64,000 nt of DNA, taken from NCBI GenBank assembly GCA_965206105.1, contig OZ242201.1, positions 588,852 through 652,851 on the forward strand, in the 5' to 3' direction. This document shows, one piece after another, positions 1 to 64,000 of this stretch. The notes below the pieces were generated by a model, which searched no databases, was not told where the DNA came from, and saw only the letters and a program-made list of their open reading frames with translations. A program made the translations under genes and the position numbers. How positions within the stretch are numbered: position 1 is the stretch's first letter; every line of letters starts with the position of its first letter. This DNA is from Longimicrobiales bacterium (GTDB lineage Bacteria; Gemmatimonadota; Gemmatimonadetes; Longimicrobiales; Gaopeijiaceae).

Positions 1-614
1 ACGATGGCGAAGACGAGGCGATCGGGCCCGTGGTGACCGGCGACTACGATCCCGACACCTGGGCGCACGACGGAGTGATCGTCGAGTGGCAACTGTGGAA
101 GTCGAAGATCGCATGCACCCCGCACGCCGCCTTCGTGGTGGCGGAGTACGGTACCGACCTGGTGCCATCGGAGTACGACGAGGAATCGGATTCGGTCACC
201 GTCTACTACCGCGCGAGCAACCGGAAGGGCAGGCTGCTGATCCCCGAGGCATTGGCGGTGGGCCAGGCGGAGACCGTGGGGCCGGAGGCGGCAACGGACG
301 GCCGGGGCAACCTCGTGCTCGTCGGCGTGGCCAGCGTCCGATTGGTGGGACTGTGGGGCGGCTTCAAGGTAACCGGCGCCGTAGTCGATCCCGCGAGCGG
401 GTGCCACGCCGTGATCCGCAACCCGAAATCGAACCTGTTTGAGCGGAAGTTCATGGGCATCTATCGCGACAGCGCGGTGGTGGCGAACGAACACTACGAA
501 GACGACGGACGGGGAACCGTCCGCTTCTTCAACTATGCCCATCAGGTGGGGCTCTACCCGCTACGCCGAATCAGCGGCAAGCCGTGTGCGGGGATGCTGC
601 CTTCGGTGGGGTAG
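1..614 (+). CDS. hypothetical protein, 5' end probably outside window
   Basis: ORF track 30..614. The same frame stays open back to nt 3. No motif I recognise. Confidence 0.4.
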   Translation, partial: DGEDEAIGPVVTGDYDPDTWAHDGVIVEWQLWKSKIACTPHAAFVVAEYGTDLVPSEYDEESDSVTVYYRASNRKGRLLIPEALAVGQAETVGPEAATDGRGNLVLVGVASVRLVGLWGGFKVTGAVVDPASGCHAVIRNPKSNLFERKFMGIYRDSAVVANEHYEDDGRGTVRFFNYAHQVGLYPLRRISGKPCAGMLPSVG

Positions 615-626
615 GCCCCGATCCCC

Positions 627-1673
627 CTAACTCGCCGTCCCCCTCACCACCACCGTCACCTCCACATCCGCGTACAACCCGCCATCATCCGCCCGCCCCC
701 GCAGCAGATACGTCCCCGGCCTGTCGAAGGTCACGTCAACCGTCCACCGCCCGTCCTCGGGCAGCGCCGGCGGCACCCACAGCGGCGCCCATGGCGAATT
801 CGCTCCGGCACGCGTGTCCTCCCACCCCTTGATCTGCGGCGGATCGAAGGTGACGGCGCCCGCGAGGCCGGGGTCGTTCGCGCCCACCTCTTCGGCGGCG
901 GCCACCTGCCGGTCCACGCCCCCGCCCCCTTCCCCGCGGTACAGGAACCACGACATGAAGAGGCCGTTCACCTTCTGCACGGTGATCCGGGACGGGGGCC
1001 TCAGCTGCCTGCTGCTGAGGGTCGGCGGCGCGTTCCAGATCGAGTCGGCGCGGGCGGAGTCTTCCGCTGTTTCCGGTGGGTCCGGCGGAGAAGGGCGGCG
1101 CGATCGCAGCAGGCCATCGTCCTCGACGAGCACGCTGATCGTCAGCGGGCGGCCCACGGTGGTCTGCAGCTCGTTCGGCCCTTCGAGGCTGATCGTCGGG
1201 GGCTGGTTGCCACGAATCCGCGCATCACTGGAGCCCGCCCCGAGTGCGCCCGTCTCGGACATGATCACCGTGTTGTCGACGACGTAGTCCGGCCTAAGCG
1301 TCGCGTAGGCGCGTTCGGTGACTCCGTTCGTCGTCAGCGTCCACACCAGCTCCTTGTCCCCCCAATCGGCTGGCACGCGCACCTCGAAGACGAAGCGGTT
1401 GCGGCGCGGCAGGAAGTGGGTTGGCTGCCCGCGGTCCGCGGGCCCCGGCGAGAACCCGTTTTCCTCGCCGACCGGCACATCGAGCTCCTCGCTCCAGTTC
1501 CGGTTCATGTAGCCGAAGAGGAAGCTGAAGGTGCCGTCCTCGTTCGGCACCCAACCCTCGAAGGCGGGAGCGACGTTCTGGCCACGCTGGTAGGTCTGGG
1601 CGGCGGCGTCCTGGAGGCAGACGGCGCTGGCCGCCAAAAGCAGAACCGCGAGCCGGGTCTTCACTCCGCGCAT
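627..1673 (-). CDS. exported protein of unknown function, partner of the cytochrome c/Cu-monooxygenase-like gene; paralog of 20408..21298
   Basis: Lies inside ORF 627..1841. The ATG at 1673 gives a signal peptide (MRGVKTRLAVLLLAASAVCLQDAAAQ) and sits 4 nt after the stop of 1678..3327. Shares blocks with 20408..21298 (FEGW..N.DGTF..SFG, QPTHF..R.R, VWT(L/I)T.NG). Confidence 0.7.
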   Translation of the reverse strand: MRGVKTRLAVLLLAASAVCLQDAAAQTYQRGQNVAPAFEGWVPNEDGTFSFLFGYMNRNWSEELDVPVGEENGFSPGPADRGQPTHFLPRRNRFVFEVRVPADWGDKELVWTLTTNGVTERAYATLRPDYVVDNTVIMSETGALGAGSSDARIRGNQPPTISLEGPNELQTTVGRPLTISVLVEDDGLLRSRRPSPPDPPETAEDSARADSIWNAPPTLSSRQLRPPSRITVQKVNGLFMSWFLYRGEGGGGVDRQVAAAEEVGANDPGLAGAVTFDPPQIKGWEDTRAGANSPWAPLWVPPALPEDGRWTVDVTFDRPGTYLLRGRADDGGLYADVEVTVVVRGTAS

Positions 1674-1677
1674 TGGG

Positions 1678-3327
1678 CTACCGGTTGCCTCGGTTGGCAT
1701 CGCTGCCCCGGCCAGCACCGTTGCCCTGGTCAGCATCGTTGCCTCGACCCGGCCCATCACCCGCCCCGCGCCCGTTGCCCGACCCGTTCCCGTTCCCGCT
1801 GCGATCTGCCGATCCCGCTCCACCCCCCTGCGCCCCGTCATCCGCCCAATACTCAGGATTCCCGTTCGCCGGGATCACCATGCAGAGCGGGCACCCGACC
1901 ACATGATCGTTCGGGCCCAGCGCGAGCTTCGCGCGCCGCCTCGCCATCTCCTCCACGAACTGCTCGTCGGTGAGTTCGACCCGCATCCCGAGGTCGATGA
2001 ACATGTTCGCCACCGAGCGGTTCCCCGAGCCCTGCCAGTTGCGGGTGTCCGGCACGTTGCGGTTCGCGTCCGACGTGTCCATGTAGCCGATGATGTGCAG
2101 GATGGTCCCCTTCGGCAGCAGCGGCTGGTGGTCCTGCGCGTAGGTGTAGCCGCGGACCCAGTTGTGATCGTAGCCGACGCAGTTGATCGTCTCGACGTTG
2201 AAGCCCCAGATCGCCTCGAGGCACATGCGCATCCCGGGCGCGTGCAGGTGGGGCTCGAAGGTGACGATCTTGGTGTGCTGGTTCAGGACCTGGTAGGCGT
2301 GCAGCTCCTGCCCCGCCTCGCCGGCGCGGATGTCGATGTCGCTGCCGTTGCCGAGTCCGAAGGAAGTCCGCCGGTATTTCGGCTCGTAGTCGGGGGGATG
2401 GAAGCGGAAGCCGATCTCCAGGTGGGCGCGGGTGTCGCGGCCGTTGGAGTGCAGGTGAAGCGAGTTGGAGACGATGGACGAGCCCGCGCGCAGGAGGCGT
2501 CCGGCGTCCTGGTCGAAGATGTCGGGTTCGCGGCCGACTTCGTGGACGGGCCATGTCACGACGCTGGACCGGGTCCGGGTGCCGTCCTCCAGGGTCTCGG
2601 CCGCCTTGTACGTGCTCCAGATCATGTGATGCACGACGAACCGGCCGCCGACGGTGTGGCGGCCTTCGTGTCCGCCGTCCGCGGTCCGTCCGACGTCGTT
2701 CACCTCGCGGATCTCGACCGACTTGACGTAGCGGTCCTCCTCCAGACCCGTCGGGATGGGCTCGATGTCGCCCCACCAGTCGGGCACGTCGCTCTCGACC
2801 AGTACCTCGGGCAGCTTCACGATCAGGTCCGGTTCGCCCGCGACCCACACCACGTCGTCGTCGAATTCGAGGGGCGGCGGCAGGTCGGCGGGATCGCCCT
2901 CGGGGGTGCCCGCGCGCCACCAGCGCGCCAGCGCGTCGATCTCCCAGTCCTGGAGCGACATGTCGTCCTTGAAGTGCTGGATCCCGATGTCCTTCTCGAC
3001 GTACCAGGGCGGCATGGCCCCGGCGCGGTCCCGGATCCCGGTGCGGCGGACGACCTGGCTCGCGTACTCCTTCACCTCGTCGAACTCGACCAGCGACATC
3101 GGCGCCACGCCGCCATCGCGGTGGCACCGCACGCAGGAGCGCTGCAGGATCGGCGCGATGTCGCGGCTGAAGGTGACTTCGTTCTGGGCGGCGGTGCCGT
3201 TGGCGGGGCCGTTGGTTTGAGCAGTGAGGGCGGGTGCGGAGAGGGCCACGCCGGCAATCCCCGCAAGGGCGAAGGCTCCTGTCAACGAGGGAGAATTCTG
3301 GTCAGCTTCGCAATCGACATTCTGCAC
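1678..3327 (-). CDS. cytochrome c domain fused to PHM/DBH-like copper monooxygenase-like domain; paralog of 19029..20408
   Basis: Signal peptide, then a CxxCH heme motif (CVRCH) with downstream MPPW. His/Met pattern follows: VHHM, LHLH, PHLHAPGM, ANMF. Gly/Asn/Arg low-complexity tail. Confidence 0.75.
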   Translation of the reverse strand: MQNVDCEADQNSPSLTGAFALAGIAGVALSAPALTAQTNGPANGTAAQNEVTFSRDIAPILQRSCVRCHRDGGVAPMSLVEFDEVKEYASQVVRRTGIRDRAGAMPPWYVEKDIGIQHFKDDMSLQDWEIDALARWWRAGTPEGDPADLPPPLEFDDDVVWVAGEPDLIVKLPEVLVESDVPDWWGDIEPIPTGLEEDRYVKSVEIREVNDVGRTADGGHEGRHTVGGRFVVHHMIWSTYKAAETLEDGTRTRSSVVTWPVHEVGREPDIFDQDAGRLLRAGSSIVSNSLHLHSNGRDTRAHLEIGFRFHPPDYEPKYRRTSFGLGNGSDIDIRAGEAGQELHAYQVLNQHTKIVTFEPHLHAPGMRMCLEAIWGFNVETINCVGYDHNWVRGYTYAQDHQPLLPKGTILHIIGYMDTSDANRNVPDTRNWQGSGNRSVANMFIDLGMRVELTDEQFVEEMARRRAKLALGPNDHVVGCPLCMVIPANGNPEYWADDGAQGGGAGSADRSGNGNGSGNGRGAGDGPGRGNDADQGNGAGRGSDANRGNR

Positions 3328-3635
3328 GGCTCCTTACCGAAGGGGGCGACCCGGTCACGGTGGAAAGTCTACCCGGTCGGTCTGCTGTGCGCAAAGTGGT
3401 GCCAACCGGCCGGCCGGACCATCCACGATGCCCCGCGCAGCCAGGTGACGCATTCGACCCGGTCCCCGCCACGCACTCCCCGCACCCCGATGCCGCGGCG
3501 ACCCAGCCCGGTTGACCCCGCAGGCGCGGACGCCAACCTTGTCCACCACGCGCCCCCGTCCCACCCCAGCCGCCACGCCCTCCATGCACCGCACCGCCCT
3601 CATCACAGCCGCATTCCTCGCCCCACTCGTCACGC

Positions 3636-4574
3636 ATGCGGTCCCGCCGACAGCGGTTCGAGCGATGCCGCCCCGGCCGAGACACCCGCCACCGCCGTCA
3701 CTCCGGCGCTGCCCGAAGGCGCCGAAGCCTTCTCCCTGCTCGGCGAGCCGCTCTCCCCACCCCGGCTTCCCCCGAGGTGGCGGCCCGGCGTGAAGACGAC
3801 ATCGCCGCCGCCCAGGCCGACTACGACGCCGACCCCGACGACGCCGACGCAATCATCTGGCTCGGCCGGCGCATCGGCTACACCGGCCACTACCGCGACG
3901 CGATCGAAGTCTTCTCCGAGGGCGTCCGCAAGCACCCCGACGACGCGCGCATGTACCGCCACCGCGGACACCGCTGGATCAGCGTCCGCGAATTCGACCG
4001 GGCCATCGAGGATCTGTCCCATGCGGCCGTGCTCATCGCAGGGCAGCCCGACGAGGCGGAACCCGACGGCCAGCCCAACGAACGCGGCATCCCGACGAGC
4101 ACGCTGCAGTCGAACATCCACTACCACCTCGCCCTCGCCCACTACCTCAAGGGCGACTTCGAGACCGCCCTCCAGTCATACGAAGACTACTTCGCCGTGA
4201 CCACCAACCCCGACCAGCTCGTCGCGATCTCGCACTGGTGGTACATGGCGCTCCGCCGCCTGGGCCGCGACGAGGAAGCTGCGGCCGTGCTGGAGCCGGT
4301 CACCGCGGAGCTCGACGTGATCGAGAACACGAGCTATCACCGCCTCCTCCTGATGTACAAGGGCGAAATCGAGGCGGACGAACTGTGGGACCCGGAGAGC
4401 GAGGACCCCGCCGGCGTGGCGATCGCGTACGGGGTCGCCAACTGGCACCTCTACAACGGGCGTGCGGAGCAGGCGGAGGAGATGTTCCGCCGCATACTGG
4501 AGGGGTCCGGCTGGGCGGGCTTCGGCTACATCGCGGCCGAGGCGGAGATCGCCCGGCTCGGCGCTACCCGCTAA
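3636..4574 (+). CDS. TPR repeat protein (start uncertain)
   Basis: ORF 3636..4574. TPR-like helices are present (AIEVFSEGVRKHPDDARMYRHRGHRW, YHLALAHYLKGDFETALQSYEDY). The N-terminal about 45 codons look non-native. A signal peptide-like segment lies in other frames upstream (see findings). Confidence 0.7.
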   Translation: MRSRRQRFERCRPGRDTRHRRHSGAARRRRSLLPARRAALPTPASPEVAARREDDIAAAQADYDADPDDADAIIWLGRRIGYTGHYRDAIEVFSEGVRKHPDDARMYRHRGHRWISVREFDRAIEDLSHAAVLIAGQPDEAEPDGQPNERGIPTSTLQSNIHYHLALAHYLKGDFETALQSYEDYFAVTTNPDQLVAISHWWYMALRRLGRDEEAAAVLEPVTAELDVIENTSYHRLLLMYKGEIEADELWDPESEDPAGVAIAYGVANWHLYNGRAEQAEEMFRRILEGSGWAGFGYIAAEAEIARLGATR

Positions 4575-5920
4575 CGCTCCACGTTCGCCCCCACCAACTG
4601 CGCGATCGCGGCCAGCGTCGTCTGCGCCGCGTTCAGCCCGAGCCGGAAGTCGTCATCCGTGTACGTCGTCCACACGTCGGTGGGCTGGTGCCAGTTCGGG
4701 TTCCACCCCGCCCCCACCTGCGCACCGCGCTCGTTCTCCCGCAGGCTGATCGCCGCGACGAGGTTCATGAAGGGCGTCGAATCGGTGTTGGTCATGTGCG
4801 GGCCGACCGTGGCCGGGTAGTCCGTCGCATAGCGCGCGTTTGCGAACTTGAAGAGGAACGCCAGGTTCATCGACTCCTCGACCATCTCCGAGTTCCACTG
4901 GAATTCGATGTTGACGTCGGCCTCGGGCCGCTGGTTGCGGCTGACCCGCCCGTCCGGACCCGGCGCTCCGTGATCCCACAGCATCATGTCGTGCTGGACC
5001 ATCCCCAGCCACCTGGGCTCGGGATACCGGCCGGAGCCCGGGGGATCCTCGATGCCCTGCAGCTCCTGGCGCTGCTCCACGTAAGCCCGCGCGCCGTTCA
5101 GCCCGGTCTCCTCGTTGTTCCACAGGATGAAGCGGATCGAGCGCTCGGTCTCCACGTCCGGCGAGCTGAAGATGCGGGCCAGCTCCATGACCAGCGCCGT
5201 GCCGGAGCCGTCGTCGTCCACCGCCTCGTTGACGCCGTGGCCGTCCATGTGCGCGCCCAGGATGTACATCTCGTCGGGGCGGGTGGTGCCGACCTTGGTG
5301 CAGTAGACCTGGGAGCGGTCGCCGTCGACCGGCTCCTCGCGGTTGAGCTCGCGGATGCGCTCGTCGGGCTGCGCCATGAGGCCGCGGTTGACGCCGGTGC
5401 GGCCCCGGTAGCCGAAGATGGTGCTGCCGCCGGAGCCGCGTCCCCGGCGTCCCACGAGGCCTCCGGTCGCCGTCGTCAGGTCCTCGACCTGCTGGCGGGG
5501 TGGGGGACGGCGGGCGGCGCCCTGGGCCTGAGCCGGCGTTCGGCGCGGCGGATCGGCGAACCGCACCGGCGCATACTCGTAGTGGACGCGCTCGGTGTTC
5601 GTGCAGCCTGCGTCCTGCAGCCAGGCCTCGATCCAGTCCACCGCGTCGCGGTTGCGCTGCGTGCCCTGGCGGCGGTCGCCGAACTGCGTCAGCCCCTTCA
5701 GCGTCGCCTTGTACTCGTCGAGGGTGAGGCGCTCGACCATGACGGCGACGGGGTCGACCTCCTGCTCCTCCTGCTCCTGCAGGGCGGCAAGCGGCCGGGT
5801 GGCGGCACCCACGGCCAGAAGCGACAGAACTGTAAGGAGAACACGACATTTAGTAATGGTCTCTTTACAGTCTCGGCGAGTGCCATCGGTTTGGAGTGGT
5901 GCGGGCGGGTGGCAGGGCAT
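4571..5920 (-). CDS. M28 family metallopeptidase (aminopeptidase-like), exported
   Basis: M28 motifs are present: GAHMDGHG, DDDGSGTA, NNEETGLNGA. Signal-like RVLLTVLSLLAVGAA. The start is set at the in-frame ATG 5920. An alternative start problem is described in findings. Confidence 0.85.
   Translation of the reverse strand: MPCHPPAPLQTDGTRRDCKETITKCRVLLTVLSLLAVGAATRPLAALQEQEEQEVDPVAVMVERLTLDEYKATLKGLTQFGDRRQGTQRNRDAVDWIEAWLQDAGCTNTERVHYEYAPVRFADPPRRTPAQAQGAARRPPPRQQVEDLTTATGGLVGRRGRGSGGSTIFGYRGRTGVNRGLMAQPDERIRELNREEPVDGDRSQVYCTKVGTTRPDEMYILGAHMDGHGVNEAVDDDGSGTALVMELARIFSSPDVETERSIRFILWNNEETGLNGARAYVEQRQELQGIEDPPGSGRYPEPRWLGMVQHDMMLWDHGAPGPDGRVSRNQRPEADVNIEFQWNSEMVEESMNLAFLFKFANARYATDYPATVGPHMTNTDSTPFMNLVAAISLRENERGAQVGAGWNPNWHQPTDVWTTYTDDDFRLGLNAAQTTLAAIAQLVGANVER
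5832..5868 (-). repeat. 37-bp AT-rich bipartite element, copy A (units inverted)
   Basis: Minus strand reads GTAAAGAGACCATTAC-TAAAT-GTCGTGTTCTCCTTAC. Lies in the 5' region of the M28 gene. Confidence 0.8.
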
Positions 5921-6032
5921 GGGACCTCCTTGGGAAGGCGCGGACGCCGGCTCCGGTCGTCCGGCCGTGGATCGCAGATTCCCCAAGTGGGTACCGTAGG
6001 GCGGCGGCGGCGTGGCCGCAAGCGTCCCGGTG

Positions 6033-6299
6033 CTAGCGGGACCCCCCTTCCTGTGCCCGCACGTAGCTCTCGAGTACGCGGTTCATGCGCGTCTGGTAGC
6101 CCTTTCCGGGAGCCTTGAAATAGGCCAGCACCGAGCGCTTGACGCGCATGGTGATCTGGTCCGTGCGATCGGGTTCGACGAGTTCCGCCCGGTCCCAGAA
6201 ATTTTCGTCCAGTTCCGGAATATCGCTGAAGTCGATGTCTTCGTCCTTCACTTCGGCGATTTGCTCGGGAGTGAGGGGTTCATCGTAACGTCCGCTCAT
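6033..6299 (-). CDS. brnA: BrnA-type antitoxin (type II TA)
   Basis: 88 aa. The layout PLTPEQIAEVKDEDIDFSDIPELDENFW ... KGYQTRMNRVLESYV is typical of BrnA antitoxins. Confidence 0.75.
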   Translation of the reverse strand: MSGRYDEPLTPEQIAEVKDEDIDFSDIPELDENFWDRAELVEPDRTDQITMRVKRSVLAYFKAPGKGYQTRMNRVLESYVRAQEGGSR

Positions 6300-6462
6300 G
6301 GTGGATTCTCTTTTCCTTGCGCGATGCCGGGCGGGCAGAGATCAGACGGTACCTACGAATTGTAGTTATAGCAACCCCGGACGGCGTCCACAGGCCGATG
6401 GGATTATCTTTCCGCCTGCGGTGTATGACCCGCAGACCCCACCTGAAGAGAGGAGGATTGAC
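6280..6462 (-). pseudogene. brnT: truncated BrnT toxin remnant (C-terminal part only)
   Basis: The tail of minus ORF 6280..7275 reads IGLWTPSGVAITTIRRYRLISARPASRKEKRIHHE. This matches the BrnT C-terminal signature (..ISxRPASKKER..). It overlaps the brnA start by 20 nt. No in-frame ATG/GTG/TTG occurs before it runs antisense into the Leu dehydrogenase gene. Confidence 0.4.
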
Positions 6463-6468
6463 CCTACG

Positions 6469-7524
6469 ATGACGGTGTTTCCGCTGATGGGCGAACACGA
6501 CTACGAAAAGCTGGTTTTCTGCAACGACAACGACTCGGGACTCCGAGCGATCATCGCGATACATGACACGACCCTGGGCCCTGCACTGGGCGGGATCCGC
6601 ATGCTCCCCTACCCCACCGAGGAGGAGGCGCTGAACGACGTGCTGCGCCTGGCGCGCGGCATGACCTACAAGGCCGCGATCAGCGGCGTGGACCTGGGCG
6701 GCGGCAAGTCCGTCGTCATCGGCGACGCCAGAACGGGCAAGAACCCGGCGCTGCTCCGCGCCATGGGCCGGTTCATCGAGACGATGGCGGGCGAGTACAT
6801 AGCGGGACAGGACATCGGCACCAATTCCCACGACATGGCGGTGATCCGGGGCGCGACACGGCACGTGTCCTGTGTGAACGAGTCTGCCGGCGGCGCGGGA
6901 GACCCTTCGCGGACGACTGCGTACGGGGTCAGCTGCGGCATTCGCGCGGTGCTCAAGGCGACGAACGGGAGCGACTCGATCGGGGGGCGGCACATTGCGA
7001 TCCAGGGGCTCGGCAATGTTGGATTCGCGCTGGCGCGCTTCTGTCACGAGGCGGGCGCGCGGCTGACCGTGACCGACATCTACGAGCCGGTTCTGGCGAA
7101 GGCGGCCAGCGAGCTGGGGGCCGAGGTGGTCGGTCCGGACGCAATCTACGACGTGGAGTGCGACGTCTTCTCGCCGAACTCGATCGGCGCCGTGATCAAC
7201 GACGACACGATCCCGCGCCTGCGGTGTCCCGCGGTCGCCGGCGGTGCCAACAACGCGCTGGCCGAAGACCGCCACGGGGACGAGCTGAAGGCGAGGGGAA
7301 TCGTCTACGGACCCGACTTCCTGGTGAACGCGGGCGGCCTCATCCGCTCCCAGGAAGAGGTGAACGGCCGCGCGACCGAGGACTTCACGGTCTACTCCAA
7401 GGTGGCCAACATCTACGATCAGACCCTGCAGGTGATCGCGATGGCGGACGAGTTGGGGATCAGCACTGCGCGGGCGGCCGACTGGATGGCCGAGGAGAGG
7501 ATCGCGGCGGCGAAGGGGCGGTAG
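6469..7524 (+). CDS. ldh: leucine (Glu/Leu/Phe/Val family) dehydrogenase
   Basis: The ATG at 6469 is preceded by GAAGAGAGGAGGA. Motifs GGIRM, DLGGGKSVV and the Rossmann IQGLGNVG are present. Confidence 0.9.
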   Translation: MTVFPLMGEHDYEKLVFCNDNDSGLRAIIAIHDTTLGPALGGIRMLPYPTEEEALNDVLRLARGMTYKAAISGVDLGGGKSVVIGDARTGKNPALLRAMGRFIETMAGEYIAGQDIGTNSHDMAVIRGATRHVSCVNESAGGAGDPSRTTAYGVSCGIRAVLKATNGSDSIGGRHIAIQGLGNVGFALARFCHEAGARLTVTDIYEPVLAKAASELGAEVVGPDAIYDVECDVFSPNSIGAVINDDTIPRLRCPAVAGGANNALAEDRHGDELKARGIVYGPDFLVNAGGLIRSQEEVNGRATEDFTVYSKVANIYDQTLQVIAMADELGISTARAADWMAEERIAAAKGR

Positions 7525-7584
7525 AATGCCTGGGACCGGGCCAGCGGCTCGAAGGGATATGCTGCCAGGCAGAGATCCTGGACT

Positions 7585-7869
7585 TCAACGGGCCGTTACG
7601 GGAAAGAGGACTTCGCCGGTGAAGGCGTCGCTGACGGTGATCGCGGAGGTGGGACAGTTGCTCGCCGCCTCGAGAACGTCTTCCAGCGTGTCTCCCTCGG
7701 GGTCGACCACCTCGGACTGCCGCCAATGGTTGAGCGCGAAGACGCCGGGCGCCAGTTCCAGACACATGGCGCTGCCGACGCAGCGCAAGTGGTCGACCTG
7801 GATGTCCAGCGGCGGGGGCGGATTTCCGACCGGCCCGCGCGCGCGTGGTGTCTCGTTCATGCGGGCCAC
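7585..7869 (-). CDS. small ferredoxin (3Fe-4S/4Fe-4S type)
   Basis: CVGSAMC ... CPTSAI cysteine pattern. Start uncertain. Confidence 0.65.
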   Translation of the reverse strand: MARMNETPRARGPVGNPPPPLDIQVDHLRCVGSAMCLELAPGVFALNHWRQSEVVDPEGDTLEDVLEAASNCPTSAITVSDAFTGEVLFPVTAR

Positions 7870-7923
7870 CTTACCGGCAACTATCCAGCCCTGCCACGGG
7901 CAGCGAAGTGCTTAGTTTCATCC

Positions 7924-9912
7924 ATGCAACGTGAACGGAGCCGCACCAACGCGCCACCTGCAGATGTCTACGCGCAAAGGGCTGACCGCTTCGATCGGGA
8001 GGCCGCCGCCCAGGAGGGCACGGTTCGGTTCTACGGGCGACTCCGCCTCGCCCTCTTCACGGCTTCCACCCTGGGCGCATGGTGGCTCTTCGCTTCGGGA
8101 CGCGGCGCACCGGCGTGGCTGCTGCTGGCCGCGGCGGCGGCGCTCTTCGTGGTGTTCGTGGCGCGGCAGCAGGCGGCCCGGCTGCGCAGGCAGCGCGCAG
8201 AGTTCATGGCCGACTTCAACCGGGAAGGGATCGCCCGCATCGCGCGTTCGTGGCCCGGACTGCGATCCGCCCCCGACCTCGCGGCTCCCAACGGCCACGA
8301 CTACGCCGACGACCTCGACCTCTACGGCCACGCCTCCCTCCTGCACCTCGTGGGCGTGTGCGGGACGCCCCCCGGCTGGCGAACGCTGCAGGAGTGGCTG
8401 CTCCGTGGCGCGGACCAGGATACCATCGCCCTGCGCCAGGAGGCGGTCCGCGAGATGGCCGGGGCGCTCGCCTTTCGGGACGGGCTCGCGGCGGAGGGGC
8501 GGCTGGCGGCCATTCCCGCGGCGACGCGTCTCGTGGCCACTCCCACCGAGTCGCGGCTCGGAGCCACACCCACCGGGACGCGGGCGCGCGACTCGCAAGC
8601 CGCGCCCGAGGACCGCTTTCTCCGCTGGGCCGAAGGCGACCCGTGGCTGCCGGGGCACCGCTGGCTCCGCGCCGCCAGCTTCGTGCTCCCGCCAATCAAC
8701 GTGGCCGCGATCACCCTCTTTTCCCTGGGCATGGCGCCACTGCCGGCGCTGGTCTGGCCGCTCCTGATCTCGGCGCTGGTGGTCGTGCCGCGATGGCGCG
8801 CGATCCACGCTGTCTTCGACGAGGCGGATGACGGCGAGTCCGGGGTGCGGCGCTACGCCCCCATTCTCGGCCATCTTCGCGATGCGCCGCTCGGGTCGCG
8901 CTACCTGGCGGCCCTGCGCGAGCGCGTCGGCGCTGCTCCGCCGGCCGTCGCCGGGCCCGCGGGCGGCACCGTCGGGCCACCTTCGGCCGCCGGGCCACAC
9001 GCCGCACCCGAGGAGATCGCCACCCTGCGCCGCCTCCTCGACATGGCCGAGGCCAGAAGGTCGCCGCTCGGCCACATCCCGCTCGCGCTGGTTTTTCACT
9101 GGGACGTGCATGTGCTGGCCGCGATGGAGCGGTGGAAGGCGCGGTCGGGCCGCCGCGTGAGGGGGTGGCTGGGGGCGGTGGGGGAAGCGGAGGCGCTGGC
9201 CGCCCTTGCTGCCCTCGCCGCCGACAATCCCGGCTGGATGATGCCTGCGCTCGATGACCACGCTCGCACGCTCCGCGCCCGCGCCCTTGGCCACCCCCTC
9301 CTGCCGCCGCAGGAGTGCGTCCACAACAATGTCGAAATCGGCCCCGCGGGCTCCTTCCTGCTCGTCACCGGCTCCAACATGTCAGGCAAGTCGACCCTGC
9401 TCCGCGCAACCGGACTGAACGCGGTCCTGGCCCAGGCCGGCGGTCCCGTCTGCGCCGAGGAACTGCGGATGCCCCCGCTCCGCGTCATGACCAGCATCCA
9501 CATCGAGGACTCGCTCGCCGACGGCGTCTCCTACTTCCTTGCCGGACTCCAGCGGCTCAAGCGCGTGGTCGACGCGACCGCCGGCCCCCGGCCCCGCACC
9601 CTCTACCTCCTCGACGAGATCCTGCAGGGCACCAACAGCGCCGAGCGCCGCATCGCGGCCCGCACGGTGCTGAGAAAACTCGTCGCCACCGACGCGATCG
9701 GCGCCGTGACCACGCACGACCTCGCTCTCGCCGACGCCGACGACCTTGCCGAACGGGCAACCGCCGTCCACTTCACCGAATCTGTTGGGGCAACGGATAG
9801 GGAGCTCAGCTTCGACTATCGGCTGCGCGACGGCATCACCACTTCGACGAATGCGCTGCGGCTGCTGGCGTTGGCCGGGCTGGGAGATGGAGATGATTCC
9901 GGGGATTCGTAG
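7924..9912 (+). CDS. MutS-related ATPase (MutS domain V) with N-terminal membrane segments
   Basis: Walker A GSNMSGKST, then DSLADGVSYF, LLDEILQGTN and TTHDL. The ATG at 7924 is followed by hydrophobic helices. Confidence 0.8.
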   Translation: MQRERSRTNAPPADVYAQRADRFDREAAAQEGTVRFYGRLRLALFTASTLGAWWLFASGRGAPAWLLLAAAAALFVVFVARQQAARLRRQRAEFMADFNREGIARIARSWPGLRSAPDLAAPNGHDYADDLDLYGHASLLHLVGVCGTPPGWRTLQEWLLRGADQDTIALRQEAVREMAGALAFRDGLAAEGRLAAIPAATRLVATPTESRLGATPTGTRARDSQAAPEDRFLRWAEGDPWLPGHRWLRAASFVLPPINVAAITLFSLGMAPLPALVWPLLISALVVVPRWRAIHAVFDEADDGESGVRRYAPILGHLRDAPLGSRYLAALRERVGAAPPAVAGPAGGTVGPPSAAGPHAAPEEIATLRRLLDMAEARRSPLGHIPLALVFHWDVHVLAAMERWKARSGRRVRGWLGAVGEAEALAALAALAADNPGWMMPALDDHARTLRARALGHPLLPPQECVHNNVEIGPAGSFLLVTGSNMSGKSTLLRATGLNAVLAQAGGPVCAEELRMPPLRVMTSIHIEDSLADGVSYFLAGLQRLKRVVDATAGPRPRTLYLLDEILQGTNSAERRIAARTVLRKLVATDAIGAVTTHDLALADADDLAERATAVHFTESVGATDRELSFDYRLRDGITTSTNALRLLALAGLGDGDDSGDS

Positions 9913-9948
9913 CGCGGTTCGCGCAGCTGTTCCTATTCCCAGGGTGCG

Positions 9949-9995
9949 TCCCGGGAATTTTCCCGATCGGGAAAAAATTTTACCGATCGGGAAAA
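9949..9995. promoter_or_regulatory. candidate operator: TCCCGGGA plus two tandem 18-bp palindromes
   Basis: 9958..9975 is TTTTCCCGATCGGGAAAA, a perfect palindrome. 9978..9995 is TTTTACCGATCGGGAAAA, with one mismatch. They are 20 bp apart, about 50 bp upstream of the GTG at 10046. Confidence 0.5.
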
Positions 9996-10045
9996 TTCTC
10001 GTAACGGTGCCCCGAACCCCACATCGACCCTGACCCCTGCAGCAG

Positions 10046-11044
10046 GTGCCCCCACCCCTCACCCTCGTCATCCTCGCGGCCGGCCGCTCGACCCGCTTCG
10101 GCCGCCTGAAGCAGCTGGCGCCCGTCGGCCCCGGCGGCGCGGCCCTGCTCGACTACGCGCTCTACGACGGCGCCCTCGCCGGCTTCACCCGGTTCGTCCT
10201 CGTGATCCAGGAGGCGCTGCGGCCCGACTTCGACGCGCACCTGCGCGCCGCAATCACAGCCGGCCTCGACATTCGCTTCGCCTACCAGCGGCTCACCCAC
10301 CCCGGCCTGGTGGACGACCCGCCCCCCGGCCGCACCCGGCCCTGGGGCACCGGCCACGCGGTCCTGACGGCTGGCGAGGAGGTCGGCGGTGGCGGCCCCT
10401 TCGCGATCTGCAACGCCGACGACTTCTACGGACGGCAAGCGTACGCGGAGCTGGCAGAGGCAATGCGGAGTCCCCAGCCCCAGAACGCCACCAAGAGTAA
10501 AGCCAACATTACAGAACGTAAAGCAAACATGTCATTCGCCATCAGCTACCCCCTCTCGGCGACCCTCTCCGACAGCGGCGGCGTCTCGCGCGGCCTTTGC
10601 GAAGTCGACGAGTCCGGCACCCTCCTGCGGCTCACCGAGGGGCTGGAGCTGCGGCGGGTGGAGGCCGCCGACCGCAACCCCGCCCGCGTCCACGGCCGCG
10701 ACATCGCCGACCGGCCCATCAACGTCCCCACCGCCACCCCCGTCTGCACCAACCTGTGGGGCTTCGCACCCGGAATCCTGCCCCCCCTTCGCGACCTCTT
10801 CACCCGGTTCCTCGCCGCCGACCCCGGCCTTGACCGCGAGTTCTACCTCTCCGAAGCGATGAACGAGCTGATCGCGACCGGTCGCGCCCACTGCACCGTG
10901 CTCCCCACCGGCGCCCTCTGGCTCGGCGTCACCTTCCCCGGCGACCACGCGGGAGTGGCCGAATCGCTGCGCAAGCTGGTAGACTCGAAGGTCTACCCTG
11001 CGCGACTCTGGGACGCTCCGCCCCTCCCCTTGCCCCCCGATTGA
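10046..11044 (+). CDS. sugar-phosphate nucleotidyltransferase family protein
   Basis: N-terminal LVILAAGRSTRFG motif, then GTGHA and CNADDFYG. Carries an in-frame AT-rich insertion (element copy B). Confidence 0.75.
   Translation: MPPPLTLVILAAGRSTRFGRLKQLAPVGPGGAALLDYALYDGALAGFTRFVLVIQEALRPDFDAHLRAAITAGLDIRFAYQRLTHPGLVDDPPPGRTRPWGTGHAVLTAGEEVGGGGPFAICNADDFYGRQAYAELAEAMRSPQPQNATKSKANITERKANMSFAISYPLSATLSDSGGVSRGLCEVDESGTLLRLTEGLELRRVEAADRNPARVHGRDIADRPINVPTATPVCTNLWGFAPGILPPLRDLFTRFLAADPGLDREFYLSEAMNELIATGRAHCTVLPTGALWLGVTFPGDHAGVAESLRKLVDSKVYPARLWDAPPLPLPPD
10497..10533 (+). repeat. 37-bp AT-rich bipartite element, copy B (direct units), inside ORF
   Basis: GTAAAGCCAACATTAC-AGAAC-GTAAAGCAAACATGTC. 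Confidence 0.8.
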
Positions 11045-11049
11045 CGCCG

Positions 11050-12825
11050 ATGCAACTCACCACACTCGACTGGATCGTCATCACCCTCTACGGCCTCACG
11101 GCCCTCGCCATCGGCCTCCGCTTCGCCCGGCGCGCGGGTTCGGGCGCCGACGAGTTCTTCCTCTCGGGTCGCAAGCTGCCCTGGTGGCTGCTGGGCACGT
11201 CGATGGTGGCCACGACCTTCTCCACGGACACGCCCAACCTGGTCGCCGACTTCGTGCGCAGCGGGGGCGTCGCGCAGAACTGGTCGTGGTGGGCCTTCCT
11301 GATCACCGGGATGCTCACGGTCTTCTTCTACGCGCGCCTGTGGCGCCGCTCGGGCGCGCTGACCGACATCGAGTTCTACGAACTGCGCTACTCCGGACGG
11401 CCGGCGGCCTTCCTTCGGGGCTTCCGCGCGCTCTACCTGGGTGTCTTCTACAACGTGGTGATCATCGCCACGGTGACGCTGGCGGCGACCAAGATCGGCG
11501 GTGTGCTGCTCGGGCTCGACCCGCTCACGACCGTGCTCATCGCCGGGTCCGTGACCATGCTCTATTCGGCCACCTCGGGGCTCTGGGGGGTCGTCGCCAC
11601 CGACCTGCTCCTCTTCGTCATCGCGATGATCGGATCCGTAGCCGCGGCGGTCTTCGCGCTCCAGCAACCCGAGGTCGGCGGGCTCGCGGGCCTCGTCTCC
11701 AACCCCGAGCTGCAGTCGGCAATGCGCTTCTTCCCCGACTTCTCCGACTGGAGCGTCGCGATGGGGATCTTCATCATCCCGATCGCGGTTCAGTGGTGGA
11801 GCGCGTGGTATCCGGGCGCCGAGCCCGGCGGCGGCGGGTACGTCGCCCAGCGCATGCTGGCCGCGAAGGACGAGCGGGAGGCGATGAAGGCGACGCTGTG
11901 GTTCAACATCGCGCACTACGGGCTGCGGCCGTGGCCGTGGATCATCGTCGCGCTCTGCTCGATGGTCATCTACCCGGAGCTCTCCGACATCCAGGCCCGC
12001 TTTCCGGAACTCGACCCCTCGCTGGTGGGCAACGACCTGGCCTATCCGGCGATGCTCGTATTCCTGCCGGCGGGTCTGCTGGGGCTGGTGGTCGCGTCGC
12101 TGGCGGCCGCCTACATGTCGACGATCAGCACGCAGCTGAACTGGGGGTCGTCGTACGTCGTCAACGACTGCTACCGGCGCTTCGTGAACCAGGGGGCCAG
12201 CGACCGGGAGCTGGTGGCGGTGGGACGCCTGTCCACGGTCGGGCTGATGGTGCTCGGCGCCTTCGTCGCGCTCCAGCTGGATACGGCCGGGCAGGGATTC
12301 CAGATCCTGCTGCAGATCGGGGCCGGGACGGGGCTCATCTTCCTGCTGCGCTGGTTCTGGTACCGGGTGAACGTGTGGAGCGAACTCTCCGGGATGACGA
12401 TCTCGTTCCTCATGGCGTTCTACTTCGCCTTCGGCCACCAGCAGCTGCTGGGGTTCGATCCGCTGCCGGCGTCGATGCAGCTGGTGATCGGAGTGGCGGT
12501 GACGACGGTGGTGTGGGTCGGCGTGACCCTCGTGACGCCGCCGGCCAGCCGCGAGACGCTGCAGGCCTTCTACGACCGGATCCAGCCGATGGGCAAGGGG
12601 TGGGGACGGGTCGTGAGGGTCGGCGACGGGCCAAAGGATGCCGGCACGATCACCGCGTCCTTCCTCGCGTGGTTCCTGGGGTGCGTCCTCGTCTACGCGG
12701 CCCTATTCGGGACCGGATACCTGCTCTACGGGCAATTCCACTGGGCAGTGCTGGCCCTCGGGGTGTCGGCGGCGGCCGGCGTGTGGCTCTTCCGGCTGCT
12801 GCCGAGGATCGGTTACGCGGGTTGA
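11050..12825 (+). CDS. sodium:solute symporter (SSS) family transporter
   Basis: Multi-pass membrane protein. FLSGRKLPWWLLGTSMVATTFSTDTP is typical of SSS N-termini. The ATG lies 5 nt after the upstream stop. Confidence 0.85.
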   Translation: MQLTTLDWIVITLYGLTALAIGLRFARRAGSGADEFFLSGRKLPWWLLGTSMVATTFSTDTPNLVADFVRSGGVAQNWSWWAFLITGMLTVFFYARLWRRSGALTDIEFYELRYSGRPAAFLRGFRALYLGVFYNVVIIATVTLAATKIGGVLLGLDPLTTVLIAGSVTMLYSATSGLWGVVATDLLLFVIAMIGSVAAAVFALQQPEVGGLAGLVSNPELQSAMRFFPDFSDWSVAMGIFIIPIAVQWWSAWYPGAEPGGGGYVAQRMLAAKDEREAMKATLWFNIAHYGLRPWPWIIVALCSMVIYPELSDIQARFPELDPSLVGNDLAYPAMLVFLPAGLLGLVVASLAAAYMSTISTQLNWGSSYVVNDCYRRFVNQGASDRELVAVGRLSTVGLMVLGAFVALQLDTAGQGFQILLQIGAGTGLIFLLRWFWYRVNVWSELSGMTISFLMAFYFAFGHQQLLGFDPLPASMQLVIGVAVTTVVWVGVTLVTPPASRETLQAFYDRIQPMGKGWGRVVRVGDGPKDAGTITASFLAWFLGCVLVYAALFGTGYLLYGQFHWAVLALGVSAAAGVWLFRLLPRIGYAG

Positions 12826-12829
12826 CGGG

Positions 12830-14257
12830 GTGACGGGGGGTAGCCGCGGCCGCTCGCATGACGCGCGGGTATCTTCCGCGGGCTCCTTTACGGCGATCGC
12901 GCCCGGGCGCGTCAACCTGATCGGGGAGCACACCGACTACAACGGGTTGCCGGTGCTGCCGATCGCGATTGACCGGGCGGTCCGTATCGGGTTTCGGGTC
13001 GTGGGCGAGCCGGTGGTGTGGTTGGACAGCGCCGGGGCGCGGTTTGCGCCCTTAACGTTTCAGCTGAAACGTCCCATCGAGCCCGCGGAGCAGGGAGACT
13101 GGTCGAACTATGTGCGGGCGGCGGCGCGGGGGCTGCTGGAGAGCGGGCTGCTCGGCGCCGATCCTCTGCCCTGCGGTATCGAAGGAACCGTGAGCGGCGA
13201 TGTGCCGATTGCCGCGGGGCTGTCGTCCTCGTCGGCGCTGGTGGTGGCGAGCGCGTTGGCGCTGCTGAGGGCGAATGGGGTGGGTGTGGGGGGGGCGGGG
13301 GGGGGCGGGGGGCGGGGCGAGGTGGCGGGGGCGGGCGCCGGGCGGGGCGAAGCGGGCGCCGGGCGCACCGAGGTGCCGCGCCTTGACCTCGCCGCGCTGA
13401 TGGCGCGGGCCGAGCGCTTCGTGGGGCTGGAAGGGGGAGGGATGGACCAGGCGGCGTGCCTGTTTGGGGAGGAGGGGCATGCGCTTAGGATCGAGTTCGA
13501 GCCGCTGCGGGTGACGAAGGTGGCCGTGCCGGAGGGGTGGCGGTGGGTGGTGGCGTCGTCGCTGGTCCGCGCGGAGAAGTCGGGGGGTGCGCGCGAGGCA
13601 TACAACGAGCGGGCGAGGCAGTGCCGGGAGGCGCTGGGAGCGGTGGTGGAGCACCTGTCGCGGAGGGGAGGCGACGGACGCCGCGGCAGAGAGCGGGACG
13701 CGGGCATGTCGCGTTGGGACGGCCCCGACGCGCGCCGCGGCAAAGCGCGGGACGAGGGCATGTCTGGTTGGGCGGTCGCCGGATCCACGACCTACTCGGG
13801 CCTGCTGGCGCGCGGTGGTCTTGGCGAGCTGATCGCGGATGCCCAGCGCGTACTCTCGCCCGTGCTGCTGCGCCGCTTCCGCCACGTCGTGACGGAGGGC
13901 CGCCGGGTCGCGCAGGCCGAGGCGGCGATGCGGGCGGGCGAAATGGGCCGCTTCGGGGAATTGATGGTCGCATCGCACGAGAGCCTCCGTAGCGACTACG
14001 AGGTGAGCACGCCCGCGCTGGACGAGATCGTGGAGATTGCGCTCGAGGCCGGAGCCGCCGGGGCCAGGCTGACCGGGGCGGGGTTCGGGGGATGCGCGGT
14101 GGCGCTGTGCGACGAGCGCACCGTCCGCGCGGTGATGGATGCCCTCGCCGCGCGGTTCTACGCGCCGCGCCTGGGCGGGCCGCCGGGGGGCGACGTGATG
14201 TTTGCCGTGAAGGCATCGGGGGGGGCGGGGGTGGGGGGGGCGGACGGGGCGTCCTGA
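12830..14257 (+). CDS. galK: galactokinase-like GHMP kinase with low-complexity insertions
   Basis: GRVNLIGEHTDYNG galactokinase signature and GLSSSSALVVA GHMP motif. A GTG start at 12830 lies just after the symporter stop. Two Gly/Arg-rich insertions. Confidence 0.8.
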   Translation: MTGGSRGRSHDARVSSAGSFTAIAPGRVNLIGEHTDYNGLPVLPIAIDRAVRIGFRVVGEPVVWLDSAGARFAPLTFQLKRPIEPAEQGDWSNYVRAAARGLLESGLLGADPLPCGIEGTVSGDVPIAAGLSSSSALVVASALALLRANGVGVGGAGGGGGRGEVAGAGAGRGEAGAGRTEVPRLDLAALMARAERFVGLEGGGMDQAACLFGEEGHALRIEFEPLRVTKVAVPEGWRWVVASSLVRAEKSGGAREAYNERARQCREALGAVVEHLSRRGGDGRRGRERDAGMSRWDGPDARRGKARDEGMSGWAVAGSTTYSGLLARGGLGELIADAQRVLSPVLLRRFRHVVTEGRRVAQAEAAMRAGEMGRFGELMVASHESLRSDYEVSTPALDEIVEIALEAGAAGARLTGAGFGGCAVALCDERTVRAVMDALAARFYAPRLGGPPGGDVMFAVKASGGAGVGGADGAS

Positions 14258-14348
14258 GGGGCCAGCTTGTGCAGTTTCGCATTGCGCTTGGCTACGACAT
14301 AGTGTCATAATCATACGACAACAGATCGTAAATGCATCGGAGGGGACA

Positions 14349-15650
14349 ATGTCCGCAGGAACCACCGCTCGCATCGCAATCTTTGCCGTCACCGCAGCCG
14401 TAACGACCACCGCCTGCGAAGCCTCCCCGGCAGGCGACCTCGCATCGTCCACCCAGGTCGAGGACAGCGCCGGCGTCATCATCGTCGAGAACGCCCGCCC
14501 AGCTTCCGAATCGCGCCTCGGCTGGGAGGTGAGCCCGGAGGCGAGCCTGTCGATCGGGACCGCGGAGGGCACCGATGACTTCCAGCTTCACCGGGTCGAC
14601 GATGCGCTCAAGCTGAACGACGGGCGGATCGTGGTCGCCAATGGAGGATCTCACCAGCTGCTGGTCTTCGACGCGGCCGGCAACTACCTGACGGCTTGGG
14701 GACAGCGGGGGGAAGGTCCGGGCGACTTCGGTGGCTCACGGAGTGACGATGGATTGAGCGCCGGTCTCTTTTGGATGGATCGTTGGCCGGGGGATTCGCT
14801 GGCGGTTTGTCACGGTGGACCGCCCGTGGGACCGAAGCACTTCGTGTCGGTCCTGGACACCCGGGGACGCCATGGTCGCAGACTCAATCTGGCCCGCGAC
14901 GAAGTTGTACCCATTTGTCGCGATCCGGTGCCGGGGGGAGCAATCCTGGCCAGTCGCTCCCTCGGGCCATCCCCTCCGCTCCCGAAGGAGGACCCGGAGA
15001 AGGGCCTCTACCGCCAGGAAGTGGAGCTGTTCATCGTCGCGGGAGACGGCTCTTCCCAGGTATCGCTCGGTCCACACTCCGGTGCCGAGACCTTCTGGCA
15101 CTGGGAAGAGGCCATCTGGGACGGCACCGCCTTCACCATCATGCAACCGCCATTCCAGAAGTCGCTGGTGTGGGCAGCCTGGGGCCAACTCGTGGTCGTC
15201 GCTCCCACGGAACGATATGAACTCCGGGCCTACCGCCAGGACGGGTCCCTGGCGCGGATCGTGCGGCGAGAAAACGACGTGCGTAGTCCCACGCAGGCCG
15301 ATCTGGACGGCTACCGGGCGGCCGAAGCACCCGAGGGTGAGCTGACCAACTTCTCCCGCAACCGCCTGGCGGCCTGGAACGCCCTTCCGCTCGCCGAGTC
15401 CTTCCCCGCCATCTCCTCCATTCAGGCCGATCTCCTCGACAACCTCTGGGTCCGCGAACACAACCTTCCCGGCGAGGAGGGCCGCGCCCTCTGGACCGTC
15501 TTCGACCCGGAAGGGCTCGTTCTCGGATTCGTCGAGACTCCGCCTGAACTGGTCATCTACGAGATCGGCGAGGACTACATCCTCGGCAAGGTCAGGGATG
15601 AGCTGGGGGTGGAATACGTGCAGGTCCGGGGGCTGGATCGGTCGGGGTAG
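14349..15650 (+). CDS. beta-propeller (NHL/TolB-like) lipoprotein
   Basis: The ATG is preceded by GGAGGGGACA. Signal plus Cys (AVTAAVTTTAC). Repeated strand motifs such as IVVANGGSHQLLVFDAAGNYL. Confidence 0.65.
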   Translation: MSAGTTARIAIFAVTAAVTTTACEASPAGDLASSTQVEDSAGVIIVENARPASESRLGWEVSPEASLSIGTAEGTDDFQLHRVDDALKLNDGRIVVANGGSHQLLVFDAAGNYLTAWGQRGEGPGDFGGSRSDDGLSAGLFWMDRWPGDSLAVCHGGPPVGPKHFVSVLDTRGRHGRRLNLARDEVVPICRDPVPGGAILASRSLGPSPPLPKEDPEKGLYRQEVELFIVAGDGSSQVSLGPHSGAETFWHWEEAIWDGTAFTIMQPPFQKSLVWAAWGQLVVVAPTERYELRAYRQDGSLARIVRRENDVRSPTQADLDGYRAAEAPEGELTNFSRNRLAAWNALPLAESFPAISSIQADLLDNLWVREHNLPGEEGRALWTVFDPEGLVLGFVETPPELVIYEIGEDYILGKVRDELGVEYVQVRGLDRSG

Positions 15651-15693
15651 ACGAAGAGCCGGGTTGGCGAACGGCCCGCAGCCGGTTAGCCTT

Positions 15694-15723
15694 GCTAATC
15701 TATAGTCTCCACTAGAGATTAGC
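15694..15723. promoter_or_regulatory. inverted repeat immediately upstream of the ATPase gene
   Basis: GCTAATCTATAG-tctcca-CTAGAGATTAGC: 12-nt arms with 1 mismatch. It ends 4 nt before the ATG at 15728. Confidence 0.45.
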
Positions 15724-15727
15724 TCAT

Positions 15728-16894
15728 ATGATCACCAGACGCAGCAGGGAACTGATCCGGCGAGACCTCGCCTGGTTCCCCTCGGTTGTTCTGTTGGGAC
15801 CGCGCCAGGTGGGCAAGACGACTCTCGCCCGGGAGATCGAGAGCGAGGTTCGCGATTCACTCTATCTGGACCTGGAGGATCCCGGCGTCGTGGGCCGGCT
15901 ATCGAACCCGAGACGCTATCTCGACCTGCACCGCCACCGCCTGGTCATCCTCGACGAAATCCAGCGAATGTCGGATCTCTTTCGGGTCCTGCGTGGCGCC
16001 ATTGACGCACGCCGGCGGGAAGGGCGTGAGAGCGGACACTTCCTCATCCTCGGATCCGCCTCCGGGGCTTTGCTGCGCCAATCCGCCGAGTCCCTCGCGG
16101 GGCGCGTCGCCTATCATGAGCTGCCGGGTCTCGACGCGCTGGAAGTGGGCCGCGATCCGGACCGTTCCTGGCTCCGGGGCGGGTTTCCGGACAGCGTCAC
16201 CGCACCTGGCGACGAAATCAGCTTGCGCTGGCGCACCAACTTCATCCGCACCTACCTGGAGCGGGACCTTCCTCAGGCCGGGCTGAGGGCACCCGCCGAA
16301 ACGCTGCGCAGGTTCTGGACGATGCTGTCGCACTCGCAGGGAACGCCCTTCAACGCCGCGAGACTGGCGGGCAGCCTCGGGGTCTCGGTGCCGTCGGTGA
16401 AGCGGTACGCCGACACGCTGGTCGACCTGATGCTGGTGCGCAGGCTCCAGCCCTACCATGCGAATGTGGGCAAGCGGCTCATCAAATCCCCCAGGCTCTT
16501 CGTGCGCGACAGCGGGATCGTCCACGCGCTGCTCCACATCCGGTCGATCGACGACCTGCTCGGCCATCCGGTGGCCGGAGCAAGCTGGGAGGGCCATGTC
16601 GTCGAGAACCTCATTGGGGCCGCCCCGGAGGGGACGGATGCGTTCTTCTACAGGACGCGGGCCGGTGCGGAGATCGATCTGCTCCTCCTGCTGCCGGGGC
16701 AGGAGCTCTGGGCAATCGAAGTGAAGCGATCCTCGGCCCCCAGGGTCCCGCGCGGCTTCCGCATCGCGACCGCCGATGTCCAGGCGGCCCGGAGCTTCAT
16801 CGTCTATCCGGGTGAAGAGACCTACCCGTTGGGCGACGGGATCACTGCGACGCCGCTCCCCGCCCTGATGGGCCGGCTCGTCGAGACGCGGTAG
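15728..16894 (+). CDS. AAA-type ATPase with DUF4143-like C-terminal domain
   Basis: Walker A LLGPRQVGKTT and Walker B LVILDEIQ. The layout is typical of the AAA_14/DUF4143 family. Confidence 0.8.
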   Translation: MITRRSRELIRRDLAWFPSVVLLGPRQVGKTTLAREIESEVRDSLYLDLEDPGVVGRLSNPRRYLDLHRHRLVILDEIQRMSDLFRVLRGAIDARRREGRESGHFLILGSASGALLRQSAESLAGRVAYHELPGLDALEVGRDPDRSWLRGGFPDSVTAPGDEISLRWRTNFIRTYLERDLPQAGLRAPAETLRRFWTMLSHSQGTPFNAARLAGSLGVSVPSVKRYADTLVDLMLVRRLQPYHANVGKRLIKSPRLFVRDSGIVHALLHIRSIDDLLGHPVAGASWEGHVVENLIGAAPEGTDAFFYRTRAGAEIDLLLLLPGQELWAIEVKRSSAPRVPRGFRIATADVQAARSFIVYPGEETYPLGDGITATPLPALMGRLVETR

Positions 16895-18766
16895 TCACCC
16901 CGGGCTGTTCGGGCGCCGCCCTCCCTCTCTGCCTTGCCCGGGGCCGCGGCCCCGCCCGCCTCGCGATTCCCGCCACTCCCGCATCTGCTGCTCGATCTGC
17001 TGCTGGATCTCCCGGAATCGGGGGTGCCGCCGCAACGGGTCCCACACGGGACTGGTCGAGAGGAAGGCCAGCGCGGGATCCCTCGCCTCGACGGCCGCCT
17101 CAAGGTGGTCGAGCGCGCCTCCGCGATCGCCAAGGTGGAGGGCCACGGTCGCGGCCTCGACCTGCGACACGCGGTTGCCCCGCTCCTGGCGTGCCGTGAG
17201 ATGGTCGCGCCGCCACTGCCAATAGGTTTGGGGATTGCCGGGGTCGAAGGTCGCGTGCAGCGCTTCGATTGCAGTCCCGGCGGCCGCCGCATCGCGCTGC
17301 GTGGCCCGGATCCACTCTTCGCGGATCCCCACCGCGGCCTCGTAGTCACCCTGGTGGAGGTGGAGATCCTCCAGAGCTGCCCAGGCCGGACTCATCCTCG
17401 GGTTTTCCGTGAGTTCCGTCCGCAGTACGACATCCGCGCTGTCGTACTGGCCCTGTTCCCGATACCGGTACGCCCGCATGAGCGGGGACGGTTCACCGAA
17501 CTGGCGGCCGATTCTGGTCCCCTGCATCAGCCTGCGCCGCGTGAGCGAGTCCGTGTCCGGCCCGGCCTCCGCGACCCCTGCATCGACATCCCCTTCGGCC
17601 AGAGCAAGCAAGCCCGCACCCCAGCCCAGCCGCGGACCCACCTGTCTGGCTGCCTCCTCCACCGCCAACACCTCATCCTCGACACCTCCAAGCCCCCTGG
17701 CCCGCTGCAGGTGCGCGACCGCCATCGCCAGCGTGTCCTCCGGAATCGCCCTCCCCTCCATACGGGCGCCCAGCACGGCGCCGAACAACAAGACGCTGGG
17801 GAGCGCGAAGGTGGAGTCCTCTCCGATCGCCTGATCGAAGAGGGCCACGGCCTCATCCCACCTCTCGGCCTCCAGTGCCTGCCGGCCCTCCAGGTTCAGC
17901 CGGTACGCCTTCGGATCGATCTGCGCGAACTGTTGCGGGACCGCGACGCCGTCCAGCTCCCCCGCCACCGTCCTCGCGATGTCGACGGCAACCTCCGTCT
18001 GGAGGCGAAGAATGTCCCTCATCTCGCGCTGGTAGGTCATCGAGCGCAGGTGCGTGTCCGTGGGCGCGTCCAGGAGCTGCACCGAGATCCGCACGCTGTC
18101 GCTGTCCGCCGCCATCGCGACCGACCCCGTCACGATCCGCTGCACCCCCAGCTCCGCCGCGATCTCGGGGAGGAGCTTGTCCGTGGTGCGGTACCGCTCC
18201 ACCGAGGTTCGCGACACGACCCTGAGCGTGGTGAGTTCGCTCAGCAGCGTGATGATCTCCTCGTGCAGCTGGCGCGCGAAGAGGTCTTCACCGCCGGTGA
18301 GGTCCGCCAGGGGAAGGACCGCGATCGCGGTGACGGTCGTGTCGATGTCCGCGATCGCCAGCACCTCGGCGCCCAGTCCCTCCGCCGGCGGCGCCGCTCC
18401 CTCACCCCCCGCCCGCGCATTTCGCTGGAACCACAACGCTCCCACCCCGGCCACGATCAGCGTGACCACCAGAAGCGCGACCCGGGGCGCCAGGGTCACC
18501 CGCGTGACGCCCTGGTCGCTCGTTCGTTCGAGCCCGTGGGGGGTCAGGTCATACACCCAGGCGCAGGCCAGCACCACCGGCAGGCCCAGGAGCAGAACGA
18601 CGACCAGCGACTGCATCACCCAGTTCGGAGCATCGAAAGCCGGAAGAATGATCTCCCCAAGCTGCAGGAGCACGAATGCCGCGACCACGTAAAAGCCCCC
18701 GCTGCGGACCACACGGCGGCGTTCCACTTCCTTCCAGAACGCGCTCAGGCCCGTTTTTCGCTTCAT
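16895..18766 (-). CDS. membrane-anchored TPR protein with TolB-N-like domain
   Basis: N-terminal FWKEVERRRVVR plus TM helices. Then AVLPLADL..., LRVVSRTS and a TPR-like C-terminal half. Confidence 0.65.
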   Translation of the reverse strand: MKRKTGLSAFWKEVERRRVVRSGGFYVVAAFVLLQLGEIILPAFDAPNWVMQSLVVVLLLGLPVVLACAWVYDLTPHGLERTSDQGVTRVTLAPRVALLVVTLIVAGVGALWFQRNARAGGEGAAPPAEGLGAEVLAIADIDTTVTAIAVLPLADLTGGEDLFARQLHEEIITLLSELTTLRVVSRTSVERYRTTDKLLPEIAAELGVQRIVTGSVAMAADSDSVRISVQLLDAPTDTHLRSMTYQREMRDILRLQTEVAVDIARTVAGELDGVAVPQQFAQIDPKAYRLNLEGRQALEAERWDEAVALFDQAIGEDSTFALPSVLLFGAVLGARMEGRAIPEDTLAMAVAHLQRARGLGGVEDEVLAVEEAARQVGPRLGWGAGLLALAEGDVDAGVAEAGPDTDSLTRRRLMQGTRIGRQFGEPSPLMRAYRYREQGQYDSADVVLRTELTENPRMSPAWAALEDLHLHQGDYEAAVGIREEWIRATQRDAAAAGTAIEALHATFDPGNPQTYWQWRRDHLTARQERGNRVSQVEAATVALHLGDRGGALDHLEAAVEARDPALAFLSTSPVWDPLRRHPRFREIQQQIEQQMREWRESRGGRGRGPGQGREGGRRPNSPG

Positions 18767-19028
18767 TGGTCAGGCTCCCTGCCGGTTTCGATGATCCCTC
18801 GACCTATATGGTGGACCCTTGAGGCCTCGATTTTGCTAGGGGACCTCGCCCGTCGCCCGCTTGCCGCCGCACCCTGTCCCCGGTACTGTACGCCCGCCGG
18901 ACGCTCACGCAAGCTTGCCTCGCCGTCCGGTGCCGCCGCATCATTATGGCGGGGACCGGGGCCGTACCTTGCCCGGCACGGGGCTCGCATCGGCCCCCGC
19001 GCGACCGCTCTTGAAGGAGGATCTGCTC

Positions 19029-20408
19029 ATGCGCCGCATGCATGACCGCCCGTACCGTCCGTCCAGCCCCTTCACCGCCCCGGCGCTATCCATCGCGGCG
19101 GCGGCCATCCTGGCGCTGGCGACCACCCCTCCCGTCGCGGCCCAGCAGTCCGCGGGCAACGGCGAATCGCACGAAGCCGGCGTGACCTTCAGCAAGGACG
19201 TCGCTCCCATCCTCCAGGCCAACTGCCAGATCTGCCACCGGCCAGCTTCCGTCGGCCCGATGTCGCTCCTCACCTACCAGGAGGTCCGCCGGTATGCGTC
19301 GCGGGCGCGGGATCTGGTCTCGAAGCGCCTGATGCCGCCCTTCCACCTCGACACCGGGGTCGGCATCCAGGAGATCAAGGATGACTGGCGGCTGAGCGAC
19401 GAGGAGATCGAGACCTTCGTGGCGTGGGTGGACGCGGGGGCGCCGGAAGGGGATCCGGCCGACCTGCCCCCGCCGGTCGAGTGGCCGAACAAGCAGATGT
19501 GGCAGCTCGAGGACATCCTCGGCCCGCCGGATCACGTGATCAGGTCGACGCCGTTCGACGTGCCCGCCGAGGGTGGCGACACCTGGTGGCGTCCGCGCGT
19601 GCCTACGGGGCTCACCGAAGACAGGTGGGTGATGGCGGCCGAGACGCGTCCCTCCTTCCCGGCCGGCCGCCAGGTCGTCCATCACGCGATCCCGCGCCTC
19701 CTGCGGCTCACCGAGGAGGGCGAGTACCGGCGCATCCAGAGCCTGTCCGAGTACGCCATGGGCAAGGTCGGCGAGATCGTGCCGCGCGACGCGGGAAGGC
19801 TCCTCAAGGCAACCGACCTGATCGAGTGGGATGCCCACTACTATCCCATGGGATACGAAGTGACCGGCGACCAGTTGGAGCTGGGGATCTGGTTCCACGA
19901 GGATGGCTATGAGCCGGAGTTCCGGCAGGACCTGCGCCTCTACCCGCTCCGGGGCGACATCGCGCTCGCGCCCGGGGGGACCGCAATGACACAGGGCTTC
20001 CACCGCTGGGACCACCCGGTGCGCATCGATAGCTACCAGCCGCACGGACATGTGCACCTGCACGCGATGTCCGTGCAGGCGGTGTATCCCAATGGCGATG
20101 TCCGACTCATCAGCATGGTCACGGACTTCGACGCCCGCTGGCATCACAGTTACATCTACGAGGACGACGTGGCGCCGCTCCTCCCGACGGGAACGGTCGT
20201 CGTCCTGACCGGGTGGTACGACAACACCGCCGAGAACGAGCTCACGCCGGACCCCGAGATCTGGTATGCGCGGGGCTCGCGGACGATGGACGAGATGTCG
20301 CATGCGTGGATCGCGGTCACCCACCTCACTGAGGACGGCTACCAACGGCTGGTCGAAGAGCGGGAGAAGAAGCTCGCGAGCGGCGAAAACGGGGGCGACG
20401 GCAACTGA
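19029..20408 (+). CDS. cytochrome c domain fused to PHM/DBH-like copper monooxygenase-like domain
   Basis: The ATG is preceded by GAAGGAGGA. Signal peptide, CQICH heme motif, LMPPF. His/Met pattern VHHA, AHYY, HVHLHAMS, DEMSHAW. Confidence 0.8.
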   Translation: MRRMHDRPYRPSSPFTAPALSIAAAAILALATTPPVAAQQSAGNGESHEAGVTFSKDVAPILQANCQICHRPASVGPMSLLTYQEVRRYASRARDLVSKRLMPPFHLDTGVGIQEIKDDWRLSDEEIETFVAWVDAGAPEGDPADLPPPVEWPNKQMWQLEDILGPPDHVIRSTPFDVPAEGGDTWWRPRVPTGLTEDRWVMAAETRPSFPAGRQVVHHAIPRLLRLTEEGEYRRIQSLSEYAMGKVGEIVPRDAGRLLKATDLIEWDAHYYPMGYEVTGDQLELGIWFHEDGYEPEFRQDLRLYPLRGDIALAPGGTAMTQGFHRWDHPVRIDSYQPHGHVHLHAMSVQAVYPNGDVRLISMVTDFDARWHHSYIYEDDVAPLLPTGTVVVLTGWYDNTAENELTPDPEIWYARGSRTMDEMSHAWIAVTHLTEDGYQRLVEEREKKLASGENGGDGN

Positions 20409-21298
20409 TGCGGGGCGGATGGGGGGTGCGGGATCCGGGCGCGGCGCGGGTGCTGGGCGCGGCAATGATCCTGCTGGCGGTGTCGGCGGCTGCGGGCGGA
20501 CCGCTGGAGGCGCAGCAGCGCCGGCTGCCGCTCGCCCCGATCCTGCCCGAGGGGGACGAAGTGGCCCCGTTCTTCGAAGGCTGGTACCGCAACGACGACG
20601 GCACCTTCACGCTCTCGTTCGGGTTCTTCAACCTGAACAGCCGGCAGATCCTGGACATCCCGATCGGGCCGGAGAACTTCATCGAGCCGGCCGAGTTCGA
20701 CGGGATGCAGCCCACGCACTTCCCGGTGCGGCCGCGCCGGGACCGGGGCGTCTTTCATGTCACGGTGCCCGCTTCGTACGGGGACGGGGAGCAGACGGTG
20801 GTGTGGACGATCACGGCGAACGGGTACACGAACGCGACTCCGGGGCGGGTGGGGGTCCCGGCGCTGCAGCTGGACTACGGGCCGCGGGCGATGGGATCGG
20901 TGTCGCCGGTGGTGCGGTTCAGCCCCGACGGGGAGGCAGGCCAGCACATTCAGGGCGTGTGGGGGGAGCCGCGCACCGCGAAGGTGGGCGAGCCGCTTAC
21001 GCTGACGCTGTGGACGGAGGAGGTTTCGGTGCGCGCGCCCGAGGACCTGGTCAACGTCTCCGTCGACGTGGGGGTGAGCTGGTTCAAGCACCAGGGGCCC
21101 GCCGGGCGGGTCTCGGTGGACCCAAGGCGCATCACGGTGGAAGGCGGCACCGGCGAGGCCACGGCGACCCTGGTCTTCAGCGAGCCGGGGGAGTACGTGC
21201 TGCGGGCGCGCGTCGACAACTGGTCCGCGAACGACAGCACCGGCGGCGACCAATGCTGCTGGACGAACGCGTATGTGCGGGTGACGGTCATGCGCTAG
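20408..21298 (+). CDS. exported protein of unknown function, partner gene; paralog of 627..1673
   Basis: ATGA overlap with the upstream stop (TGATG). Signal peptide. Conserved blocks shared with 627..1673. Confidence 0.75.
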   Translation: MRGGWGVRDPGAARVLGAAMILLAVSAAAGGPLEAQQRRLPLAPILPEGDEVAPFFEGWYRNDDGTFTLSFGFFNLNSRQILDIPIGPENFIEPAEFDGMQPTHFPVRPRRDRGVFHVTVPASYGDGEQTVVWTITANGYTNATPGRVGVPALQLDYGPRAMGSVSPVVRFSPDGEAGQHIQGVWGEPRTAKVGEPLTLTLWTEEVSVRAPEDLVNVSVDVGVSWFKHQGPAGRVSVDPRRITVEGGTGEATATLVFSEPGEYVLRARVDNWSANDSTGGDQCCWTNAYVRVTVMR

Positions 21299-21358
21299 GC
21301 GTTGCCGTGACGTGCCTGACGTTTGTCGTGACGCTCTGACCTGTCGCTGTCCCGCCCC

Positions 21359-21398
21359 GACCTTTACTGTCACGCCCGGACCTTTCACCGTCACGCCC
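21359..21398 (+). repeat. tandem direct repeat in intergenic region
   Basis: GACCTTTACTGTCACGCCC / GGACCTTTCACCGTCACGCCC. Preceded by several TGACG/GTGACG words. Confidence 0.6.
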
Positions 21399-21414
21399 TG
21401 ACAAGGAAGCGAAA

Positions 21415-22614
21415 ATGGACACGAATCGGCGGGATTTTCTGAAGACGACGGTTGCCGCGGGCGGGGCTGTTGCGGCGGGGGTCACTCCTGTGGGGCTCGC
21501 GGGGTTGGCCGGGGGTGGTGGCGTGGGAGGCGCGTCGACGGCGGAGGGCGCGACGCCGCAGCCCAGCGCCGAGGCACAGACCAGGGCCGCGCAGTCGCTC
21601 CGCATCCTGATCCTGGGCGGGACCGGGTTCATCGGTCCGCACCAGGTCGAGTATGCGCTGTCGCGCGGGCACGAAGTCACGCTCTTCAACCGCGGCCGCA
21701 CCAACTCGCACCTCTTCCCCGGAGTCGAGAAGCTGGTCGGCGACCGCGAGAGCGACCTCTCCGCGCTGGAGGGGCGGAGCTGGGACGCGGTGGTGGACAA
21801 TTCGGCGACCAACGCGCCGCACTGGGTGGAGGCGAGCGCGAACCTGCTCAGGGACTCGTGCGAGCGCTACATCTTCGTCTCGACGCGGTCGGTCTACGCC
21901 GACACCAGCCGGGTGCCGATGTCGATCGAGGCGCCGGTCTGGACGTACGAGAACGCCGGCGTGGAGCGCGGCGCGGATCGGCTCCCCTACGGTCTCGGCA
22001 AGGCAATCTCCGAGCAGATCGCCCGGGACGTATTCGGCGAGGACCGCACCCTGGTCTTCCGGCCCGGCCTCATCATCGGCCCGGGCGACAACACGGACCG
22101 CTTCACCTACTGGCCCGTGCGCATCCACCGCGGCGGCGAGGTCCTCTCCCCCGGCGACGGCACCGACCCGGTGCAGATCATCGACGTGCGCGATTTCGGC
22201 GACTGGCTGGTGCGCATGGCCGAGGCGGGCGAGCACGGCACCTACAACGTCGTCGGCCCGGCGACGCCCCGTCCCATGAGCGAGATGCTCTACGGCATCC
22301 GCGCCGTGACCACCGCCGAGACCTCCTTCACCTGGGTGGATGCGGACTTCCTCCGCGAGGCGGGGCTGCGCCCCTACGGGGAGATGCCGGTGTGGCGCCC
22401 CGCCCGCGACGGGTTCGAGGGCTTCGCGCGCTTCGACCTCACGCCGGAAGTCGAGAAGGGCCTCACCTTCCGCTCGCTCGCCGACACGACCGCGGCGACG
22501 CTGGAGTTCCATTTCTCGCGTCCGGAGGAGCGGCAGGCCCGGGTGTTCAACAGGCTGAGCCCCGAGCGGGAGGCCGAGGTGCTGGCGGCGTGGCATGCGT
22601 CGCGGCGGGGGTAA
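21415..22614 (+). CDS. Tat-exported NAD(P)-dependent epimerase/dehydratase (SDR) family protein
   Basis: Twin-arginine motif NRRDFLK and Rossmann ILILGGTGFIG. Confidence 0.85.
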   Translation: MDTNRRDFLKTTVAAGGAVAAGVTPVGLAGLAGGGGVGGASTAEGATPQPSAEAQTRAAQSLRILILGGTGFIGPHQVEYALSRGHEVTLFNRGRTNSHLFPGVEKLVGDRESDLSALEGRSWDAVVDNSATNAPHWVEASANLLRDSCERYIFVSTRSVYADTSRVPMSIEAPVWTYENAGVERGADRLPYGLGKAISEQIARDVFGEDRTLVFRPGLIIGPGDNTDRFTYWPVRIHRGGEVLSPGDGTDPVQIIDVRDFGDWLVRMAEAGEHGTYNVVGPATPRPMSEMLYGIRAVTTAETSFTWVDADFLREAGLRPYGEMPVWRPARDGFEGFARFDLTPEVEKGLTFRSLADTTAATLEFHFSRPEERQARVFNRLSPEREAEVLAAWHASRRG

Positions 22615-22651
22615 GTCAAGCAAACCTTACAAACTGTAAAGCGAAGTTTAC
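22615..22651 (+). repeat. 37-bp AT-rich bipartite element, copy C (direct units)
   Basis: GTCAAGCAAACCTTAC-AAACT-GTAAAGCGAAGTTTAC. Starts right after the stop at 22614 and ends 1 nt before the ATG at 22653. Confidence 0.75.
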
Positions 22652-22652
22652 C

Positions 22653-24404
22653 ATGATGGGATTCGGATCGCGATCGGGGTGGTCCAGCAGCCTCGTGGCC
22701 ACGTTCGCCGTGGCTGGCGTCGCGCTGCTCGGCGCTTGCGCCGATGACGCTGCCGGGCCAGCCGCGCCCGCCGACCTGGTGCTGCGCGGGGGGGTGGTCG
22801 CCACGGTGGACGCCGACAACACGATGGCCGAGGCGGTGGCAATCACCGACGGGTGGATCGTGGCGGTGGGCAGCGACGAGGAGGTCGCCGCGTTCATCGG
22901 CGACGGCACCGAGGTGATCGAGCTGGACGGCCGGTTCGCCATGCCCGGCTTCATCGAGGGACACGGCCACTACATGAGCCTCGGCAACTCGAAGACGATC
23001 CTCGATCTGAACGACGCCGCCAACTGGGACGAGATCGTGCAGATGGTCGCCGAGGCGGTGGCCGACGCCGAGCCCGGCGAGTGGATCCGCGGTCGCGGAT
23101 GGCACCAGGAGAAGTGGGACCGGCCGCCCGACCCGGTCGTGGAAGGCAACCCGACCCACGCGACGCTAACCGCGGTCAGCCCGGAAAACCCGGTGCTGCT
23201 GGGCCACGCGTCGGGGCACGCGGCCTTCGCCAACGCGCTGGCTTTGGAACTGGGAGGCTTCACGAGAGACTCCGAACCGCCCCCCGGCGGCGAACTGGTT
23301 CGCGACGAGAACGGCGAACTGACCGGCCTCCTGCGCGAGACGGCCCAGGGACCGGTATCCGCGGCCTTCGCCGATTCGCAGCTTGGCCGCACGGCGGAGG
23401 AGATCGATGCCCAGTTCCGGCGCGAGGTAATGCTGGCCGCCGAGGAGGCGCTCTCCAAGGGCGTGACCTCGTTTCAGGATGCGGGCGCCGGCTTCGGCAC
23501 CATCGACCGCCTCAAGGAGATGGAGGCCGAGGGCGCGCTCCCCGTCCGCCTCTACATCATGGTCCGCCGCCAGTCCAACGAGGAGATGGATGCGCGTCTG
23601 CCCGACTACTACATGCCTTCCGAGGGGGACGACTATCTCACCGTGCGGTCGATCAAGCGCCAGATCGACGGGGCGCTCGGGTCGCACGGGGCGTGGCTGC
23701 TGGAGCCGTACGAGGACATGCCCGAATCGGTCGGGCTCGTGCTCGAAACGGTCGAGGACATCACGGGGACCGCGCACGTCGCGATCAAGCACGGGTTCCA
23801 GGTCAACACGCACGCGATCGGGGACCGCGCGAACCGCGAGGTCCTGAACATCTACGAGGCCGTCTTCGATTCGGCCGGCGGCGCGGAGGACCTGCGCTGG
23901 AGGATCGAGCACGCACAGCACGTCCACCCCGACGATGTGCAGCGCTTCGCTGAACTCGGCGTCCTCGCCTCGATGCAGGGCGTGCACGCCACCTCGGACT
24001 TTCCGTGGGTGCCCCTCCGCCTGGGCGATGACCGCACCGAGAAGCGGACCTACCTGTGGCGCTCGTTCCTCGACGCCGGCGTGCTCATCAACAACGGGAC
24101 CGACGTGCCGGTCGAGGACATCGATCCGCTCGCCAGCTTCCGCGCCTCGGTCACCCGCCGGACCGCCGACGGGTCCATCTATTACCCGGAACAGAACATG
24201 ACCCGTATCGAGGCGCTCCGCAGCTACACGGTCAACAACGCCATTGCCGCCTTCGAAGAGGAGTACAAGGGCTCGCTCGAGGTCGGCAAGCTCGGCGATG
24301 TGGTGGTGATCGATCGCGACATTCTCACCGTGCCGGACGGGGAGCTGGCGGACGCGCGCGTGGACATGACCATCGTGGGAGGAGTGGTGCGGTATGCGCG
24401 GTAG
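22653..24404 (+). CDS. amidohydrolase family (Amidohydro_3-like) lipoprotein
   Basis: Lipobox LLGAC. Motifs LRGGVVATVD, MPGFIEGHGH and NTHAIGD. Confidence 0.85.
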   Translation: MMGFGSRSGWSSSLVATFAVAGVALLGACADDAAGPAAPADLVLRGGVVATVDADNTMAEAVAITDGWIVAVGSDEEVAAFIGDGTEVIELDGRFAMPGFIEGHGHYMSLGNSKTILDLNDAANWDEIVQMVAEAVADAEPGEWIRGRGWHQEKWDRPPDPVVEGNPTHATLTAVSPENPVLLGHASGHAAFANALALELGGFTRDSEPPPGGELVRDENGELTGLLRETAQGPVSAAFADSQLGRTAEEIDAQFRREVMLAAEEALSKGVTSFQDAGAGFGTIDRLKEMEAEGALPVRLYIMVRRQSNEEMDARLPDYYMPSEGDDYLTVRSIKRQIDGALGSHGAWLLEPYEDMPESVGLVLETVEDITGTAHVAIKHGFQVNTHAIGDRANREVLNIYEAVFDSAGGAEDLRWRIEHAQHVHPDDVQRFAELGVLASMQGVHATSDFPWVPLRLGDDRTEKRTYLWRSFLDAGVLINNGTDVPVEDIDPLASFRASVTRRTADGSIYYPEQNMTRIEALRSYTVNNAIAAFEEEYKGSLEVGKLGDVVVIDRDILTVPDGELADARVDMTIVGGVVRYAR

Positions 24405-24531
24405 CGGCCCCGGGCAGAGGCAACGCGGAGGTCCACGGCGGTCGGGCTCTGGGGATCAAGTACGACCGATTCCGCAATTGCGCCGCCCCTACCCCGAATC
24501 AGCTGCGATCCGGTCCCGGGGCGCCTGCACG

Positions 24532-25053
24532 ATGCTCTGCGTTGCCGCGCTGGCTGCGTTCGCCGCCTGCGGGGGGACCCCTGGAACCGGCGAAGGTGCA
24601 CAGGAATCGGACGGCACGGGGTCCGGCGAAGTCGCACAACAGGAAGGCGGCGCAATGTCCGAACCCACCCCCATCGAGCACATCGTCCCGGAGGGCGTGG
24701 CGCGGCTGCCCGTCTTCACCCCGGCCGTCCGCGTCGGCGACCTCGTCTTCCTTTCCGGCGCGATCGGCACCCCGCCCACCGGCGAACTCCGCGTCGTCGA
24801 GGGCGGCGTCGGGCCCGAGACCCGTGCAACCATGGAGAACATCCGCCGTGTACTCGAAGCGGCGGGACTCGGCTTCGAGGACCTGGTGAAGTGCACCGTC
24901 TTCCTCGCCGACATCGCCGACTACGCGGCCATGAACGAGGTCTACGTGACGTACTTCGAGGGCATGGAGCCGCCTGCGCGTTCCGCGATGGCCGGGAGCG
25001 GGCTGGCGCTGGGCGCCAGGGTGGAGATCGAGTGCATCGCGAGGGGGAAGTAG
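24532..25053 (+). CDS. ridA: RidA/YjgF family protein with lipoprotein signal
   Basis: MLCVAALAAFAACGG signal. RidA core: GDLVFLSGAIG ... VKCTVFLADIADYAAMNEVY ... ARVEIECIA. Confidence 0.85.
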   Translation: MLCVAALAAFAACGGTPGTGEGAQESDGTGSGEVAQQEGGAMSEPTPIEHIVPEGVARLPVFTPAVRVGDLVFLSGAIGTPPTGELRVVEGGVGPETRATMENIRRVLEAAGLGFEDLVKCTVFLADIADYAAMNEVYVTYFEGMEPPARSAMAGSGLALGARVEIECIARGK

Positions 25054-25315
25054 CGGCACCGGCGCCGACGATGTGCGGCGCAGACTCCTAGCGCCTCGGC
25101 ACTCTCGCCAGCACGCGAACTTCCGGTAGGGACCCTGGACTTGCGTTAGCGGAGGTAGAACATCTACATAGATTGGACATATACTGTTTCTTTATCTATG
25201 CTTCCGACGACCTGCTCATGTACGGTAATCGACAGCCTTCTGACGCAGGAAGGATACGATAAGGCGCTTAGGGGGTATCTGGCGTGGAACTCGGGCGATG
25301 GAGGTTTGGACCAAC

Positions 25316-28300
25316 ATGCGAACGCGATCCACGGCTGCCGGCTCGACCGCGGCCATGCTCCTCGCCGCGTTGGTTGCGCTTCTGCCGGGGGCGCCGGCCG
25401 GGGCACAGACCAGGGTTTCATCGGACTGGCCGCTCATCCCTCCCGAGGTAGGGGCCGGAGACACGTTCCGCCTGTTGTTCGTGACCTCCACCGAGGTTCA
25501 GCTCAACTCCGACAGCATCCACCACTACAACGCGTTCGTGCAGGCCCGTGCCGCCGCGGGCCATGCGGCCATTCAGTCGCACAGTTCGCTCTTCCGCGTC
25601 CTGGCCAGCACCGCCGCGGTCGCCGCGCGGGACAACACCGGCACGAACCCCGGCACCGATGGCCCCGGCGAGCCCATCTTCTGGCTTGGCAGCGGCGTCA
25701 GGGTCGCGGACGACTACGAGGACCTGTACGACGGGTACTGGGACAGCGAATCCTGGACCACCGAGGCGGGCGGATCGGGATCGGACCAGGCGCTTGGCAT
25801 ACTGAACGGCAGCACGGCGGACGGCCGCTCCAAGCCCAAGTGGCCGTTTCGGAACATTACGACCCAGGGCGAAAGGGTCGGCGGCGGAAAGCTGAACTCC
25901 GGCGGAATGCCCATGTACAGCGTGGACAGGGGCGCTGGTGCCGACGGTACGCTGTCCACCCGGGTCTACGCCCTCTCCTCCGTCTTCCAGGTAGCGCCCG
26001 ACACCCTGGGACCGGGCGGCATCTACGTGGCCGACGCGATGGCCGTCGAGGGCTACACCGCGGCCTTCGTCGTGACGATGGACGGGGCGCTGCCGGATGC
26101 GGCCACAGTGGACTACGAGACCTCGGACGGGACGGCCACCGCCGGATCCGACTACACGGCCGTTTCGGGGACGCTGACGTTCGCCGCGGGCGAGACCTCG
26201 AAAACCGTGACCGTAACGATCCCCGACGACGACGTCCACGAGGACTCCGAGGAATTCAGGCTGACGCTGAGCAACCCGAGCGCCAACGCGCGAGTCCTGG
26301 ACGCGATAGCGACGGGGCGGATCGACGGGGCCGAGCTTACGGCAGAGTTTGTCGGGGTGCCGACCAGTCACGACGGGGCGGCATTCGAATTCCTGCTCAG
26401 TTTCAGCGAAGAACCGGATTCGGCCTTCAGCTACCTGAACCTGAAGGGGGATGGAAGGCGGGCGGGCGCGCTTGCCGTGGCCAACGGACGGTTGGAGCGG
26501 ACGTACCGGTTCGGGTCGGACCACCGGAATCTTGTCTGGCGGATTCGCATCGCTCCGGACAGCGACGTCGCGGACGTTGCGATCACTTTGCTCGCGACGA
26601 CGGACTGCTCGGCGGCCAACGCGATCTGCACCGACAACGGGCGGCCGCTCTCGGTGCCGGTGACGGCGACGGTTCCGGGTCTGGCGCCCTGGCTTGCGGT
26701 GGTCGATGCGAGCGGGGTGGAGGGGGCGAACACGGCGGTGGACTTCACGGTGACGCTGAACCGCGCGGTGGCCGAAACCGTGACGGTGGACTACGCGACC
26801 TCCGACGGGACGGCGACCGCCGGAGCCGACTACACGGCCACGTCGGGAACGCTGACGTTCGCGCCGGGCGAGACCCGCAAGACGGTCTCCGTGCCATTGC
26901 TGGACGATGAAGTCGAGGAAAGCGCCGAGACGTTCACGCTGACGCTGAGCAATGCGTCGGGCGGCCGCGCGTATCTGTCGGACGCCACGGCAACGGGCAC
27001 CATCGCGGACGACGACTCGACGACACCGCCCGTGGGCGTCCCGCAGGGCGATGTATTGGTCAGCAACCTGGACCGACCGCTGGACTGGCGACCCAAGATC
27101 GGCATGGCAGACACTGTCGGCACCAGCCTCAATCAGCGGGGGGCACAGGTCTTTACCACCGGCGATTCAAGGGATGGCTACGAACTGACAGCGGTCGTGT
27201 TGAACTTTGCCTTCTACGAAGAGATCGACGGGGACAATCTGGAGGCATCGCTCCACTTGTTCGGGGTCGCAAGCGACCCGCTCGGGGAGAAGATCCTGGA
27301 CTTCGAGAATCCAACGACGTACGCCAGGTTCCGCGGTGACCGCGGCCCGGTGACGCTCGTACCTGCCGATGGCACGTCGGAGGAGAGCAGGATTCTTCGG
27401 CCCAATACCGACTATGTGATCCAGTTCGCTTTGCACACTTCAGGCATTGAGCGATGGTTCAAGATCGAGGCGACCAACAGTGGCGCTGAATCCGGAACGG
27501 ACGCCTGGCGGATTGCAGACGACAGTCATTGGAAGCAAACCGGCTGGATTGAATGGAGCACCAGAGACTATGTAATGAAGATGAAGGTCCTGGGCACACG
27601 CGTTGAACGTCCGCTTGTATTCGACGCAGGTCTGCCGGTGGCGCTGTCGGTAGCCGAGAACACGCCGGCGGGCACCAGGATCGGCCGACCCTTCACCGCC
27701 TCCCGCACGGATCCGAACGCTGCGTTGACCTATTCTCTGGACGGCCCCGGCAAGAACGATTTCGCGATTGATCCGGCGACTGCGCAGCTGAGGACGAAGG
27801 CGGTGCCGGACTTCGAGAACGCCAGCGAACACGCGCTTTCGATCATTGTGCGGGACGGACAGGATAGCGCCAGGCACGGACTGACGATCACGGTCTTGAA
27901 TCAGGACGAACCACCCGGCAGCCCGGCCGCGCCGACGCTGGAGTCGAGGGACGGCGAGAGTTTGACGGTGTCCTGGCTCGCCCCGGCCAACTCGGGCAAA
28001 CCGGACATTCTCCACTACGACCTGGGCTACCGCCTCGTGGGGTGGCCGGCCGGCGACCCGTTCAGAGACGGACCGCAGGATGTGGCGGACACCGTCGCGA
28101 GAATCCCGGCGCTGGTCGAGGGAGCTACGTACAAGGTGCGGGTGCGGGCGACCAACTCCGAAGGCGATGGGGAGTGGTCCGCGGCGCTCCTTGGTACGGT
28201 GCCGGGAACACCGCCGGTCGCGCCCTCCGTGACCGCCGTGGAACTGGCCGCGGACGAGTCGGGCGACCGGGCCTGGACATACGGAGAGAGCATCGAGGCG

Positions 28301-31042
28301 CGCGTCACATTCAACGAGCCGGTGTCGGTGAGGGGCAGCCCGACCCTTTGGATAACGATCGCGGGCGGGCCGGCGCCACTCGCCCTTGCGTCCGGTTCCG
28401 GGTCTGCAACGCTGGTGTTCGAACACGAGGTGACGGTTGACACGGCGAGCTACACCCGGATCGGGATCACGGAGAACAGCCTGGGATCGACCGGCGGGAC
28501 GATCGTGTCGCGAGCGACCGGAATGGTGGCGGATCTGTCCCACGAGGGCACGGAGCCTACGGCGGAACCGGACCCCGATGAGACGGTGCCCCTGACGGCG
28601 GAGTTCCAGGACATGCCGGAGTCGCACGACGGGAGCCGGATCCGGTTCGGGCTGACGTTCAGCGAGGAGTTGAGTCTCAGCCACCTGACACTGCGCGACG
28701 AGGCATTCGAGGTGACGGGCGGCACGGTGTTCGGCGCACAGCGCAAGGAGACGGGCAGCAACCGCCGCTGGACGATCTCGGTCGATCCGGCCCTGGCGAG
28801 CGAGACGGTGACGATCACGCTGCCGGAGACGACGGACTGCGGGGCGAGCGGCGCGATCTGCACGGGAGACAGCCGGCCGCTCTCGGCGACGGTCACGGCG
28901 ACGGTCGCGGGCGAGACGCACGTCCCGGCGCCCGAGCTGACGCTGGCCGGCGCGAGCGCGACCGAGGGCGGGAACGCGACGGTGGACTTTGCGGTGACAC
29001 TGAGCCGCGCTGCGACGGACACGGTGACGGTGCAGTATGCGACCTCGGACGGCACCGCGTCGGCCGGAACGGACTACACGGCCATGTCGGGCACGCTCAC
29101 GTTCGCTGCGGGCGACACGGCGAAGACGGTGTCGGTGCCTGTGCTTGACGATGCCGACGACGAGAACGACGAGACATTCACGCTGACCTTGAGCAACGCC
29201 TCCGGTGCGTCGCTCGGCAACACCACGGCCACCGGCACGATCGTCGACAACGACACCACCACCGCAACGCCGCTGACGGCGACCTTCGAGAACATGCCGG
29301 AGACGCACGACGGCAGCCGGATCCGGTTCGGTCTGACCTTCAGCGAGGATCTGAGCGTTAGCCACCTGACGCTGCGCGACGAGGCGTTCGAGGTGAACAG
29401 CGGCACCGTCTTCGGCGCGCAGCGCAAGCAGCCGGGCAGCAACCGCCGCTGGACGATCTCGGTCGATCCGGACTCGGCGGGCAGCGCCGTGACCATCATT
29501 CTGCCGGAGACGACGGACTGCGAGGCGAGCGGCGCGATCTGCACGAACGACAAACGGCCGCTGTCGCACTCGCTGACGGACACGGTGGCGGTGGAAGTGG
29601 AGGAGCCGACCGTCCCCTCGCTTGCCGTGGCCGGCGCCAGCGCCACCGAGGGCGACGCGGTCACCTTCACGGTGTCGCTGTCGGAGGCGAGCGGCCAGCG
29701 GGTGACGGTCGACTACGCGACCTCGGGCGGTACGGCGGCGAGCGGAACCGACTTCACGGCTGCATCGGGGACGCTGACCTTTGACGCGGGCGACAGATCG
29801 AAGACGGTGAACGTGACGACGACAGACGACTCGGATAACGAGGAGGACGAGACCTTGACACTGACTTTGAGCAACGCGTCCGGTGCAACGCTCGGCAACG
29901 CGACGGCGACCGGCACGATCGTCGACAATGACACCGCTGCAACGCCCCTGACGGCAACCTTCGAGGACATGCCGGAGACGCACGACGGGAGCCGGATCCG
30001 GTTCGGGCTGACCTTCAGCGAGGAGCTGGACGTCAGCTACCGGACGTTGCGCGACCACGCGTTCAGCGTCACGGGCGGCACGGTGTTCGGCGCGCAGCGC
30101 AAGCAGACGGGCAGCAACCGCCGCTGGACGATATCGGTCGACCCGACCTCGGCGAGCGACACGGTGACGATCACGCTGCCGGAAACGACGATCTGCGCTG
30201 CGACGGGCGCGATCTGCACGGCGGACAACCGGCCGCTGTCGCACTCGCTGACGGACACGGTCATCGACGCGGCCTCGTCGTCCTCGAGTGACATCGCCGG
30301 CGGAACCGAGCAGGGCGAAGTGGAGGCCGCGCTGGCCGCCGCGGGCGGCATCACCCCGGAGGAGGCCGCCGCCGCGCTGTTCGGCGAGGGGCGGCTGAGC
30401 GAGTCGCAGCTGGACGCCCTCGACCGCCTCGGCAACCGGAACGGCCGCTACGACATCGGCGATCTGGTCGCCTGGAGGGAGCGCTGCCGCCAGGGCACCG
30501 CGGACTGCGGGGGAAGCCCCGCGAGCCCGGGGCCGGCGGGTGCGGCGGCGCTGCTTGCGGTCGTGCCCGGCGGCCGCAGAGGGTCGCGGGGTGGTCCGGG
30601 AGGGCGGCGGGGTGCCGGGCGACGGCGGCGGACGGCCGCGCCCCGCCAGGCCCTGGCGATGCTCTTCGCCGTGGCCCTGGCCTGGTCCTGCACCGACGGC
30701 GGCCTGGTCGAACCGGCCGCCCCCGAACGGGCCCCGGACCCGGGCTACCTCACCGTGTCGCTGGTCACGCCGGCCGACAGCCGCGACAGCGGCGTACTGC
30801 TGGAACTCGAGGGCCCGGGCATCGCGGAGGTGCGGGCTCCCGGGTTCGAGCTGTTCGAATCCAGAGCCTCGGGGCGCCATCAGGTCATGGTAGCGGGCGC
30901 GCTGCGGGCGGGCCCCGTCCTTCAGATCCGCGTGCCGGACCGCAACCGGGTCTCGCTCTACCGGGTCCGCGTGATGCAGGTCGCGGGAGAGGACTACGCA
31001 CTCAGGGATGAAGCGGAGTACCGGACGGTGATCACGCGGTGA
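25316..31042 (+). CDS. giant modular surface protein 1 (Calx-beta x4, cadherin-like, FN3, two-Cys repeat x4, shared C-terminal cassette)
   Basis: Signal peptide MRTRSTAAGSTAAMLLAALVALLPGAPAGAQ. Calx-beta signature DY..(T/V)SGTLTF..GE..KTV.V...DD..E..E.F.L.L. Cadherin-like VAENTPAGT...NQDEPP. FN3 (LTVSWLAP...YKVRVRATN). Confidence 0.85.
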   Translation: MRTRSTAAGSTAAMLLAALVALLPGAPAGAQTRVSSDWPLIPPEVGAGDTFRLLFVTSTEVQLNSDSIHHYNAFVQARAAAGHAAIQSHSSLFRVLASTAAVAARDNTGTNPGTDGPGEPIFWLGSGVRVADDYEDLYDGYWDSESWTTEAGGSGSDQALGILNGSTADGRSKPKWPFRNITTQGERVGGGKLNSGGMPMYSVDRGAGADGTLSTRVYALSSVFQVAPDTLGPGGIYVADAMAVEGYTAAFVVTMDGALPDAATVDYETSDGTATAGSDYTAVSGTLTFAAGETSKTVTVTIPDDDVHEDSEEFRLTLSNPSANARVLDAIATGRIDGAELTAEFVGVPTSHDGAAFEFLLSFSEEPDSAFSYLNLKGDGRRAGALAVANGRLERTYRFGSDHRNLVWRIRIAPDSDVADVAITLLATTDCSAANAICTDNGRPLSVPVTATVPGLAPWLAVVDASGVEGANTAVDFTVTLNRAVAETVTVDYATSDGTATAGADYTATSGTLTFAPGETRKTVSVPLLDDEVEESAETFTLTLSNASGGRAYLSDATATGTIADDDSTTPPVGVPQGDVLVSNLDRPLDWRPKIGMADTVGTSLNQRGAQVFTTGDSRDGYELTAVVLNFAFYEEIDGDNLEASLHLFGVASDPLGEKILDFENPTTYARFRGDRGPVTLVPADGTSEESRILRPNTDYVIQFALHTSGIERWFKIEATNSGAESGTDAWRIADDSHWKQTGWIEWSTRDYVMKMKVLGTRVERPLVFDAGLPVALSVAENTPAGTRIGRPFTASRTDPNAALTYSLDGPGKNDFAIDPATAQLRTKAVPDFENASEHALSIIVRDGQDSARHGLTITVLNQDEPPGSPAAPTLESRDGESLTVSWLAPANSGKPDILHYDLGYRLVGWPAGDPFRDGPQDVADTVARIPALVEGATYKVRVRATNSEGDGEWSAALLGTVPGTPPVAPSVTAVELAADESGDRAWTYGESIEARVTFNEPVSVRGSPTLWITIAGGPAPLALASGSGSATLVFEHEVTVDTASYTRIGITENSLGSTGGTIVSRATGMVADLSHEGTEPTAEPDPDETVPLTAEFQDMPESHDGSRIRFGLTFSEELSLSHLTLRDEAFEVTGGTVFGAQRKETGSNRRWTISVDPALASETVTITLPETTDCGASGAICTGDSRPLSATVTATVAGETHVPAPELTLAGASATEGGNATVDFAVTLSRAATDTVTVQYATSDGTASAGTDYTAMSGTLTFAAGDTAKTVSVPVLDDADDENDETFTLTLSNASGASLGNTTATGTIVDNDTTTATPLTATFENMPETHDGSRIRFGLTFSEDLSVSHLTLRDEAFEVNSGTVFGAQRKQPGSNRRWTISVDPDSAGSAVTIILPETTDCEASGAICTNDKRPLSHSLTDTVAVEVEEPTVPSLAVAGASATEGDAVTFTVSLSEASGQRVTVDYATSGGTAASGTDFTAASGTLTFDAGDRSKTVNVTTTDDSDNEEDETLTLTLSNASGATLGNATATGTIVDNDTAATPLTATFEDMPETHDGSRIRFGLTFSEELDVSYRTLRDHAFSVTGGTVFGAQRKQTGSNRRWTISVDPTSASDTVTITLPETTICAATGAICTADNRPLSHSLTDTVIDAASSSSSDIAGGTEQGEVEAALAAAGGITPEEAAAALFGEGRLSESQLDALDRLGNRNGRYDIGDLVAWRERCRQGTADCGGSPASPGPAGAAALLAVVPGGRRGSRGGPGGRRGAGRRRRTAAPRQALAMLFAVALAWSCTDGGLVEPAAPERAPDPGYLTVSLVTPADSRDSGVLLELEGPGIAEVRAPGFELFESRASGRHQVMVAGALRAGPVLQIRVPDRNRVSLYRVRVMQVAGEDYALRDEAEYRTVITR
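30194..31042 (+). repeat. near-identical 849-bp 3' cassette (copy 1)
   Basis: Aligns to 37636..38484 at a constant offset of 7442. I count 10 mismatches and no indels by hand. Confidence 0.9.
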
Positions 31043-31059
31043 CACGGCTCGGCGCGATG

Positions 31060-31099
31060 CCCCCCGGCGTGCACGCTACGCCTCTTGTGCGCCGGGGGG
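31060..31099 (+). terminator. GC-rich hairpin after giant gene 1
   Basis: CCCCCCGGCG, a 20-nt loop, then CGCCGGGGGG. No clear U-tract follows. Confidence 0.35.
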
Positions 31100-31416
31100 G
31101 CGTCATTCCTGCCTTCCAGCCCGGCGCCTGACCGCACTCGGGCGTTCACTCGGACAATAACGTACACAATATTGTACAGTATTTCATGACAAGTTGACAA
31201 TACAATTCCCCACGGTGTTTGCCATATTCGTCGCACATGTTAGAATCTACGCCGTTTTCGTGCAGTTGTTGACGCCGAGTTCCACGTTGCGACCTCGGTT
31301 GGCAGGTTCAGTTCCTCGGTGGGGAAACTGAGCGGAAGTCTCGCTGCGTTCCTCCGACGTTTTGGGAAGCTGGCCGCCGCCAGGTCGCCAAACCCGAATC
31401 GGAGATCGCAAAGCGG

Positions 31417-34400
31417 ATGACACGGAGAGTTCGAGGGATCGAGCTGGTTGGGGATGAGCGAGCGGTTGGAGGTTCCCTCGCACGGCGGCACGGCAGGCGC
31501 CTTGCCGCCGCGTTTCTGTTCGCGTGCGCCTTCGGCGCCCTCGCCACCGGCGCTGCCGCGCAGAACGAGCCCGGTGCACCGAGGAACCTCACGAAGGAAC
31601 TGGCCGACACGAACGACGTGATCGTGAGGTGGGATCCGCCGGATCGCGGCGGTCCCGTCGAGTACTACCAGTACCTGATCGGGGATCCGGAGGGATTCGG
31701 TTCATTCTGGAGACGGATCGCCGGCAGTGATTCGACCACGACATCCTACACCTTCGAGGACGTCCCCGGCGGAGAGAGCCAGTTGAACATCCGGGCGCGG
31801 AACAGCGACGGAGCGGGGCAACGGGCAAGCGTGATCGTGAGAATCAATCGGCCGGCCACCGGGCAGCCGCGAATATCCGGCCGGCGCCATGTGCCCAACC
31901 GTCTGAGAGCCAATCTACACCTTGTCGAGGACGAAGACGGCCTGAGGAAGGAACTCCTGGATGGCTCCTCGCACAACCCGTACCGCTACCAGTGGCTGCG
32001 CGGAGACGCCGAACCGGAAGCGTGCGACTTCACCCGGTTCGGGCGGAAGGAATACGAGATGGGCCTGGCCAAGGAGTACAGGCTGAAGCCGGCGGACGCC
32101 GGCGATAGCCTCAGGGTCGCCGTCTGCTTCCGGGATCTCATGTCCGAGACCAACGTGGAGATGGTGATCAGCGACTATACCGAGGTCATCGAGGCCGATA
32201 CCCGGCCACCGGGGGTCAAGAGAGCGTTCACCAGCGAGGGAGGCGGCGGCGTCACGCTCTTCTTCGACGAGATCCTGAACCCCGGGGCCGACCCGCTGGA
32301 CGACATCGACGAGAACGATCCGCCCGCCGAGTGCGACAGTTCGTGGCTGCCGCCGCGGAGCGCGTTCCGGGTGAGCGTGGAAGGGGGAAAGCGCACCTAT
32401 CGTCCGCGCGAGGTCACCGTCCAGTATTGCAGCAAGAGTACGGGCAGGAGGGACAGAATCGGTCCCCTGGACGGCAGGGTCCACCTGGATCTGGGGACGA
32501 CCCAGCTGTTCAATCGGGGGATCAAGCAGGGACAGTCGGTCAGGGTCATCTACACCGATCCCACGTCGGACGACGACAAGGCCGCCCTGCAGGACCGGAC
32601 CGGCAACGATGTCGTAAGCTTCGACGTGGAGGTCGAGAACCGCTCCACGCAAGCCCCGAGCGACGAGGACGTTTCGGCGGAGCCCAAGCCCAAGTCGGTG
32701 TGGGTACCCCCCGACGGGCGCACCATCCGCATCACCTTCGACGAACCCCTCAACCCGGAGCGCGAATCGCCGGCGGACGCGTTCACCGTGACGCAGGGGA
32801 ACGCTTCCCTGTCCGTCAACAATGCCTTGCTGGATGGTCCGCGCGCGCGGGTCACCCTCCAGGTGTATCCGCGCGTCCGGCAGGGCGGGAGCGTCACCGT
32901 GGGCTACCGGAACCCCGGGGGGAACGACGCCCTGCAGGACGTGGACGGCTTGCTCGCGAAGACCTTCAGCCGCCGGGCGGCGAACAGCTCGGCCCTGAAG
33001 CCCGGGCTGCGGCCCGTATCCGCCGAGGTCCAGGCCGATGGCCTGGAGGTGGAAATGCGTTTCAACACCAGGCTGCTTGAGAACGACGTGTCGCCCGGCG
33101 CCTTCACGATGCAGGTCGGTGGCACGGCGTACACGTTTGGAGACATAGAATTCTTCGACAACGGCAACTACATGCTCCTCTCGCAGTTTGGGGGGGTTGT
33201 CCCGGCGGACGAGACGGTCACGGTGGGCTATACCGAGCCGGCGCACGGCGCTCTGCTCCTGGCCCAGGACTCGAGGACGGCCGGTTCGTTTTCCCGCTTC
33301 GGGGCTACGAACTCATCGGAGTGGCGTGACGTGCCGGTCGCCGTCGACGCGGTCGCGGAGGAGCTGGACGCGTTCGACATTCTGTTCGTGGGGGAACTGG
33401 ATACCACAGTGGGATCTCCGCCGAACAGCGCCTTCAACGTGACGATCGACGGCACGGCGACCACCTTCGATTCGGTTCGAGTGGTCGCATCGGACAGGGT
33501 CCGGATTTCGGGTCTTGCGAGGCAGATGAAAACGGGCCAGCGCGTTGTGGTCTCATACACCCAACCGGCCACCGGGATCGTATTGCAGAGCGCGACAACA
33601 GGAAACGCGCTCGCCGGCTTCGAGCTGAGAGTGACGCTGGTCTTCCCGCCGAAGCCGGTGGGTGCGCAGGTGTCGGAGTCAGTCCGCCACAGGCTCTGGA
33701 TAGAGTTCGACCGCCCGATCTCACCGGACAACTTTCCGCCGACGTCGGCGTTCACAGTGAAGGTCAACGGCGTGGCGCGCACGGTGCACTCGGTCTCCCG
33801 CGGCTCGGCATCCGAACCGGAGTTGGTGTACCTGACATTCCCCACACTCGTGCGCGGCGACCCGGTCACCGTGAGTTACGAAAAGCCCGCGGGCTCCAGG
33901 CGGCTCCGGGGAACCAACTCCAGGGAAGTCGGCAGCTTCAGCGACTACCGGGTGGACAACCCAAATCCAGGCGTGCCGCGGTTGCTGAGACTGACCTGGT
34001 CGCTTGAAGACGACGAGGATAGGTTCAGCAAGGTCTTGGTCAACCTCACTTTCGACGCCGATCTGTCGTCGTCGTTGCCGTCAGAGTCGGCGTTTACGGG
34101 ATCGACGTTCACTGTAGCTCAAGGTGGGGGCGTGAATCGAGTGCGCTTTGACGTAGACGAAGTGTGGCTTGATTCCAACAATCCCAGAAGGCTCCGGCTG
34201 AAGACCTCCATTTTCGAAGCCTCCATAAGAGAAGAAATCGTCATTGGATACACCAAACCCACGTCGGGGAACACGCTCCAGGGCGCACGCGGCCACGAAG
34301 TGCCCAGCTTTTCCTTTACCGGAGATGCCGTCCGGGCAAATGGGCAAAACGCCCCCCCCTCCCCGGTCACGGCGGAGTTCACCCAACTGCCGCTACTTCA

Positions 34401-37400
34401 CGCCGGCGAGGTATTCACCGTCCGCCTCGTCTTCAGCGAGGAGTTCGCCGTGACGGCCGACCAGATCCGGGCTGGGCTGACGGTGACCGGCGGTTCGCTG
34501 ACGGCGCTGGCCCGGGTCACCGACGGCGAGGACCGCCAATGGGATCTGACGGTCACGCCGGACGCGGCGGCGGATCCGGTGGGCCTGACGCTCACGCCGA
34601 AGGAGAGCTGCGAGACGGAGAATGCGATCTGCACGGAGCAGGGCGGCCACCTCGAGGCAGAGGCCGTCGCGGAGGTAGCCGGACGCGAGCCCACGCACGT
34701 GGTGAGCGCGCGGCTGACCTCGCACCCGGGGGCCAACGGGACCTGGGACACCGGCGAGACCGTTACGGCGGCGGTCGAGTTCAGCCGCCAGGTCAGCTAT
34801 CAGGGCCCCCCGGGCGTGACGCCGACGCTGGGGATCACGCTCGACGGGACGCGCCGGGAGGCGGCGCTCACGAGCACGGGCTGGACCGACACGCTCACCT
34901 TCAGCCACGCCGTCACCGCAGCCGACAGCGGCGCCACGACCGTCGTGTTGGTTGCGAACGGCCTGGCGCTGAACGGCACGCTTCTCTTCGATAGCGACGC
35001 CTACCGGCTCGAACCGGAAGTCCCCGCCGACACGCTCTTGACGACGCCGCTGACGGCAAGCTTCGAGGACATGCCCGAGTCGCACGACGGGAGCCGGATC
35101 CGGTTCGGCCTGACGTTGAGCGAGGAACCCAGTGTCGGCCATACGGCCCTCCGCGACGAGGCGTTCGAGGTCACTGGCGGCACCGTCTTCGGCGCGCAGC
35201 GCAAGGAGTCTGGGAGCAACCGCCGCTGGACGATCTCGGTCGACCCGGACTCGGCGGCCGCAACGGTGACGATCACGCTGCCGGAGACCACGGACTGCGA
35301 AGCGGCGGGCGCGGTCTGCACGGCAGACGGCCGGCCGCTATTGGGCTCGCTGTCGGCGACGGTCGAGGGCGAGGAGCGCGGCCCGGAGCTGAGCGTGGGC
35401 GACGCGAGCGCGACGGAGGGCGACACGGTCGCCTTTGCGGTTTCGTTGTCGGTGGCGAGGGACGAGCAGGTGACGGTGGACTACGCGACCTCGGACGGGG
35501 CGGCGGAGAGCGGCACGGATTTCACGGCCGCGTCGGGCACTCTGACCTTCGCCCCGGGCGAGCTGTCGAAGACGGTGGGCGTCGCGACGGCCGACGACTC
35601 GGACGACGAGGAGGACGAGACCTTCACGCTGACGCTGAGCAACGCCTCCGGCGCGGGCCTGCGCGGCGCAACGGCGACCGGCACGATCGTCGACAACGAT
35701 TCAACGGTGCTCACCGTGAGCTTCGAGGATCTGCCGGAGTCACACAACGGGATGGCGCTTAATGTGCGCCTCGCGTTCAGCGAGGAGGTGGAGGTTGGCC
35801 ACGAGACGATTCGCAGCGCGTTGGAGGTGACGGGCGGCTCGGTGACCGGCGTGAGCCGCAGTCAAGGCGCCAGCAACCGACGCTGGAGGGTCACGGTCGA
35901 GCCCGCTTCGAAGACGGACACGGTGACGGTCACGCTGCCGGAGACGACGAACTGCGACGCAAGCGGCGCGATCTGCACCGGGGACGACCGGCCGCTGTCG
36001 CACTCGCTGTCCGCGACGATTGCCCCGCCGACGCTGCTGACCGCGACCTTCGAGGACATGCCGGCCACCCACGACGGGACCCGGATCAGGTTCGGCCTGT
36101 CGTTCAGCGAGGAGCTGGAGGTCAGCCACCTGACGCTGCGCGACGAGGCGTTCGAGGTGACGGGCGGCACGCTGTTCGGCGCTCAGCGCAAGGAGAGAGG
36201 CAGCGACCGGCGCTGGACGGTATCGGTCGATCCGGTCTCGGCGGACAGCACCGTGACGATCACGCTGCTGGAGACGACGGACTGCGACGCGGACGGCGCG
36301 ATCTGCACGTACGACAACCGGCCGCTGTCGCACTCGCTGTCGGACACGGTGGCGGTCGAAGGGGAGGAGCCGACCGTCCCGTCGCTTGCGGTGGCTGACG
36401 CGAGCGCCGCCGAGGGCGACACGATCACATTCACGGTGTCGCTGTCGGCCGCGAGCACCGACCAGGTGACGGTCGACTACGCGACCGCGAGCGGTACGGC
36501 GGAGAGCGGAACCGACTTCACGGCGGTGTCGGGCACACTGACCTTCGAAGCGGGCGACAGTTCGAAGACCGTGAGCGTGGCGACAACGGACGACTCGGAC
36601 GAGGAGGAGGACGAGTCATTCACGCTGACCTTGAGCAACGCCTCCGGTGCAGGCCTCGGCGACGTCACGGCGACGGGCACGATCGTCGACAACGACGCCA
36701 GCGTAACGCCGCTGACGGCGACCTTCGAGGACGTGCCGGAGTCGCACGACGGCAGCCGGATCAGTTTCAGCCTGACGTTCAGCGAGGAGCCCAGCGTGGG
36801 CTACCGGACGCTGCGCGACGAGGCCTTCGAGGTGACGGGCGGCACGGTCTTTGGTGCCCAGCGCAAGGAGACGGGCAGCAACCGCCGCTGGACGATCTCG
36901 GTGGATCCGGACTCGGCGACCGCAACGGTGACGATCACCCTGCCGGAGACGACGGACTGCGAGGCGGAGGAAGCGATCTGCACGGACGACGAGCGGCCGC
37001 TGTCGCACTCGCTGACGGACACGGTGGCGGTGGAAGTGGAAGAGCCGACCGTTCCGTCGCTTGCCGTGGGCGACGCCAGCGCCACCGAGGGCGACGCGGT
37101 CACATTCACGGTGTCGCTGTCGGAGGCGAGCGGCCAGCGGGTGACGGTCGACTACGCGACCTCGGGCGGTACGGCGGCGAGCGGAACCGACTTCACGGCC
37201 GCGTCGGGGACGCTGACGTTCGACGCGGGCCAAACGTCGAAGACGGTGAGCGTCGCGACGATCGACGACGCGGTCGACGAGGAGGACGAGACGTTCACGC
37301 TCACCCTGGGCAACCCCTCCGGCGCGAGCCTCGGCGACGCCGCGGCGACCGGCACGATCGTCGACAACGACACCGAAGCGCCCGAGCCGCTGACGGCGAC

Positions 37401-38484
37401 CTTCGAGGACATGCCCGGCACCCACAACGGAAGCGCGTTCACCTTCGGGCTGACCTTCAGCGAGGAGTTCTCGGTCAGCTACCGGACGTTGCGCGACTCG
37501 GCGTTCGCCGTGACGGGCGGCTCGGTGACCCGGGCGAAGCGCAAACAACCGGCCAGCAACCTGCGTTGGACGATCACGGTCGAGCCGGCTTCGACAAGCG
37601 ACACGGTGACGATCACGCTGCGGGAGACCACGGATTGCGCTGCGACGGGCGCGATCTGCACGGCGGACAACCGGCCGCTGTCGCACTCGCTGACGGACAC
37701 GGTCATCGACGCGGCCTCGTCGTCCTCGAGTGACATCGCCGGCGGAACCGAGCAGGGCGAAGCGGAGGCCGCGCTGGCCGCCGCGGGCGGCATCACCCCG
37801 GAGGAGGCCGCCGCCGCGCTGTTCGGCGAGGGGCGGCTGAGCGAGTCGCAGCTGGACGCCCTCGACCGCCTCGGCAACCGGAACGGCCGCTACGACATCG
37901 GCGATCTGGTCGCCTGGAGGGAGCGCTGCCGCCAGGGCACCGCGGACTGCGGGGGAAGCCCCGCGAGCCCGGGGCCGGCGGGTGCGGCGGCGCTGCTTGC
38001 GGCCGTGCCCGGCGGCCGCAGAGGGTCGCGGGGTGGTCCGGGAGGGCGGAGGGGTGCCGGGCGACGGCGGCGGACGGCCGCGCCCCGCCAGGCCCTGGCG
38101 ATGCTCTTCGCCGTGGCCCTGGCCTGGTCCTGCACCGACGGCGGCCTGGTCGAACCGGCCGTCCCCGAACAGGCCCCGGACCCGGGCTTCCTCACCGTGT
38201 CGCTGGTCACGCCGGCCGACAGCCGCGACAGCGGCGTGCTGCTGGAACTCGATGGCCCGGGCATCGCGGAGGTGCGGGCTCCCGGGTTCGAGCTGTTCGA
38301 ATCCAGAGCCTCGGGGCGCCATCAGGTCATGGTAGCGGGCGCGCTGCGGGCGGGCCGCGTCCTTCAGATCCGCGTGCCGGACCGCAACCGGGTCTCGCTC
38401 TACCGGGTCCGCGTGATGCAGGTCGCGGGAGAGGACTACGCACTCAGGGACGAAGCGGAGTACCGGACGGTGATCACGCGGTGA
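31417..38484 (+). CDS. giant modular surface protein 2 (FN3, many Ig-like repeats, two-Cys repeat x6, Calx-beta x3, shared C-terminal cassette)
   Basis: Signal-like RRLAAAFLFACAFGALATGAAAQ. FN3 (PRNLTKE...IRARNSDG). A series of about 100-aa repeats ends in V(G/S)Y..P; the Ig-like/Big_5-like assignment is tentative. Calx-beta signatures. Confidence 0.85.
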   Translation: MTRRVRGIELVGDERAVGGSLARRHGRRLAAAFLFACAFGALATGAAAQNEPGAPRNLTKELADTNDVIVRWDPPDRGGPVEYYQYLIGDPEGFGSFWRRIAGSDSTTTSYTFEDVPGGESQLNIRARNSDGAGQRASVIVRINRPATGQPRISGRRHVPNRLRANLHLVEDEDGLRKELLDGSSHNPYRYQWLRGDAEPEACDFTRFGRKEYEMGLAKEYRLKPADAGDSLRVAVCFRDLMSETNVEMVISDYTEVIEADTRPPGVKRAFTSEGGGGVTLFFDEILNPGADPLDDIDENDPPAECDSSWLPPRSAFRVSVEGGKRTYRPREVTVQYCSKSTGRRDRIGPLDGRVHLDLGTTQLFNRGIKQGQSVRVIYTDPTSDDDKAALQDRTGNDVVSFDVEVENRSTQAPSDEDVSAEPKPKSVWVPPDGRTIRITFDEPLNPERESPADAFTVTQGNASLSVNNALLDGPRARVTLQVYPRVRQGGSVTVGYRNPGGNDALQDVDGLLAKTFSRRAANSSALKPGLRPVSAEVQADGLEVEMRFNTRLLENDVSPGAFTMQVGGTAYTFGDIEFFDNGNYMLLSQFGGVVPADETVTVGYTEPAHGALLLAQDSRTAGSFSRFGATNSSEWRDVPVAVDAVAEELDAFDILFVGELDTTVGSPPNSAFNVTIDGTATTFDSVRVVASDRVRISGLARQMKTGQRVVVSYTQPATGIVLQSATTGNALAGFELRVTLVFPPKPVGAQVSESVRHRLWIEFDRPISPDNFPPTSAFTVKVNGVARTVHSVSRGSASEPELVYLTFPTLVRGDPVTVSYEKPAGSRRLRGTNSREVGSFSDYRVDNPNPGVPRLLRLTWSLEDDEDRFSKVLVNLTFDADLSSSLPSESAFTGSTFTVAQGGGVNRVRFDVDEVWLDSNNPRRLRLKTSIFEASIREEIVIGYTKPTSGNTLQGARGHEVPSFSFTGDAVRANGQNAPPSPVTAEFTQLPLLHAGEVFTVRLVFSEEFAVTADQIRAGLTVTGGSLTALARVTDGEDRQWDLTVTPDAAADPVGLTLTPKESCETENAICTEQGGHLEAEAVAEVAGREPTHVVSARLTSHPGANGTWDTGETVTAAVEFSRQVSYQGPPGVTPTLGITLDGTRREAALTSTGWTDTLTFSHAVTAADSGATTVVLVANGLALNGTLLFDSDAYRLEPEVPADTLLTTPLTASFEDMPESHDGSRIRFGLTLSEEPSVGHTALRDEAFEVTGGTVFGAQRKESGSNRRWTISVDPDSAAATVTITLPETTDCEAAGAVCTADGRPLLGSLSATVEGEERGPELSVGDASATEGDTVAFAVSLSVARDEQVTVDYATSDGAAESGTDFTAASGTLTFAPGELSKTVGVATADDSDDEEDETFTLTLSNASGAGLRGATATGTIVDNDSTVLTVSFEDLPESHNGMALNVRLAFSEEVEVGHETIRSALEVTGGSVTGVSRSQGASNRRWRVTVEPASKTDTVTVTLPETTNCDASGAICTGDDRPLSHSLSATIAPPTLLTATFEDMPATHDGTRIRFGLSFSEELEVSHLTLRDEAFEVTGGTLFGAQRKERGSDRRWTVSVDPVSADSTVTITLLETTDCDADGAICTYDNRPLSHSLSDTVAVEGEEPTVPSLAVADASAAEGDTITFTVSLSAASTDQVTVDYATASGTAESGTDFTAVSGTLTFEAGDSSKTVSVATTDDSDEEEDESFTLTLSNASGAGLGDVTATGTIVDNDASVTPLTATFEDVPESHDGSRISFSLTFSEEPSVGYRTLRDEAFEVTGGTVFGAQRKETGSNRRWTISVDPDSATATVTITLPETTDCEAEEAICTDDERPLSHSLTDTVAVEVEEPTVPSLAVGDASATEGDAVTFTVSLSEASGQRVTVDYATSGGTAASGTDFTAASGTLTFDAGQTSKTVSVATIDDAVDEEDETFTLTLGNPSGASLGDAAATGTIVDNDTEAPEPLTATFEDMPGTHNGSAFTFGLTFSEEFSVSYRTLRDSAFAVTGGSVTRAKRKQPASNLRWTITVEPASTSDTVTITLRETTDCAATGAICTADNRPLSHSLTDTVIDAASSSSSDIAGGTEQGEAEAALAAAGGITPEEAAAALFGEGRLSESQLDALDRLGNRNGRYDIGDLVAWRERCRQGTADCGGSPASPGPAGAAALLAAVPGGRRGSRGGPGGRRGAGRRRRTAAPRQALAMLFAVALAWSCTDGGLVEPAVPEQAPDPGFLTVSLVTPADSRDSGVLLELDGPGIAEVRAPGFELFESRASGRHQVMVAGALRAGRVLQIRVPDRNRVSLYRVRVMQVAGEDYALRDEAEYRTVITR
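37636..38484 (+). repeat. near-identical 849-bp 3' cassette (copy 2)
   Basis: See 30194..31042. Confidence 0.9.
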
Positions 38485-41400
38485 TGGGTCCGGGGCGTGG
38501 ACGCGGCGCGGACGATGGTATCGGCACGGCAAGTGGGTGCAGCGGCCCCGGTGTGCCAGGCTCCCCGACCCGCGCATGGGTCGCGGCCGCATGGCTGGTC
38601 CTGTCATTCGCATGCCTCGTTCCCCAAGCTGCCGCCGCCCAGCCCCCCCCTCCGCCTCCCCGCAAGATGTGGGTCCTGGCGTGGACCGAGGACTTCAACG
38701 GCACCACGGTCGACTGGTCGAAATGGAACCACAGGAGCGAGGCGCTAAGGAGAGTTCGCACCCACGGCGGACGCAGGATCCATTGGCGGTACGAGCACGA
38801 CAACGTCGGTCTCGCGAACGGCCACCTGGTCTTGCGCAACACCCGGCAGCAGCAGGGCGGCAGTTTCGACATGGTCAGGGCCGCCGCGATCGACACCAAG
38901 GGCAAGTTCGAGCAGACCTACGGGTACTTCGAAGCCAGAATCAGGATCGCCCCCACCGCCGACGGCATCCACACGGCCTTCTGGCTTCAGAACGACGATC
39001 GGGACAAGAGGCCCAGTGAAGGTGGGGTCGGTGGCCCCTCCGACGGAGCCGAAATCGACATCCTCGAGTCGGTGTATACCAGCAACCACTATGGAATGGC
39101 CGTCCATTGGGACCAATACAGGTCGGTCAGCGAGAAACTGGACTTCGCTCCGATACACGACGGACAGTTCCACGTCTATTCGCTCGCGTGGACACCGGAC
39201 GGCTACACGTTCTATGCGGATGGAGAGCGGAAGACGGAGATGTCGGATGGCCTGTCCCACAGTGACGGATACGTCATTCTCTCCACCGGGGTGAGCTGGG
39301 GTCAGGGCAATGCCCACACCGGGACGTTCCCCAACGAGGCCCTGGTGGACTGGATCCGGGTGTACGAGTTGGCGGACGACCCCTCGTTCAACTATGCGCC
39401 GGTAGGCAAACCCACCATATCGAGTCTGGGCGGCACGCTGATCGCATCCGCCACCGACATCCGCGACGAGGACGGACTGACCGACCCGGCCTTCGAGTGG
39501 CAGTGGTACGTCGGCGATGGCGGCGACGGCGTTGGTGAGGCGATCTCCGGAGCCACCGAACCCGAATACGCGGTCAGGCAATCCGACTTCGGCAGGTCGC
39601 TCATTGTGCAGGTGGCCTTCACCGACGACCGCGGCACCGAAGAGAGCGTCTACAGCGATCCGTTTCCCGTCACTCATCCGCCGGTGATCACCAGCACCGG
39701 TCCGTTCACGGTGAACGAGGGGCAAACGTCGGTGGCGGCCCTGACGGCGACGGACGAGGACACGCCGGTCGAGGACCTGGTGTGGTCCATCGAGGGCGGC
39801 GCCGACGGAGATCACTTCACCTTGACCGGGAGCAACGTGCTGGCCTTCCGGGTGGCCAAGGACTTCGAGGCGCTGGACGACACCGGTCGCGACGGAAGCT
39901 ACGAAGTCGTGGTGCGGGTGGGCGACGGCGCGAACACGGCGAGCGATACCCTGGCCGTCACGCTCCTGGATGTGTACGAGGAGCAACCCCGGCGTCCCCC
40001 TCCCCCTCCCGGCAAGCGCTGGGTACTGGCGTGGAGCGAGGGCTTCAACGGCACCACGCTCGATTGGTCGAAATGGAACCACAGGAACGAAACCTATCGG
40101 CCTGAGCGCACGCATGGCGGACACAGGATCCATTGGCGGTACGACCACGGCAACGTCAGTCTCGCGAACGGCCATCTGGTCTTGCGCAACAATCTGCAGC
40201 AGTCGGGCGACGGTGCCGTCGTGGTCAAGGCTGCCGCGATCGACACCAAGGACAAGTTCGAGCAGACCTACGGCTATTTCGAGGCGAGCATCAGGATCGC
40301 TCCCACCGCGGACGGCATCCACACGGCCTTCTGGCTCCAGAACGACAACCGGCACATGAAGGCCAGCAACGGCGGTGTCGATGGGCCCTCCGACGGAGCC
40401 GAAATCGACATCTTCGAGTCGGTTTACACCCAGAACCTCTATGCCGTGGCCGCGCATTGGGACGATGGCGCCAGCGTCTCGGCAGACGCGGACTTCGCTT
40501 CGATACACGACGGACAGTTCCACGTCTATTCGCTCGCGTGGACACCGGACGGCTACACCTTCTACGCGGATGGAGAGCGCACGACGGAGATGTCCGGTGG
40601 CCTGTCCCACAGTGACGGATACGTGATTCTCTCCACCGGCGTGAGCTGGGCTGGCGGCAATGCCAATACCGGCACGTTCCCCAACGAGGCCCTGGTGGAC
40701 TGGATCCGGGTGTACGAGCTGGCGGACGACCTCTCGGTCAACGCTGAGCCCGAAGGCAAACCTACCATCTCGGCTGGGCCGAACGGGAGCGGCACGCTGA
40801 TCGCATCCGCCACCGACATCCGCGACGAGGACGGACTGACCGACCCGGCCTTCGAGTGGCAGTGGTACGTCGGCGATGGCGGCGACGGCGTTGGTGAGGC
40901 GGTCGCCGGGGCCACCGAACCCGAATACGCGGTCAGGCAATCGGACTTCGGCAGGTCGCTCACTGTGCAGGTGGCCTTCACCGACGACCGCGGCACCGAA
41001 GAGAGCGTCTACAGCGATCCGTTTCCGGTCACTCACCCGCCGGTGATCACCAGCACCGGTCCGCTCACGGTGAACGAGGGGGAAACGTCGGTGGCGGCCC
41101 TGACGGCGACGGACGAGGACACGCCGGTCGGGGACCTGGTGTGGTCCGTCGAGGGCGGCGCCGACGGAGATCACTTCACCTTGACCGGGGGCAACGTGCT
41201 GGCCTTCCGGGTGGCCAAGGACTTCGAGGCGCTGGACGACACCGGTCGCGACGGAAGCTACGAAGTCGTGGTGCGGGTGGGCGACGGCGCGAACACGGCG
41301 AGCGATACCCTGACCGTCACGCTCCTGGATGTGGATGACGAGACAGCGCCGGAGCTTCAGGGCGCCGAGGCGAGCACGGACTCGGTGGTGCTGACCTACA

Positions 41401-43450
41401 GCGAGGCGCTCGACGAGTCCTCGACGCCCGCGGCGGCGGCGTTCGCGGTGACGGTGGCGGGCGAGGTGTGGAGCCTTGCGGCGACAGGCCCCGTGGCGGT
41501 GAGCGGATCGACCGTGACGCTGGCGCTCGACTCGGCGGCGGCGCCCGGCGACACGGTTGAGGTGAGCTACACCCCGCCGCTCGCCGACGCCCTGCAGGAC
41601 ACCGCGGGCAACCGCGCGGCTTCGGCGACGATCGCGGCCAGCGTCCCCGCGGACACGGTGGTGACGCCCGTGGTGACGGTGCCGCTGACGGCGGAGTTCC
41701 AGGGGCTTCCGGAGCGTCACGACGGCGGGCCGTTCACCTTCCAGCTGGTGTTCAGCGAGGAGTTCAGCGTCAGCTACCAGACGCTGCGCGACGAGGCGTT
41801 CGAGGTGACGGGCGGCACGGTCTTCGGCGCCCAGCGCAAGGAGACGGGCAGCAACCGCCGCTGGACGATCTCGGTCGATCCGGACTCGGCGGACATAGCG
41901 GTGACGATCACGCTCCCCGAAACGGCGGACTGCAATGCGGCCGGCGCGATCTGCGCGGAGGAGAACCGGCGGCTGTCGCACTCGCTGACGGCGACGGTCG
42001 AGGGCGAGGCGGCGGCCGTCCCGTCGCTTGCCGTGGCCGACGCCAGCGCCACGGAGGGCGCCGCGGTCGCATTCACGGTGTCGTTGTCGGAGGCGAGCAG
42101 CGGACAGGTGACGGTCGACTACGCGACCTCGGGTGGGACCGCCGTGAGCGGAACCGACTTCACGGCGGCGTCGGGGACGCTGACCTTCGCCGCGGGTGAC
42201 AGCTCAAGACGGTGAGCGTCGCAACGGCCGACGACACGGTGGACGAGAACGACGAGACATTCACGCTGACCTTGAGCAACGCCTCCGGTGCGAGCCTCGG
42301 CGACAACGCCACGGCGACCGGCACGATCGTCGACAACGACACCACCGCAACGCCGCTGACGGCGACCTTCGAGAACATGCCGGAGACGCACCACGACATT
42401 GCGTTCGAATTCGCGCTGAAGTTCAGCGAGGAATTCCCGATCAGCTACAAGACGTTGCGCGACGGTGCGTTCAACGTCACGGGCGGCGAGGTGACAGGTG
42501 CGCGGCGCCGGCTGAAGAGCAGCAACCTCATCTGGTTCATCCAAGTCGATCCGGCCTCGGCGAACGACACGGTGACGATCACGCTGCGGGAGACGACGGA
42601 CTGCGATGCGGCCGGCGCGATCTGCACGGCGGACAACCGGCCGCTGTCGCACTCGCTGACGGACACGGTCATCGACGCGGCCTCGTCGGCCTCGAGTGAC
42701 ATCGCCGGCGGCACCGCACGGGACGAAGTGGAGGCCGCGCTGGCCCTAGCGGGCGGCATCACCCCGGAGGAGGCCGCCGCCGCGCTGTTCGGCGAGGGGC
42801 GGCTGAGCGAGTCGCAGCTGGACGCCCTCGACCGTCTCGGCAACCGGAACGGCCGCTACGACCTCGGCGACATGCTGGCCTGGATCGAACGCTGCAGGCA
42901 GGGCAACGCGGACTGCGGGGGAAGCCCCGCGAGCCCGGGCCCGGCGGCTGCGGCCGCGCTGCTCGCGTTCGTGCCCGGCGGCCGCAGAGGGTCGCGGGGT
43001 GGTCCGGGAGGGCGGCGCGGGGCCGGGCGTGGGCGCCGGGCCGCCGCGCCCCGCCACGCTCTGGCTATCCTCTTCGCCGCGGCCCTGGCGCTGTCCTGCA
43101 CCGACGGCGGCCTGGTCGAACCGGCCGCCCCTGAACAGGCCCCGGACCCGGGCCTCCTCAATGTGTCACTGGTCACGCCGGCCGCCAGTCGCGACAGCGG
43201 CGTGCTGCTGGAACTCGAGGGCCCGGGCATCGCGGAAGTGCGGGCTCCCGGGTTCGAGCTCTTCGAATCCCGAGCCTCGGGGCGGCATCAGGTCATGGTA
43301 GCGGGCTCGCTGCGGGAGGGCCGCGTCCTCCGGATCCGCGTGCCGGACCGCAACCGGCTCTCGCTCTACAGGGTCCGCGTGATCCAGGTCGCCGCCGAGG
43401 ACTACCAACTCAGGGACGAAGCGGAGTACCGGGCGGTGATCACGCGGTGA
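38484..43450 (+). pseudogene. giant modular surface protein 3 (two GH16-like + Ig-like + cadherin-like blocks, two-Cys repeat x2, Calx-beta, C-terminal cassette), broken by a 1-nt frameshift near 42208
   Basis: ORFs 38481..42215 and 42212..43450 join into one protein when compared with gene 4 (48417..48427 CTCAAGGACGG versus 42203..42212 CTCAAGACGG). GH16-type catalytic motifs EIDILE and EIDIFE. Signal peptide AWVAAAWLVLSFACLVPQAAAAQ. Confidence 0.7.
38643..41351 (+). repeat. internal tandem duplication of a ~1.35-kb GH16-like/Ig-like/cadherin-like block
   Basis: TGGGTCCTGGCGTGG at 38670 and TGGGTACTGGCGTGG at 40020, an offset of 1350. The unit ends are offset by 1359 (a 9-nt indel). Confidence 0.85.
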
Positions 43451-43551
43451 CGACCCGGGGCGCGCCCGTGGTGCGGGCGATTCGCGCGAATGCCGCATTG
43501 GGCACAACGGCTCATTCCTGCGGTGCGGATTGGGAAGGCGCACCAAAAAGC

Positions 43552-43588
43552 GTAAAGCAAACATTACCATATGTCGTGTTTACTTTAC
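43552..43588. repeat. 37-bp AT-rich bipartite element, copy D (units inverted)
   Basis: GTAAAGCAAACATTAC-CATAT-GTCGTGTTTACTTTAC, upstream of giant gene 4. Confidence 0.8.
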
Positions 43589-43724
43589 AAACCAGTCCAG
43601 CCCTTGACATCGGCAAACGCTGTTAGCTCGTCGTCTTGTGTCGTAGTATCTTGATTGGTCGAGAATGTATAGAAATGTATCGACCCGAAAACTGAGGCCA
43701 GCCTACCGCCAGCAGGCAGGACCC

Positions 43725-46700
43725 ATGACGAACACCCGGACGGTTGCATCCCAACGCAGGTCGATCGACACGGTCGCTGCAACAGGTACCTCGAGCCACG
43801 AGCCGCCGACAGGCATCCCGCCGGGCGCATGGGTAAGGGCGGCGTTGGTGATCCTGTCACTCGCGTGCGTTGGGCCCCAGGTTGCCGATGCGCAACCTCC
43901 TCCTCCAACCGGCAAGCGCTGGGTCCTGGCATGGAGCGAGGACTTCAACGGCTCGTCGCTCGATTGGTCGAAATGGAATCACAGGAGCGAGGCGTCTCGA
44001 GGGGAGCGCGGCCACGGCGGACACCGGATCAAGTGGCGGTACGAGCACGACAACGTCGGTCTCGCGAACGGTCATCTGGTGCTGCGCAATACCCGGCAGT
44101 CGGGTGATGAATACGACCTGGTCAAGGCCGCCGCGATCGACACCAAGGGCAAGTTCGAGCAGACCTACGGGTACTTCGAGGCCAGCATCAGGATCGCCCC
44201 TACCGGAGACGGGATCCACACGGCCTTCTGGCTCCAGAACGACAACCGGCACAGGAAGGCCGGCAACGGCGGTGTCGACGGGCCCTCCGACGGAGCCGAA
44301 ATCGACATCCTCGAGTCGGTGTACACCACCGATCGCTATGCCATGGCCGTTCATTGGGACGGCGGCCGCAGTCAGGTCGAGGAAACCGACTTCCCTCCTT
44401 TGCACGGCGGACAGTTCCATGTCTACGGGCTCGCCTGGACACCGGACAGCTACACCTTCTACGCAGACGGACAACGGAAGGAGCAGATGTTCGATGTCGT
44501 GTCTCATAGTGACGGATACGTCATTCTGTCCACCGGCTTAAGTTGGTTCGCGGGCAATGCGCACACCGGCACGTTCCCCAACGAGGCCCTGGTGGACTGG
44601 GTCCGGGTATACGAGTTGGTGGATGCCCCCGCGATCACCGTGACGGGCAGCGCGAACGTGGGCCGCACGCTGACCGCATCCGCCACCGGCATCCAGGGCG
44701 AGGCCGGATCGGGCACTCCGACGTTCGGGTGGCAATGGCTCGTCAGTGATGGCGACGGCGATTCCTACGCGGAGATTGCCGGAGCCACCGCGACGGAGTA
44801 CACCGTCAGGCCATCCGACCAGGGCAAATCGCTCAAGGTACGCGCCACCTACACCGACGCCGACGATACCCGGCAGACCGTGTACAGCGAGCCACTTCTC
44901 GTGACTCAGCCACCGACAATCACCAGCACCGGCCCATTCACGGTGAACGAGGGCGAGACGGCGGTGGCCACTTTGACGGCGACAGACGGAGATACGAAGG
45001 CCGGGGAACTGGTCTGGTCCGTGCGGGGCGGTGTCGACGGAGACCACTTCACCTTCACCGGAGGCAGCTCGCTCGCCTTCAGGGCCGCCAAGGACTTCGA
45101 GGCGCCCGACGACGGGGATCGCGACGGAAGCTACGAGGTGGTGGTGCGGGTGGGCGACGGCGCGAATACGGCGACCGATACCCTGTCCATCACGCTCGCG
45201 GATGTCGACGACGAGGGTGGTCCCGAGCTCCAATCGGCGAGGGGTGACGGAAGCGCCCTGCTGCTGGTGTTCGACGAGGTACTGGACGCGTCGTCCACGC
45301 CGGCAACGGCGGCCTTCGCGGTAGCTGTGAATCGTGTATCGAAGGCCATTTCGCACGTCCAGCTGGAGAACAACCTGGTCAGGCTGACGCTGACTGGCCC
45401 GCCGCCGGCTTTGGGCGATTCCGTCACCGCAAGCTATACCGTACCGTCATCGAATCCGCTGCGGGACGTCTCGGGTACCCCGGCCGCCTCGGCGACGATC
45501 GAGACCCTCCTGAAGCCGCGGCTGACCGCGCGTTTCGACGCTATTCCAAATGCGCATGGTGGCGCACCCTTTTTGCTCTCGGTGATCTTCAGCGAGGCGA
45601 CCACCGTGGCCTGGAAGGCGATGCGCGACCGCGTCCTGACCGTGAAGAATGGGCGGGTGACCCGTGCGGTACGGCTCAACCACGGTGGTCCCGAGAACGC
45701 GGCCTGGCAGGTCACGATCGAGCCGGCTGGCGGCGACGTGACCGTCGAGCTGCCGACGACGACGGATTGCGGGGCTGGCGACGCGGTGTGCACGGAAGAT
45801 GAACGCCCCCTGATCGAGGCCGTGACGGCGACGATAGCCCAGGGGACCGTCCCTCCGCTGACGGCGGAGTTCTCGGAGGCACCTGGTGAGCATGACGGAT
45901 CGGAGGGCTTTACGGTCAGGCTCAACTTCACCGCGGCGGTCAACGTGACCGAGACGGCACTGCGCACCAGGACGCTGAGCGTGAGCGGCGGTCGGGTAGA
46001 GTCGGCGGAGCATGAAATCGGACGCCGCGACCGGTGGTTGCTGACAATCGCGCCGACATCGCTCGAGGACGTGACTGTGGCACTCTCATCACCGGCTTCC
46101 TGCGGCGAAGCGGACGCGGTGTGCGCGCCGGACGGGCGCAAGCTGTCTGCCGGCGCGGATGTCCGCGTCAAGGGACCGGCGAGCATTCCGCTTACGGCGT
46201 GGTGGCGGCCGTACTACCGGAAGCACGACGGCTCGAAGGTGTTCACGCTCAACGCCGAGTTCAGCTGGCCGGTGGCGACCTCGCGCGAGGCCGTGCGGGA
46301 TGCCGTCCAGGTTACCAACGGCGAGGCCACCGATGCGTTTCCCAGAGAGAATCAGCCAAAGGTCTGGGTGTTCCGGATCAAGCCGCTGTACAACGAGACG
46401 GTGCGCGTCACGTTGCTGCCGGCCAGCGACTGCGCCGCCGAGGGGGCGATCTGCACCGACGACGGGCGTCCGCTGTCGAGCACGGCGCTTTGGGATGTCC
46501 TGCCCAGGAACCCGAACGCGGTGGACGAGACCGCGCCGGAAGTGCAGGGTGCGGAGGTGGACGGCGCGCACCTCGTATTGCTGTACAACGAGGGGCTCGA
46601 CGAGGCCTCCACGCCCGAGGCGGGCGCCTTTGCCGTGACGGTGGAAGGCCAGGCGCGTGACCTGGCGGCGAACGATCCGGTTGCAGTGGACGGGCGGCGG

Positions 46701-49688
46701 GTGCGGTTGACGCTCGCATCGGCGGTCGGGCACGGCGACACGGTGACGGTGAGCTACACGGTGCCGAGTTCGAACCCGGTGCAGGACAGGGCCGGGAATA
46801 CGGCGGCCGCGTTGAGTGATGAGGCGGCGACCAACCATACGCCCCAGGACACACCGGCAGGCGACACCACCGCGCCGGAGCTTCAGGGCGCCGAGGCGAG
46901 CACGGACTCGGTGGTGCTGACCTACAGCGAGGCGCTCGACGAGTCCTCGACGCCCGCGGCGGCGGCGTTCGCGGTGACGGTGGCGGGCGAAGCGCGGAGC
47001 CTTGCGGCGACAGGCCCCGTGGCGGTGAGCGGATCGACCGTGACGCTGGCGCTCGACTCGGCGGCGGCGCCCGGCGACACGGTTGAAGTGAGCTACACCC
47101 CGCCGTCCGCCGACGCCCTGCAGGACACCGCAGGCAACCGCGCGGCTTCGGCGACGATCGCGGCCGGCGTCCCCGCGGACACGGTGGTGACGCCCGTGGT
47201 GACGGTGCCGCTGACGGCGGAGTTCCAGGGGCTTCCGGAGCGTCACGACGGCGGGCCGTTCACCTTCCAGCTGGTGTTCAGCGAGGAGTTCTCGATCAGC
47301 TACGCGCTGCTGCGGGGTACCGACTCGGAGCCCGGCGCGATCTCGGTGACGGGCGGCGGCGTGACGGGGGCGGGTCGCGTGGTGGCGGGCGAGAACCGGC
47401 AATGGAACATCACCGTCGAGCCGGGCGGCACGGGGGATGTGACGATCACGCTGCCGGAGACGACGGACTGCGGGGCGAGCGGCGCGATCTGCACGGGGGA
47501 CAGCCGGCCGCTCTCGGCGACGGTCACGGCGACGGTCGCGGGCGAGACGCACGTCCCGGCGCCCGAACTGACGCTGGCCGGCGCGAGCGCGACGGAGGGG
47601 AACGCGACGGCGGACTTCGCGGTGACACTGAGCCGCGCTGCGACGGACACGGTGACGGTCGACTACGCGACCTCGGACGGCACCGCGGCGGCCGGGACGG
47701 ACTACACGGCCACGTCGGGCACGCTCACCTTCGCAGCGGGCGACACGGCGAAGACGGTGTCGGTGCCGGTGCTTGACGATGCCGTCGACGAGGAGGACGA
47801 GACGTTCACGCTCACCCTGAGCAACGCCTCCGGTGCGAGCCTCGCCGACACTGCGGCGACCGGGACGATCGCTGACAACGACACCACCGCAACGCCGCTG
47901 ACGGCGACCTTCGAGGACATGCCGGCGTCGCACGACGGCAGCCGAATCAGCTTCGGGCTGACCTTCAGCGAGGAGTTCAGCGTCAGCTACCAGAAGCTGC
48001 GCGACGAGGCCTTCGAGGTGACGGGCGGCACGGTCTTCGGCGCCCAGCGCAAGGAGACGGGCAGCAACCGCCGCTGGACGATCTCGGTCGATCCGGACTC
48101 GGCGGACATAGCGGTGACGATCACGCTCCCCGAAACGGCGGACTGCAATGCGGCCGGCGCGATCTGCGCGGAGGAGAACCGGCGGCTGTCGCAATCGCTG
48201 ACGGCGACGGTCGAGGGCGAGGCGGCGGCCGTCCCGTCGCTTGCCGTGGGCGAGGCGAGCGCCACGGAGGGCGACGAGGTCACGTTCACGGTGTCGCTGT
48301 CAGCCGCGAGCAGCCGGCAGGTGACGGTCGACTACGCGACCTCGGGTGGGACGGCCGTGAGCGGAACCGACTTCACGGCGGCGTCGGGGACGCTGACCTT
48401 CGCCGCGGGTGACAGCTCAAGGACGGTGAGCGTCGCAACGGCCGACGACACGGTGGACGAGAACGACGAGTCATTCACGCTGACCTTGAGCAACGCCTCC
48501 GGTGCGACGCTCGGCAACACCACGGCCACCGGCACGATCGTCGACAACGACACCACCACCGCAACGCCGCTGACGGCGACCTTCGAGAACATGCCGGAGA
48601 CGCACCACGACATTGCGTTCGAATTCGCGCTGAAGTTCAGCGAGGAATTCCCGATCAGCTACAAGACGTTGCGCGACGGTGCGTTCAACGTCACGGGCGG
48701 CGAGGTGACAGGTGCGCGGCGCCGGCTGAGGAGCAGCAACCTCATCTGGTTCATCCAAGTCGATCCGGCCTCGGCGAACGACACGGTGACGATCACGCTG
48801 CGGGAGACGACGGACTGCGATGCGGCCCGCGCGATCTGCACGGCGGACAACCGGCCGCTGTCGCACTCGCTGACGGACACGGTCATCGACGCGGCCTCGT
48901 CGGCCTCGAGTGACATGACAAGCGGGGATGTCGCGGACGACGCGGCCGAGGCGCTGATCGTCGCCGGCGGGATCAGTCCCGACGAGGCCGCCGCGGCATT
49001 GTTCGGGGAGGCGGTGCCGGGCGGACAGCGGCTGGAGGCGCTGGACCGGCTCGGCAACCGGAACGGGCGATACGACCTCGGCGACCTGCTCTCCTGGATC
49101 GATCGCTGCCGGCGGGGCGAGGTGCGCTGCGGCGGCACGCCCGCCGGCTCCGAGGGGTCGGCGGCATCCGCCGCCCTGCTGGCAGCTACGGGCCCGGGCT
49201 GGAGGAAGTTCGGGCAACCGCGCAGGCGGAGGCGCGATTCCGGCCCCGGAGGCCGAGCGCCGGCTCACCGGGCGGGCCGAAGAAAGGACCCGGTGCGATG
49301 GGCACTCGCCGCGCTGTTGGTCGCCGCCGTCGCCTGGTCATGCACCGGCGACCTGACCGGACCGGGCGCACCGGAGCAGGATCCCGGTTTCGTGACGGTG
49401 CAACTCGGCGTCCCGGCCGCCCATCGCGCCACAGGTGTCCTGCTGGAGCTGGAGGGCCCCGGCATCGAAGCGGTGCGGGCTCCGGACCGAGAGCTGTATC
49501 AGTCCGAATCACCGGGCCGGCATCAGGTCATCGTGGCGGGCTCCGTGACCACGGGTCCCCTGATGCGGTTCCGCGTTCCGGACCGCAACCGGCTCCCCCT
49601 GTACCGGGTCCGCGTCGTGCAGGTTGCGGGGGAGGACTACGGGCTCAGGGACCCCGGCGACTACAGGGCCGTGATCACGTCGAACTGA
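43725..49688 (+). CDS. giant modular surface protein 4 (GH16-like, Ig-like, cadherin-like, Big_5-like, two-Cys repeat x6, Calx-beta x2, diverged C-terminal cassette)
   Basis: ORF 43665..49688; the start is ATG 43725 or 43665. Signal AWVRAALVILSLACVGPQVADAQ. GH16 motif EIDILE. Calx-beta signatures. Confidence 0.85.
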   Translation: MTNTRTVASQRRSIDTVAATGTSSHEPPTGIPPGAWVRAALVILSLACVGPQVADAQPPPPTGKRWVLAWSEDFNGSSLDWSKWNHRSEASRGERGHGGHRIKWRYEHDNVGLANGHLVLRNTRQSGDEYDLVKAAAIDTKGKFEQTYGYFEASIRIAPTGDGIHTAFWLQNDNRHRKAGNGGVDGPSDGAEIDILESVYTTDRYAMAVHWDGGRSQVEETDFPPLHGGQFHVYGLAWTPDSYTFYADGQRKEQMFDVVSHSDGYVILSTGLSWFAGNAHTGTFPNEALVDWVRVYELVDAPAITVTGSANVGRTLTASATGIQGEAGSGTPTFGWQWLVSDGDGDSYAEIAGATATEYTVRPSDQGKSLKVRATYTDADDTRQTVYSEPLLVTQPPTITSTGPFTVNEGETAVATLTATDGDTKAGELVWSVRGGVDGDHFTFTGGSSLAFRAAKDFEAPDDGDRDGSYEVVVRVGDGANTATDTLSITLADVDDEGGPELQSARGDGSALLLVFDEVLDASSTPATAAFAVAVNRVSKAISHVQLENNLVRLTLTGPPPALGDSVTASYTVPSSNPLRDVSGTPAASATIETLLKPRLTARFDAIPNAHGGAPFLLSVIFSEATTVAWKAMRDRVLTVKNGRVTRAVRLNHGGPENAAWQVTIEPAGGDVTVELPTTTDCGAGDAVCTEDERPLIEAVTATIAQGTVPPLTAEFSEAPGEHDGSEGFTVRLNFTAAVNVTETALRTRTLSVSGGRVESAEHEIGRRDRWLLTIAPTSLEDVTVALSSPASCGEADAVCAPDGRKLSAGADVRVKGPASIPLTAWWRPYYRKHDGSKVFTLNAEFSWPVATSREAVRDAVQVTNGEATDAFPRENQPKVWVFRIKPLYNETVRVTLLPASDCAAEGAICTDDGRPLSSTALWDVLPRNPNAVDETAPEVQGAEVDGAHLVLLYNEGLDEASTPEAGAFAVTVEGQARDLAANDPVAVDGRRVRLTLASAVGHGDTVTVSYTVPSSNPVQDRAGNTAAALSDEAATNHTPQDTPAGDTTAPELQGAEASTDSVVLTYSEALDESSTPAAAAFAVTVAGEARSLAATGPVAVSGSTVTLALDSAAAPGDTVEVSYTPPSADALQDTAGNRAASATIAAGVPADTVVTPVVTVPLTAEFQGLPERHDGGPFTFQLVFSEEFSISYALLRGTDSEPGAISVTGGGVTGAGRVVAGENRQWNITVEPGGTGDVTITLPETTDCGASGAICTGDSRPLSATVTATVAGETHVPAPELTLAGASATEGNATADFAVTLSRAATDTVTVDYATSDGTAAAGTDYTATSGTLTFAAGDTAKTVSVPVLDDAVDEEDETFTLTLSNASGASLADTAATGTIADNDTTATPLTATFEDMPASHDGSRISFGLTFSEEFSVSYQKLRDEAFEVTGGTVFGAQRKETGSNRRWTISVDPDSADIAVTITLPETADCNAAGAICAEENRRLSQSLTATVEGEAAAVPSLAVGEASATEGDEVTFTVSLSAASSRQVTVDYATSGGTAVSGTDFTAASGTLTFAAGDSSRTVSVATADDTVDENDESFTLTLSNASGATLGNTTATGTIVDNDTTTATPLTATFENMPETHHDIAFEFALKFSEEFPISYKTLRDGAFNVTGGEVTGARRRLRSSNLIWFIQVDPASANDTVTITLRETTDCDAARAICTADNRPLSHSLTDTVIDAASSASSDMTSGDVADDAAEALIVAGGISPDEAAAALFGEAVPGGQRLEALDRLGNRNGRYDLGDLLSWIDRCRRGEVRCGGTPAGSEGSAASAALLAATGPGWRKFGQPRRRRRDSGPGGRAPAHRAGRRKDPVRWALAALLVAAVAWSCTGDLTGPGAPEQDPGFVTVQLGVPAAHRATGVLLELEGPGIEAVRAPDRELYQSESPGRHQVIVAGSVTTGPLMRFRVPDRNRLPLYRVRVVQVAGEDYGLRDPGDYRAVITSN

Positions 49689-49745
49689 ACGGACCCCGGC
49701 TGACAGGGGGCTCCAGACGCGCGCTGGATGTACGAGGTCGGGCGT

Positions 49746-50303
49746 TCAGGCGGTCGCCGGCAGGACGCCCGCCACCGGGTCGTCCACCAGCTCACCAACG
49801 GCTCCCCCGCCAAGCGCGACCTGAAGCTGCCACGGCTCGAAGGCCGCAACGCCCAGGGTACCGGCTTCCGCCAGCAATCCCCGGTGGCCGGTGCACAGCG
49901 CGCGGGAAAGTTCCATCAAAGCCGAGCGCTCCGGACGCGAGAGGTCCTCGAAAACCTTGATCCGCACACGGTGTTGCTCGCGTTGCCGCAAACCCGGGTG
50001 CCGCCCGGAGCGGTCCCGCACGAGCCACGCGTCCGGCCCGCTACCGGCGGTGTCGATGAGGACAACACCCAGCGGCGTTTCGGCCATGATCGCATCACAG
50101 ATCCGCGCCCACCACAGGACCTCGGCGTTCGCACCGTCTTCCATCATCGGCTCATCGGCCAGCCGCGTGGGCACCACCAGGACGTAGCCCCGCCGCATTC
50201 CCGCCTCGTGGAGGCGTCGGAGGGCGGCGGCGAGTTCCAGCGGTCCGCAGCGGCATTCGGGACCGGGGACGGCCAGCCAGGAGATGACGTTGGATGGTTG
50301 CAT
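49746..50303 (-). CDS. hypothetical protein
   Basis: The 185-aa ORF has strong G/C third-position bias and protein-like composition. No motif recognised. Confidence 0.45.
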   Translation of the reverse strand: MQPSNVISWLAVPGPECRCGPLELAAALRRLHEAGMRRGYVLVVPTRLADEPMMEDGANAEVLWWARICDAIMAETPLGVVLIDTAGSGPDAWLVRDRSGRHPGLRQREQHRVRIKVFEDLSRPERSALMELSRALCTGHRGLLAEAGTLGVAAFEPWQLQVALGGGAVGELVDDPVAGVLPATA

Positions 50304-50412
50304 CCATCAACGATCGCGGGCACGATTGGTGATTTCCGCGACGATTCGGTAACGAATGTGTCACGGGCCACTCGGCGCGGCAGACCCTGTCCGCCGAGCG
50401 AGCCAGCCCCGG

Positions 50413-52293
50413 CTACATCTCCGGAGCAAGCTCCCGGTGCCAGAACCCATCCCTCCGGGCAAGCACCAACTCCAGGCGGCCCTCCATCAGATCCGCCAGA
50501 AGTCGCGGTGAGAGCTCGACCGCGCCCACCGTCTCCACCTCCCCGGGACCACCCAGCCGCAGCACCACCACCCCCTCCCCCTCCTCCGCGACGCGGCGCA
50601 GCACGGACCCGTACACGTCGGCCGGCTCCGCATCGAGAAAGGCGATCCGGTAGGAGAGCTGCCCGCGCGGGAGGTCGACCTCCATCTCGACCGACGCGAT
50701 GGCGGTGCCCCTCTGCACGGCTGCGTCGGCAGCATCGCTGTCAGCGGCAACGGCTCCGTCCTTGAGCGCAATCCGCACCGGCGGGGGAACCGCCCCATCC
50801 ACGAGCGGCGGCGTCCGCAGCGGAGCCCGCCGCCTGGGCGCCGCGGACTCGAACGCGAACGCCATCCCGACCAGGCGGGCATCGTCCAGCGTCCGGCCCA
50901 GCAGCTCCAGCCCGACAGGCAGTCCGCTCTCCGTGAACCCGGCCGGGATGGAGAGCGCGGGCAATCCCGAATGCGCGCTCAGGGAGCAGGTCGCGCCGGC
51001 CGGAGCCGCGCCGATCAGCGCGGTTTCCTGCCGCATGGTCGGGTAGGCGAGCGCGTCGAGATCCTCCCGGTCCATGAGGCCGGTCACCGCCGCGGCGAGG
51101 GCGCGCCGGCGCTCCAGGGTCTCGGCCAGCTCTGGGGTCTCCCGCTCCTCGCGCGCGTTGCGGCGCCGGAAGGTGCGGTCCAGCGCCTCATGATGCAGTC
51201 CCATCTCGATGATCTCGCCCAGCGAGATGACGGGCGCGCCCGGGATCCCGGCCAGGTAGTCCGCCAGATCGAACTTGAAGTCGAAGTCGATGAGCCCCGT
51301 GCCCGACAGCACGCCATCCGGCAGCGACACGTCCACCACGGTCGCCCCCAGCCCCTCCATCTCCTCCAGCGCACCGCGGATCACCCGCACCACGCTCCCG
51401 GCGCTCCCCTCCTCGATGTCCAGCGCCCCAATCCGCGCGCCCTCCAGCGCACCCGCATCGAGCGCGTCGCGGAAGGCCGGCACCTCCCGCCCCTCCAGGA
51501 TCGCGGTCGCGGGGTCGGCCGAATCCATCCCCACCGTCGCGTCCAGCGCAATGGCCAGATCGGTCACCGTGCGCGCCAGCGGACCGCCCGTGTCCTGCGA
51601 GTGCGAGAGCGGCAGAATCCCGTCGATGCTCGACAGGCCCTTCGTGGGACGCAGCCCGAAGAGGTTGTGCACCGCGGACGGAATCCGGATCGACCCGCAG
51701 GTATCGGTGCCCCAACCCACCGCCGCGAAGCTGGCCGCGACGGCCGCGCCCGTTCCCCCCGAGCTGCCGCCCGGATTGCGGGCCGGATCATACGGATTCC
51801 GCGTCTGCCCGCCCAGCGAACTGATCGTGGTGATGCCCGCCGCCAGTTCGTGGAGATTCGTCTTCCCCACGATGACAGCACCCGCCTCCCGCAGCCGGGC
51901 CACCTGAAAGGCATCGTCAGGCGGCTGGAGCCCCGCCAGCGCCAGACTCGACCCCGTCGTGGGCATCCACGAGACATCGTAGTTGTCCTTCATCAGCACC
52001 GGGATTCCGTGCAACGGCCCGCGCACCGTGCCCGCCGCGCGCTCGGCATCGAGCGAGTCCGCCTGCGCCCGCGCCCGCGGATTGAGGCGGATGATGGTGT
52101 TGAGCGCCGGGCCCGCCCGGTCGTAGGCCCGGATTCGCTCAAGGTACAGGTCGACGAGTTGAGCCGAGGTGACGCGGCCCTCCAGCATCGCGGCCTGCAG
52201 CTCGACAATGGACGCCTCGGCCACTTCGAAGCCGGCATCGTCCGGCGGCGCGCAGGCCAGGAACAGCAGGCAGGCGAGGAGTGCGTGCTTCAC
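50413..52293 (-). CDS. amidase (amidase-signature family) lipoprotein with ~150-aa C-terminal extension
   Basis: GTG start in a GTGA overlap with the upstream stop. Lipobox LFLAC. AS motifs GGSSGG and GTDTCGSIRIPS. Confidence 0.85.
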   Translation of the reverse strand: MKHALLACLLFLACAPPDDAGFEVAEASIVELQAAMLEGRVTSAQLVDLYLERIRAYDRAGPALNTIIRLNPRARAQADSLDAERAAGTVRGPLHGIPVLMKDNYDVSWMPTTGSSLALAGLQPPDDAFQVARLREAGAVIVGKTNLHELAAGITTISSLGGQTRNPYDPARNPGGSSGGTGAAVAASFAAVGWGTDTCGSIRIPSAVHNLFGLRPTKGLSSIDGILPLSHSQDTGGPLARTVTDLAIALDATVGMDSADPATAILEGREVPAFRDALDAGALEGARIGALDIEEGSAGSVVRVIRGALEEMEGLGATVVDVSLPDGVLSGTGLIDFDFKFDLADYLAGIPGAPVISLGEIIEMGLHHEALDRTFRRRNAREERETPELAETLERRRALAAAVTGLMDREDLDALAYPTMRQETALIGAAPAGATCSLSAHSGLPALSIPAGFTESGLPVGLELLGRTLDDARLVGMAFAFESAAPRRRAPLRTPPLVDGAVPPPVRIALKDGAVAADSDAADAAVQRGTAIASVEMEVDLPRGQLSYRIAFLDAEPADVYGSVLRRVAEEGEGVVVLRLGGPGEVETVGAVELSPRLLADLMEGRLELVLARRDGFWHRELAPEM

Positions 52294-53318
52294 AGCGTCA
52301 GCGCCACCGCGCCGATAAATGCCGGAATGAGCATACTCGAATACAGAATGAGCGCGAGGAGTCCCTTGATCACGGTCCATATCCATCCGTCCCGGTAGAA
52401 GTGCCGCATGGCCGCCAGCGTGTAGTACAGCACCCACAACGATGTGGCAAGCCAGACCACGTTGGCGACGACGCCCGCGGGGAGCAGGAGGGGAATGGCG
52501 GACGCGAGCAGAGCGAACGTCTGAAGATGAATCTGGAAGACCAGGTGCTCGACGAAGTACCGCTTCTTTCTGAATTGGATGATTGCGAACACGAGGGCCT
52601 GGAAGGGCAGCAGGCAAAGGTAGGAGACCGACAGGTTCCCAATGACCCGTTCCATGAAGAACACGGGATCATGCACAAAGTCGATCATCAGGCTCCAGAG
52701 TGCCTTCTCCAGCCAGCCCGTTTCGCCCGGGGCCCTCGGTTCCATGTCCCCGGACAAGCTGAGGATCATTCCAACGCCGGCAGCTTCGCCGGGCCGGCTC
52801 AGGATATCGTCCAGCTTCTGCCGGTACCGCGGTTCCAATCGCGTCTTGAGGGCGTCGACCTGCGCCTGGTCGGGAGCGAGATCGTCAAGCACGGCGTCGG
52901 TCCCGTCGCCCACACCTGCACTATCTGCCGCCAGGTTTCCGCGGGACACATCGAACGACACCGATGGGTCGATGGTCCCCGTGTCCACGCCGCCGAAGAA
53001 TGCCCGCGCGAACGCGAAGAAGTAGAGGATCGTCGCGAACAGGTACATCCGCACCGGCGACATGTAGTTCGCACGGTGGTTGCGCGAGAACTCGGCGGAC
53101 AGACGCCCCGGGCGGATCAGCTGCTTCAGGGTCTGCAGCAGCTTCGAGTCCACTTCGAGGGTCTCCCGCAGGAGGTCGCCCATGACGGACCACGCGGAGC
53201 GGATGTAGTTCCGGTCGTTCTGCCCGCAGTAGCCGCAGAAGCGTTCCCCGCGCGGGCGGCCGCAGTTGAGGCAGGCGGGGCCGGGATCGGGGGTGGATTC
53301 GGGCGCGGATTCAGACAT
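52290..53318 (-). CDS. DUF3667-like zinc-ribbon membrane protein (paralog 2)
   Basis: CLNCG...FCGYCGQ zinc ribbon, then the RSAWSVMGDL...RPGRLSAEFSRNHRANYMSP block and TM helices. Confidence 0.8.
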   Translation of the reverse strand: MSESAPESTPDPGPACLNCGRPRGERFCGYCGQNDRNYIRSAWSVMGDLLRETLEVDSKLLQTLKQLIRPGRLSAEFSRNHRANYMSPVRMYLFATILYFFAFARAFFGGVDTGTIDPSVSFDVSRGNLAADSAGVGDGTDAVLDDLAPDQAQVDALKTRLEPRYRQKLDDILSRPGEAAGVGMILSLSGDMEPRAPGETGWLEKALWSLMIDFVHDPVFFMERVIGNLSVSYLCLLPFQALVFAIIQFRKKRYFVEHLVFQIHLQTFALLASAIPLLLPAGVVANVVWLATSLWVLYYTLAAMRHFYRDGWIWTVIKGLLALILYSSMLIPAFIGAVALTL

Positions 53319-53321
53319 GCG

Positions 53322-54374
53322 TCACCCTGTCAGGAACAACACGACCAGGAAGCCCGGGAGCAACACCCAGAAATAGAGCCATTCCACCACGAAGCCCTTG
53401 ATCAGGGTCCGGATCCAGCCGTCCCCGTAGAAGCGGCGCAGGGCGATCAGGTAGTACACCTCCGCAGCGAGAATCAGGAACAGGCGTGCCAGGCCTCCAA
53501 ACGTGCCCCCAGGCATCACCAGCGCTGTCCCGAGGGCCAGGAAGATGAAGGTCTGCACGTGAATGGCGAAGACCAGGTGCTCGATCAGGTACCGTCGCTT
53601 TCTCAAGTAGCAGACTTTCAGGGCAAGAGCCAGGAACGGCAGCAGGAAGAACATTGCGATCGGCATGTTGCCGATCATCCGCTGGAGGAAGACCTCGGGA
53701 TCGTGCAGGAGGTCGACCATGCTGGTCACGAACGCCCTCATAAGGAACCCGGGGGGATCCGTCCTTAGCGCTGCGACGGGAGCCACCGAGTCCTCCGGAC
53801 TCACCAGATCCGGTCCAAACGGATCGCGATAGGCCACCAGCCGGACCAGCATCGGGAGGAGATCCCGCGACGTACTCGCCCCTGGTCGGGCGAGGATGTC
53901 TTCCACTCTCTGGCCCTGTTCCGGCCGCAACGCCGTCATCAGAGCAGCGAGTTCGGCCTCGCTCACGATCTGTGATGGATAGACCTCCCCAGGGTCCGAT
54001 TCGATCATCACGGCCGAATCGTCGTAACCGGTGTTCGGCAACTTCCACGACAACACGAGGAAGAATACGAGGCTCGTGAAGAGATACAGCCGAATCGGCG
54101 ACATGTACCGGGCCCGCCGGTTGCGTGAGAATTCGGCCGACAGACTCCCGGGCTTGAAGAGGAGGAGCTTCAGGGTCTGAAGGATCCTCGCGTCCACCTC
54201 GAAGGCCTCGCGGTTCAGTTCCCAGAGCATGGGAAGCAGCGACCGCTTGTAGTTCCGGTCGTTCTGGCCGCACCGGGCGCAATAGCGGCCAGAGCGGGCG
54301 TCGCCGCAGTTGAGGCAGGAGGCGGGGGAGGACGGCTCGGGTCCGGCGGGATTCCGATTCGGTGAGTCGGGCAC
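53322..54374 (-). CDS. DUF3667-like zinc-ribbon membrane protein (paralog 1)
   Basis: CLNCG...YCARCGQ, then KPGSLSAEFSRNRRARYMSP and TM helices. GTG start. Confidence 0.8.
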   Translation of the reverse strand: MPDSPNRNPAGPEPSSPASCLNCGDARSGRYCARCGQNDRNYKRSLLPMLWELNREAFEVDARILQTLKLLLFKPGSLSAEFSRNRRARYMSPIRLYLFTSLVFFLVLSWKLPNTGYDDSAVMIESDPGEVYPSQIVSEAELAALMTALRPEQGQRVEDILARPGASTSRDLLPMLVRLVAYRDPFGPDLVSPEDSVAPVAALRTDPPGFLMRAFVTSMVDLLHDPEVFLQRMIGNMPIAMFFLLPFLALALKVCYLRKRRYLIEHLVFAIHVQTFIFLALGTALVMPGGTFGGLARLFLILAAEVYYLIALRRFYGDGWIRTLIKGFVVEWLYFWVLLPGFLVVLFLTG

Positions 54375-54380
54375 GTTGGT

Positions 54381-54575
54381 TCAACCGATAGTCACTAGCA
54401 GTACAATCAGGAGAGCGGGCAACAGAACGATGGAATAGAGTACACCGGCCCCGATGCAGTGGCCAGCGCCCACAATGGGGTTGCGGCGCCGACCAATCCA
54501 GATCGTTGCGGACCTGCGTGGGGAGGATGGCTGCAAGCTTCCCCGCCTTGCGGCTACCATCCCCGCGCGGTCCAT
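54381..54575 (-). CDS. possible small membrane protein
   Basis: C-terminal hydrophobic helix GAGVLYSIVLLPALLIVLLVTIG. The stop lies 6 nt before the downstream GTG. The locus is lower in GC than its surroundings. Start uncertain. Confidence 0.3.
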   Translation of the reverse strand: MDRAGMVAARRGSLQPSSPRRSATIWIGRRRNPIVGAGHCIGAGVLYSIVLLPALLIVLLVTIG

Positions 54576-54640
54576 TTCCACCCCACGCGGCACCCCCTCA
54601 CCCCCCCGCCGCACCCCACCCTGCGACCAAGGCCGCGCGC

Positions 54641-57600
54641 ATGCACCGCTCCACGATCCCACCGACCCGCCACCGTTCCCTCCCTGCGGCGATCCCCGCC
54701 CGCCCAGCACACCCTGCCAGCCCCCCACACCCCGCCCGCCGCCCGGCACCCCGCACCCGGCACCCCCTCGCCATCGCCGGCCTCGCCCTGTTCCTCGCGA
54801 CCGGCGCCCCGCCCCACCCCACCGCCGCCCAGACCCCCCCCACCGACGCCGACCCCGCCATCATCCACGAAGCCGCGCAGGGCCTCGCGCTGCGCGGGAT
54901 CGGCCCGGCGCTGATGGGCGGGCGCATCGCCGACATCGCGGTCCACCCCGACGACCCCACCACCTGGTACATCGCGGTCGGCTCCGGCGGCGTCTGGAAG
55001 ACCACGAACGCGGGCATTTCCTGGACGCCCGTTTTCGACGACCAACCGTCCTATTCCATCGGCGATGTCGCCATCGATCCGTCCGATCCGGACATCGTGT
55101 GGGTGGGCACGGGCGAGAACGTGAGCGGGCGGCATGTGGCCTGGGGCGACGGGGTGTACCGGAGCCGCGACGGCGGCCGCACATGGCGCCGCATGGGGCT
55201 CGCGGCCTCCGAGCACATCGGCAAGATCCTGGTGGATCCGCGGGACGGGAATGTCGTGTTCGTCGCGGCGGAGGGGCCGCTTTGGTCGACGGGCGGCGAG
55301 CGCGGGCTATACCGGACCGGGGACGGGGGCGAGACGTGGGAGGCCGTGCTGACGGTCGACGCGAACACCGGCGTCACCGACGTGGAGTTCGATCCCGTCG
55401 ACCCCGACATCATGTACGCGGCAACGTACGAGCGGCGGCGGAGCGTGTGGGCGCTGCTGGCGGGCGGCCCCGGGTCGGGGATCCACAAGTCGACGGACGG
55501 GGGGCGGACCTGGCGGCGGGTGAGCCGTGGGCTCCCGGATGCCGATATGGGAAAGATCGGGCTGGCCGTTTCGGGCGCCGACCGCAACGTGGTGTACGCG
55601 ACGATCGAGGCCGCGGCGGGCGACCGGGGCTTCTACCGCTCCACCGACCGGGGCGAGAGCTGGGAGCGCCGCAATTCCTACATCTCGGGCGGGACCGGGC
55701 CCCACTACTACCAGGAGATCGAGGCGTCGCCGCACGATGTGGACCTGGTCTACCAGATGGACGTCTTCGTGCACGTCACGCGCGATGGCGGCGCCACCTT
55801 CACCGAGCTGGGGACGGGCCGCGAGAAGCACAGCGACAATCACGCCTTCTGGATCGATCCCGCGAACGGCAGGCACCTCCTCGCCGGGACCGACGCGGGG
55901 CTCTACGAGACCTTCGACGAGGGGACGACCTGGCGGCACTTCCCGAACATGCCCGTGTCCCAGTTCTACAAGCTCGCGCTCGACAATTCCGAGCCGTTCT
56001 ACAACATCCTCGGGGGCGCACAGGACCTCGGGACGCTCCACGGGCCGTCGCGCACGATGAACCAGGAGGGCGTACGCAACCGCGACTGGTACGTGCCGCT
56101 GGGCGCCGACGGGTACGCCGCCGCCTTCGACATGGCCGATCCAGCCATTGCCTTCATCCAGACCCAGCAGGGGAATCTGCAGCGGGTCAACCTCGTCAAC
56201 CACGAACTCATCAACATCCGTCCCCAGCCGGCCCCCGGCGACCCGCCCGAGCGCTGGAACTGGGACAGCCCGGTCATCGCGAGCCCCCATGCGGAGGGCC
56301 GGATCTATTACGCGTCGCAGCGGCTGTGGCGGAGCGATGACCGGGGTGGTTCATGGCAGGCCGTGAGCGGCGATCTCACCCGCAACGACAACCGCTACGA
56401 GCTGCCGATGGCGGGACGGGTGCGCAGCATCGACGCGCTGTACGGGAACACCGCAATGTCCCTGTACTCGACCATTTCGGCGATTTCGGAGTCGCCGGTG
56501 GCGGAGGGCGTCCTCTACGTCGGGACCGATGACGGGCTGGTGCAGGTGACGGAGGACGGGGGCGAGACATGGCGCCAGGCGGCGGCGCTGCCGGGCGTGC
56601 CCGAGCGCGCGTTCATGAACGACATCAAGGCGTCGCAGCACGACGGCGCGACGGTCTTCGTGGCGCCGGACAACCACAAGGAGGGCGACTACACGCCCTA
56701 TCTCCTCGAGAGCAACGACGCCGGACGCAGCTGGCGCTCGATCGCGGGCGACCTGCCGGACGGCATCGTCATCTGGTCGGTGGAACAGGACCACGAGCGT
56801 CCCGATCTGCTATTCCTCGGCACCGAACACGGCATCTATTTCACGACGAACGGGGGCGACCACTGGGTGCTGCTGGGCAACGGCGCCCCCACGATCTCGT
56901 TCCGTGATCTGGAGATCCAGCGCCGCGACGACGACCTGGTCGGCGCGACCTTCGGCCGCGGCTTCTACATCCTCGACGACTACGCGCCGCTCCGGGAGAT
57001 GGCCGCCGGCGCGCTGACCGCCGGCGCAACCCTGTTCCCCGTGCGGGACGCCTGGTGGTACGTCCCCAACACCCCGCTCCAGGCGGCCGGCCAGCCGACC
57101 CTCGGCACGACCTCGTTCGTCGCGCCCAACCCGGACTTCGGCGCCACCTTCACCTACTGGCTGGCCGAAGCGCCCGAGACGATGCGCGAGGAGCGGCGCC
57201 GCGAAGAGCGCGCGGCCGCGGGGCGCGGCGAGGACATCGCCTTCCCCGGCTACGATCGCCTCGCCGCCGAGGCCCAGGAGAGCGGGCCGCGCGTGGCGCT
57301 CCTGGTGCGGGACGCCGCGGGCAACCCCGTGCGGCGCGTCATGGGCCCCGCCCGGCGCGGCCTCCACCGCGTCACCTGGGACCTCCGCCGCCCCGCCCCC
57401 GACCCGGTCAACCTCACCACGCCGGGATTCTCGCCCCCCTGGGCGGGCCAGTCGCGCGGCCCGCTCGCGCCGCCGGGCGACTACACGGTCGAGATGGCGC
57501 TCATCACGGAGGCCGGTGTGGAGCCGCTCGGCGAGTCCCAGTCCTTCACGGTGAAACCCGTGCCCAACATCGACATGAGCACCGATTTCGTCGCCGCGAT

Positions 57601-58048
57601 GGCCTTCGCCGAGGAGACGGCCGACCTGCAGCGCCGCGCGAGGGGCGCCACCGCCGAGATCGGGCGCGCGCGCGACCGGCTCCGCCACATGCGCGCCGCC
57701 CTCGACGAGACCCCCGCAGCGGGCGCCGAGCTCTACCAGCGCCTGGAGGAGATCGACGGGCGGCTCGCCGAGGTCGCGGCCGAGCTCCAGGGCGACCCCA
57801 CGCCGGGCCGCTACAACGAGCCCACCGCCCCCTCGATCACGGGCCGCATCGGGCAGGTCGCCGGGGGGCACTGGGGTACGCGCCAGGAGCCCACCGCGAC
57901 GCAGCGCGAGAGTCTCCAGGTAGCGCGGGCCGGGTTTGAGGAGGTCGTCGTGCGGCTCAGGTCGCTGCTGGAAGACGATCTTGCCGGGCTGGAGCGGGAC
58001 ATGGAGGCGGCGGGGGCGCCGTGGACGCCGGGGCGGCGGATCGGGTGA
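54641..58048 (+). CDS. BNR/Asp-box repeat (sortilin/VPS10-like) exported protein
   Basis: About ten S/T-x-D-G-G-x-T/S-W Asp-box motifs (STDGGRTW, SRDGGRTW, TGDGGETW, SNDAGRSW and others). Signal-like AIAGLALFLATGA. Confidence 0.85.
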   Translation: MHRSTIPPTRHRSLPAAIPARPAHPASPPHPARRPAPRTRHPLAIAGLALFLATGAPPHPTAAQTPPTDADPAIIHEAAQGLALRGIGPALMGGRIADIAVHPDDPTTWYIAVGSGGVWKTTNAGISWTPVFDDQPSYSIGDVAIDPSDPDIVWVGTGENVSGRHVAWGDGVYRSRDGGRTWRRMGLAASEHIGKILVDPRDGNVVFVAAEGPLWSTGGERGLYRTGDGGETWEAVLTVDANTGVTDVEFDPVDPDIMYAATYERRRSVWALLAGGPGSGIHKSTDGGRTWRRVSRGLPDADMGKIGLAVSGADRNVVYATIEAAAGDRGFYRSTDRGESWERRNSYISGGTGPHYYQEIEASPHDVDLVYQMDVFVHVTRDGGATFTELGTGREKHSDNHAFWIDPANGRHLLAGTDAGLYETFDEGTTWRHFPNMPVSQFYKLALDNSEPFYNILGGAQDLGTLHGPSRTMNQEGVRNRDWYVPLGADGYAAAFDMADPAIAFIQTQQGNLQRVNLVNHELINIRPQPAPGDPPERWNWDSPVIASPHAEGRIYYASQRLWRSDDRGGSWQAVSGDLTRNDNRYELPMAGRVRSIDALYGNTAMSLYSTISAISESPVAEGVLYVGTDDGLVQVTEDGGETWRQAAALPGVPERAFMNDIKASQHDGATVFVAPDNHKEGDYTPYLLESNDAGRSWRSIAGDLPDGIVIWSVEQDHERPDLLFLGTEHGIYFTTNGGDHWVLLGNGAPTISFRDLEIQRRDDDLVGATFGRGFYILDDYAPLREMAAGALTAGATLFPVRDAWWYVPNTPLQAAGQPTLGTTSFVAPNPDFGATFTYWLAEAPETMREERRREERAAAGRGEDIAFPGYDRLAAEAQESGPRVALLVRDAAGNPVRRVMGPARRGLHRVTWDLRRPAPDPVNLTTPGFSPPWAGQSRGPLAPPGDYTVEMALITEAGVEPLGESQSFTVKPVPNIDMSTDFVAAMAFAEETADLQRRARGATAEIGRARDRLRHMRAALDETPAAGAELYQRLEEIDGRLAEVAAELQGDPTPGRYNEPTAPSITGRIGQVAGGHWGTRQEPTATQRESLQVARAGFEEVVVRLRSLLEDDLAGLERDMEAAGAPWTPGRRIG

Positions 58049-58072
58049 GGTCCCGGCGGATCCCCCGGCGGT

Positions 58073-58342
58073 TCAACGACCCCGCCGGTAGATGTCCTTG
58101 CGCTGCCCGACCTTGAGAATGATGATCACCAGCCGTCGTCGCGATACGCTGTAGAGGATCCGGTATCGCCCAACGCGGACGCGGTAGACATCGTCGTACC
58201 CCGTCAGCTTTCTCGCCCCCTGCGGAAACGGGTCTTCCGCCAGTAGCAGCATCCTGCGGACGAGGCGCTCCTGAACCTCCCGAGGGAGCTTGCGCAACTG
58301 CTTCTCCGCCGTGCGGGAGACCTCGACTTCATGCTGTCCCAT
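58073..58342 (-). CDS. relE: RelE/ParE family toxin
   Basis: 89 aa. KQLRKLP...YRVRVGRYRILY...I.ILKVGQRKDIY is typical of the RelE/StbE family. Confidence 0.85.
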   Translation of the reverse strand: MGQHEVEVSRTAEKQLRKLPREVQERLVRRMLLLAEDPFPQGARKLTGYDDVYRVRVGRYRILYSVSRRRLVIIILKVGQRKDIYRRGR

Positions 58343-58553
58343 CGAGGTGGAGCTCCCGAATCACATCGGCCAGCGGCCGAGTGGGCTCGTGTCGGATCCG
58401 CTTCAGATCGTCAATGTCCTCAAGCTCCTCGAGTCGATCCAGCAGGGCCTCCCGGACAAAGTGACTCACGACCAATCCCCGGGATCTGCAGCACTCGTCG
58501 ACCGCCTTCTTCAGGGCTTCGTCCACCCTGACGTTCATCTGTACCTTTCCCAT
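58329..58553 (-). CDS. ribbon-helix-helix antitoxin
   Basis: MGKVQMNVRVDEALKKAVDE is an RHH beta-strand start. Overlaps the toxin start by 14 nt. A GAGGAAGA Shine-Dalgarno sequence and a TGCTAGAAT extended -10 (58597..58589) lie upstream. Confidence 0.75.
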   Translation of the reverse strand: MGKVQMNVRVDEALKKAVDECCRSRGLVVSHFVREALLDRLEELEDIDDLKRIRHEPTRPLADVIRELHLDGTA

Positions 58554-58780
58554 CTCGTCTTCCTCGGCTGGTGGCATCCGCGAGAACCATTCTAGCATCT
58601 GCTATACAATGAGGCAACGCGGCGGGGTATCCAGAATCGGCTCCGACTCTCTCAACTTCGGACGAGATCGTGGTCACGCTTGTTCATTCCGACGAGACCG
58701 CCCATATCCCTCCGGGCGCCGCACGAGCCGGGCCCGTTCAACCAGCCAAGCTCGCGATGGCGCAACCCCGGGTTCTCCGG

Positions 58781-59221
58781 TCACCGCCGGCGCAACGGAT
58801 CCACCACGGTAAGAAACGGAAACCGGTGAAATCCCGTGTCGCGCGTGCAGATCCGGCTGACTCCATGCTCGCGCATCAGCACCGCAGTGTGAAGATCGTG
58901 CATCTGGTTTCCGCGGACATCCGGGAGCTCGGCCACGGTCTGCTCAAGCACGGCCGCGTGCCGTCGCGTCGCGAGGAGCAGATCGATCCCGGGCGAACTC
59001 AGCAGCGCCGCAATGAAGCGCCTCGCCTCCGCGGGCGTCCACGGCGAGCGGAAGACTCGCCGGTGCGTGCTGACCCGCAGGAACTCGTAGCAGATGTTCC
59101 AGGTGAGGAAGGCGGGGGAAGGATCGCGGCGGGCGGCTTCGATCCAGCGCCGGCAGGGTTCACGAAACTCGGAGCCCTCGTCCGCCGCGTAGAGGAGCAC
59201 GTTGGTGTCGAAGACCAGCAA
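58781..59221 (-). CDS. vapC: PIN-domain toxin VapC
   Basis: MLVFDTNVLLYA (Asp), then the distal TRDTGF acidic motif. Confidence 0.85.
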   Translation of the reverse strand: MLVFDTNVLLYAADEGSEFREPCRRWIEAARRDPSPAFLTWNICYEFLRVSTHRRVFRSPWTPAEARRFIAALLSSPGIDLLLATRRHAAVLEQTVAELPDVRGNQMHDLHTAVLMREHGVSRICTRDTGFHRFPFLTVVDPLRRR

Positions 59222-59461
59222 TCAGTCGTCCTCCATCACCCGGTGAAGCTCTTCCCGGTTGGATATGTCGACCAGGTGGCCACCGCTGTGCCAGGACGGC
59301 AGCGTGGGCAGCGTACCCGGACCCTCCTCCGCCTCACGGTCCCCAGCGAGTACAAGCCGCAACCCTGCCTCCACAAGCGCGGACATGGTGGTTTCGCGAC
59401 GGACCGCCTCCGCGCGCAGGCGCCGCATGACCGTGTCGTCGATGTTGAGCGTCGTTTTCAT
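59222..59461 (-). CDS. vapB: VapB-type antitoxin
   Basis: MKTTLNIDDTVMRRLRAEA is a typical N-terminus. It abuts the vapC start. Confidence 0.75.
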   Translation of the reverse strand: MKTTLNIDDTVMRRLRAEAVRRETTMSALVEAGLRLVLAGDREAEEGPGTLPTLPSWHSGGHLVDISNREELHRVMEDD

Positions 59462-59498
59462 ATGGATTACCATATGCTTGATATGGGAATATGGCAAG
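59459..59498. promoter_or_regulatory. ATATGG repeat cluster at the vapB start (candidate autoregulatory operator)
   Basis: CATATGGattaCCATATG palindrome plus two further ATATGG words (59481, 59489). Confidence 0.4.
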
Positions 59499-59620
59499 AG
59501 CGTGGCGCGCGGCATGGCCCACGACGCGTGCGCCCTCTTGGACTTGCAACAGTCAACTCCGCGACCGCATCCGCGCCGCTTGTCGGTCCCCGGCCCACGA
59601 CCTTACCCGTCAATGGCGTC

Positions 59621-59831
59621 TCATAGCAGATCTGCAAACTCCTCTGCCGTAAGTCCAGCGTCGCGGACAATGCGACCCATGGTGAATGCGTTCACGGGGT
59701 TGTTGCGGGGAACAGTCACGATGCGCTGGCCATCGGTCAGCACGATGTGCTTGCTCTGCCGCGATGCGGAACCCGGCCTTCTCGAGGGCGCGCACCGCCC
59801 GGAGGTGGTTGATTCCGGGTATGCCGGGCAT
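59621..59831 (-). pseudogene. hicA: HicA toxin with a 1-nt frameshift near 59760
   Basis: Frame 1 gives MPGIPGINHLRAVRALEKAGFRI. The remainder, RQSKHIVLTDGQRIVTVPRNNPVNAFTMGRIVRDAGLTAEEFADLL*, is in the next frame. The span is 211 nt, which is not a multiple of 3. Confidence 0.65.
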
Positions 59832-59834
59832 GGC

Positions 59835-60032
59835 CTACACGGCCACCTCGATTTCGCGGATCCTCATGCCCGTGGCGTTCTCCACCGCCACTTCAAGGTA
59901 TTCTCGAATAGCATCGGTGATGTTCGCCAAAGCTTCCTCTTCCGTCTCACCCTGGGACACACAGCCGGGTAAGCCTGGAACCCAGACGGAGAAGCCCTCG
60001 TCGGATTCGTGAAGCGCTACGCGGTATTTCAC
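59835..60032 (-). CDS. hicB: HicB-type antitoxin
   Basis: MKYRVALHESDEGFSVWVPGLPGCVSQGETEEEAL is a typical HicB/UPF0150 N-terminal domain. Confidence 0.8.
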   Translation of the reverse strand: MKYRVALHESDEGFSVWVPGLPGCVSQGETEEEALANITDAIREYLEVAVENATGMRIREIEVAV

Positions 60033-60059
60033 TCCCGATCTCCTTTCGAGATTCTGTCT

Positions 60060-60095
60060 TTCAATTCAATTCAATGGAATTCGAACGATGGAATG
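60060..60095. promoter_or_regulatory. short tandem repeats upstream of hicB
   Basis: (TTCAA)x3, then ATGGAAT-tcgaacg-ATGGAAT. AT-rich. Confidence 0.35.
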
Positions 60096-60349
60096 TAGCG
60101 GATTCGGAGGCAACAGGGCCCGCGCGATGTATGCAGCGCGCTTCGCTGGTCAAGGCAATCGCCGCCCCCGACCTACACTTCGCGGCCCTGATGGCGGGGC
60201 CCGAGTTCTTCACCGATCCCCGCACGGCCACGTAGGCGCCGGGGCGGGCGGGCGATGTGCTCGACGGAGGACGCGATGGAACTCACCCGCCAAGCCTGCG
60301 AGGCCGCCCGAAGACGCCCGGGTGCGCCGTCAACCGTCGTGAGGTCCCC

Positions 60350-61132
60350 CTACCCCGACCTCTCCAGCGGCCACACCTGAATCGACTCCACCCCCATCTC
60401 GTCCACGACCCGTCCCAGGATGTAGTCCCCGCCGATCTCCAGGACGTCGAGCTCCGCGGGAGTCTCCACGTACCCCAGCACGCGCCCCGCGGGGTCGAAT
60501 ACCGTCCAGAGCGGGGCGGGCCTGGGCTCCAGCGGGTAGTCGTATTCCCGGACCCAGAGGTGGCCGGCGCCGTCGCCCATGAATTCGGAAAACGCCGGAA
60601 AGGACTCCGCGATCTGCGCGGATTCGTGATGCGCCAGCCCCGTCACCGGCAACTGGCTCACGTAGTGATCGTAGTCGGCCTGCGTCGGAGCTCGGGGGAC
60701 ATGTCCGCGGCGAACGATCCGGGCGAGGGTGCCATCCGCCCGGAACGCCTTGATCTCGTAGCCGTGGATGGAACCGATGCAGACGAGATCGCCCCAAAGT
60801 CCCACTTCGCGGCTCTGGCGGAAGACGACCGGGTAGGTGCTGCGGATCATTTCATCCGGAACGGGGACCTCGTAGTTCTCGCCATAGAGATGGTAGCCCA
60901 GAGAGACGGACATGGTGTTGTCGCCGTTCCAGATCTCGACGGTATGCGAATTGGTGGTCACGAGGATCGTGCCGTCCGCGCGCGGGGCCTCGGGCCAGCG
61001 GATCTCCGGCGGCGGTCCCCCGAAGCGCAGGGAGCGGCCGAAGTTCCCGTCCGCATCGTAGATGGATACGACACCGGCCTGCGCCGTATACCACGCCATG
61101 ATCGAGTCGCCCTGCCAGGGCTCGGCAGTCAC
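60350..61132 (-). CDS. beta-propeller protein fragment, N-terminally shorter paralog of 14349..15650
   Basis: The C-terminal 150 aa align with 14349..15650 (LARIVRR...PTQAD...LWTVFDP.G..LG(F/Y)VETP.EL...EIG.DYILG.V.DE.GVE..QV). No signal peptide. Confidence 0.6.
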   Translation of the reverse strand: MTAEPWQGDSIMAWYTAQAGVVSIYDADGNFGRSLRFGGPPPEIRWPEAPRADGTILVTTNSHTVEIWNGDNTMSVSLGYHLYGENYEVPVPDEMIRSTYPVVFRQSREVGLWGDLVCIGSIHGYEIKAFRADGTLARIVRRGHVPRAPTQADYDHYVSQLPVTGLAHHESAQIAESFPAFSEFMGDGAGHLWVREYDYPLEPRPAPLWTVFDPAGRVLGYVETPAELDVLEIGGDYILGRVVDEMGVESIQVWPLERSG

Positions 61133-61146
61133 CAGGTGTCCGTATT

Positions 61147-62277
61147 CTAGCCATGCCGCTTGAAGAACTCGTCGGTCCCCGCAGGCAACAGCAGGTTGTC
61201 GGAGATCGCGGCGATCTCTTCCGCCTCCTTCCAGGCCTGTTCCAGCACCCAGAGTTCGCCTTCGAGGGCGCGGCGCTCCCGTTCTTCGTGGAGGGCCATC
61301 TCGAGGGCGAGTTTTGTGCTCTGCGGGAAAGCCGCAATCGATCCCTCTCCGCGGAGTCTCTTCTTGTACCCACGCCTGGCCACGGCGGAAGCGAAGCGGC
61401 TCGGGTGCCCGCAGTCGTTGATCTCCCGCACCGCCTCTCTGACCACATACCGAGGCCCGCCCTCAGGGTTGAATCCCGATATTACGGCTGCGGCCACGCG
61501 CCGGGCGTCTTCGCCTTCGAACCGGGCTCTTCGCGTCAGCTTGCGAAGCTCCACAGAGAAACCGGTTTCACTGTTGTCGGGCAGCAGGCGGAGCGACCTG
61601 AGGTCCTTGAATCTGAACCTGACGAAATCGCTCGCATCGCCGGCTCCCGGGGCATCTTCGTTGACAGTGCTCCCAAGGCGGACCTTGCCGACGGTGCGCA
61701 GCAAGAACCAGGCGAAGAACGCCGATACGCCCACCGACCAGCCGGTCGCCACACCGGCGGGCAGTACGAGCCAACCCGCGTCGAGTCCCATTCCCCCACC
61801 AAAAGAGGTGGCAAAGTACGTATATGCCGCCGCCTTTGAACGAAACCACCGGCGCCTGAACAGATCCCCGTAGCGCCAGGCCGCGAACTCGCGCCGCCGA
61901 GCCCGGCCGATGCGCACCAGGTCCAGGCCCCCGCCGTGACGCGCGATGCCGATGTTCTCCGTCGAGACCCGCACACGGGTGTCGCGGTAGATGCGCTCGC
62001 ACTCTTCGATCGCTTCCCACCGCTCCTCGATCGGGGTCAGGTTCCAGCGCAGGCACTTCCGGCATACCACCCATAGCCGGCCCTTCGCCTCGTCGAAGGC
62101 GAGACGGCGGCCGACGGGGAAGTGCTCGACCACCTGGTTCTCGCCGAGCGGCTTCTTGCAGAACAGACAGGTCTTGTACACTCTCGGCGGCACTCCTCGG
62201 TCCTGGGGCCCGCCCAAAGAATGGCAGCGCGGGCGCGCCGGGGCAAAGCGCTGGCGAGCCGGGGCAAAGCTGGACAC
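61147..62277 (-). CDS. zinc-ribbon membrane protein of unknown function
   Basis: CLFCKK...CRKCLRW cysteine pairs and central hydrophobic helices. The start is uncertain because only 32 nt separate it from the divergent gene. Confidence 0.55.
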   Translation of the reverse strand: MSSFAPARQRFAPARPRCHSLGGPQDRGVPPRVYKTCLFCKKPLGENQVVEHFPVGRRLAFDEAKGRLWVVCRKCLRWNLTPIEERWEAIEECERIYRDTRVRVSTENIGIARHGGGLDLVRIGRARRREFAAWRYGDLFRRRWFRSKAAAYTYFATSFGGGMGLDAGWLVLPAGVATGWSVGVSAFFAWFLLRTVGKVRLGSTVNEDAPGAGDASDFVRFRFKDLRSLRLLPDNSETGFSVELRKLTRRARFEGEDARRVAAAVISGFNPEGGPRYVVREAVREINDCGHPSRFASAVARRGYKKRLRGEGSIAAFPQSTKLALEMALHEERERRALEGELWVLEQAWKEAEEIAAISDNLLLPAGTDEFFKRHG

Positions 62278-62309
62278 ATTGCCGGGCGCGCCTCATCGTT
62301 AGCGTCACC

Positions 62310-63284
62310 ATGGTCGAATCCACGTTTCGCGCCTTTCGCGCACCGCTCCTTCTCTTCGCGACACTCCTGTGTGCCTCCTGCGGCGGTGGGCACCTCCTTG
62401 GCGGGGACGGGCCGCGGGGCGCGCCCAAGGTCCTCCTGTTCGGGATCGACGGGGTGCGGCCCGACGTGCTCGCCGAGGTGGCCACGCCGAACATCGACGC
62501 CCTGGCGGCGGCCGGCTGGTACACCGCGCAGGCCCGCACCACCAACCCGTCGGTCAGCGGCCCGTCCTGGTCCTCGATGCTGACCGGGGTGTGGCCCGAG
62601 AAGCACGGAGTCACCAACAACGCCTTCACGGGACGTGATTACGCGACCTATCCCTCGTTCCTGACGCGGGTCGAGGCGGCGCGCCCCGAGCTGGCCACCT
62701 TCGCGGCGCTCGACTGGGTCCCCCTCGCGGAGCTCGACAGGGTCTCCCTCGCGGAGCTGGAGGACGACTCCGGCCCCGTCCTCCCGGCTGCGATCGACGT
62801 GCGGGAGGTGGTCAACGGCTACGATCTCGGCTGGGCGGAGGCGGACGGCGAGATCGCTGCGCGCGCGGCCCGGCACCTGACCGAGGCCGACCCCGACGCG
62901 ATGTTCGTCTACTTCGGCAACCCCGACGAGACCAGCCACCGGCACGGCTCGATCGGTGCCGAATACCGGGACGCGATCGCGCTGTCCGACAGCCATGTCG
63001 GGATGGTCGTGAACGCGATGCGCGCGCGCCCCACCTTCGCCGACGAGAACTGGCTCGTCCTCATGAGCACCGACCATGGCAGGCGCGCCGACGGGGGCCA
63101 CGGCGGTGACTCGCCCGAGGAGATGATCATCTTCATCCTCGCAAGCGGCCCGGCGACGGAGGGCTGGCCGCCGCCCGGGCCCGCCTTCATCGTGGACGTC
63201 GCGGCGACGGCGCTGGCCCACCTGGGGATCGAGATCGACCCGGGCTGGGGGCTGGACGGAGTGCCGCTGGGGGGTCCCGAATGA
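62310..63284 (+). CDS. nucleotide pyrophosphatase/phosphodiesterase (alkaline phosphatase superfamily) lipoprotein
   Basis: Lipobox LLCASC. Motifs GIDGVRPD, SVSGPSWSSMLTG and STDHGR. Confidence 0.85.
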   Translation: MVESTFRAFRAPLLLFATLLCASCGGGHLLGGDGPRGAPKVLLFGIDGVRPDVLAEVATPNIDALAAAGWYTAQARTTNPSVSGPSWSSMLTGVWPEKHGVTNNAFTGRDYATYPSFLTRVEAARPELATFAALDWVPLAELDRVSLAELEDDSGPVLPAAIDVREVVNGYDLGWAEADGEIAARAARHLTEADPDAMFVYFGNPDETSHRHGSIGAEYRDAIALSDSHVGMVVNAMRARPTFADENWLVLMSTDHGRRADGGHGGDSPEEMIIFILASGPATEGWPPPGPAFIVDVAATALAHLGIEIDPGWGLDGVPLGGPE

Positions 63285-63341
63285 CCGACACGGCGATGAG
63301 CGGCGAGAAGGTGCCGGGAAAGGGGACCGAGTCCTAACGCC

Positions 63342-63671
63342 ATGCTATACGGAATCTACGGCAGCCACACCCCGGAAACCTGTCCCATCTACTTCCCCGA
63401 GTACGCCCGGGTGTTCGCGGACATTCTGGAGCGCGACCCGCAGGAGCTGGCCGACGCCTACGGCATCCACCGGATCGAGGCCCGGTATCATTCGGCGCTG
63501 GAGCACACGTTCCTCTGGGTGGTCGATGCGGACGATCCTCAACTCATCGAGACGTTTGCCGTCGAATCCGGCCTCGCCTCGTTCAATACGCTCCGGATCG
63601 TGCCGGTACACACCTTCGCCGAGACGGTGGAGCGTCTGAGGGAGAGGCACGACTTCGGAGCCAGTGGATGA
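63342..63671 (+). CDS. hypothetical protein
   Basis: 109-aa ORF with coding-like composition. No motif recognised. Confidence 0.5.
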   Translation: MLYGIYGSHTPETCPIYFPEYARVFADILERDPQELADAYGIHRIEARYHSALEHTFLWVVDADDPQLIETFAVESGLASFNTLRIVPVHTFAETVERLRERHDFGASG

Positions 63672-63685
63672 GCCCACCAGGGAAC

Positions 63686-63722
63686 GTAAAGACAACGTTA
63701 CATTTCGTAAAGCAAACATGAC
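63686..63722 (+). repeat. 37-bp AT-rich bipartite element, copy E (direct units)
   Basis: GTAAAGACAACGTTAC-ATTTC-GTAAAGCAAACATGAC. The ATG inside unit 2 opens the DinB-like ORF. Confidence 0.8.
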
Positions 63723-64000
63723 ATCGCACCGGACCCGCACCCGAATCGCCCACACCATCGAGATCTTCGACGCCGCGCGCAAGCCGCTCTTCCTGGTCCT
63801 CAACGGGATCGCGCAGGCCGACCTCGACTGGAACCCCGCGCCGGGGACGCGCGGGATCGGCAAGATCTGCCGCCACATGTACCGGGTGGACATCTGGTTC
63901 CTGAAGCGGCTGGGGATCGAGCCCGTGATCACCCACGACGCGCCGGGCACGGCGGACGAGATCGCGGGCCGGATGCGCACCATCCAGGAGCAGATCATCG
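63718..64000 (+). CDS. DinB-family protein, 3' end outside window
   Basis: Not in the ORF track because it has no stop in the window. My translation is MTSHRTRTRIAHTIEIFDAARKPLFLVLNGIAQADLDWNPAPGTRGIGKICRHMYRVDIWF..., which is DinB_2-like (DLDW.P.PG...IG.I..H). Confidence 0.65.
   Translation, partial: MTSHRTRTRIAHTIEIFDAARKPLFLVLNGIAQADLDWNPAPGTRGIGKICRHMYRVDIWFLKRLGIEPVITHDAPGTADEIAGRMRTIQEQII

Follow-up and report, generated by a model that had tools for sequence, protein, structure and literature searches.

A 39-bp double palindrome read in frame within a nucleotidyltransferase gene of Longimicrobiales: a candidate intragenic double operator

The window analysed here is a 64,000-nucleotide (64-kb) stretch of DNA from a Longimicrobiales bacterium, and the locus of interest within it is an operon of three genes on the plus strand. 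The gene at 10046–11044 (plus strand) encodes an RmlA-type sugar-1-phosphate nucleotidylyltransferase of 332 aa, with the Pfam domain NTP_transf_3 / NTP_transferase at aa 8–144. A sodium:solute symporter gene (Pfam SSF; 11050–12825, plus strand) begins 5 nt past the nucleotidyltransferase stop, and is followed by a GHMP / galactokinase-like kinase gene annotated at 12638–14257 (plus strand; Pfam GalKase_gal_bdg, GHMP_kinases_N and GHMP_kinases_C), the true start of which is probably near 12800. The best homologues, together with the 80 related loci used for comparison throughout, are from MAGs of Longimicrobiales-type Gemmatimonadota, many of them from sponges.

Inside the nucleotidyltransferase gene lies a pair of palindromic boxes, here called copy B. 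Box 1, at 10496–10513, is an imperfect palindrome of 18 bp (AGTAAAGCCAACATTACA) that scores 29.8 bits with the position weight matrix (PWM) of the motif, and box 2, at 10517–10534 (CGTAAAGCAAACATGTCA), scores 20.7 bits; between them is a 3-bp spacer, GAA, at 10514–10516. Boxes and box pairs are given without strand throughout. A preliminary description of this DNA had drawn attention to a sequence at 10497–10533, which is real, although its limits were one base short at each end of the true 10496–10534. The GC content at copy B is ~0.48–0.50, compared with roughly 0.70 in the background. The open reading frame of 10046–11044 runs through the element without a stop (...NATKSKANITERKANMSFAISYPL...). 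Box 1 is read in frame as S-K-A-N-I-T and box 2, which holds an in-frame ATG at 10529–10531, as R-K-A-N-M-S; the complete 39 bp are translated as S-K-A-N-I-T-E-R-K-A-N-M-S (SKANITERKANMS). Both the read-through and the in-frame ATG had been reported earlier and are borne out by the sequence, as is the Lys/Asn-rich character of the insert in an otherwise Lys-poor protein, since three of the six Lys residues of the nucleotidyltransferase fall within residues 150–160.

Copy B encodes residues 151–163 of the nucleotidyltransferase, within a hypervariable loop. In an AlphaFold2 model built from a 33-sequence alignment (pTM 0.80), residues 145–159 have pLDDT below 50, and the insert is flanked by a helix (130–141) before it and a strand (162–169) after it. 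A full-length Foldseek search matched PDB 3pnn (35% identity, TM 0.76/0.83) and also RmlA thymidylyltransferases. On the basis of the model, the copy B peptide is predicted to sit in a disordered surface loop of one continuous fold. Here, too, the preliminary description agrees with AlphaFold2 and Foldseek: it had placed the insert in the linker of one continuous nucleotidyltransferase fold, and had proposed that a structure model be checked for a surface-loop location, which is where the insert is found. As these analyses show a single fold, we rejected the possibility of a split or fused gene.

Copy B is not the only occurrence of the motif. A PWM derived from 48 boxes gives a palindromic consensus consisting of the half TGTAATGTC followed by the half GACATTACA, in which position 6 is A or T and position 4 has some C; in short form the two halves are TGTAAWGyn and nrCWTTACA, and the half-site is TGTAAWG. 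When the 64-kb window is scanned with this matrix, 12 boxes of at least 12 bits are found, against 0.32 in shuffles (shuffle maximum 2). Ten of these 12 boxes form five pairs with box starts exactly 21 bp apart, beginning at 5831, 10496, 22614, 43551 and 63685. The pairing extends beyond the window: in the window and related loci taken together (740 kb), 74 boxes reach 11 bits or more, of which 68 are accompanied by another box at a distance of 20–22 bp; all listed box pairs are exactly 21 bp apart. The unit of the element is 18 + 3 + 18 bp. With box centres 21 bp apart, both palindromes lie on the same DNA face, and the four half-sites, which follow one another at intervals of about one helical turn, are turned to one side of the DNA.

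The four sister pairs in the window differ in their relation to genes. The pair at 5831–5869 falls within the 5′ portion of a minus-strand ORF for an M28 peptidase, between the ATG at 5920, which has the Shine-Dalgarno sequence GGAGG, and the signal peptide, and it is read in the same frame as copy B. The pair at 22614–22652 takes up all of the space separating an epimerase gene, with its stop codon at 22612–22614, from the ATG at 22653 of an amidohydrolase lipoprotein gene, and that at 43551–43589 is intergenic, 75 nt upstream of the ATG at 43665 of the gene for a 2007-aa GH16 / Calx-beta protein. In the pair at 63685–63723, the ATG at 63718 that starts a DinB_2-like gene is within box 2 (63706–63723), which differs from box 2 of copy B by one base; an orthologous DinB_2-like gene on a metagenome contig (L135) has the identical arrangement. 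Three of the four sister pairs are at or adjoining gene starts. The nearest other copies to copy B are 4.6 kb and 12 kb away. The usual placement of copies is between co-directional genes, and copies between convergent genes are occasional (one is in locus L132). The density is four or five copies per 64 kb in the window and about one per 75 kb in the related loci which, if extrapolated, would amount to tens to more than 100 elements per genome.

The orthologs of the nucleotidyltransferase allow selection on the DNA to be distinguished from selection on the peptide. The element is present in the same linker of the enzyme, always in the same frame, in 21 of the 80 orthologous loci; with the window's own copy there are 22 sequences, 21 of them distinct, and the host ORF is intact in all 22 carriers. 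The complete Longimicrobiales chromosomes OZ220702.1, OZ246950.1 and OZ242947.1 are among those with the element. The linker, between the NADDFYG and GGVSRG blocks, is 47–107 aa long across the 80 loci, and apart from the element it is unalignable and 70–80% GC. Within the 21 distinct elements, the bases of the arms show little or no variation (none at third codon positions 3, 12, 18 and 24), and the mean information content is 1.60 bits in the arms versus 0.85 elsewhere. The Thr codon ACA is found in all 21, while in the remainder of these genes it accounts for 4.3% of Thr codons, and the rare codons ATT (8% elsewhere) and AGT (2.8% elsewhere) are also fixed, where GC3 outside the element is 0.85. 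The differences between copies fall on degenerate positions of the motif. Spacer bases vary among the orthologs, and the residues that they encode shift radically, with nine different residues at position 7 and five at position 8 (the pairs ER, LC, FG, IC, NC and YC, among others).

These patterns indicate that the element is held by selection on the DNA, and not on the peptide; it is only a disordered loop that is shown to tolerate the encoded Lys/Asn/Ile/Thr peptide. The alignment of orthologs, which the preliminary description had proposed, reveals a lineage-specific insert. The same description had named a shared peptide encoded by unrelated DNA as the observation that would speak for conservation of the protein, and we find the opposite, with the DNA motif common to the orthologs while the peptide varies.

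In a neighbour-joining tree of the enzyme, the distribution of the element is patchy: it is found in the clade of the window (L001–L006) and scattered in a second clade. Close sisters can differ, as with L032, which has the element, and L040, which does not, and the element must therefore be dispensable. All carriers use the same one of two open frames, so the sequences favour one origin with repeated loss; repeated gain is also possible. The order of the nucleotidyltransferase, symporter and kinase genes is identical in loci with and without the element, which makes it an add-on rather than a structural necessity. Further copies are present in the same gene cluster: in L002 and L044 one immediately precedes the ATG of a gene for a beta-propeller lipoprotein, and in L002–L004 one is directly upstream of the kinase gene. 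Such differences among species in the position of the copy (at beta-propeller, nucleotidyltransferase or kinase genes) are typical of binding-site turnover in a regulon.

The palindromes do not behave as RNA hairpins. At the variable arm positions (pairs 1/18, 4/15, 6/13, 8/11 and 9/10), complementary pairing is no commoner than is expected under independence. The RNA of copy B has no stable fold (−1.1 kcal/mol, z = +0.85, weaker than most shuffles); the ortholog L019, with perfect palindromes, reaches −11 kcal/mol (z = −2.7). Rfam gave no match at the gathering threshold across the whole window. Since the arms do not covary and the fold of copy B is not stable, hairpins were rejected in favour of base-specific recognition by a protein, and the conservation pattern points to a protein-recognised site in which the bases of each half-site are conserved independently. 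A mobile repeat of the REP or MITE type was also rejected, as the copies are not near-identical and lack target duplications: they differ at all non-motif positions, and there are no flanking duplications at the four sister copies inspected. Function as a peptide, or as an N-X-S/T sequon, was rejected because Asn alternates with Asp and the residues are not conserved.

An indication of what the binding protein might be comes from other phyla. One scan of public metagenome contigs with a degenerate double-box pattern recovered 62 stretches, about 20 of which are coding tandem repeats. The others (about 40) range in GC content from 0.22 to 0.71, meaning that many phyla are represented, and share the sequence TGTAAAG-N4-CTTTACA-N3-TGTAAAG-N4-CTTTACA. 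In 15 of these approximately 40 non-repeat loci, the ~0.6 kb downstream includes a gene for an XRE/HTH_3 protein of 64–83 aa, as a rule preceded by a gene for a small membrane protein (DUF2178 or similar). Compared with the PDB, these XRE proteins match CylR2 with E values of 1e-14 to 1e-16, and the “PbsX family” structure 9k3w with 1e-24. CylR2 is the repressor of cytolysin in Enterococcus faecalis; its gene follows that of CylR1, a small membrane protein, and the protein binds at the cytolysin promoter (PMC3709268). The cyl promoter on an E. faecalis plasmid (L143) carries TTGTCAAGTG-T-CACTTGACAA, with the half-site TGTCAAG and a span of 19 bp, as against 18 bp here. This strong association suggests that the double box is the operator of a widespread family of CylR2-like regulators.

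A search of all ORFs with a CylR2-like profile of 13 sequences found no CylR2-like gene in the 64-kb window or in the 80 related 9-kb loci, and homologue searches with two GC-rich XRE queries returned relatives from Elusimicrobia and Xanthomonadales and none from Gemmatimonadota. By analogy with the other phyla, we infer a CylR2-like binder in the Longimicrobiales lineage. Literature searches on the motif, on DUF2178 with XRE, on CylR2-like families and on Gemmatimonadota promoters yielded no description of the element.

When the 15 loci are oriented on the regulator gene, the relation of the boxes to promoters becomes apparent. In a first set of loci, TTGACA is found 3 nt before box 1, and the spacer, together with the final four bases of box 1, forms the −10 hexamer (TACACT, TACAAT or TACATT). 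A second set has CTTGACA, the −35, as the right arm of box 2; a −10 lies 17–18 nt later and a further box follows it. Bacteroidetes-like contigs of low GC content have TACATTTG across the box 1 arm and the spacer, which is the −7 element of that phylum. The boxes of the oriented loci overlap the −35, the −10 and the transcript start, with an ATG 1–4 nt past box 2. Judged from this layout, the canonical module is promoter, operator and very short leader in one, and two dimers bound to it would exclude RNA polymerase. The copies at 22614 and 63685 of the window, as well as one in a related locus (L002:2765), have the geometry of the canonical module relative to their start codons and, by analogy, are plausibly promoter/operator/leader modules as well.

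Copy B has the layout of the copy at 63685, which would place a transcript start at ~10521–10523, with the in-frame ATG 7 nt later. Its −10-like hexamer, TACAGA at 10510–10515, likewise consists of the last four bases of box 1 and the spacer. By eye, the best promoter candidates at copy B are ATTACA-N17-GTCATT, or TACAGA without a −35; the latter hexamer is weak, lacking the final T, and a sigma-70 consensus scan of 9900–11100 detected no promoter. An ordinary promoter, TTCAAC-N16-TACAAT, is present elsewhere in the window, at 54385. Some orthologs have −10 hexamers at the right place, namely TACAAT (L006, L019) and TACATT (L007, L009, L010, L031). From the architecture of the related sites, an internal promoter at copy B is plausible.

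Two other kinds of promoter were considered for the family as a whole and rejected. The element does not appear to be the housekeeping promoter of the phylum, as ordinary promoters (TTGACA/TAnAAT) and ribosome sites (GGAGG) occur at other places in the window; moreover, if the right arm of box 2 were the −10, transcripts would start past the start codons at 22653 and 63718. A Bacteroidetes-type −33/−7 promoter, on either strand, does not fit because TTTG/TAnnTTTG is absent from the GC-rich copies and is found only in low-GC contigs.

On the evidence of the sequence comparisons, we think it probable that copy B is an intragenic double operator with regulator binding as its selected function, serving as a roadblock or as a repressible internal promoter for the symporter and the kinase. 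As a member of a family of 39-bp double operators, each with two 18-bp palindromes, it would be bound by two dimers of a small helix-turn-helix regulator, most likely a CylR2-like repressor of the XRE family, since other phyla have the gene of such a protein immediately after the same double box. The bound regulator would then act on transcription of the operon, either by blocking elongating RNA polymerase or by occluding a weak internal promoter made by the boxes themselves. We keep both of these modes because copy B has no −35, and its TACAGA is without the final T. In both modes, the 3′ half of the operon (symporter and sugar kinase) would receive a separate regulatory input, with the symporter gene as a candidate target of regulation from copy B, while the translated copy B peptide would be a passenger.

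A reading that overlaps with the double operator, as the regulator could still bind, is that the selected features are the promoter and the ATG. Copy B would then be a cassette of promoter, short leader and start codon, transcribed from ~10521–10523 and translated from the ATG at 10529, giving a separate C-terminal nucleotidyltransferase half as well as the symporter and the kinase, the latter two through translational coupling across the stop/start junction 11044/11050. We regard this as possible but somewhat doubtful. Of the 21 distinct ortholog elements, only 10 have the in-frame ATG in box 2, and the others have ATT, TTT or ACT there; this also tells against the alternative start, suggested in the preliminary description, as a general feature. 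The cassette is modelled on the canonical loci, in which the right arm of box 1 and the spacer form the −10 and the ATG follows box 2 by 1–4 nt, and several orthologs do have good −10 hexamers (TACAAT, TACATT); at copy B itself, however, the hexamer is TACAGA, there is no −35 and the consensus scan was negative. Within the window, the cassette is favoured by the 63685–63723 pair, whose box 2, one base away from that of copy B, bears the real start of the DinB_2-like gene, and by the 22614–22652 copy, which leaves no room for another promoter. Against this, the RmlA fold is a single domain, half of which would hardly function by itself.

The remaining explanations do without a regulatory site at copy B. 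It is very unlikely that the double box is a tolerated relic, which landed or arose in a permissive loop, is functionless where it stands and persists only because that loop accepts almost any sequence. The linker is certainly hypervariable (47–107 aa from NADD to GGVSRG), and the element has been lost in close sisters with no change in operon structure, but a neutral 39-mer would have decayed while the rest of the linker became unalignable at 70–80% GC. Instead, 21 distinct sequences share the same arm bases, four of them at third codon positions, and use the same rare codons. A function at the level of RNA or protein, whether as two AU-rich mRNA hairpins, a cluster of rare codons that makes ribosomes pause between the two fold halves or a functional Lys/Asn peptide, seems highly improbable to us: there are no compensatory changes in the arms, copy B folds poorly (z = +0.85), the peptide is not conserved in a loop predicted to be disordered, and the motif also occurs in non-coding DNA and, in other phyla, beside the gene of a DNA-binding protein. 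These observations outweigh the palindromic nature of each box, which is perfect in some orthologs (L019, z = −2.7), and the location of the rare-codon run at a sub-domain boundary.

The double-operator interpretation can be extended to a broader scenario, which we offer as speculation and consider unlikely in its full extent. The Longimicrobiales, which are largely sponge-associated, may have made a circuit of membrane sensor and CylR2-like repressor, which in other groups is local and regulates itself, into a genome-wide regulon of about a hundred compact promoter/operator/short-leader cassettes, some of them in frame in disordered loops or N-terminal extensions. Copy B would in that case be a signal-responsive internal promoter that uncouples the symporter and kinase (along with a C-terminal enzyme fragment) from the nucleotidyltransferase promoter.

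The principle of an intragenic operator is already known and is not new. What is new here is that some twenty species keep this putative double operator in frame as a loop of an enzyme, that its motif is linked with a CylR2-like/membrane-protein pair across phyla, and that the motif has apparently spread to many genes in Longimicrobiales. Copy B offers a natural case of one stretch of DNA with two readings, in which the 39-bp site is kept and the encoded peptide drifts, the site being placed where the protein can absorb that peptide. The consensus TGTAAWG-N4-CWTTACA, in pairs 21 bp apart, is a candidate operator for a widespread and barely studied pairing of small membrane protein and CylR2-like XRE protein, and it suggests that an uncultured, sponge-associated lineage has a regulon that could be mapped directly from genomes. 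There is also a caution for annotation, as AT-rich islands in GC-rich genes can be regulatory sites, and are not necessarily errors or insertions.

Several known elements resemble the double box in part. The ARG boxes of ArgR are two 18-bp palindromes with 3 bp between them, which is the 18 + 3 + 18 bp geometry found here, but their sequence, TGAAT-N4-ATTCA, is different. The TyrR box, TGTAAA-N6-TTTACA, has nearly the same consensus and span as one of our boxes; TyrR is, however, an NtrC-type protein of Gammaproteobacteria, whereas the loci with our motif encode XRE proteins. In both cases this is resemblance, not membership. REP, BIME and MITE-like repeats are also short palindromic units that are often paired and lie between genes; unlike these, the copies described here share motif positions only, and orthologous copies are conserved across species.

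The closest relative is the CylR2/CylR1 system of the E. faecalis cytolysin operon. In other phyla, the genes that follow the double box encode CylR2 homologues as regulators, the gene of a small membrane protein usually precedes the regulator gene just as cylR1 precedes cylR2, the cyl half-site TGTCAAG is close to TGTAAWG, and the cyl repeat overlaps its promoter. The cyl site is nevertheless a single palindrome of 19/21 bp, in contrast to two 18-bp palindromes 21 bp apart, and CylR2 controls one locus, whereas here there are several copies per 64 kb, one of which, copy B, is inside a coding sequence.

For operators within coding sequences there are precedents in lac O2 in lacZ, gal OI in galE, the PurR operator in purB and the CcpA cre sites in Bacillus ORFs, all of which act on the transcription of their own operon by roadblock or looping. 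Copy B resembles them in being in frame within a coding sequence and constraining codon choice: it lies inside an intact ORF and is conserved beyond the needs of the protein. The preliminary description had remarked on an operator-like motif kept inside a coding sequence; reading it as a regulatory site fits best, but to call this unusual was an overstatement given that intragenic operators are known. What sets copy B apart is its form and setting. The known sites are single operators of 14–21 bp in well-conserved protein regions, while copy B is a 39-bp candidate double operator in a disordered, hypervariable loop, a lineage-specific insert with no looping partner nearby.

The linker of the nucleotidyltransferase in which copy B of the double-box element lies in frame (10496-10534, gene at 10046-11044, plus strand) is hypervariable across the 80 related loci with orthologs (L001-L080). 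The block from NADDFYG to GGVSRG spans 47 to 107 residues and is frequently low-complexity and rich in Pro, Ala and Thr, for example at L050:4358-4678 and L039:4349-4621; outside the linker the orthologs are 50-90% identical. Shortly 5' of this gene, at 9958-9995, are two further 18-bp palindromes, TTTTCCCGATCGGGAAAA and TTTTACCGATCGGGAAAA, with 20 bp between their centres. Their sequence looks like a second, putative double operator with a half-site unlike that of the element, and the pair has a counterpart only in the closest relative (L001, 3914-3951), being absent from the other 79 loci.

At 22612-22655, a sister copy of the 39-bp element makes up the whole intergenic region: its first base doubles as the third base of the stop codon of the epimerase gene, and the ATG of the amidohydrolase lipoprotein gene (22653) follows immediately after its last base, with no Shine-Dalgarno sequence in this region ahead of the gene. 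The copy at 5831-5869 (minus strand) is in frame within an M28 peptidase ORF, in its 5' portion, flanked by an ATG at 5920, itself preceded by GGAGG, and by a signal peptide (...DCKETITKCRVLLTVLSLLAVG...). At the position where other element copies carry ATG, this ORF has an in-frame ATT, a candidate start that would be tidy for the signal peptide.

An AT-rich island (...TGTCATAATCATACGACA...CGTAAATG...) occupies 14286-14343, in the gap between the kinase gene and the beta-propeller (DUF5128) gene. Its sequence resembles a decayed element copy; a GGAGGGG ribosome site lies 3' of it, and in two of the related loci (L002 and L044) an intact element is found 5' of the orthologous beta-propeller gene. 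An inverted repeat at 15685-15744, TTAGCCTTGCTAATCTATAG...CTAGAGATTAGC, is unrelated to the element and stands immediately 5' of the ATG (15728) of an AAA_14/DUF4143 ATPase gene. Four consecutive very large genes (25244-49688; about 1,500-2,400 aa apiece) encode Calx-beta, cadherin, fibronectin type III, SWM-repeat and GH16 domains, and their products are probably adhesin-like, secreted or surface proteins. AT-rich regions 5' of these genes contain other palindromes, such as GTACACAATATTGTAC at ~31160.

Among the metagenome contigs carrying the double box, two with a GC content of 0.58 (L089:106-142 and L110:4788-4824) have it without an adjoining XRE gene; instead, a ribosomal protein L35-like gene (MPKLKTHSGAAKRFKKT...) has its start ~125 nt away. 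On one GC-rich contig (L132:995-1033) the box pair lies between convergent genes, 8 nt past one stop codon, where a promoter or start-codon role is not obvious. Where contig GC is low, the arm of box 1 together with the spacer reads TACATTTG, and some loci (L088/L119, L094/L096 and L110) carry at least three boxes arrayed at 21 bp. Across phyla, a module in which the double box is followed first by a small membrane protein, either DUF2178 or unassigned, and then by a CylR2-like XRE regulator of 64-83 aa, is found in L085-L088, L092, L098, L100, L103, L107, L116, L120, L126-L128 and L137.

Follow-up and report, generated by a model that had tools for sequence, protein, structure and literature searches.

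We present evidence supporting the view that the gene at positions 19,029 to 20,408 of the window, i.e. the whole 64,000-nucleotide stretch of Longimicrobiales DNA analysed here, encodes a heme c domain fused to a catalytic core of the PHM/DBH type. Three independent lines of evidence agree with this architecture, which had been proposed in the first-pass annotation: the fold detected by Foldseek, profile-profile homology, and the match of the metal ligand columns. We consider it probable that this protein and the product of the following gene (20,408 to 21,298) form a periplasmic two-subunit copper monooxygenase that is reduced via its own heme, and that the same holds for the gene pair at positions 627 to 3,327. 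PHM, DBH and tyramine beta-monooxygenase are the textbook examples of copper enzymes with a non-coupled binuclear site, and the animal relatives make amidated peptide hormones and noradrenaline. In the literature, these enzymes are regarded as eukaryotic and dependent on ascorbate (PMC8812541, PMC12164859).

The features of both gene pairs are compiled in Table 1. The ATG at position 19,029 is the likely translation start of the enzyme because it is preceded by a Shine-Dalgarno sequence (Table 1) and because M1 aligns with the starts of the homologs. As judged by inspection of the sequence, the N-terminus, in which Arg residues precede a hydrophobic stretch, resembles a Sec signal that would allow export for heme attachment in the periplasm. 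In the AF2 model, the first 49 residues have a pLDDT below 50, and the overall values are 81.3 for pLDDT and 0.80 for pTM. The motifs quoted in the annotation (FSKDVAPILQANCQICH, LMPPF, VHHA, AHYY, HGHVHLHAMS and DEMSHAW) are all present in the open reading frame, and every residue named there is invariant or nearly so, both among 33 homologs and among 103 members taken from clusters at 50% identity. This match is far beyond chance.

Table 1. Features of the two enzyme-partner gene pairs; numbers of the type x/103 give conservation among 103 diverse family members
Feature	Positions	Strand	Description
Shine-Dalgarno sequence	19013..19021	+	GAAGGAGGA, 7 nt 5' of ATG 19029; sequence read directly
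Enzyme gene	19029..20408	+	459 aa: signal peptide, cytochrome c domain, PHM/DBH-like dicopper core, C-terminal helix
Sec-type signal peptide (predicted)	19029..19142	+	residues 1 to ~38; hydrophobic core 14-38, ending PPVAA/QQ; from hydropathy
Class I c-type cytochrome domain	19176..19448	+	residues ~50-140; weak Cytochrome_CBB3/PccH matches
Heme c attachment motif C66-Q-I-C69-H70	19224..19238	+	103/103
M102-P103-P104	19332..19340	+	candidate distal Met ligand of the heme; M102 103/103, P103 103/103
PHM/DBH-like double beta-sandwich catalytic core	19560..20339	+	residues 178-437, ~260 aa; aligned to PAM residues 71-328
H218-H219	19680..19685	+	equivalent to PHM CuH ligands H107/H108 (hhalign); 103/103 and 102/103
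H270	19836..19838	+	equivalent to PHM CuH ligand H172 (hhalign); 103/103
H339-G-H341	20043..20051	+	equivalent to PHM CuM ligands H242/H244 (hhalign); 103/103 and 102/103
M423 (in DEMSHAW)	20295..20297	+	equivalent to PHM CuM ligand M314 (hhalign); 101/103
TGATG stop/start overlap	20406..20410	+	translational coupling of enzyme and partner
Partner gene	20408..21298	+	296 aa: signal peptide, conserved N-terminal domain (FEGWxxNxDGTF...QPTHF), C-terminal Ig-like beta-sandwich
Paralogous partner gene	627..1673	-	open reading frame to 1841; likely start ATG 1673, 4 nt after the enzyme stop, giving a MRGVKTRLAVLLLAASA signal peptide
Paralogous enzyme	1678..3327	-	549 aa; full ligand set C65, C68, H69, M105, H233, H234, H291, H360, H362, M442

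The N-terminal domain is predicted to carry a covalently attached heme c with His/Met ligation. The only Cys residues of the protein are the two in the heme motif, and both of them, as well as H70 and M102, are kept in all of the 103 diverse members. In the scans of the window proteins, Pfam and NCBIfam returned only sub-threshold cytochrome matches for the enzyme; with Cytochrome_CBB3, it reached 15.3 bits (Pfam cut-off 27). All 33 homologs match this family weakly, it is found at E<=0.01 in 56 of 80 diverse family members, and two relatives exceed the Pfam cytochrome cut-off (P0125 with 37.1 bits and P0137 with 34.1 bits). The PSCyt-like context that had been assigned to the domain finds no support in Pfam: PSCyt1 does not match the window enzyme or its paralog at E<=1, and it is absent among the families listed for the 33 homologs. 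The weak Pfam matches are to Cytochrome_CBB3, Haem_bd and PccH instead.

The fold of the core points to the animal enzymes. When the AF2 model was compared to the PDB with Foldseek, the top 30 matches were all structures of DBH (4zel) or PHM, with E values from 1.1e-11 to 3.2e-9 over 285-316 aligned columns; the next match followed after a gap of about 1000-fold (E 4e-6). The ligand-bearing segments of the model have pLDDT values of 82-95. Alignment of the 103 family members with 26 animal PHMs by hhalign gave a probability of 97.7% (E 1.9e-12, 240 columns) in local and of 98.8% (E 5.8e-16, 288 columns) in global mode. This homology emerges only when both alignments are deep: a shallow alignment against a single PHM sequence yielded a probability of 0.4%, and phmmer as well as a 33-sequence profile found no PHM among the PDB sequences, the sole match being the hydrazine synthase alpha subunit via its heme motif. 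The annotation had named the lack of a significant match to the Pfam copper monooxygenase profiles as one of two observations that together would refute it, and here the outcome is divided. For the window enzyme and its paralog, neither Cu2_monooxygen nor Cu2_monoox_C matches at E<=1, and NCBIfam likewise gives no copper monooxygenase match; however, relatives bridge the gap, with sub-threshold Cu2_monoox_C matches in seven of the 33 close homologs and, among the 80 diverse members, matches to Cu2_monoox_C in 32 (best 8.2e-7) and to Cu2_monooxygen in six (best 2.1e-5). Since some relatives match the curated profiles and the window enzyme does not, it belongs to a divergent branch outside these models.

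The six residues in Table 1 that correspond to the CuH and CuM ligands of PHM are candidates for binding copper. The complete set of heme and copper ligands is present in 101 of the 103 diverse relatives, and each copper ligand is kept in 101-103 of them at pairwise identities of 25-45% among the members. One assignment of the annotation needs to be shifted: HVHLHAMS had been taken as the counterpart of H242-x-H244, and a His-x-His pair does exist at this locus, but the true pair is H339-G-H341, i.e. the HGH just before, whereas H343 and H345 are not conserved. For the paralog, the motifs CVRCH, VHHM, LHLH, PHLHAPGM and ANMF are present as quoted, and PHLH contains the correct His-x-His pair of the CuM site. 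These findings also bear on the idea that the core might be a non-catalytic double jelly-roll, either PNGase F-like or carbohydrate-binding, on an electron-transfer cytochrome, with a coincidental His/Met pattern. Such a protein would be in line with the lack of recognition of the window enzyme by Pfam, with the CBM48/AMPK1_CBM domains that are found in a few relatives, and with the fact that Pfam places PHM and PNGase F in the same clan, which unites double jelly-rolls (PMC8812541). This idea is strongly disfavoured and highly improbable: the top 30 Foldseek matches include no structure of PNGase F or of a carbohydrate-binding module, and PNGase F has no entry among the 50 matches listed; all six copper ligands align, and their conservation as well as the local hhalign E value against PHM argue against both a PNGase F-like protein and a chance motif, so that these two readings were rejected.

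The comparison with PHM (the catalytic core of PAM; 1PHM, 1SDW, 3MLL) reveals both common and distinct features. The two-domain beta-sandwich fold is shared (Foldseek E 3e-11, target TM ~0.6), the six copper ligands occur in identical order with the spacing HH...51...H...69...HxH...82...M as compared to 64, 70 and 70 in PHM, and both proteins have the DEM motif around the Met. However, the identity is only 12-16%, and the window enzyme is bacterial and predicted to be periplasmic. PHM lacks the N-terminal heme c domain, and it has five disulfides whereas the window enzyme has none; moreover, the window enzyme has an obligate-looking partner subunit and is presumably not ascorbate-dependent. 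The substrate pocket differs as well: the anchor R240 of PHM is replaced by Q337 (Q/M/S/T/F across the family), N316 by H425 (I/F/H/V/N), and Y318 by W427 (mostly aromatic). Since the carboxylate anchors for peptidylglycine are not conserved, the window enzyme is no peptidylglycine hydroxylase by that criterion. Among the DBH, tyramine beta-monooxygenase and MOXD1 group (4ZEL), DBH is the best single Foldseek match (E 1.1e-11), and it resembles the window enzyme in having an extra N-terminal domain before the catalytic core. In DBH, the extra domain is of the DOMON type, whose fold is used for heme b binding by certain other proteins, whereas the window enzyme carries a class I cytochrome c with a CxxCH motif. 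The C-terminal dimerisation domain of DBH is missing from the window enzyme, and nothing in DBH corresponds to the partner protein.

The conserved partner subunit was missing from the first-pass annotation. Its gene is translationally coupled to that of the enzyme, and the two genes are adjacent on the same strand in about 69 of 81 loci as judged by HMM, and in 73 of 81 by clustering, in four phyla. Enzyme and partner are even fused to each other in four proteins (P0129, P0133, P0128 and P0142), in both orders. The partner belongs to no Pfam or NCBIfam family; its AF2 model has a pLDDT of 63, with values below 50 in the N-terminal domain, and Foldseek found only generic matches to Ig-like, PapD-like and complement MG domains. 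We infer that the small Ig-like protein is a subunit that binds the enzyme and may have a structural or substrate-presenting role.

The following mechanism can be envisaged. The large subunit would be exported by virtue of its Sec signal and would acquire a covalent heme c with His/Met ligation in the N-terminal domain, and two separate coppers would be bound in the double beta-sandwich: H218, H219 and H270 would form the electron-transfer site equivalent to CuH, and H339, H341 and M423 the O2-activating site equivalent to CuM. The heme may be reduced by the pool of c-type cytochromes in the periplasm, or in some organisms by a PQQ dehydrogenase encoded next to the enzyme, and would pass the electrons to CuH and from there to CuM. 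It is reasonable to assume that this supply replaces the ascorbate of the animal enzymes. At CuM, O2 would then be activated and a C-H bond hydroxylated in a substrate other than a glycine-extended peptide. The electrons might also flow in the reverse direction; the dicopper domain would then be a dehydrogenase or oxidase acting on a substrate, and the respiratory chain would receive the electrons via the heme c domain. Fused c-type cytochromes are indeed often electron exits in periplasmic dehydrogenases, e.g. in quinohemoprotein alcohol dehydrogenases, but all members of the PHM/DBH fold that have been characterised are electron consumers, the Met conserved at the site that corresponds to CuM is a hallmark of O2 activation, and the neighbouring PQQ dehydrogenases donate electrons themselves and require cytochrome c as acceptor; we regard the reverse flow as quite improbable. 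Electron flow from the heme to the coppers would have functional analogies in other systems: the cytochrome domain of cellobiose dehydrogenase feeds the copper monooxygenase site of LPMO, and, as in the proposed coupling of pMMO, methanol dehydrogenase and cytochrome c, a PQQ dehydrogenase could return electrons taken from the hydroxylated product. In fold and copper site, LPMO (histidine brace) and pMMO (a membrane-bound CuMMO) are unrelated to the window enzyme, and heme and copper reside on separate proteins in these systems.

PQQ dehydrogenases that lack a cytochrome domain of their own adjoin the enzyme in 15 loci, and NHL propellers do so in nine. In three loci (L031, L072 and L080), the genes form contiguous clusters on one strand, with partner and enzyme in either order followed by the PQQ dehydrogenase and the NHL protein. 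Together with the translationally coupled partner family, these neighbours are new here. No PQQ dehydrogenase is encoded in the window itself, and none of the PQQ dehydrogenases at the other loci reaches the NCBIfam cut-off of a methanol/ethanol or glucose/quinate family. A subgroup of the NHL proteins is partly PAL-like and keeps two of the three Zn-His motifs of PAL. True orthology to PAL is only partly supported and was not accepted: His stands in place of the catalytic Tyr and Glu in place of the third His, and the proteins of the cluster are heterogeneous.

An N-terminal AhpC/TSA peroxiredoxin domain is present in 17 of the 80 diverse relatives, two of which also match the glutathione peroxidase family. 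Such proteins, e.g. MBX3414081.1 from Pirellulales ("redoxin domain-containing protein"), belong to the same family (E<1e-67 in a profile search) and have the same cytochrome c domain and dicopper core, in some cases with sub-threshold or threshold matches to Cu2_monoox_C. They differ by the extra peroxiredoxin/thioredoxin-fold domain and sometimes by a C-terminal hydrolase, EF-hand or GAF domain, the window enzyme being the minimal form; we found no characterised representative of them in the open-access literature. The AhpC/TSA domains could be a hint at peroxide chemistry in place of O2 chemistry. As an alternative to O2-dependent hydroxylation, the protein might act as a copper oxidase, peroxidase or peroxygenase, with heme-fed reduction of O2 or H2O2 serving detoxification or a respiratory side branch, or with H2O2 as the co-substrate, as has been proposed for LPMOs. 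The identical ligand set could serve peroxide chemistry, and no substrate can be named. We nevertheless consider this unlikely: the combination of a His2Met CuM and a His3 CuH site is so far known from the substrate-hydroxylating enzymes PHM, DBH and tyramine beta-monooxygenase, the tandem arrays of three to four divergent paralogs that occur at family loci and the variable PHM-pocket positions fit substrate diversification better than a single role in detoxification, and the neighbouring PQQ dehydrogenases and NHL proteins suggest that an organic product is processed further.

The enzyme family is very large and widespread: it comprises 18,278 clusters at 50% identity, and its members, which occur in Gemmatimonadota, Acidobacteriota, Acidimicrobiia and Gammaproteobacteria, are named only "cytochrome c", "redoxin" or "hypothetical" by their sources. 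The annotation had known of no characterised bacterial enzyme with this architecture; in agreement, searches of the open-access literature found no description of one, an absence that is no proof, and no bacterial structure is among the PDB matches. The size of the family, the paralog arrays and the occurrence in lineages that are abundant in the sea and in soil (Longimicrobiales/Palauibacter, Vicinamibacterales, Pseudohongiella) suggest that a periplasmic route of aerobic C-H oxidation has gone unrecognised. It is tempting to speculate, if only tentatively, that non-coupled dicopper monooxygenases of the PHM/DBH type, far from being confined to eukaryotes, are a very large bacterial class wired to respiratory c-type cytochromes and built from two subunits with an Ig-like partner, often accompanied by a PQQ dehydrogenase that recycles the electrons of the product to the heme and sometimes by a PAL-like NHL lyase. 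They might then constitute a periplasmic module for C-H oxidation or N-dealkylation of organic matter from the environment, from which the PHM+PAL amidation pathway of animals could plausibly have arisen as from a prokaryotic precursor. How electrons cross the gap of ~11 A between the two copper sites is a long-standing question for this class of enzymes. A covalently attached heme would provide a built-in donor that can be addressed by spectroscopy, making electron transfer between the coppers directly testable, and since the bacterial proteins have no disulfide or glycosylation requirements, their production should be easier.

The other neighbours in the window (TPR proteins, an M28 peptidase, a TAT-signal epimerase, L-PSP and giant Calx-beta proteins) were considered as a clue to the pathway and are uninformative; the epimerase/ABC/amidohydrolase synteny is confined to close relatives. 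The two enzyme copies of the window share 33% identity (E 3e-69), and the paralogous enzyme has an additional C-terminal CPLC motif and a Gly/Asn-rich tail.

The enzyme gene lies in a clean ORF on a GC3-based map of the window (GC content 68%), and ATG 19029 is its likely start, because GAAGGAGGA stands 7 nt upstream and M1 is in register with the starts of homologs. All motifs quoted in the first-pass annotation, which had proposed a cytochrome c domain fused to a PHM-like copper monooxygenase, were found in the product. A hydrophobic, signal-like stretch spans its residues 14-38 and ends in PPVAA/QQ, and its only two cysteines are both within C66-Q-I-C69-H70. A 99%-identical copy is present in a Longimicrobiales (Gemmatimonadota) MAG (CBDBUB010000006.1, locus L003), and the paralog is 33% identical (E 3e-69). 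The paralog has a C-terminal extension that is absent from the main copy: first CPLC at residues 479-482, possibly a CxxC that binds Cu(I) or is redox-active, and then a Gly/Asn/Asp/Arg-rich low-complexity tail of about 50 residues. Two more cysteines (369, 383) lie within its CuM-like domain.

On the simplest test put forward in the first-pass annotation, the relationship would have failed: at E<=1, Pfam returned neither Cu2_monooxygen nor Cu2_monoox_C for the enzyme and the paralog, and Cytochrome_CBB3/PccH matches were sub-threshold in both. An NCBIfam scan of the two proteins gave no match, and phmmer and a 33-sequence profile retrieved no PHM from all PDB sequences. The family is large. 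A database clustered at 90% contains more than 5,052 relatives, none with a precomputed Pfam domain; those that bear a name are called "c-type cytochrome", "mono/diheme cytochrome c family protein" or "hypothetical". When 1.84 billion representatives were searched exhaustively with a profile, 18,278 clusters passed E<=1e-3, and 2,901 passed E<=1e-30. Across 80 diverse representatives, Pfam detected Cytochrome_CBB3 in 56, Cu2_monoox_C in 32 (best 8.2e-7) and Cu2_monooxygen in six (best 2.1e-5). These relatives bridge the Pfam gap between the enzyme and the copper monooxygenase families.

For direct comparison, genuine animal PHMs were gathered and the rat PHM core sequence was checked against PDB 1sdw_A. 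With a shallow alignment, hhalign failed to detect homology to PHM; with 103 family members from 50%-identity clusters against 26 animal PHMs, it gave Prob 97.7% and E 1.9e-12 over 240 columns in local mode, and Prob 98.8% and E 5.8e-16 over 288 columns in global mode. All six copper ligands matched: H107, H108 and H172 of PHM correspond to H218, H219 and H270, and H242, H244 and M314 to H339, H341 and M423, with DEMC opposite DEMS. The His-x-His pair read from "HVHLH" does exist, but it is H339-G-H341, and H343 and H345 are variable. Since relatives match both Pfam families and hhalign detects homology, the enzyme belongs, as judged from sequence, to the PHM/DBH superfamily, as a divergent branch overlooked by curated models.

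The predicted structure agrees with the PHM-like fold proposed before. Built on the alignment, the AlphaFold2 model reaches a mean pLDDT of 81.3 and a pTM of 0.80, with all ligand-bearing segments at pLDDT 82-95, and its top 30 Foldseek matches in the PDB were all DBH or PHM: human dopamine beta-hydroxylase (4zel, E 1.1e-11) came first, with 28 PHM entries (E 3e-11 to 3e-9, target TM about 0.55-0.65, 285-316 aligned columns). The match after these was an unrelated protein (E 4e-6), and no bacterial structure was among the PDB matches. The tail includes viral double jelly-roll capsids, as membership of the PHM/PNGase F clan (PMC8812541) would lead one to expect. A non-catalytic jelly-roll is the disfavoured reading of the C-terminal region: the invariant columns of a 33-sequence alignment, in which the paralog is present, include C66, C69, H70, M102-P103-P104, H218, H219, H270, H339, H341 and M423, and among the 103 members each heme and copper ligand position is kept in 101-103 and the complete ten-residue set in 101.

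The enzyme differs from PHM in several respects. It has none of the five PHM disulfides, and its N-terminal heme c domain, which has no counterpart in PHM, stands where DBH has a DOMON domain. Since the positions of the peptidylglycine carboxylate anchor R240 (Q337 here) and of N316 are variable in the family, the substrate is predicted to be other than a glycine-extended peptide. In a 2022 paper (PMC8812541) PHM is the clan's eukaryotic branch, a 2025 review names PHM, DBM and TBM and no others, and our full-text searches of the open-access literature turned up no account of a bacterial protein that joins cytochrome c to PHM.

In six long relatives (P0125, P0228, P0234, P0257, P0232, P0241) an AhpC/TSA peroxiredoxin-like domain comes N-terminal to the cytochrome c domain, and what is added at the C-terminus varies (EF-hands, GDSL lipase, alpha/beta hydrolase, GAF). 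One of them, P0125 (1251 aa), apparently contains two redoxin-cytochrome-PHM-like units. Some AhpC-fused relatives are presumably already tagged PHM-like by Gene3D/SUPERFAMILY via InterPro, and domain-level recognition may thus exist for part of the family. What is new is the built-in electron donor and the partner subunit on a known catalytic fold.

The partner gene, not mentioned in the first-pass annotation, overlaps the enzyme stop codon with its start (TGATG), and the gene that follows the paralog is its homolog. This partner family numbers more than 3,000 proteins, all named "hypothetical" and none with a Pfam domain. In 81 loci from reference genomes of Gemmatimonadota, Acidobacteriota, Acidimicrobiia and Gammaproteobacteria, a partner adjoins the enzyme on the same strand, upstream or downstream, in about 69 by HMM and 73 by clustering; the majority of the other loci are truncated contigs. 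Moreover, four representatives (P0129, P0133, P0128, P0142) are fusions, in the orders partner-enzyme, enzyme-partner and once enzyme between two partner domains, and two of them represent clusters of 6 and 19 proteins. The overlap, conserved adjacency and fusions are strong evidence that the two proteins associate physically. Only a C-terminal Ig-like sandwich is modelled with confidence in the partner, the fold matches are generic, and a structural or substrate-presenting role seems plausible.

Other neighbours recur as well. A PQQ-dependent dehydrogenase (PF01011, E 8e-150), which has no cytochrome domain of its own, adjoins the enzyme in 15 loci and an NHL propeller in 9. Partner, enzyme, PQQ dehydrogenase and NHL genes lie contiguously on one strand in three MAGs, one from Gemmatimonadota (L031), one from Pseudohongiella (L072) and one from another gammaproteobacterium (L080), which suggests a multi-step periplasmic oxidation module. 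Over 200 residues, the L031 NHL protein shares 33% identity (E 2e-19) with the PAL lyase domain of mammalian PAM; two of the motifs with which PAL binds Zn (PHG/PHS) are conserved, as is ADRxNxRIQ, with the catalytic Tyr replaced by His and the third His apparently by Glu. With a PHM-like gene beside a PAL-like one, such loci recall animal PAM, which is bifunctional. In several genomes (L052, L059, L071, L073, L075, L077) enzyme paralogs stand in tandem, 3-4 to an array, which points to substrate diversification; the paralogs are divergent, with one or two partner genes per array, and the hosts are Longimicrobiales and Pseudohongiella genomes.

The analysis shows homology, fold, ligand conservation, gene coupling and fusion. 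In the best-supported scheme, we infer how the metals are loaded, which way electrons run, and what chemistry acts on what substrate. The enzyme would be Sec-exported and its heme c (His70/Met102) matured by Ccm; either the cytochrome pool of the periplasm or a PQQ dehydrogenase encoded nearby would supply the heme with electrons, and the heme would reduce the CuH-like site, which would pass an electron to the CuM-like site for O2 activation and C-H hydroxylation, with the partner as a subunit of the complex. One rival has electrons flow through the enzyme in reverse. Another, reduction of peroxide or O2 without substrate hydroxylation, draws its main support from the AhpC fusions, an N-terminal AhpC/TSA redoxin domain being present in 17/80 relatives.

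Coordinates of the enzyme, its partners and neighbouring features (window positions unless a reference-genome locus is named)
Feature	Position	Strand	Product
Enzyme ORF	18861-20408	+	459 aa from 19029
Partner	20408-21298	+	296 aa
Paralog	1678-3327	-	549 aa
Paralog CPLC motif	1882-1893	-	
Paralog tail	1681-1839	-	
Paralog's partner (likely extent)	627-1673	-	
TPR protein	16895-18766	-	623 aa
Epimerase/dehydratase	21415-22614	+	
Giant genes	25298-49688	+	1914, 2355, 1244, 412, 2007 aa
Amidase	50413-52617		734 aa
DUF3667 pair	52290-54374	-	342, 350 aa
Sortilin/BNR-repeat protein	54506-58048		1180 aa
Tandem arrays	L052:63-7332; L059:1962-8961		
Four-gene clusters	L031:6001-11931; L072:5142-11224; L080:2069-9472		
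PAL-like NHL propeller	L031:10666-11931	+	
PAL-like NHL propellers	L062:11215-12462; L070:4220-5356		

The 64-kb window lacks a PQQ dehydrogenase and any convincingly PAL-like gene, and the enzyme's neighbours give no pathway clue. The TPR-repeat protein, whose gene is transcribed divergently from the enzyme gene, has a membrane segment at its N-terminus and no relationship to the PQQ dehydrogenase that other phyla carry at the equivalent position. Directly 3' of the partner gene lies the gene for a TAT-signal protein of the NAD-dependent epimerase/dehydratase family; epimerase-family genes also surround the cassette in the close relative L001, and an NAD-epimerase-fold protein in the periplasm is unusual. 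The giant genes probably encode large surface or adhesin proteins, since the first has four Calx-beta domains together with cadherin and fn3 domains. Finally, two paralogous DUF3667 genes stand in tandem beside an amidase and opposite a Sortilin/BNR-repeat protein.

Follow-up and report, generated by a model that had tools for sequence, protein, structure and literature searches.

How are the giant modular proteins of symbiotic bacteria held to the cell, and how do their repertoires change? Adhesion domains of "eukaryotic-like" type abound in the symbionts of sponges and corals, and to our knowledge the attachment of such proteins to the cell and the turnover of their repertoire are largely unknown, especially in uncultured Gemmatimonadota. 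One locus raises both questions at once: within a 64,000-nucleotide stretch of a Longimicrobiales contig (the window), a reading of the sequence alone had recognised an array of four tandem genes for giant proteins with variable heads on a common C-terminal anchor, and had put them forward as its top candidate for an undescribed system. The organism is probably a host-associated, Palauibacter-like member of the Gemmatimonadota, and the nearest relatives of the array proteins are found in sponge-derived Palauibacter/Longimicrobiales MAGs.

Four paralogous genes, one of them broken

The window holds four co-oriented coding regions on the + strand, here called g1 to g4, of which g1, g2 and g4 are intact open reading frames. 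Their positions and shared orientation are as the sequence-only reading gave them, apart from the first ATGs of g1 and g4 (that reading began them at 25316 and 43725), except that g3, described there as a single gene at 38484..43450 (a length not divisible by 3), consists of two ORFs split by a frameshift.

25298/25316..31042, + strand: g1, 1914 aa when counted from its first ATG; the second one is at 25316
31417..38484, + strand: g2, 2355 aa
38481..42215, + strand: g3, 5' ORF, 1244 aa, with a GTG start overlapping the g2 stop; ends at the frameshift
42205..42215, + strand: g3 frameshift site, one G absent after 42208 (AAGGAC in g4, AAGAC in g3)
42212..43450, + strand: g3, 3' ORF, 412 aa, in a different frame
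43665/43725..49688, + strand: g4, 2007 aa

The G missing at about 42208 brings a TGA into frame at 42213-42215 and thereby splits g3 in two. The site interrupts a Calx-beta domain where g3 and g4 show no other difference, and an intact g3 ortholog of 1202 aa is present in a 99%-identical strain (L001). GC3 values of 0.86-0.89 across the coding regions support coding, and a sigma70-like promoter match lies upstream of g2 at 31219-31246.

Familiar heads on a repetitive stalk

The domain order of the four proteins, and the coordinates of two repetitive regions within them, are as follows.

g1: signal peptide, unassigned domain, Calx-beta, two-Cys repeat, Calx-beta, choice-of-anchor R, cadherin, fn3, two-Cys/Calx-beta stalk, cassette
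28574..30268, + strand: g1 stalk, in which Calx-beta domains alternate with three two-Cys (C-x6-C) Ig-like repeats of ~113 aa
g2: signal peptide, fn3, run of SWM/Ig-like repeats, C-x6-C pairs and three Calx-beta, cassette
g3, 5' ORF: signal peptide, duplicated GH16 module, SWM, two-Cys repeat, start of Calx-beta
38646-39992 and 39996-41352, + strand: g3 tandem module (GH16, Ig-like and cadherin-like), copies 89% identical
g3, 3' ORF: remainder of Calx-beta, final two-Cys repeat, cassette
g4: signal peptide, GH16, Ig-like, cadherin-like, three two-Cys repeats, three SWM repeats, two-Cys/Calx-beta stalk, more divergent cassette

The domains that the sequence-only reading had named in each head (Calx-beta, cadherin-like, FN3, Ig-like and GH16-like) hold up. 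N-terminal hydrophobic h-regions (Kyte-Doolittle 2.2-2.6), in keeping with the signal peptides noted there, are present in g1, g2, the 5' ORF of g3 and g4, and the whole-protein Pfam scores exceed the gathering score for Calx-beta (274, 174 and 132 bits), Cadherin (39.7 bits), fn3 (38.9 bits) and SWM_repeat (105 and 144 bits). Membership in GH16 was assigned where a Pfam score above gathering coincided with the catalytic motif E-[ILV]-D-[IVAF]-[VILMF]-E: PF00722 scores 97.1 bits in g3 (two copies) and 52.9 bits in g4 against a cut-off of 22, and the motifs are intact (EIDILE and EIDIFE in g3, EIDILE at aa 212 of g4). Kappa-carrageenase and ExoK models score far under their cut-offs on these heads. 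A choice-of-anchor R domain (NF041539) occupies aa 565-781 of g1 with 47.6 bits (NCBIfam cut-off 30); the name of this family refers to proteins that use alternative C-terminal anchors.

Calx-beta occurs four times in g1, three times in g2, once in g3 (the copy cut by the frameshift) and twice in g4. It alternates with 18 C-x6-C pairs outside the cassette, which by Cys positions number 4 in g1, 6 in g2, 2 in g3 and 6 in g4; seventeen were extracted as full two-Cys repeat units, five of them in g2, where the remaining pair is Cys 1065/1072. The AF2 model of the two-Cys repeat is confident (pLDDT above 90), and its profile finds only chance-level matches among PDB sequences. Used as the query of a word-indexed protein search, one repeat returned 2 matches only; a profile search returned 73 short matches, mostly without a name.

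These heads are familiar extracellular "eukaryotic-like" modules typical for sponge symbionts. Domains of the cadherin/fn3/LRR/Calx-beta class are reported to be enriched in sponge-symbiotic Actinobacteriota (PMC11706023), and the array proteins share both head and stalk domains and ecological setting with the eukaryotic-like proteins of sponge symbionts. That literature, however, counts Pfam domains and describes neither a shared C-terminal cassette nor the two-Cys repeat, nor any recombination between heads and tails, and the Palauibacterales genome paper makes no mention of these proteins.

A conserved cassette at the extreme C-terminus

As the sequence-only reading had it, all four genes converge on one C-terminal architecture, in which two-Cys repeats alternating with Calx-beta lead into the same ~270-aa cassette. 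The window contains four copies of it and no more.

30266..31042, + strand: g1 cassette; GNRNG loop motif at 30431, W-S-C cysteine codon at 30689-30691
30692-31039, + strand: beta-sandwich of the g1 cassette
37708..38484, + strand: g2 cassette; loop motif at 37873, cysteine codon at 38131-38133
42674..43450, + strand: g3 cassette; loop motif at 42839, cysteine codon at 43097-43099 in an L-S-C context
48888..49688, + strand: g4 cassette; loop motif at 49053, cysteine codon at 49341-49343

Five parts follow one another in the cassette. A helical domain with an invariant or nearly invariant loop, D-x-L-G-N-x-N-G-x-Y-D-x-G-D, and a C-x6-C pair is followed by a weak Ala-rich hydrophobic segment (Kyte-Doolittle 0.56 over 19 aa) and by a polybasic linker (median 51 aa, 13 R/K against 1 D/E) whose basic residues are grouped in two clusters and are densest immediately before the next part. 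That part is a signal-peptide-like stretch, with an h-region of Kyte-Doolittle 1.92 over 13 aa (1.06 over 19 aa), terminating in W-[S/G/A]-C; the last is a weakly cohesin-like beta-sandwich of about 116-118 aa. Among representative clusters, 119 of 121 have the hydrophobic run followed by the Cys, and in these position -1 is solely S, G or A (119/119), position -2 is W in 104 (87%) and position -3 is mostly A or T. A suitably placed Met, which could mark a former gene start, occurs in only 11 of the 119. Apart from the cassette Cys, the cysteines of g1, g3 and g4 outside the N-terminal signal-peptide regions all sit in C-x6-C pairs, leaving it as the sole unpaired one; the g2 head has four additional Cys beyond its pairs (203, 237, 306 and 338).

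At E<=1e-30 the cassette matches at least 167 clusters (50% identity), almost without exception as the final part of proteins that span 233-7341 aa, with the Cys motif about 116 aa from the end. The loop motif is found in 82 ORFs, mostly about 200-230 aa ahead of the stop, with a few truncated variants. Cassette genes were found at 74 loci, all in Gemmatimonadota MAGs except one sponge bin labelled Gammaproteobacteria, and a census of 40 representatives shows heads built of Calx-beta, fn3, LRR, cadherin, discoidin, PKD and SWM, which bears out the idea of variable heads on a common C-terminal module. Two natural variants (P0039 and P0164) have neither linker nor h-region, and in them the helical domain is fused straight to the beta-sandwich.

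AF2 predicts the helical domain and the beta-sandwich with confidence (pLDDT above 90) and the linker as disordered. In Foldseek the beta-sandwich comes closest to a non-cellulosomal cohesin, 2xdh (probability 1.00, E 1.3e-2, TM 0.51/0.44), with generic Ig-like folds scoring almost as high; a three-domain tail model gave generic Ig-like matches only, for example LdtMt2 and nanobodies. The cassette has no family match in Pfam or NCBIfam, and its profile finds only chance-level matches among PDB sequences. It thus appears to be a previously undescribed, lineage-specific C-terminal module. What was proposed as an undescribed system is undescribed in its cassette and not in its heads, and g1-g4 are a modular protein family with a common tail rather than a multi-gene "system".

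How the cassette may hold the proteins

Our preferred reading, to which we give a probability of about 0.55, is that g1-g4 are Sec-exported, envelope-attached paralogs, one of the four being broken by its frameshift, in which a variable head and a rigid stalk are joined to a retention or sorting cassette that acts as a membrane hairpin. The heads would provide binding modules in g1 and g2 and a predicted GH16 glycanase in g3 and g4; the stalk of Calx-beta alternating with disulfide-stapled two-Cys Ig-like repeats would be rigid; and the ~270-aa cassette is the candidate retention or sorting module. Within it, the Ala-rich segment may serve as a stop-transfer sequence despite its weak hydrophobicity, the polybasic linker would remain cytoplasmic, and the signal-peptide-like h-region would restart export for the terminal beta-sandwich. 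With the linker cytoplasmic and the h-region re-initiating, the stalk would come to lie outside the cytoplasmic membrane, together with the beta-sandwich and the helical loop domain. The conserved Cys after a small residue in W-[S/G/A]-C may be where the protein is lipidated or cleaved. The architecture, the extent of its conservation, its range across taxa and the recombination treated below are observed directly. We infer export, topology, lipidation and surface location alike from features of the sequence; of the "common anchor" proposed earlier, the shared C-terminal module is observed and the anchoring function is a prediction.

Several observations accord with this reading. A lone unpaired Cys in the cassette fits what may be expected of an oxidising extracytoplasmic site with one reactive Cys, and the direct fusions in P0039 and P0164 are in keeping with both of the fused domains being located to one side of the membrane. 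That the heads elsewhere are extracellular binding modules, and that g1 carries choice-of-anchor R, may be counted in support of envelope attachment. On the other side, the Ala-rich segment is too weakly hydrophobic for a confident transmembrane helix, and in a bacterium with two membranes (a diderm) a hairpin in the inner one would strand an adhesin of 2000 aa in the periplasm unless there were a further outward step. No sorting enzyme was found among the recurrent neighbours of cassette genes (74 loci, 21 kb each).

Judged against the lipobox pattern [LVI][ASTVI][GAS]C behind a basic n-region and a short h-region, the Cys motif resembles lipoprotein signals in its basic n-region, h-region of 12-15 aa, small residue at -1, Cys at +1 and the folded domain that follows, but it is internal, 600-7000 aa into the protein, where lipoprotein signals are N-terminal, and it has Trp at -2 and A/T at -3, where putative ordinary lipoproteins of the same genomes have L at -3. 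Fifty N-terminal lipoprotein-like signals from the same loci show L at -3, A/S/T at -2 and A/G at -1, with W at -2 in none (0/50). Because W-[SGA]-C is unlike the usual lipobox of the organism, classical Lgt/LspA processing is uncertain, and we rejected a canonical lipoprotein signal as the simple reading of the motif. A separate in-frame small lipoprotein gene with an internal start was also rejected, given how few clusters (11/119) have a suitable Met.

Comparison with described sorting routes

The cassette invites comparison with CTERM and LPXTG sorting signals, in which one conserved tail is likewise found on many unrelated exported proteins of a lineage. It has the CTERM-type order of motif, hydrophobic stretch and basic cluster, there are many substrates per genome, and a choice-of-anchor domain is common to CTERM/LPXTG-type systems and g1. 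In contrast to these signals, its hydrophobic stretch is weak, and more comes after it: another stretch that resembles a signal peptide, the invariant Cys and a folded domain of 116 aa. In 119 of 121 clusters the sorting-signal-like part is accordingly not C-terminal. Models for PEP-CTERM, GlyGly-CTERM and MYXO-CTERM match neither the whole proteins (E<=0.01) nor pieces of the cassette (E<=10), the PEP motif is absent from the tails, and the regular expression LPx[TSA]G has zero matches in the five ORFs.

Length, Ca-binding Ig-like extenders (Calx-beta, cadherin-like and SWM repeats) and a ligand-binding or enzymatic region distant from the anchor recall RTX adhesins of the LapA/MpIBP type and Synechococcus SwmB. 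Those proteins leave the cell by the type I route, directed by an RTX signal at the C-terminus, and lack an N-terminal signal peptide, whereas the array proteins have the signal peptide; RTX repeats are absent (one chance GGxGxD at g1 aa 158, none at the C-termini, and no HemolysinCabind match). The T9SS C-terminal domain (Por_Secre_tail) has no Pfam or NCBIfam match here, Foldseek returned no match to it, and the beta-sandwich is separated from its passenger by the polybasic linker and a hydrophobic stretch, where T9SS cargo requires contiguity. The T9SS, PEP/GlyGly/MYXO-CTERM, LPXTG, RTX and autotransporter routes were each rejected for want of a model or motif match.

Two other accounts of the cassette deserve weighing against the membrane hairpin. 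Its first half could be a cleavable C-terminal signal like those of the exosortase, rhombosortase or myxosortase systems, read by an unlinked dedicated enzyme and followed by transfer to the surface, for example by type II secretion, with the lipoprotein-like unit as a 1:1 fused partner. The tripartite arrangement of C-G(G)-x8, GPxSAAxLLAAAAAG and RRR, the choice-of-anchor R domain in g1 and the two basic clusters peaking right ahead of the h-region speak for this, and so does the fact that enzymes of known systems are commonly unlinked to their substrates; in PEP-CTERM and GlyGly-CTERM systems the sorting enzymes often lie apart from many substrates. We nevertheless regard it as unlikely: the NCBIfam CTERM models stay silent even at E<=10, the hydrophobic segment is weak, about 116 conserved residues lie beyond the signal, few clusters (11 of 119) have a Met that could mark a once separate gene, and the recurrent neighbours include no candidate enzyme. 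Less likely again is a self-docking pair, in which a dockerin-like Ca-loop domain would bind the cohesin-like sandwich of its own or a neighbouring molecule, with cleavage at W-S|C yielding a lipidated envelope receptor for the protein's own cargo, or with a surface lattice as the outcome. The likeness to cohesin-dockerin pairs lies in the fold match to the Archaeoglobus fulgidus protein 2xdh and in the helix-loop-helix with its Asp/Asn/Gly-rich, nearly invariant loop, and the two domains always occur together, still fused when the hairpin is deleted. Yet the fold match is weak, with generic Ig-like folds nearly equal, there is no common sequence family, and the cassette has a single loop in place of the duplicated dockerin F-hand; Pfam dockerin and cohesin models have no match at E<=10, and dockerin identity by sequence was rejected for the helical part on that ground. 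More speculative still, and improbable on our assessment, is a combination of these elements into a new sorting device that would make cargo and receptor from a single polypeptide. A sorting-signal-like stop-transfer would be paired with an internal, non-canonical lipoprotein-type signal; a specialised enzyme would read W-[S/G/A]-C, and cleavage would free a lipidated cohesin-like domain, which would reach the outer envelope and there bind the giant passenger by its dockerin-like Ca-loop domain. If this were true, anchor and cargo would be co-encoded, and any head recombined onto the cassette, including one borne on an integrative conjugative element (ICE), would be displayed at once.

Recombination and genomic setting

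Whatever the cassette does at the membrane, comparison among paralogs and strains bears on how the family diversifies. The tail identities are mosaic within the window: the final ~800 bp of g1 and g2 are 98-100% identical, and the g4 cassette has about 60% amino acid identity to that of g1. Heads and tails are discordant, since heads 95-99% identical to those of another genome have tails only 60-62% identical, and head-to-tail breakpoints lie at repeat ends (29586 in g1, 37704 in g2). A 99%-identical strain is without g2, and the junction of this gain or loss falls exactly within the shared cassette. In OZ242947.1 the orthologs are at three separate loci; the four-gene array is strain-specific. 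The proposal of diversification by recombination is borne out by these patterns, and recombination within the tail is well supported as a means of reshuffling the genes: the shared cassette and the stalk repeats would act as homology tracts through which heads swap tails and tandem arrays gain or lose genes. Surface-protein families that vary by gene conversion offer a parallel in their mosaic paralogs, head/tail discordance and arrays resized via shared tracts, but no silent-cassette donor locus or dedicated recombinase is seen here, and in contrast to those families it is the anchor end that is conserved and whole multi-domain heads that vary.

The flanks of the array in the window contain no secretion system, sortase or regulator, as had been noted, and no integrase, T4SS gene or tRNA lies beside it. 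This holds for the window array and not for the family, about 30% of whose loci in related genomes adjoin a type IV secretion/ICE module: 22 of 74 have the cassette gene inside an ICE, where AlpA and VirB2/4/8/9/10/6-like genes follow it directly, and 21 of 74 have a tyrosine recombinase upstream of it. Recurrent neighbours are integrase, AlpA, T4SS genes, a hybrid histidine kinase, peptidases and a Y-family polymerase.

This setting raises the thought that the cassette proteins are conjugation-related, as mating-pair adhesins or in surface exclusion, and that the window array is ICE-derived cargo. The AlpA and VirB-like genes directly downstream and the recombinase upstream would suit such a role, which we consider highly unlikely all the same, as the window itself has none of these genes, ICE genes are missing at 52 of the 74 loci, and the GH16 heads do not suggest a mating function. 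That the array is instead an artefact of assembly, with repeats chimeric or wrongly joined, or that its genes are decaying pseudogenes, seems to us barely credible. One might point to the 1-bp frameshift and internal duplication in g3, to the near-identical g1/g2 tail, which might mislead an assembler, and to the absence of g2 from a close strain. Against this, three ORFs, 1914-2355 aa long, are unbroken and have GC3 values of 0.86-0.87, the paralogs diverge by 10-25% over most of their length, other genomes carry full-length orthologs, and the tandem order of g1, spacer, g2 and g3 is impossible to obtain via a simple mis-join at the cassette. A collapsed repeat in particular can be set aside because the paralogous blocks are 75-90% identical, without full identity, and an independent second assembly agrees, with g1, g3 and g4 likewise ordered and 97-99% identical; the refutation by artefact that the earlier reading had envisaged thus finds the evidence against it.

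Meaning for the family

A searchable C-terminal module is now defined that is common to hundreds of proteins with eukaryotic-like domains, and annotators gain a handle on a family now labelled "hypothetical". Its combination of a polybasic candidate hairpin, an internal lipobox-like W-S-C and a terminal beta-sandwich fits no described sorting signal, and the questions of topology and processing that it poses are open to testing in a heterologous host. Part of the cassette family resides in integrative conjugative elements, and there is direct comparative evidence for the cassette and stalk repeats as recombination joints, through which heads are swapped and arrays resized between near-identical strains.

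The gene array

Four co-oriented giant genes (g1 to g4) lie at 25.3-49.7 kb in the 64 kb window, which has a G+C content of about 68%; we call their variable N-terminal parts heads, their two-Cys repeats and Calx-beta domains the stalk, and their common C-terminal module the cassette.

25298-31042, forward: g1 ORF, 1914 aa
31417-38484, forward: g2 ORF, 2355 aa
38481-42215, forward: g3 5' ORF, 1244 aa
42212-43450, forward: g3 3' ORF, 412 aa
43665-49688, forward: g4 ORF, 2007 aa

The long forward-strand ORFs here have GC3 values of 0.86-0.89, the codon-position G+C pattern of real genes, and the long antisense ORFs, which lack a coding G+C pattern, were rejected as by-products of high G+C. The sequence-only reading, which listed four genes, is essentially right, except that g3 is broken into two ORFs. 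Aligned with g4, g3 is missing one G after 42208 (AAGGAC to AAGAC), within a Calx-beta domain and in a 100-bp context otherwise identical to that of g4, and an intact counterpart of 1202 aa is present in a near-identical strain (locus L001, with flanks 99% identical to the window). The g3 module of GH16, Ig-like, and cadherin-like domains is tandemly duplicated (38646-39992 and 39996-41352, 89% identity), a duplication absent from the L001 strain. The GTG start of g3 overlaps the stop codon of g2 (38481-38484), and in L001 g1 and g3 overlap in this way too; the arrangement suggests co-transcription or translational coupling.

A conserved C-terminal cassette

All four genes end in one common cassette of about 270 aa, with no further copies in the window. 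Its parts were defined from alignments and AF2 models, and none matches a Pfam or NCBIfam family, even at E<=10.

Parts of the cassette, in N- to C-terminal order
(a) low-complexity Ser/Ala linker
(b) four-helix domain (pLDDT >90) with the loop D-x-L-G-N-x-N-G-x-Y-D-x-G-D, invariant or nearly so, and a C-x6-C pair
(c) short Ala-rich hydrophobic segment, GP.SAA.LLAAAAAG
(d) disordered polybasic linker
(e) hydrophobic stretch of 12-15 residues ending in W-[S/G/A]-C
(f) eight-stranded beta-sandwich of about 116 aa (pLDDT 86.5 and pTM 0.75, modelled alone)

A degenerate-pattern scan of one genome per species confirmed the cassette at 120 places, with several copies per genome, and 74 loci were kept. 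All but one of these (73 of 74) belong to Longimicrobiales, Palauibacter, or Gemmatimonadota metagenome-assembled genomes (MAGs), many from sponges; the lone exception, L071 (JAPPHB010000060.1, from a Rhopaloeides MAG), lies in a sponge bin labelled Gammaproteobacteria. The loop motif occurs in 82 ORFs of the 74 loci, ranging from about 330 to more than 3800 aa, and mostly stands 200-230 aa before the stop, or nearer to it in a few truncated variants. Searched against 1.84 billion representative proteins, the cassette profile matched 167 clusters at E<=1e-30 and 424 at E<=1e-10, with the cassette at the extreme C-terminus of proteins of up to 7341 aa.

The hydrophobic stretch and its Cys are present in 119 of 121 cassette representatives. 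Only S (79), G (26), and A (14) occur at position -1 to the Cys, and position -2 is W in 104 of the 119. The median length of the polybasic linker is 51 residues, among them 13 R/K and 1 D/E. By length and hydrophobicity the stretch ahead of the Cys looks like a signal peptide; the Ala-rich segment is far weaker. We therefore read the unbroken frame that runs from the passenger through the polybasic linker, the hydrophobic stretch, and the Cys to the sandwich as a conserved design and not an accident of annotation or assembly. A conserved internal start codon was considered and is not supported. Variants occur (P0039, P0164, P0176, and P0184 among the related proteins): some lack the polybasic linker and hydrophobic stretch, and one stops right after the Ala-rich segment. 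Either genuine deletion within the CGG-rich DNA of the linker or faulty assembly may account for them.

Proposed topology and relation to known sorting signals

The mechanism that we infer for the cassette is a membrane hairpin, in which the passenger and helical domain would lie outside the membrane and the polybasic loop inside, and the second hydrophobic stretch would re-start export, now of the sandwich. The case for this topology is the positive-inside rule, together with the fact that about 13 net positive charges could not be exported. In keeping with it, the rare variants P0039 and P0164 have the helical domain joined directly to the sandwich, so the two would normally share one compartment. 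In g1, g3, and g4, every Cys beyond the N-terminal signal-peptide regions belongs to a C-x6-C pair except the cassette Cys, which alone is unpaired; the g2 head has four further Cys. Such pairing is as expected outside the cytoplasm and fits the hairpin, as does the strictly small -1 residue, which resembles that at lipoprotein cleavage sites. The Cys might then simply be a classical lipoprotein site, but 50 candidate N-terminal lipoboxes of the ordinary kind in these loci speak against this: they carry L at -3, A/S/T at -2, and A/G at -1, with no case of W at -2. Either W-[S/G/A]-C is recognised by a specialised enzyme, or its Cys and Trp serve another purpose at the membrane interface. Alternatively, the first half of the cassette could be a sorting signal of the exosortase-like type followed by a fused lipoprotein unit, but the family models gave no match and the cassette genes have no linked enzyme. 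The sandwich has as its best structural match the non-cellulosomal cohesin 2xdh (E 1.3e-2, TM 0.51), a predicted likeness that is only a lead; a dockerin identity for the helical loop domain fails by sequence.

Like PEP-CTERM, GlyGly-CTERM, MYXO-CTERM, and LPXTG, the cassette behaves as a common sorting tail, but each membership test run for these came out negative, and unlike all of them it goes further, with a lipobox-like site inside the protein and a folded domain at its end. We rate the family as belonging with surface-protein families defined by a common C-terminal anchor. The suggestion of an undescribed system needs narrowing, and the mechanism is putative. The extracellular domain families that make up the heads and stalk are well known. 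Eukaryotic-like proteins of the same class as these heads and stalk are reported to be enriched in sponge symbionts (PMC11706023); the paper defining Palauibacterales makes no mention of the proteins described here.

Heads and stalk

Pfam and NCBIfam bore out the domains first called by eye. Calx-beta domains number four in g1, three in g2, and two in g4, and the single one of g3 is cut by the frameshift; g1 also has cadherin and fn3 domains, g2 has fn3 and SWM/Ig-like repeats, and GH16 occurs twice in g3 (catalytic motifs EIDILE and EIDIFE) and once in g4 (EIDILE). All four genes have an N-terminal hydrophobic h-region behind a basic stretch. A choice-of-anchor R domain lies at aa 565-781 of g1, and the N-terminal domain of g1 (window 25415-26050, aa ~40-250) has no Pfam or NCBIfam match even at E<=10; its FRLLFVTS...YNAFVQ..A pattern, by eye, may resemble endostatin or C-type-lectin-like domains. 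Among 40 representative family members, the heads include Calx-beta (28), fn3 (21), LRR (9), two cadherin types (7 and 5), SWM (6), and discoidin (5), along with PKD, SusE-like, and LapA-like domains.

Outside the cassettes there are 18 C-x6-C pairs, 17 of which were extracted as copies of a repeat of about 113 aa that alternates with Calx-beta (consensus PLTA.F...P..HDG..F.F.L.FSE... R.W.I.V.P....VTITLPETTDC...GAICT.D.RPLS); the eighteenth is Cys 1065/1072 of g2. The repeat has no sequence match in Pfam, NCBIfam, or PDB, and its AF2 model is a beta-sandwich (pLDDT >90). Beyond Gemmatimonadota, the profile matches include a named one in a sponge Acidimicrobiia MAG (P0230), and sponge symbiont phyla may share this Ig-like repeat.

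Recombination among heads and tails

The expectation that the family diversifies by recombination is borne out by mosaic tails, head/tail discordance, and a junction in L001. Paralogous blocks of g1 to g4 mostly have 75-90% DNA identity, but the tails of g1 and g2 have about 800 bp in common at 98-100%, with exact runs of up to 207 bp, and between g3 and g4 identity is 99-100% across the final repeat but falls to 43-77% in the cassette; the tails are mosaics. The g1 head has 95% aa identity to a gene of another genome, OZ242947.1 (L006), and the g2 head 99% to L004, while the respective cassettes have 60% and 62%; between the g1 and g2 cassettes identity is 97%, and against that of g3 it is 88%. 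Heads and tails thus differ in history. In OZ242947.1, the orthologs of g1, g2, and g3/g4 occupy three distinct sites on the chromosome, so the four-gene array is specific to the window's lineage, and DNA homology with these orthologs ends at two-Cys repeat ends (29586 and 37704).

L001 is the clearest case. Upstream of its cassette, it matches g1 at 100% versus 78% for g2; inside the cassette, g1 and g2 both match it; and directly past the stop it is 100% identical to the sequence downstream of g2 (the g3 start), versus 16-31% for that downstream of g1. This junction is the exact product expected of homologous recombination in the common cassette, removing or adding g2. Tandem cassette-gene arrays are present in 10 of the 74 loci.

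Neighbourhood and integrative conjugative elements

The genes flanking the array are ordinary ones. Upstream of the array are genes for AAA/DUF4143, a TPR protein, an epimerase, an amidohydrolase, and RidA; downstream are an amidase, two DUF3667 genes, a sortilin/BNR protein, and ParE and PIN toxins.

52290-53318 and 53322-54374, reverse: adjacent DUF3667 paralogs
54506-58048, forward: sortilin/Vps10-BNR repeat protein, 1180 aa
58073-58342, 58781-59221, and 59222-59515, reverse: toxin-antitoxin-type genes (ParE toxin; PIN domain with a small upstream ORF)

The window flanks hold no tRNA, integrase, secretion system, or sortase-like gene, in agreement with the initial impression that no secretion system or sortase-like enzyme adjoins the array. 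A sortilin-like protein is also found near cassette genes in five other loci (for example, L039, 5638-7671). Several ORFs of 194-549 aa, well supported by a GC3 of 0.80-0.93, have no Pfam match (18861-21298, forward; 60350-62277, reverse; 30-3327), and the stretch at 60.3-63.6 kb has a syntenic counterpart about 1 kb past a cassette gene in L024.

Across the related loci, the only neighbours that recur strongly are these: a tyrosine recombinase upstream of the cassette gene (21 of 74) and, directly downstream, AlpA with TrbC/VirB2, VirB4, VirB8, CagX/VirB9, TrbI/VirB10, and TrbL/VirB6 homologs (22 of 74: L005 at 3619-19279, L011, L013, L015, L017, L028-L035, and others). From these recombinase and AlpA/type IV secretion neighbours it follows that some of the family's genes reside in integrative conjugative elements (ICEs). 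An ICE with a giant cassette gene between the recombinase and the AlpA and VirB2/4/8/9/10/6-like set recurs both within and between Palauibacter genomes. L071 has an AlpA-type neighbour, and ICE carriage may explain this locus binned as Gammaproteobacteria, which is either mis-binned or a case of horizontal transfer through an ICE. Carriage on ICEs offers a route for spreading heads and cassettes.

Follow-up and report, generated by a model that had tools for sequence, protein, structure and literature searches.

A two-cysteine repeat of giant signal-peptide-bearing Longimicrobiales proteins, predicted to be Ig-like and lying at the fringe of Pfam Big_12

Introduction

A 64,000-nucleotide stretch of the genome of a Longimicrobiales bacterium (contig OZ242201.1, positions 588,852 to 652,851 of the forward strand; hereafter the window), ~99% identical in DNA to Longimicrobiales MAG contig CBDBUB010000006.1, carries four giant genes whose products are assembled from repeated domains. 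About a quarter of each giant protein is made of one repeated unit which, like its counterparts in thousands of relatives, is currently left without annotation because no database model captures it. The locus therefore raises the question of what this unit is, to which family it belongs, and what it may contribute to the proteins that carry it.

Results

A ~105-aa two-cysteine repeat in 18 copies

A first-pass annotation of the window had described a repeat of ~105 aa with two cysteines and 18 copies, exemplified by a peptide that we recovered residue for residue on translation of 28592..28912. A jackhmmer search seeded with this peptide, against all six-frame open stretches of at least 60 aa in the window, returned 18 full-length copies with domain E values of 1e-31 to 1e-51, and no unit beyond these (Table 1). 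The repeat is thus real. All 18 copies contain exactly two cysteines in the C-x6-C spacing attributed to them, and the skeleton given in that annotation (LTA.F...P..H.G, FSE, R, V..G, W, P, V.(I/V).L, C, A(I/V)C, R.L) coincides with invariant or near-invariant columns. Pairwise identity between the copies is 30–98%, with a median of 51%, and their net charge lies between 0 and -13, being negative in 17 of 18. Where near-identical units differ, they do so mainly in loops, among them positions 84 and 86, which lie within the C-x6-C segment, and positions 92 and 94.

The reported distribution of 4, 6, 2 and 6 copies over genes 1 to 4 is right, the second copy of gene 3 being counted only with read-through near 42208. 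Gene 3 is broken at this point by a 1-nt deletion, which leaves unit 12 in a separate-frame ORF (42212..43450); one extra base is present at ~42208 in all nine paralogous Calx-beta segments of the window and in the related loci aligned there. Each of the four giant proteins has a Sec-type signal-peptide-like N-terminus, and we infer an extracellular location. The Pfam domains found above cut-off in the whole proteins are Calx-beta, Cadherin, fn3, SWM_repeat and GH16 alone. GH16 catalytic domains are N-terminal in genes 3 and 4, and genes 1 and 2 have no glycoside hydrolase. The ten Calx-beta domains alternate with the unit as ~225-aa modules, and units also stand back to back, in a pair at 35710..36354 and a triple at 45522..46487.

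Table 1 Giant genes and repeat units of the window. Units were detected with jackhmmer.
Feature	Gene	Coordinates	Strand	Cys	Description
Giant gene 1		25298..31042	+		1914 aa: signal peptide, 4 Calx-beta, cadherin, fn3, 4 units, conserved C-terminal domain
Giant gene 2		31417..38484	+		2355 aa: signal peptide, fn3, SWM repeats, 6 units, 3 Calx-beta, C-terminal domain
Giant gene 3		38481..43450	+		~1657 aa if read through: GH16, cadherin-like, SWM repeat, 2 units, 1 Calx-beta, C-terminal domain
Giant gene 4		43665..49688	+		2007 aa: GH16, SWM repeats, 6 units, 2 Calx-beta, C-terminal domain
Unit 1	1	26336..26680	+	2	divergent, 8-aa insertion; domain E 5.9e-32
Unit 2	1	28592..28912	+	2	example of the first-pass annotation; AF2 pLDDT 89.9 alone, 95.4 with Calx-beta
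Unit 3	1	29273..29590	+	2	
Unit 4	1	29948..30262	+	2	final unit ahead of ~132-aa segment and C-terminal domain
Unit 5	2	34366..34683	+	2	sole window copy over Big_12 cut-off (29.1 bits)
Unit 6	2	35050..35370	+	2	
Unit 7	2	35710..36024	+	2	leads back-to-back pair; Big_12 23.5 bits
Unit 8	2	36037..36354	+	2	closes back-to-back pair
Unit 9	2	36712..37029	+	2	
Unit 10	2	37390..37704	+	2	
Unit 11	3	41685..42005	+	2	upstream of frameshift
Unit 12	3	42356..42670	+	2	in downstream ORF, other frame
Unit 13	4	45522..45839	+	2	leads run of three consecutive divergent units
Unit 14	4	45858..46175	+	2	
Unit 15	4	46191..46487	+	2	most divergent copy (LTAWW...)
Unit 16	4	47211..47543	+	2	
Unit 17	4	47898..48218	+	2	
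Unit 18	4	48570..48884	+	2	98% identity to unit 12

The unit is predicted to adopt an Ig-like fold

AF2 models of unit 2, alone (pTM 0.81) and together with Calx-beta (pLDDT of 95–98 over the unit portion), predict a beta-sandwich of ~7 strands and one short helix in ~100 residues. DSSP of the model, with pLDDT of 90–98, assigns strands to residues 3-6, 17-23, 40-42, 44-51, 59-66, 73-77 and 101-107 and the helix to residues 31-38; the unit boundaries fit the prediction, with strands starting at residue 3 and finishing at residue 107. The pTM of the two-domain model was 0.71, a value carrying little information on rigidity.

The leading Foldseek matches of the unit are all Ig-like (the BIg domain of LdtMt2, BIgI, MG domains and nanobodies). 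Their scores are weak (PDB, E of at least 0.02 and TMq of at most 0.58; BFVD, E 4e-3 and TMq 0.70), and the single-domain model has no match at E ≤ 1e-3 in PDB or BFVD. With the two-domain model, matches arise through the Calx-beta half alone, which finds NCX1 CBD1 at E 1e-9 and resembles the Ca2+-binding CBD1 of NCX1/CALX (27–37% identity, TMt 0.83–0.89); the unit half finds nothing comparable. The structural check proposed in the first-pass annotation, on the unit and on the unit plus Calx-beta, thus gave confident sandwich models, but the unit itself draws generic Ig-like matches only. We consider it a predicted member of the Ig-like/E-set beta-sandwich superfold; it adds a new branch to a well-known fold and is no new kind of thing. 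A diverged Calx-beta domain was also considered and rejected, with an hhalign probability of 0.7% for the unit profile against the nine intact Calx-beta copies of the window. Calx-beta (PF03160) matched none of the window units.

Most units fall short of Pfam Big_12

PF19078 (Big_12, 'Bacterial Ig-like domain') is the only Pfam family that matches the unit recurrently, which opens the possibility that the unit simply is Big_12, a catalogued family with a somewhat too narrow Pfam model, and that nothing about it is new. The gathering cut-off of the family, 27 bits, is exceeded by unit 5 and by the metagenome relatives P0001 (30.3 bits) and P0003 (27.3 bits), both of which already carry precomputed PF19078 annotation. 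Furthermore, the alignments are colinear: they keep one register with respect to the unit and cover profile positions 5/6-92, 17-94, 16-71 and 26-97 of 102. Such colinearity over most of the model indicates homology, not a local motif.

However, simple identity with Big_12 is unlikely, given how few members the model reaches. In the window, 17 of 18 units fall below the cut-off (units 5 and 7, scanned alone, score as given in Table 1, and unit 2 scores 13.6 bits); lenient thresholds yield weak matches for 7 of 18, and the other 11 have none even at E ≤ 10. Of 94 diverse family members, no more than 11 match a recurrent Pfam family at E ≤ 0.01, and the best Big_12 match in this set has E 9.8e-6 (~26 bits by comparison, under the cut-off). 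Pfam scans of whole proteins, covering the four giants as well as nine other family members, do not list Big_12. By the gathering cut-off, membership in Big_12 is confined to a few fringe members and does not extend to the family overall. Three units scanned in isolation had no NCBIfam match, and sequence profile searches of PDB with two unit alignments gave chance-level matches only. The units probably form a distinct sequence family at the far fringe of Big_12.

The first-pass annotation had called the unit unassigned, a status that a significant match to a characterised domain would change. No curated model covers it reliably, which bears this out, but the unit is no orphan, as the recurrent PF19078 matches show. 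What was found is marginal: a single window unit lies over the cut-off of a family which is itself functionally uncharacterised, our literature search on Big_12/PF19078 having found no functional information.

The two cysteines are kept or lost as a pair

The unit family comprises 5,157 clusters at 50% identity. Among 554 family domains examined, 548 have two cysteines, five have none and not one has a single cysteine; the spacing is C-x6-C in 531, and the pair is kept together or lost together in 553. C83 and C90 are each conserved in 99.1% of domains and His12 in 97.8%. All five Cys-less domains show a clean 7-residue loss of the 'ETTDCxAx' loop with replacement of C90 by E or T, and this clean loss suggests a disulfide-stapled loop. 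C83 and C90 most likely form an intradomain disulfide, a reading drawn from the pattern of their conservation.

A different use of these residues would be a metal site (Zn, Cu or Fe) formed by His12 and the two cysteines, perhaps with D13, D82 or D93, in a metal-binding or redox module. The conservation of His12, close to that of the cysteines, is consistent with it, as are isolated beta-bridges at 11-12 and 90-91 in the DSSP assignment, whereby the segments may adjoin, and weak matches of four units to a 'phage zinc binding domain' over the C-x6-C segment (best E 0.013). These matches are far under threshold, though, and we regard the metal site as very unlikely. His12 and the cysteines are lost independently: it is retained in all five Cys-less domains, and both cysteines are retained in all 12 His-less domains, for which reason a joint His-Cys-Cys site was rejected as the primary reading. 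Moreover, the conserved ligand-type side chains number only three, and the proteins are presumably secreted; oxidising surroundings favour a disulfide between two nearby cysteines. Inspection of the conserved columns also led us to reject a thioester or isopeptide domain, there being no Cys-Gln or Lys/Asn/Glu signature.

Besides His12, the residues D13/G14, E25, D82 and D93-G94-R95 are conserved beyond the apparent need of a passive spacer. Their strong conservation hints at a specific site, whether for a metal such as Ca2+ or for a ligand. In a mean-field DCA of 596 domain sequences, the top couplings were gap/indel artefacts arising from the 79-86 loop, which can be deleted; apart from the C83-C90 coupling, the analysis gave no information on contact between the P..HDG loop and the C-x6-C loop.

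Family members share the repeat architecture across several phyla

Calx-beta is present in 106 of 150 family representatives. The element directly after a unit is a further unit in 263 cases, Calx-beta in 140 and something different in 246. Elsewhere in the family, the unit is accompanied by Calx-beta, fn3, cadherin-like and SWM domains and, at the C-terminus, by FlgD_ig-like domains. Relatives have been found in Gemmatimonadota, the lineage of the window, in Chloroflexota including Dehalococcoidia, which are monoderm, and in Alpha- and Gammaproteobacteria. A genome scan that used a narrow alignment and two peptide patterns biased to the window's own subfamily placed relatives in 18 MAGs, of which one belongs to Ca. 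Poriferihabitaceae and one is an SB0670 sponge bin; for the remaining MAGs, a literature search by accession number found no host information. The sponge link of the family is anecdotal.

Discussion

We propose that the unit is probably a secreted, acidic, disulfide-stapled Ig-like beta-sandwich, and that its role in giant secreted proteins is that of a stalk module, structural or adhesive. Its ~105 residues would fold into roughly seven strands with one short helix behind strand B, and the two near-invariant cysteines would lie on the long connection from the 'VTITLP' strand to the last strand, where a C83-C90 disulfide would close an 8-residue ring right ahead of a C-T-x-D-G-R-x-L beta-hairpin. 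Placed head to tail, or alternating with Calx-beta domains of the Ca2+-binding type, such units could form the long stalk of giant proteins that bear signal peptides and lie at the surface or outside the cell; some of these are headed by a GH16 glycanase and others are furnished with cadherin, fn3 or SWM repeats. The task of the unit would then be structural or adhesive: to space and present other domains and, perhaps, to share in binding.

Beta-sandwich carbohydrate-binding modules commonly follow marine glycanases, and the N-terminal GH16 domains of genes 3 and 4 raise the possibility that the unit is such a module, tethering GH16 heads and whole proteins to algal or host glycans. The loop-focused variation of near-identical copies would suit a binding surface of this kind, and faint sub-threshold matches to CBM_56, the GH79 C-terminal domain and fn3_5, together with a glucosaminidase chain in PDB at E 0.65, point the same way. 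Nevertheless, no CBM family reached significance, most of the scanned family members, like genes 1 and 2, have no glycoside hydrolase, and the single conserved aromatic, W60, sits like a core residue in a strand with an alternating core-type pattern. A copy number of 4 to 25 per protein is likewise the habit of stalk repeats and not of CBMs, and we hold a carbohydrate-binding module to be decidedly unlikely.

A further reading would make the unit a habitat-specific, horizontally shared symbiosis module, largely confined to bacteria of sponges or similar animal hosts and passed between three or more phyla (Gemmatimonadota, Chloroflexota and Pseudomonadota). Paired units and Calx-beta domains would then make up giant surface proteins docking onto, or imitating, a Calx-beta-rich extracellular matrix of the host. 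In the sponge aggregation factor, the MAFp4 arms bear 29 Calx-beta domains (PMC11670116). We regard this scenario as unlikely; were it true, the MAFp4 arms would be one candidate target, and the binding face would be the disulfide-stapled variable loop with the conserved HDG/DGR patch.

The unit reveals no new mechanism and overturns no expectation. A dedicated model of it would nonetheless bring annotation to at least 5,000 protein clusters and sharpen the domain maps of giant proteins resembling adhesins in uncultured members of Gemmatimonadota, Dehalococcoidia and Proteobacteria. The unit could also serve as a marker to test host-consortium specificity, its partners Calx-beta, cadherin and fn3 being already treated as symbiosis signatures, and the bacterial Ig-like repertoire would gain a variant with a loop stapled by a putative disulfide.

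Among known systems, Calx-beta (PF03160), the usual neighbour of the unit, is likewise an acidic beta-sandwich, with a length of ~115 aa, and presumably extracellular here, but its copies lack the cysteine pair. The 'eukaryotic-like' adhesion proteins of sponge symbionts have the partner domains of the unit, of the cadherin, fn3 and Calx-beta classes, which are reported to be enriched in sponge-symbiotic Actinobacteriota (PMC11706023), and family members were found in MAGs of sponge-linked lineages, although the unit itself is on no list of eukaryotic-like domains. Big_12 shares a length of ~100 aa, the predicted Ig-like beta-sandwich class and repetition in bacterial surface proteins, yet its model misses ~90% of the family. 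Finally, the bacterial Ig-like stalk repeats (Big_1/2/3/5/13, SWM_repeat, the BIg domain of L,D-transpeptidases and BIgI of the GBS beta protein) are also ~100-aa beta-sandwiches arranged in tandem in very large secreted proteins, SWM_repeat even in the same proteins as the unit. This type supplies the best Foldseek matches of the unit (4z7a and 4huc, TMq 0.53–0.58, and 6v3p); compared with it, sequence similarity is nil, no PDB match lies at E ≤ 1e-3, and the unit family alone has the P..HDG motif and the conserved C-x6-C loop of disulfide type.

A repeated two-cysteine unit in four giant, probably secreted proteins

The window (68% G+C) carries four very long open reading frames on the plus strand, and all four predicted proteins have Sec-type signal-peptide-like N-termini. 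Translation of the example unit reproduced exactly the 107-residue peptide quoted in the first-pass annotation. A jackhmmer search seeded with this peptide against all open stretches of at least 60 amino acids in six frames yielded, at convergence, 18 full-length copies (domain E-values 1e-31 to 1e-51) and no others in the window. The counts made by eye (4, 6, 2 and 6 for genes 1 to 4) are right, provided that gene 3 is read through. Gene 3 is split into two ORFs in different frames because a single base is missing near 42208 (within 42195..42215), inside a Calx-beta domain, where the sequence is 'TCAAG-ACGG'; the corresponding site in all nine paralogous Calx-beta segments and in aligned related loci is 'TCAAGGACGG' or equivalent, one base longer. 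Gene 3 either has recently become a pseudogene or contains an assembly error.

All 18 copies contain exactly two cysteines, spaced C-x6-C, and the proposed consensus skeleton agrees with the invariant columns T2, H12, R35, V41, G44, W60, P66, V73, L77, C83, A88, C90 and L97 (numbered within the unit). Any two copies share between 30% and 98% identity (median 51%), and the units are net negative (-2 to -13) with one neutral exception. Window-derived HMMs mapped the ten Calx-beta domains counted earlier as 4, 3, 1 and 2 in genes 1 to 4, mostly alternating with the unit in modules of ~225 aa; the reported back-to-back pair was recovered, as was a triple of consecutive units. The observation is confirmed in every particular: the repeat is real and was accurately described.

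The ~675-nt modules of unit plus Calx-beta share 77–97% DNA identity between the four genes, which implies that they were duplicated or gene-converted recently among the paralogues. At the protein level, units 12 and 18 share 98% identity. The eight most similar copies vary mainly in loops, at positions 26-33, 67-72, 84 and 86 (both within the Cys ring), 92 and 94; strands C, E and F hardly vary.

The N-terminal GH16 glycoside hydrolase domains of genes 3 and 4 show weak similarity to kappa-carrageenase and beta-glucanase models, so these two giants are probably enzymes carried on long stalks. Three flanking ORFs with assignable products are listed in the table; for most of the remaining flanking ORFs that were scanned, Pfam gave no match.

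Coordinates of the giant genes, their repeat features and flanking ORFs
Feature	Gene	Position	Strand	Remark
TAT-signal epimerase		21415..22614		Pfam match
Amidohydrolase		21858..24404		Pfam match
Gene 1	1	25298..31042	+	four unit copies
Example unit (unit 2)	1	28592..28912		
Unit + Calx-beta modules	1	28592..30262		
C-terminal segment and domain	1	30269..31039		
Gene 2	2	31417..38484	+	six unit copies
Unit 5	2	34366..34683		
Unit + Calx-beta modules	2	35050..37704		
Unit 7	2	35710..36024		
Back-to-back units	2	35710..36354		
C-terminal segment and domain	2	37711..38481		
Gene 3, first ORF	3	38481..42215	+	one unit copy
GH16 domain	3	38784..39248		
Unit + Calx-beta modules	3	41685..42670		
Gene 3, second ORF	3	42212..43450	+	one unit copy
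Unit 12	3	42356..42670		
C-terminal segment and domain	3	42677..43447		
Gene 4	4	43665..49688	+	six unit copies
GH16 domain	4	44028..44486		
Triple of units	4	45522..46487		
Unit + Calx-beta modules	4	47211..48884		
Unit 18	4	48570..48884		
C-terminal segment and domain	4	48891..49685		
BNR/Asp-box, sortilin-Vps10-type beta-propeller repeat protein		54506..58048		large; downstream of the cluster

The unit lies on the fringe of an Ig-like family

Whole-protein Pfam scans of the giants identified Calx-beta, Cadherin, fn3 and SWM_repeat, as well as GH16 in genes 3 and 4, and made no assignment on the unit. Searched alone, the example unit matched only PF19078 (Big_12), at E = 0.082. This was the only Pfam family to recur over the 18 copies, 7 of which matched at E <= 10; unit 5 scored 29.1 bits against a cut-off of 27, unit 7 scored 23.5 bits, and the metagenome relatives P0001 and P0003 reached 30.3 and 27.3 bits. 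These matches run colinearly over nearly the whole profile (positions 5/6-92, 17-94 and 26-97 of 102). Among 94 diverse family members with mutual identity <55%, only 11 matched Big_12 at E <= 0.01, and none clearly passed the cut-off. NCBIfam and PDB sequence profile searches with the unit gave no match. The sparse, colinear Big_12 matches and these empty searches argue that the unit is a remote relative of Big_12, effectively not captured by the current model. The one paper found to mention Big_12 regards it as a generic Ig-like interaction domain. Descent from Calx-beta was considered separately and rejected (hhalign probability 0.7%).

Confident AlphaFold2 models were obtained for the unit alone (44-sequence alignment; pLDDT 89.9, pTM 0.81) and for the unit plus Calx-beta (36-sequence alignment; pLDDT 95.4, pTM 0.71), the unit part of the latter scoring 95–98 throughout, the Cys loop included. 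DSSP assigned strands at 3-6, 17-23, 40-42, 44-51, 59-66, 73-77 and 101-107 and one helix at 31-38. Residues 78-100 are predicted to form a long irregular segment, in which C90-T91 would pair with residue 96 in a small hairpin about a D-G turn. Foldseek found no PDB match to the unit at E <= 1e-3; the best matches were all Ig-like sandwiches (TMq <= 0.58), and the best E in BFVD was 4e-3. The other half of the two-domain model served as an internal control: its Calx-beta domain found NCX1/CALX CBD1 and integrin beta4 Calx-beta, with E down to 1e-9 and TMt of 0.83–0.89. The models and the weak, uniformly Ig-like matches indicate an Ig-like sandwich without a close solved relative. In practice the label "unassigned" is fair, as annotation pipelines would return nothing for the unit and no Pfam family reliably covers it, but it overlooks a recognisable Ig-like beta-sandwich on the Big_12 fringe, one copy of which exceeds the cut-off.

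A large family with a coupled cysteine pair

When 1.84 billion representative proteins were searched exhaustively with the profile, 5,157 clusters matched at E <= 1e-3, of which 1,601 also matched at E <= 1e-30. Proteins in the top 150 of the 5,157 are up to 6,494 aa long, with up to 25 matched stretches reported per protein. Calx-beta occurs in 106 of these 150 representatives, and the unit is directly followed by another unit in 263 cases, by Calx-beta in 140 and by something else in 246; fn3, cadherin-like and SWM_repeat domains are further partners.

All four giants end in the same order: a unit, an unassigned stretch of ~132 aa and a conserved ~125-aa domain ('...WSCTDGGLVEP...YRVRVMQVAGEDYALRDEAEYRTVITR'). 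This domain had no Pfam match and is present in only 12 of the 150 representatives; in P0065, P0078 and P0081, out of nine further family members that were scanned, a FlgD_ig-like domain forms the C-terminus instead. The window's version may be specific to its lineage and serve in sorting or anchoring.

In 554 full-length domains taken from the best 150 proteins, 548 have two cysteines, five none, one three and none a single one, with C-x6-C spacing in 531. Conservation is highest at C83 and C90 (99.1% each), H12 (97.8%), P66 (96.9%), F23 (95.1%), P9 (94.8%) and A88 (94.6%). In each of the five Cys-less domains an identical, clean deletion of 7 residues removes the 'ETTDCxAx' loop, E or T stands in place of C90, and His12 is kept; all 12 His-less domains keep both cysteines. 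Because the loop is deleted cleanly with the cysteines and the His is lost separately, the two cysteines are coupled to each other and to a single excursion of the chain, independently of the conserved His. Such a pattern is that expected of a putative loop-stapling disulfide, not of a His-Cys-Cys metal site. DCA couplings were swamped by indel artefacts.

Distribution and possible habitat

A contig from a MAG of Longimicrobiales (Gemmatimonadota) matches the window at ~99% identity. A single genome scan, with patterns biased to the window's own subfamily, detected 26 loci in 18 MAGs, from Longimicrobiales, Dehalococcoidia and Tepidiformaceae (Chloroflexota), Alphaproteobacteria, Gammaproteobacteria and Pseudomonadales, and Ca. 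Poriferihabitaceae; loci outside Longimicrobiales were 41–59% identical. Ca. Poriferihabitaceae belongs to Arenicellales, is reported in a genome note on a sponge and has genera named after life in sponges, and SB06xx bins are among the listed sponge-associated Entoporibacteria. A significant enrichment of Calx-beta, cadherin and fn3 is reported for sponge-symbiotic Actinobacteriota (PMC11706023), and the arms of the sponge aggregation factor contain 29 Calx-beta domains (PMC11670116). Together, the sponge-linked taxa, enriched partner domains and aggregation-factor Calx-beta make docking to host matrix an attractive, unproven lead.

All 52 word-index matches came from ENA assemblies, one also being in NCBI and none in JGI, UniRef or Logan; the full-size relatives are nameless except for one annotated 'SwmB domain-containing protein'. 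This suggests a single type of recent metagenome project as the main source of the family's sequences to date. Of the 52 short metagenome 'proteins', many begin at the Met within '...DMPE.HDG'; these are probably pieces of larger genes. At a related locus (ENA ERZ26167216 contig, 7361..8450), a decayed module persists as short broken ORFs with Calx-beta and unit pieces, ~3.4 kb from an ISL3-type transposase fragment.

On balance we favour, with some reserve, a model in which a putative disulfide staples a loop of each acidic unit, and the units would serve as stalk or adhesion modules alternating with Ca2+-binding-type Calx-beta domains along giant secreted proteins. Our confidence is greater for the fold and the extracellular repeat role than for this model as a whole, and smaller for the disulfide and for any function in binding. 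With its large size, near-invariant H/C/C signature and spread across phyla, which may be linked to hosts, the family merits a database entry and an analysis of habitat enrichment. Since the unit is a recognisable Ig-like beta-sandwich at the edge of Big_12, its novelty is at the family level only, within a very familiar sort of bacterial surface-protein repeat.
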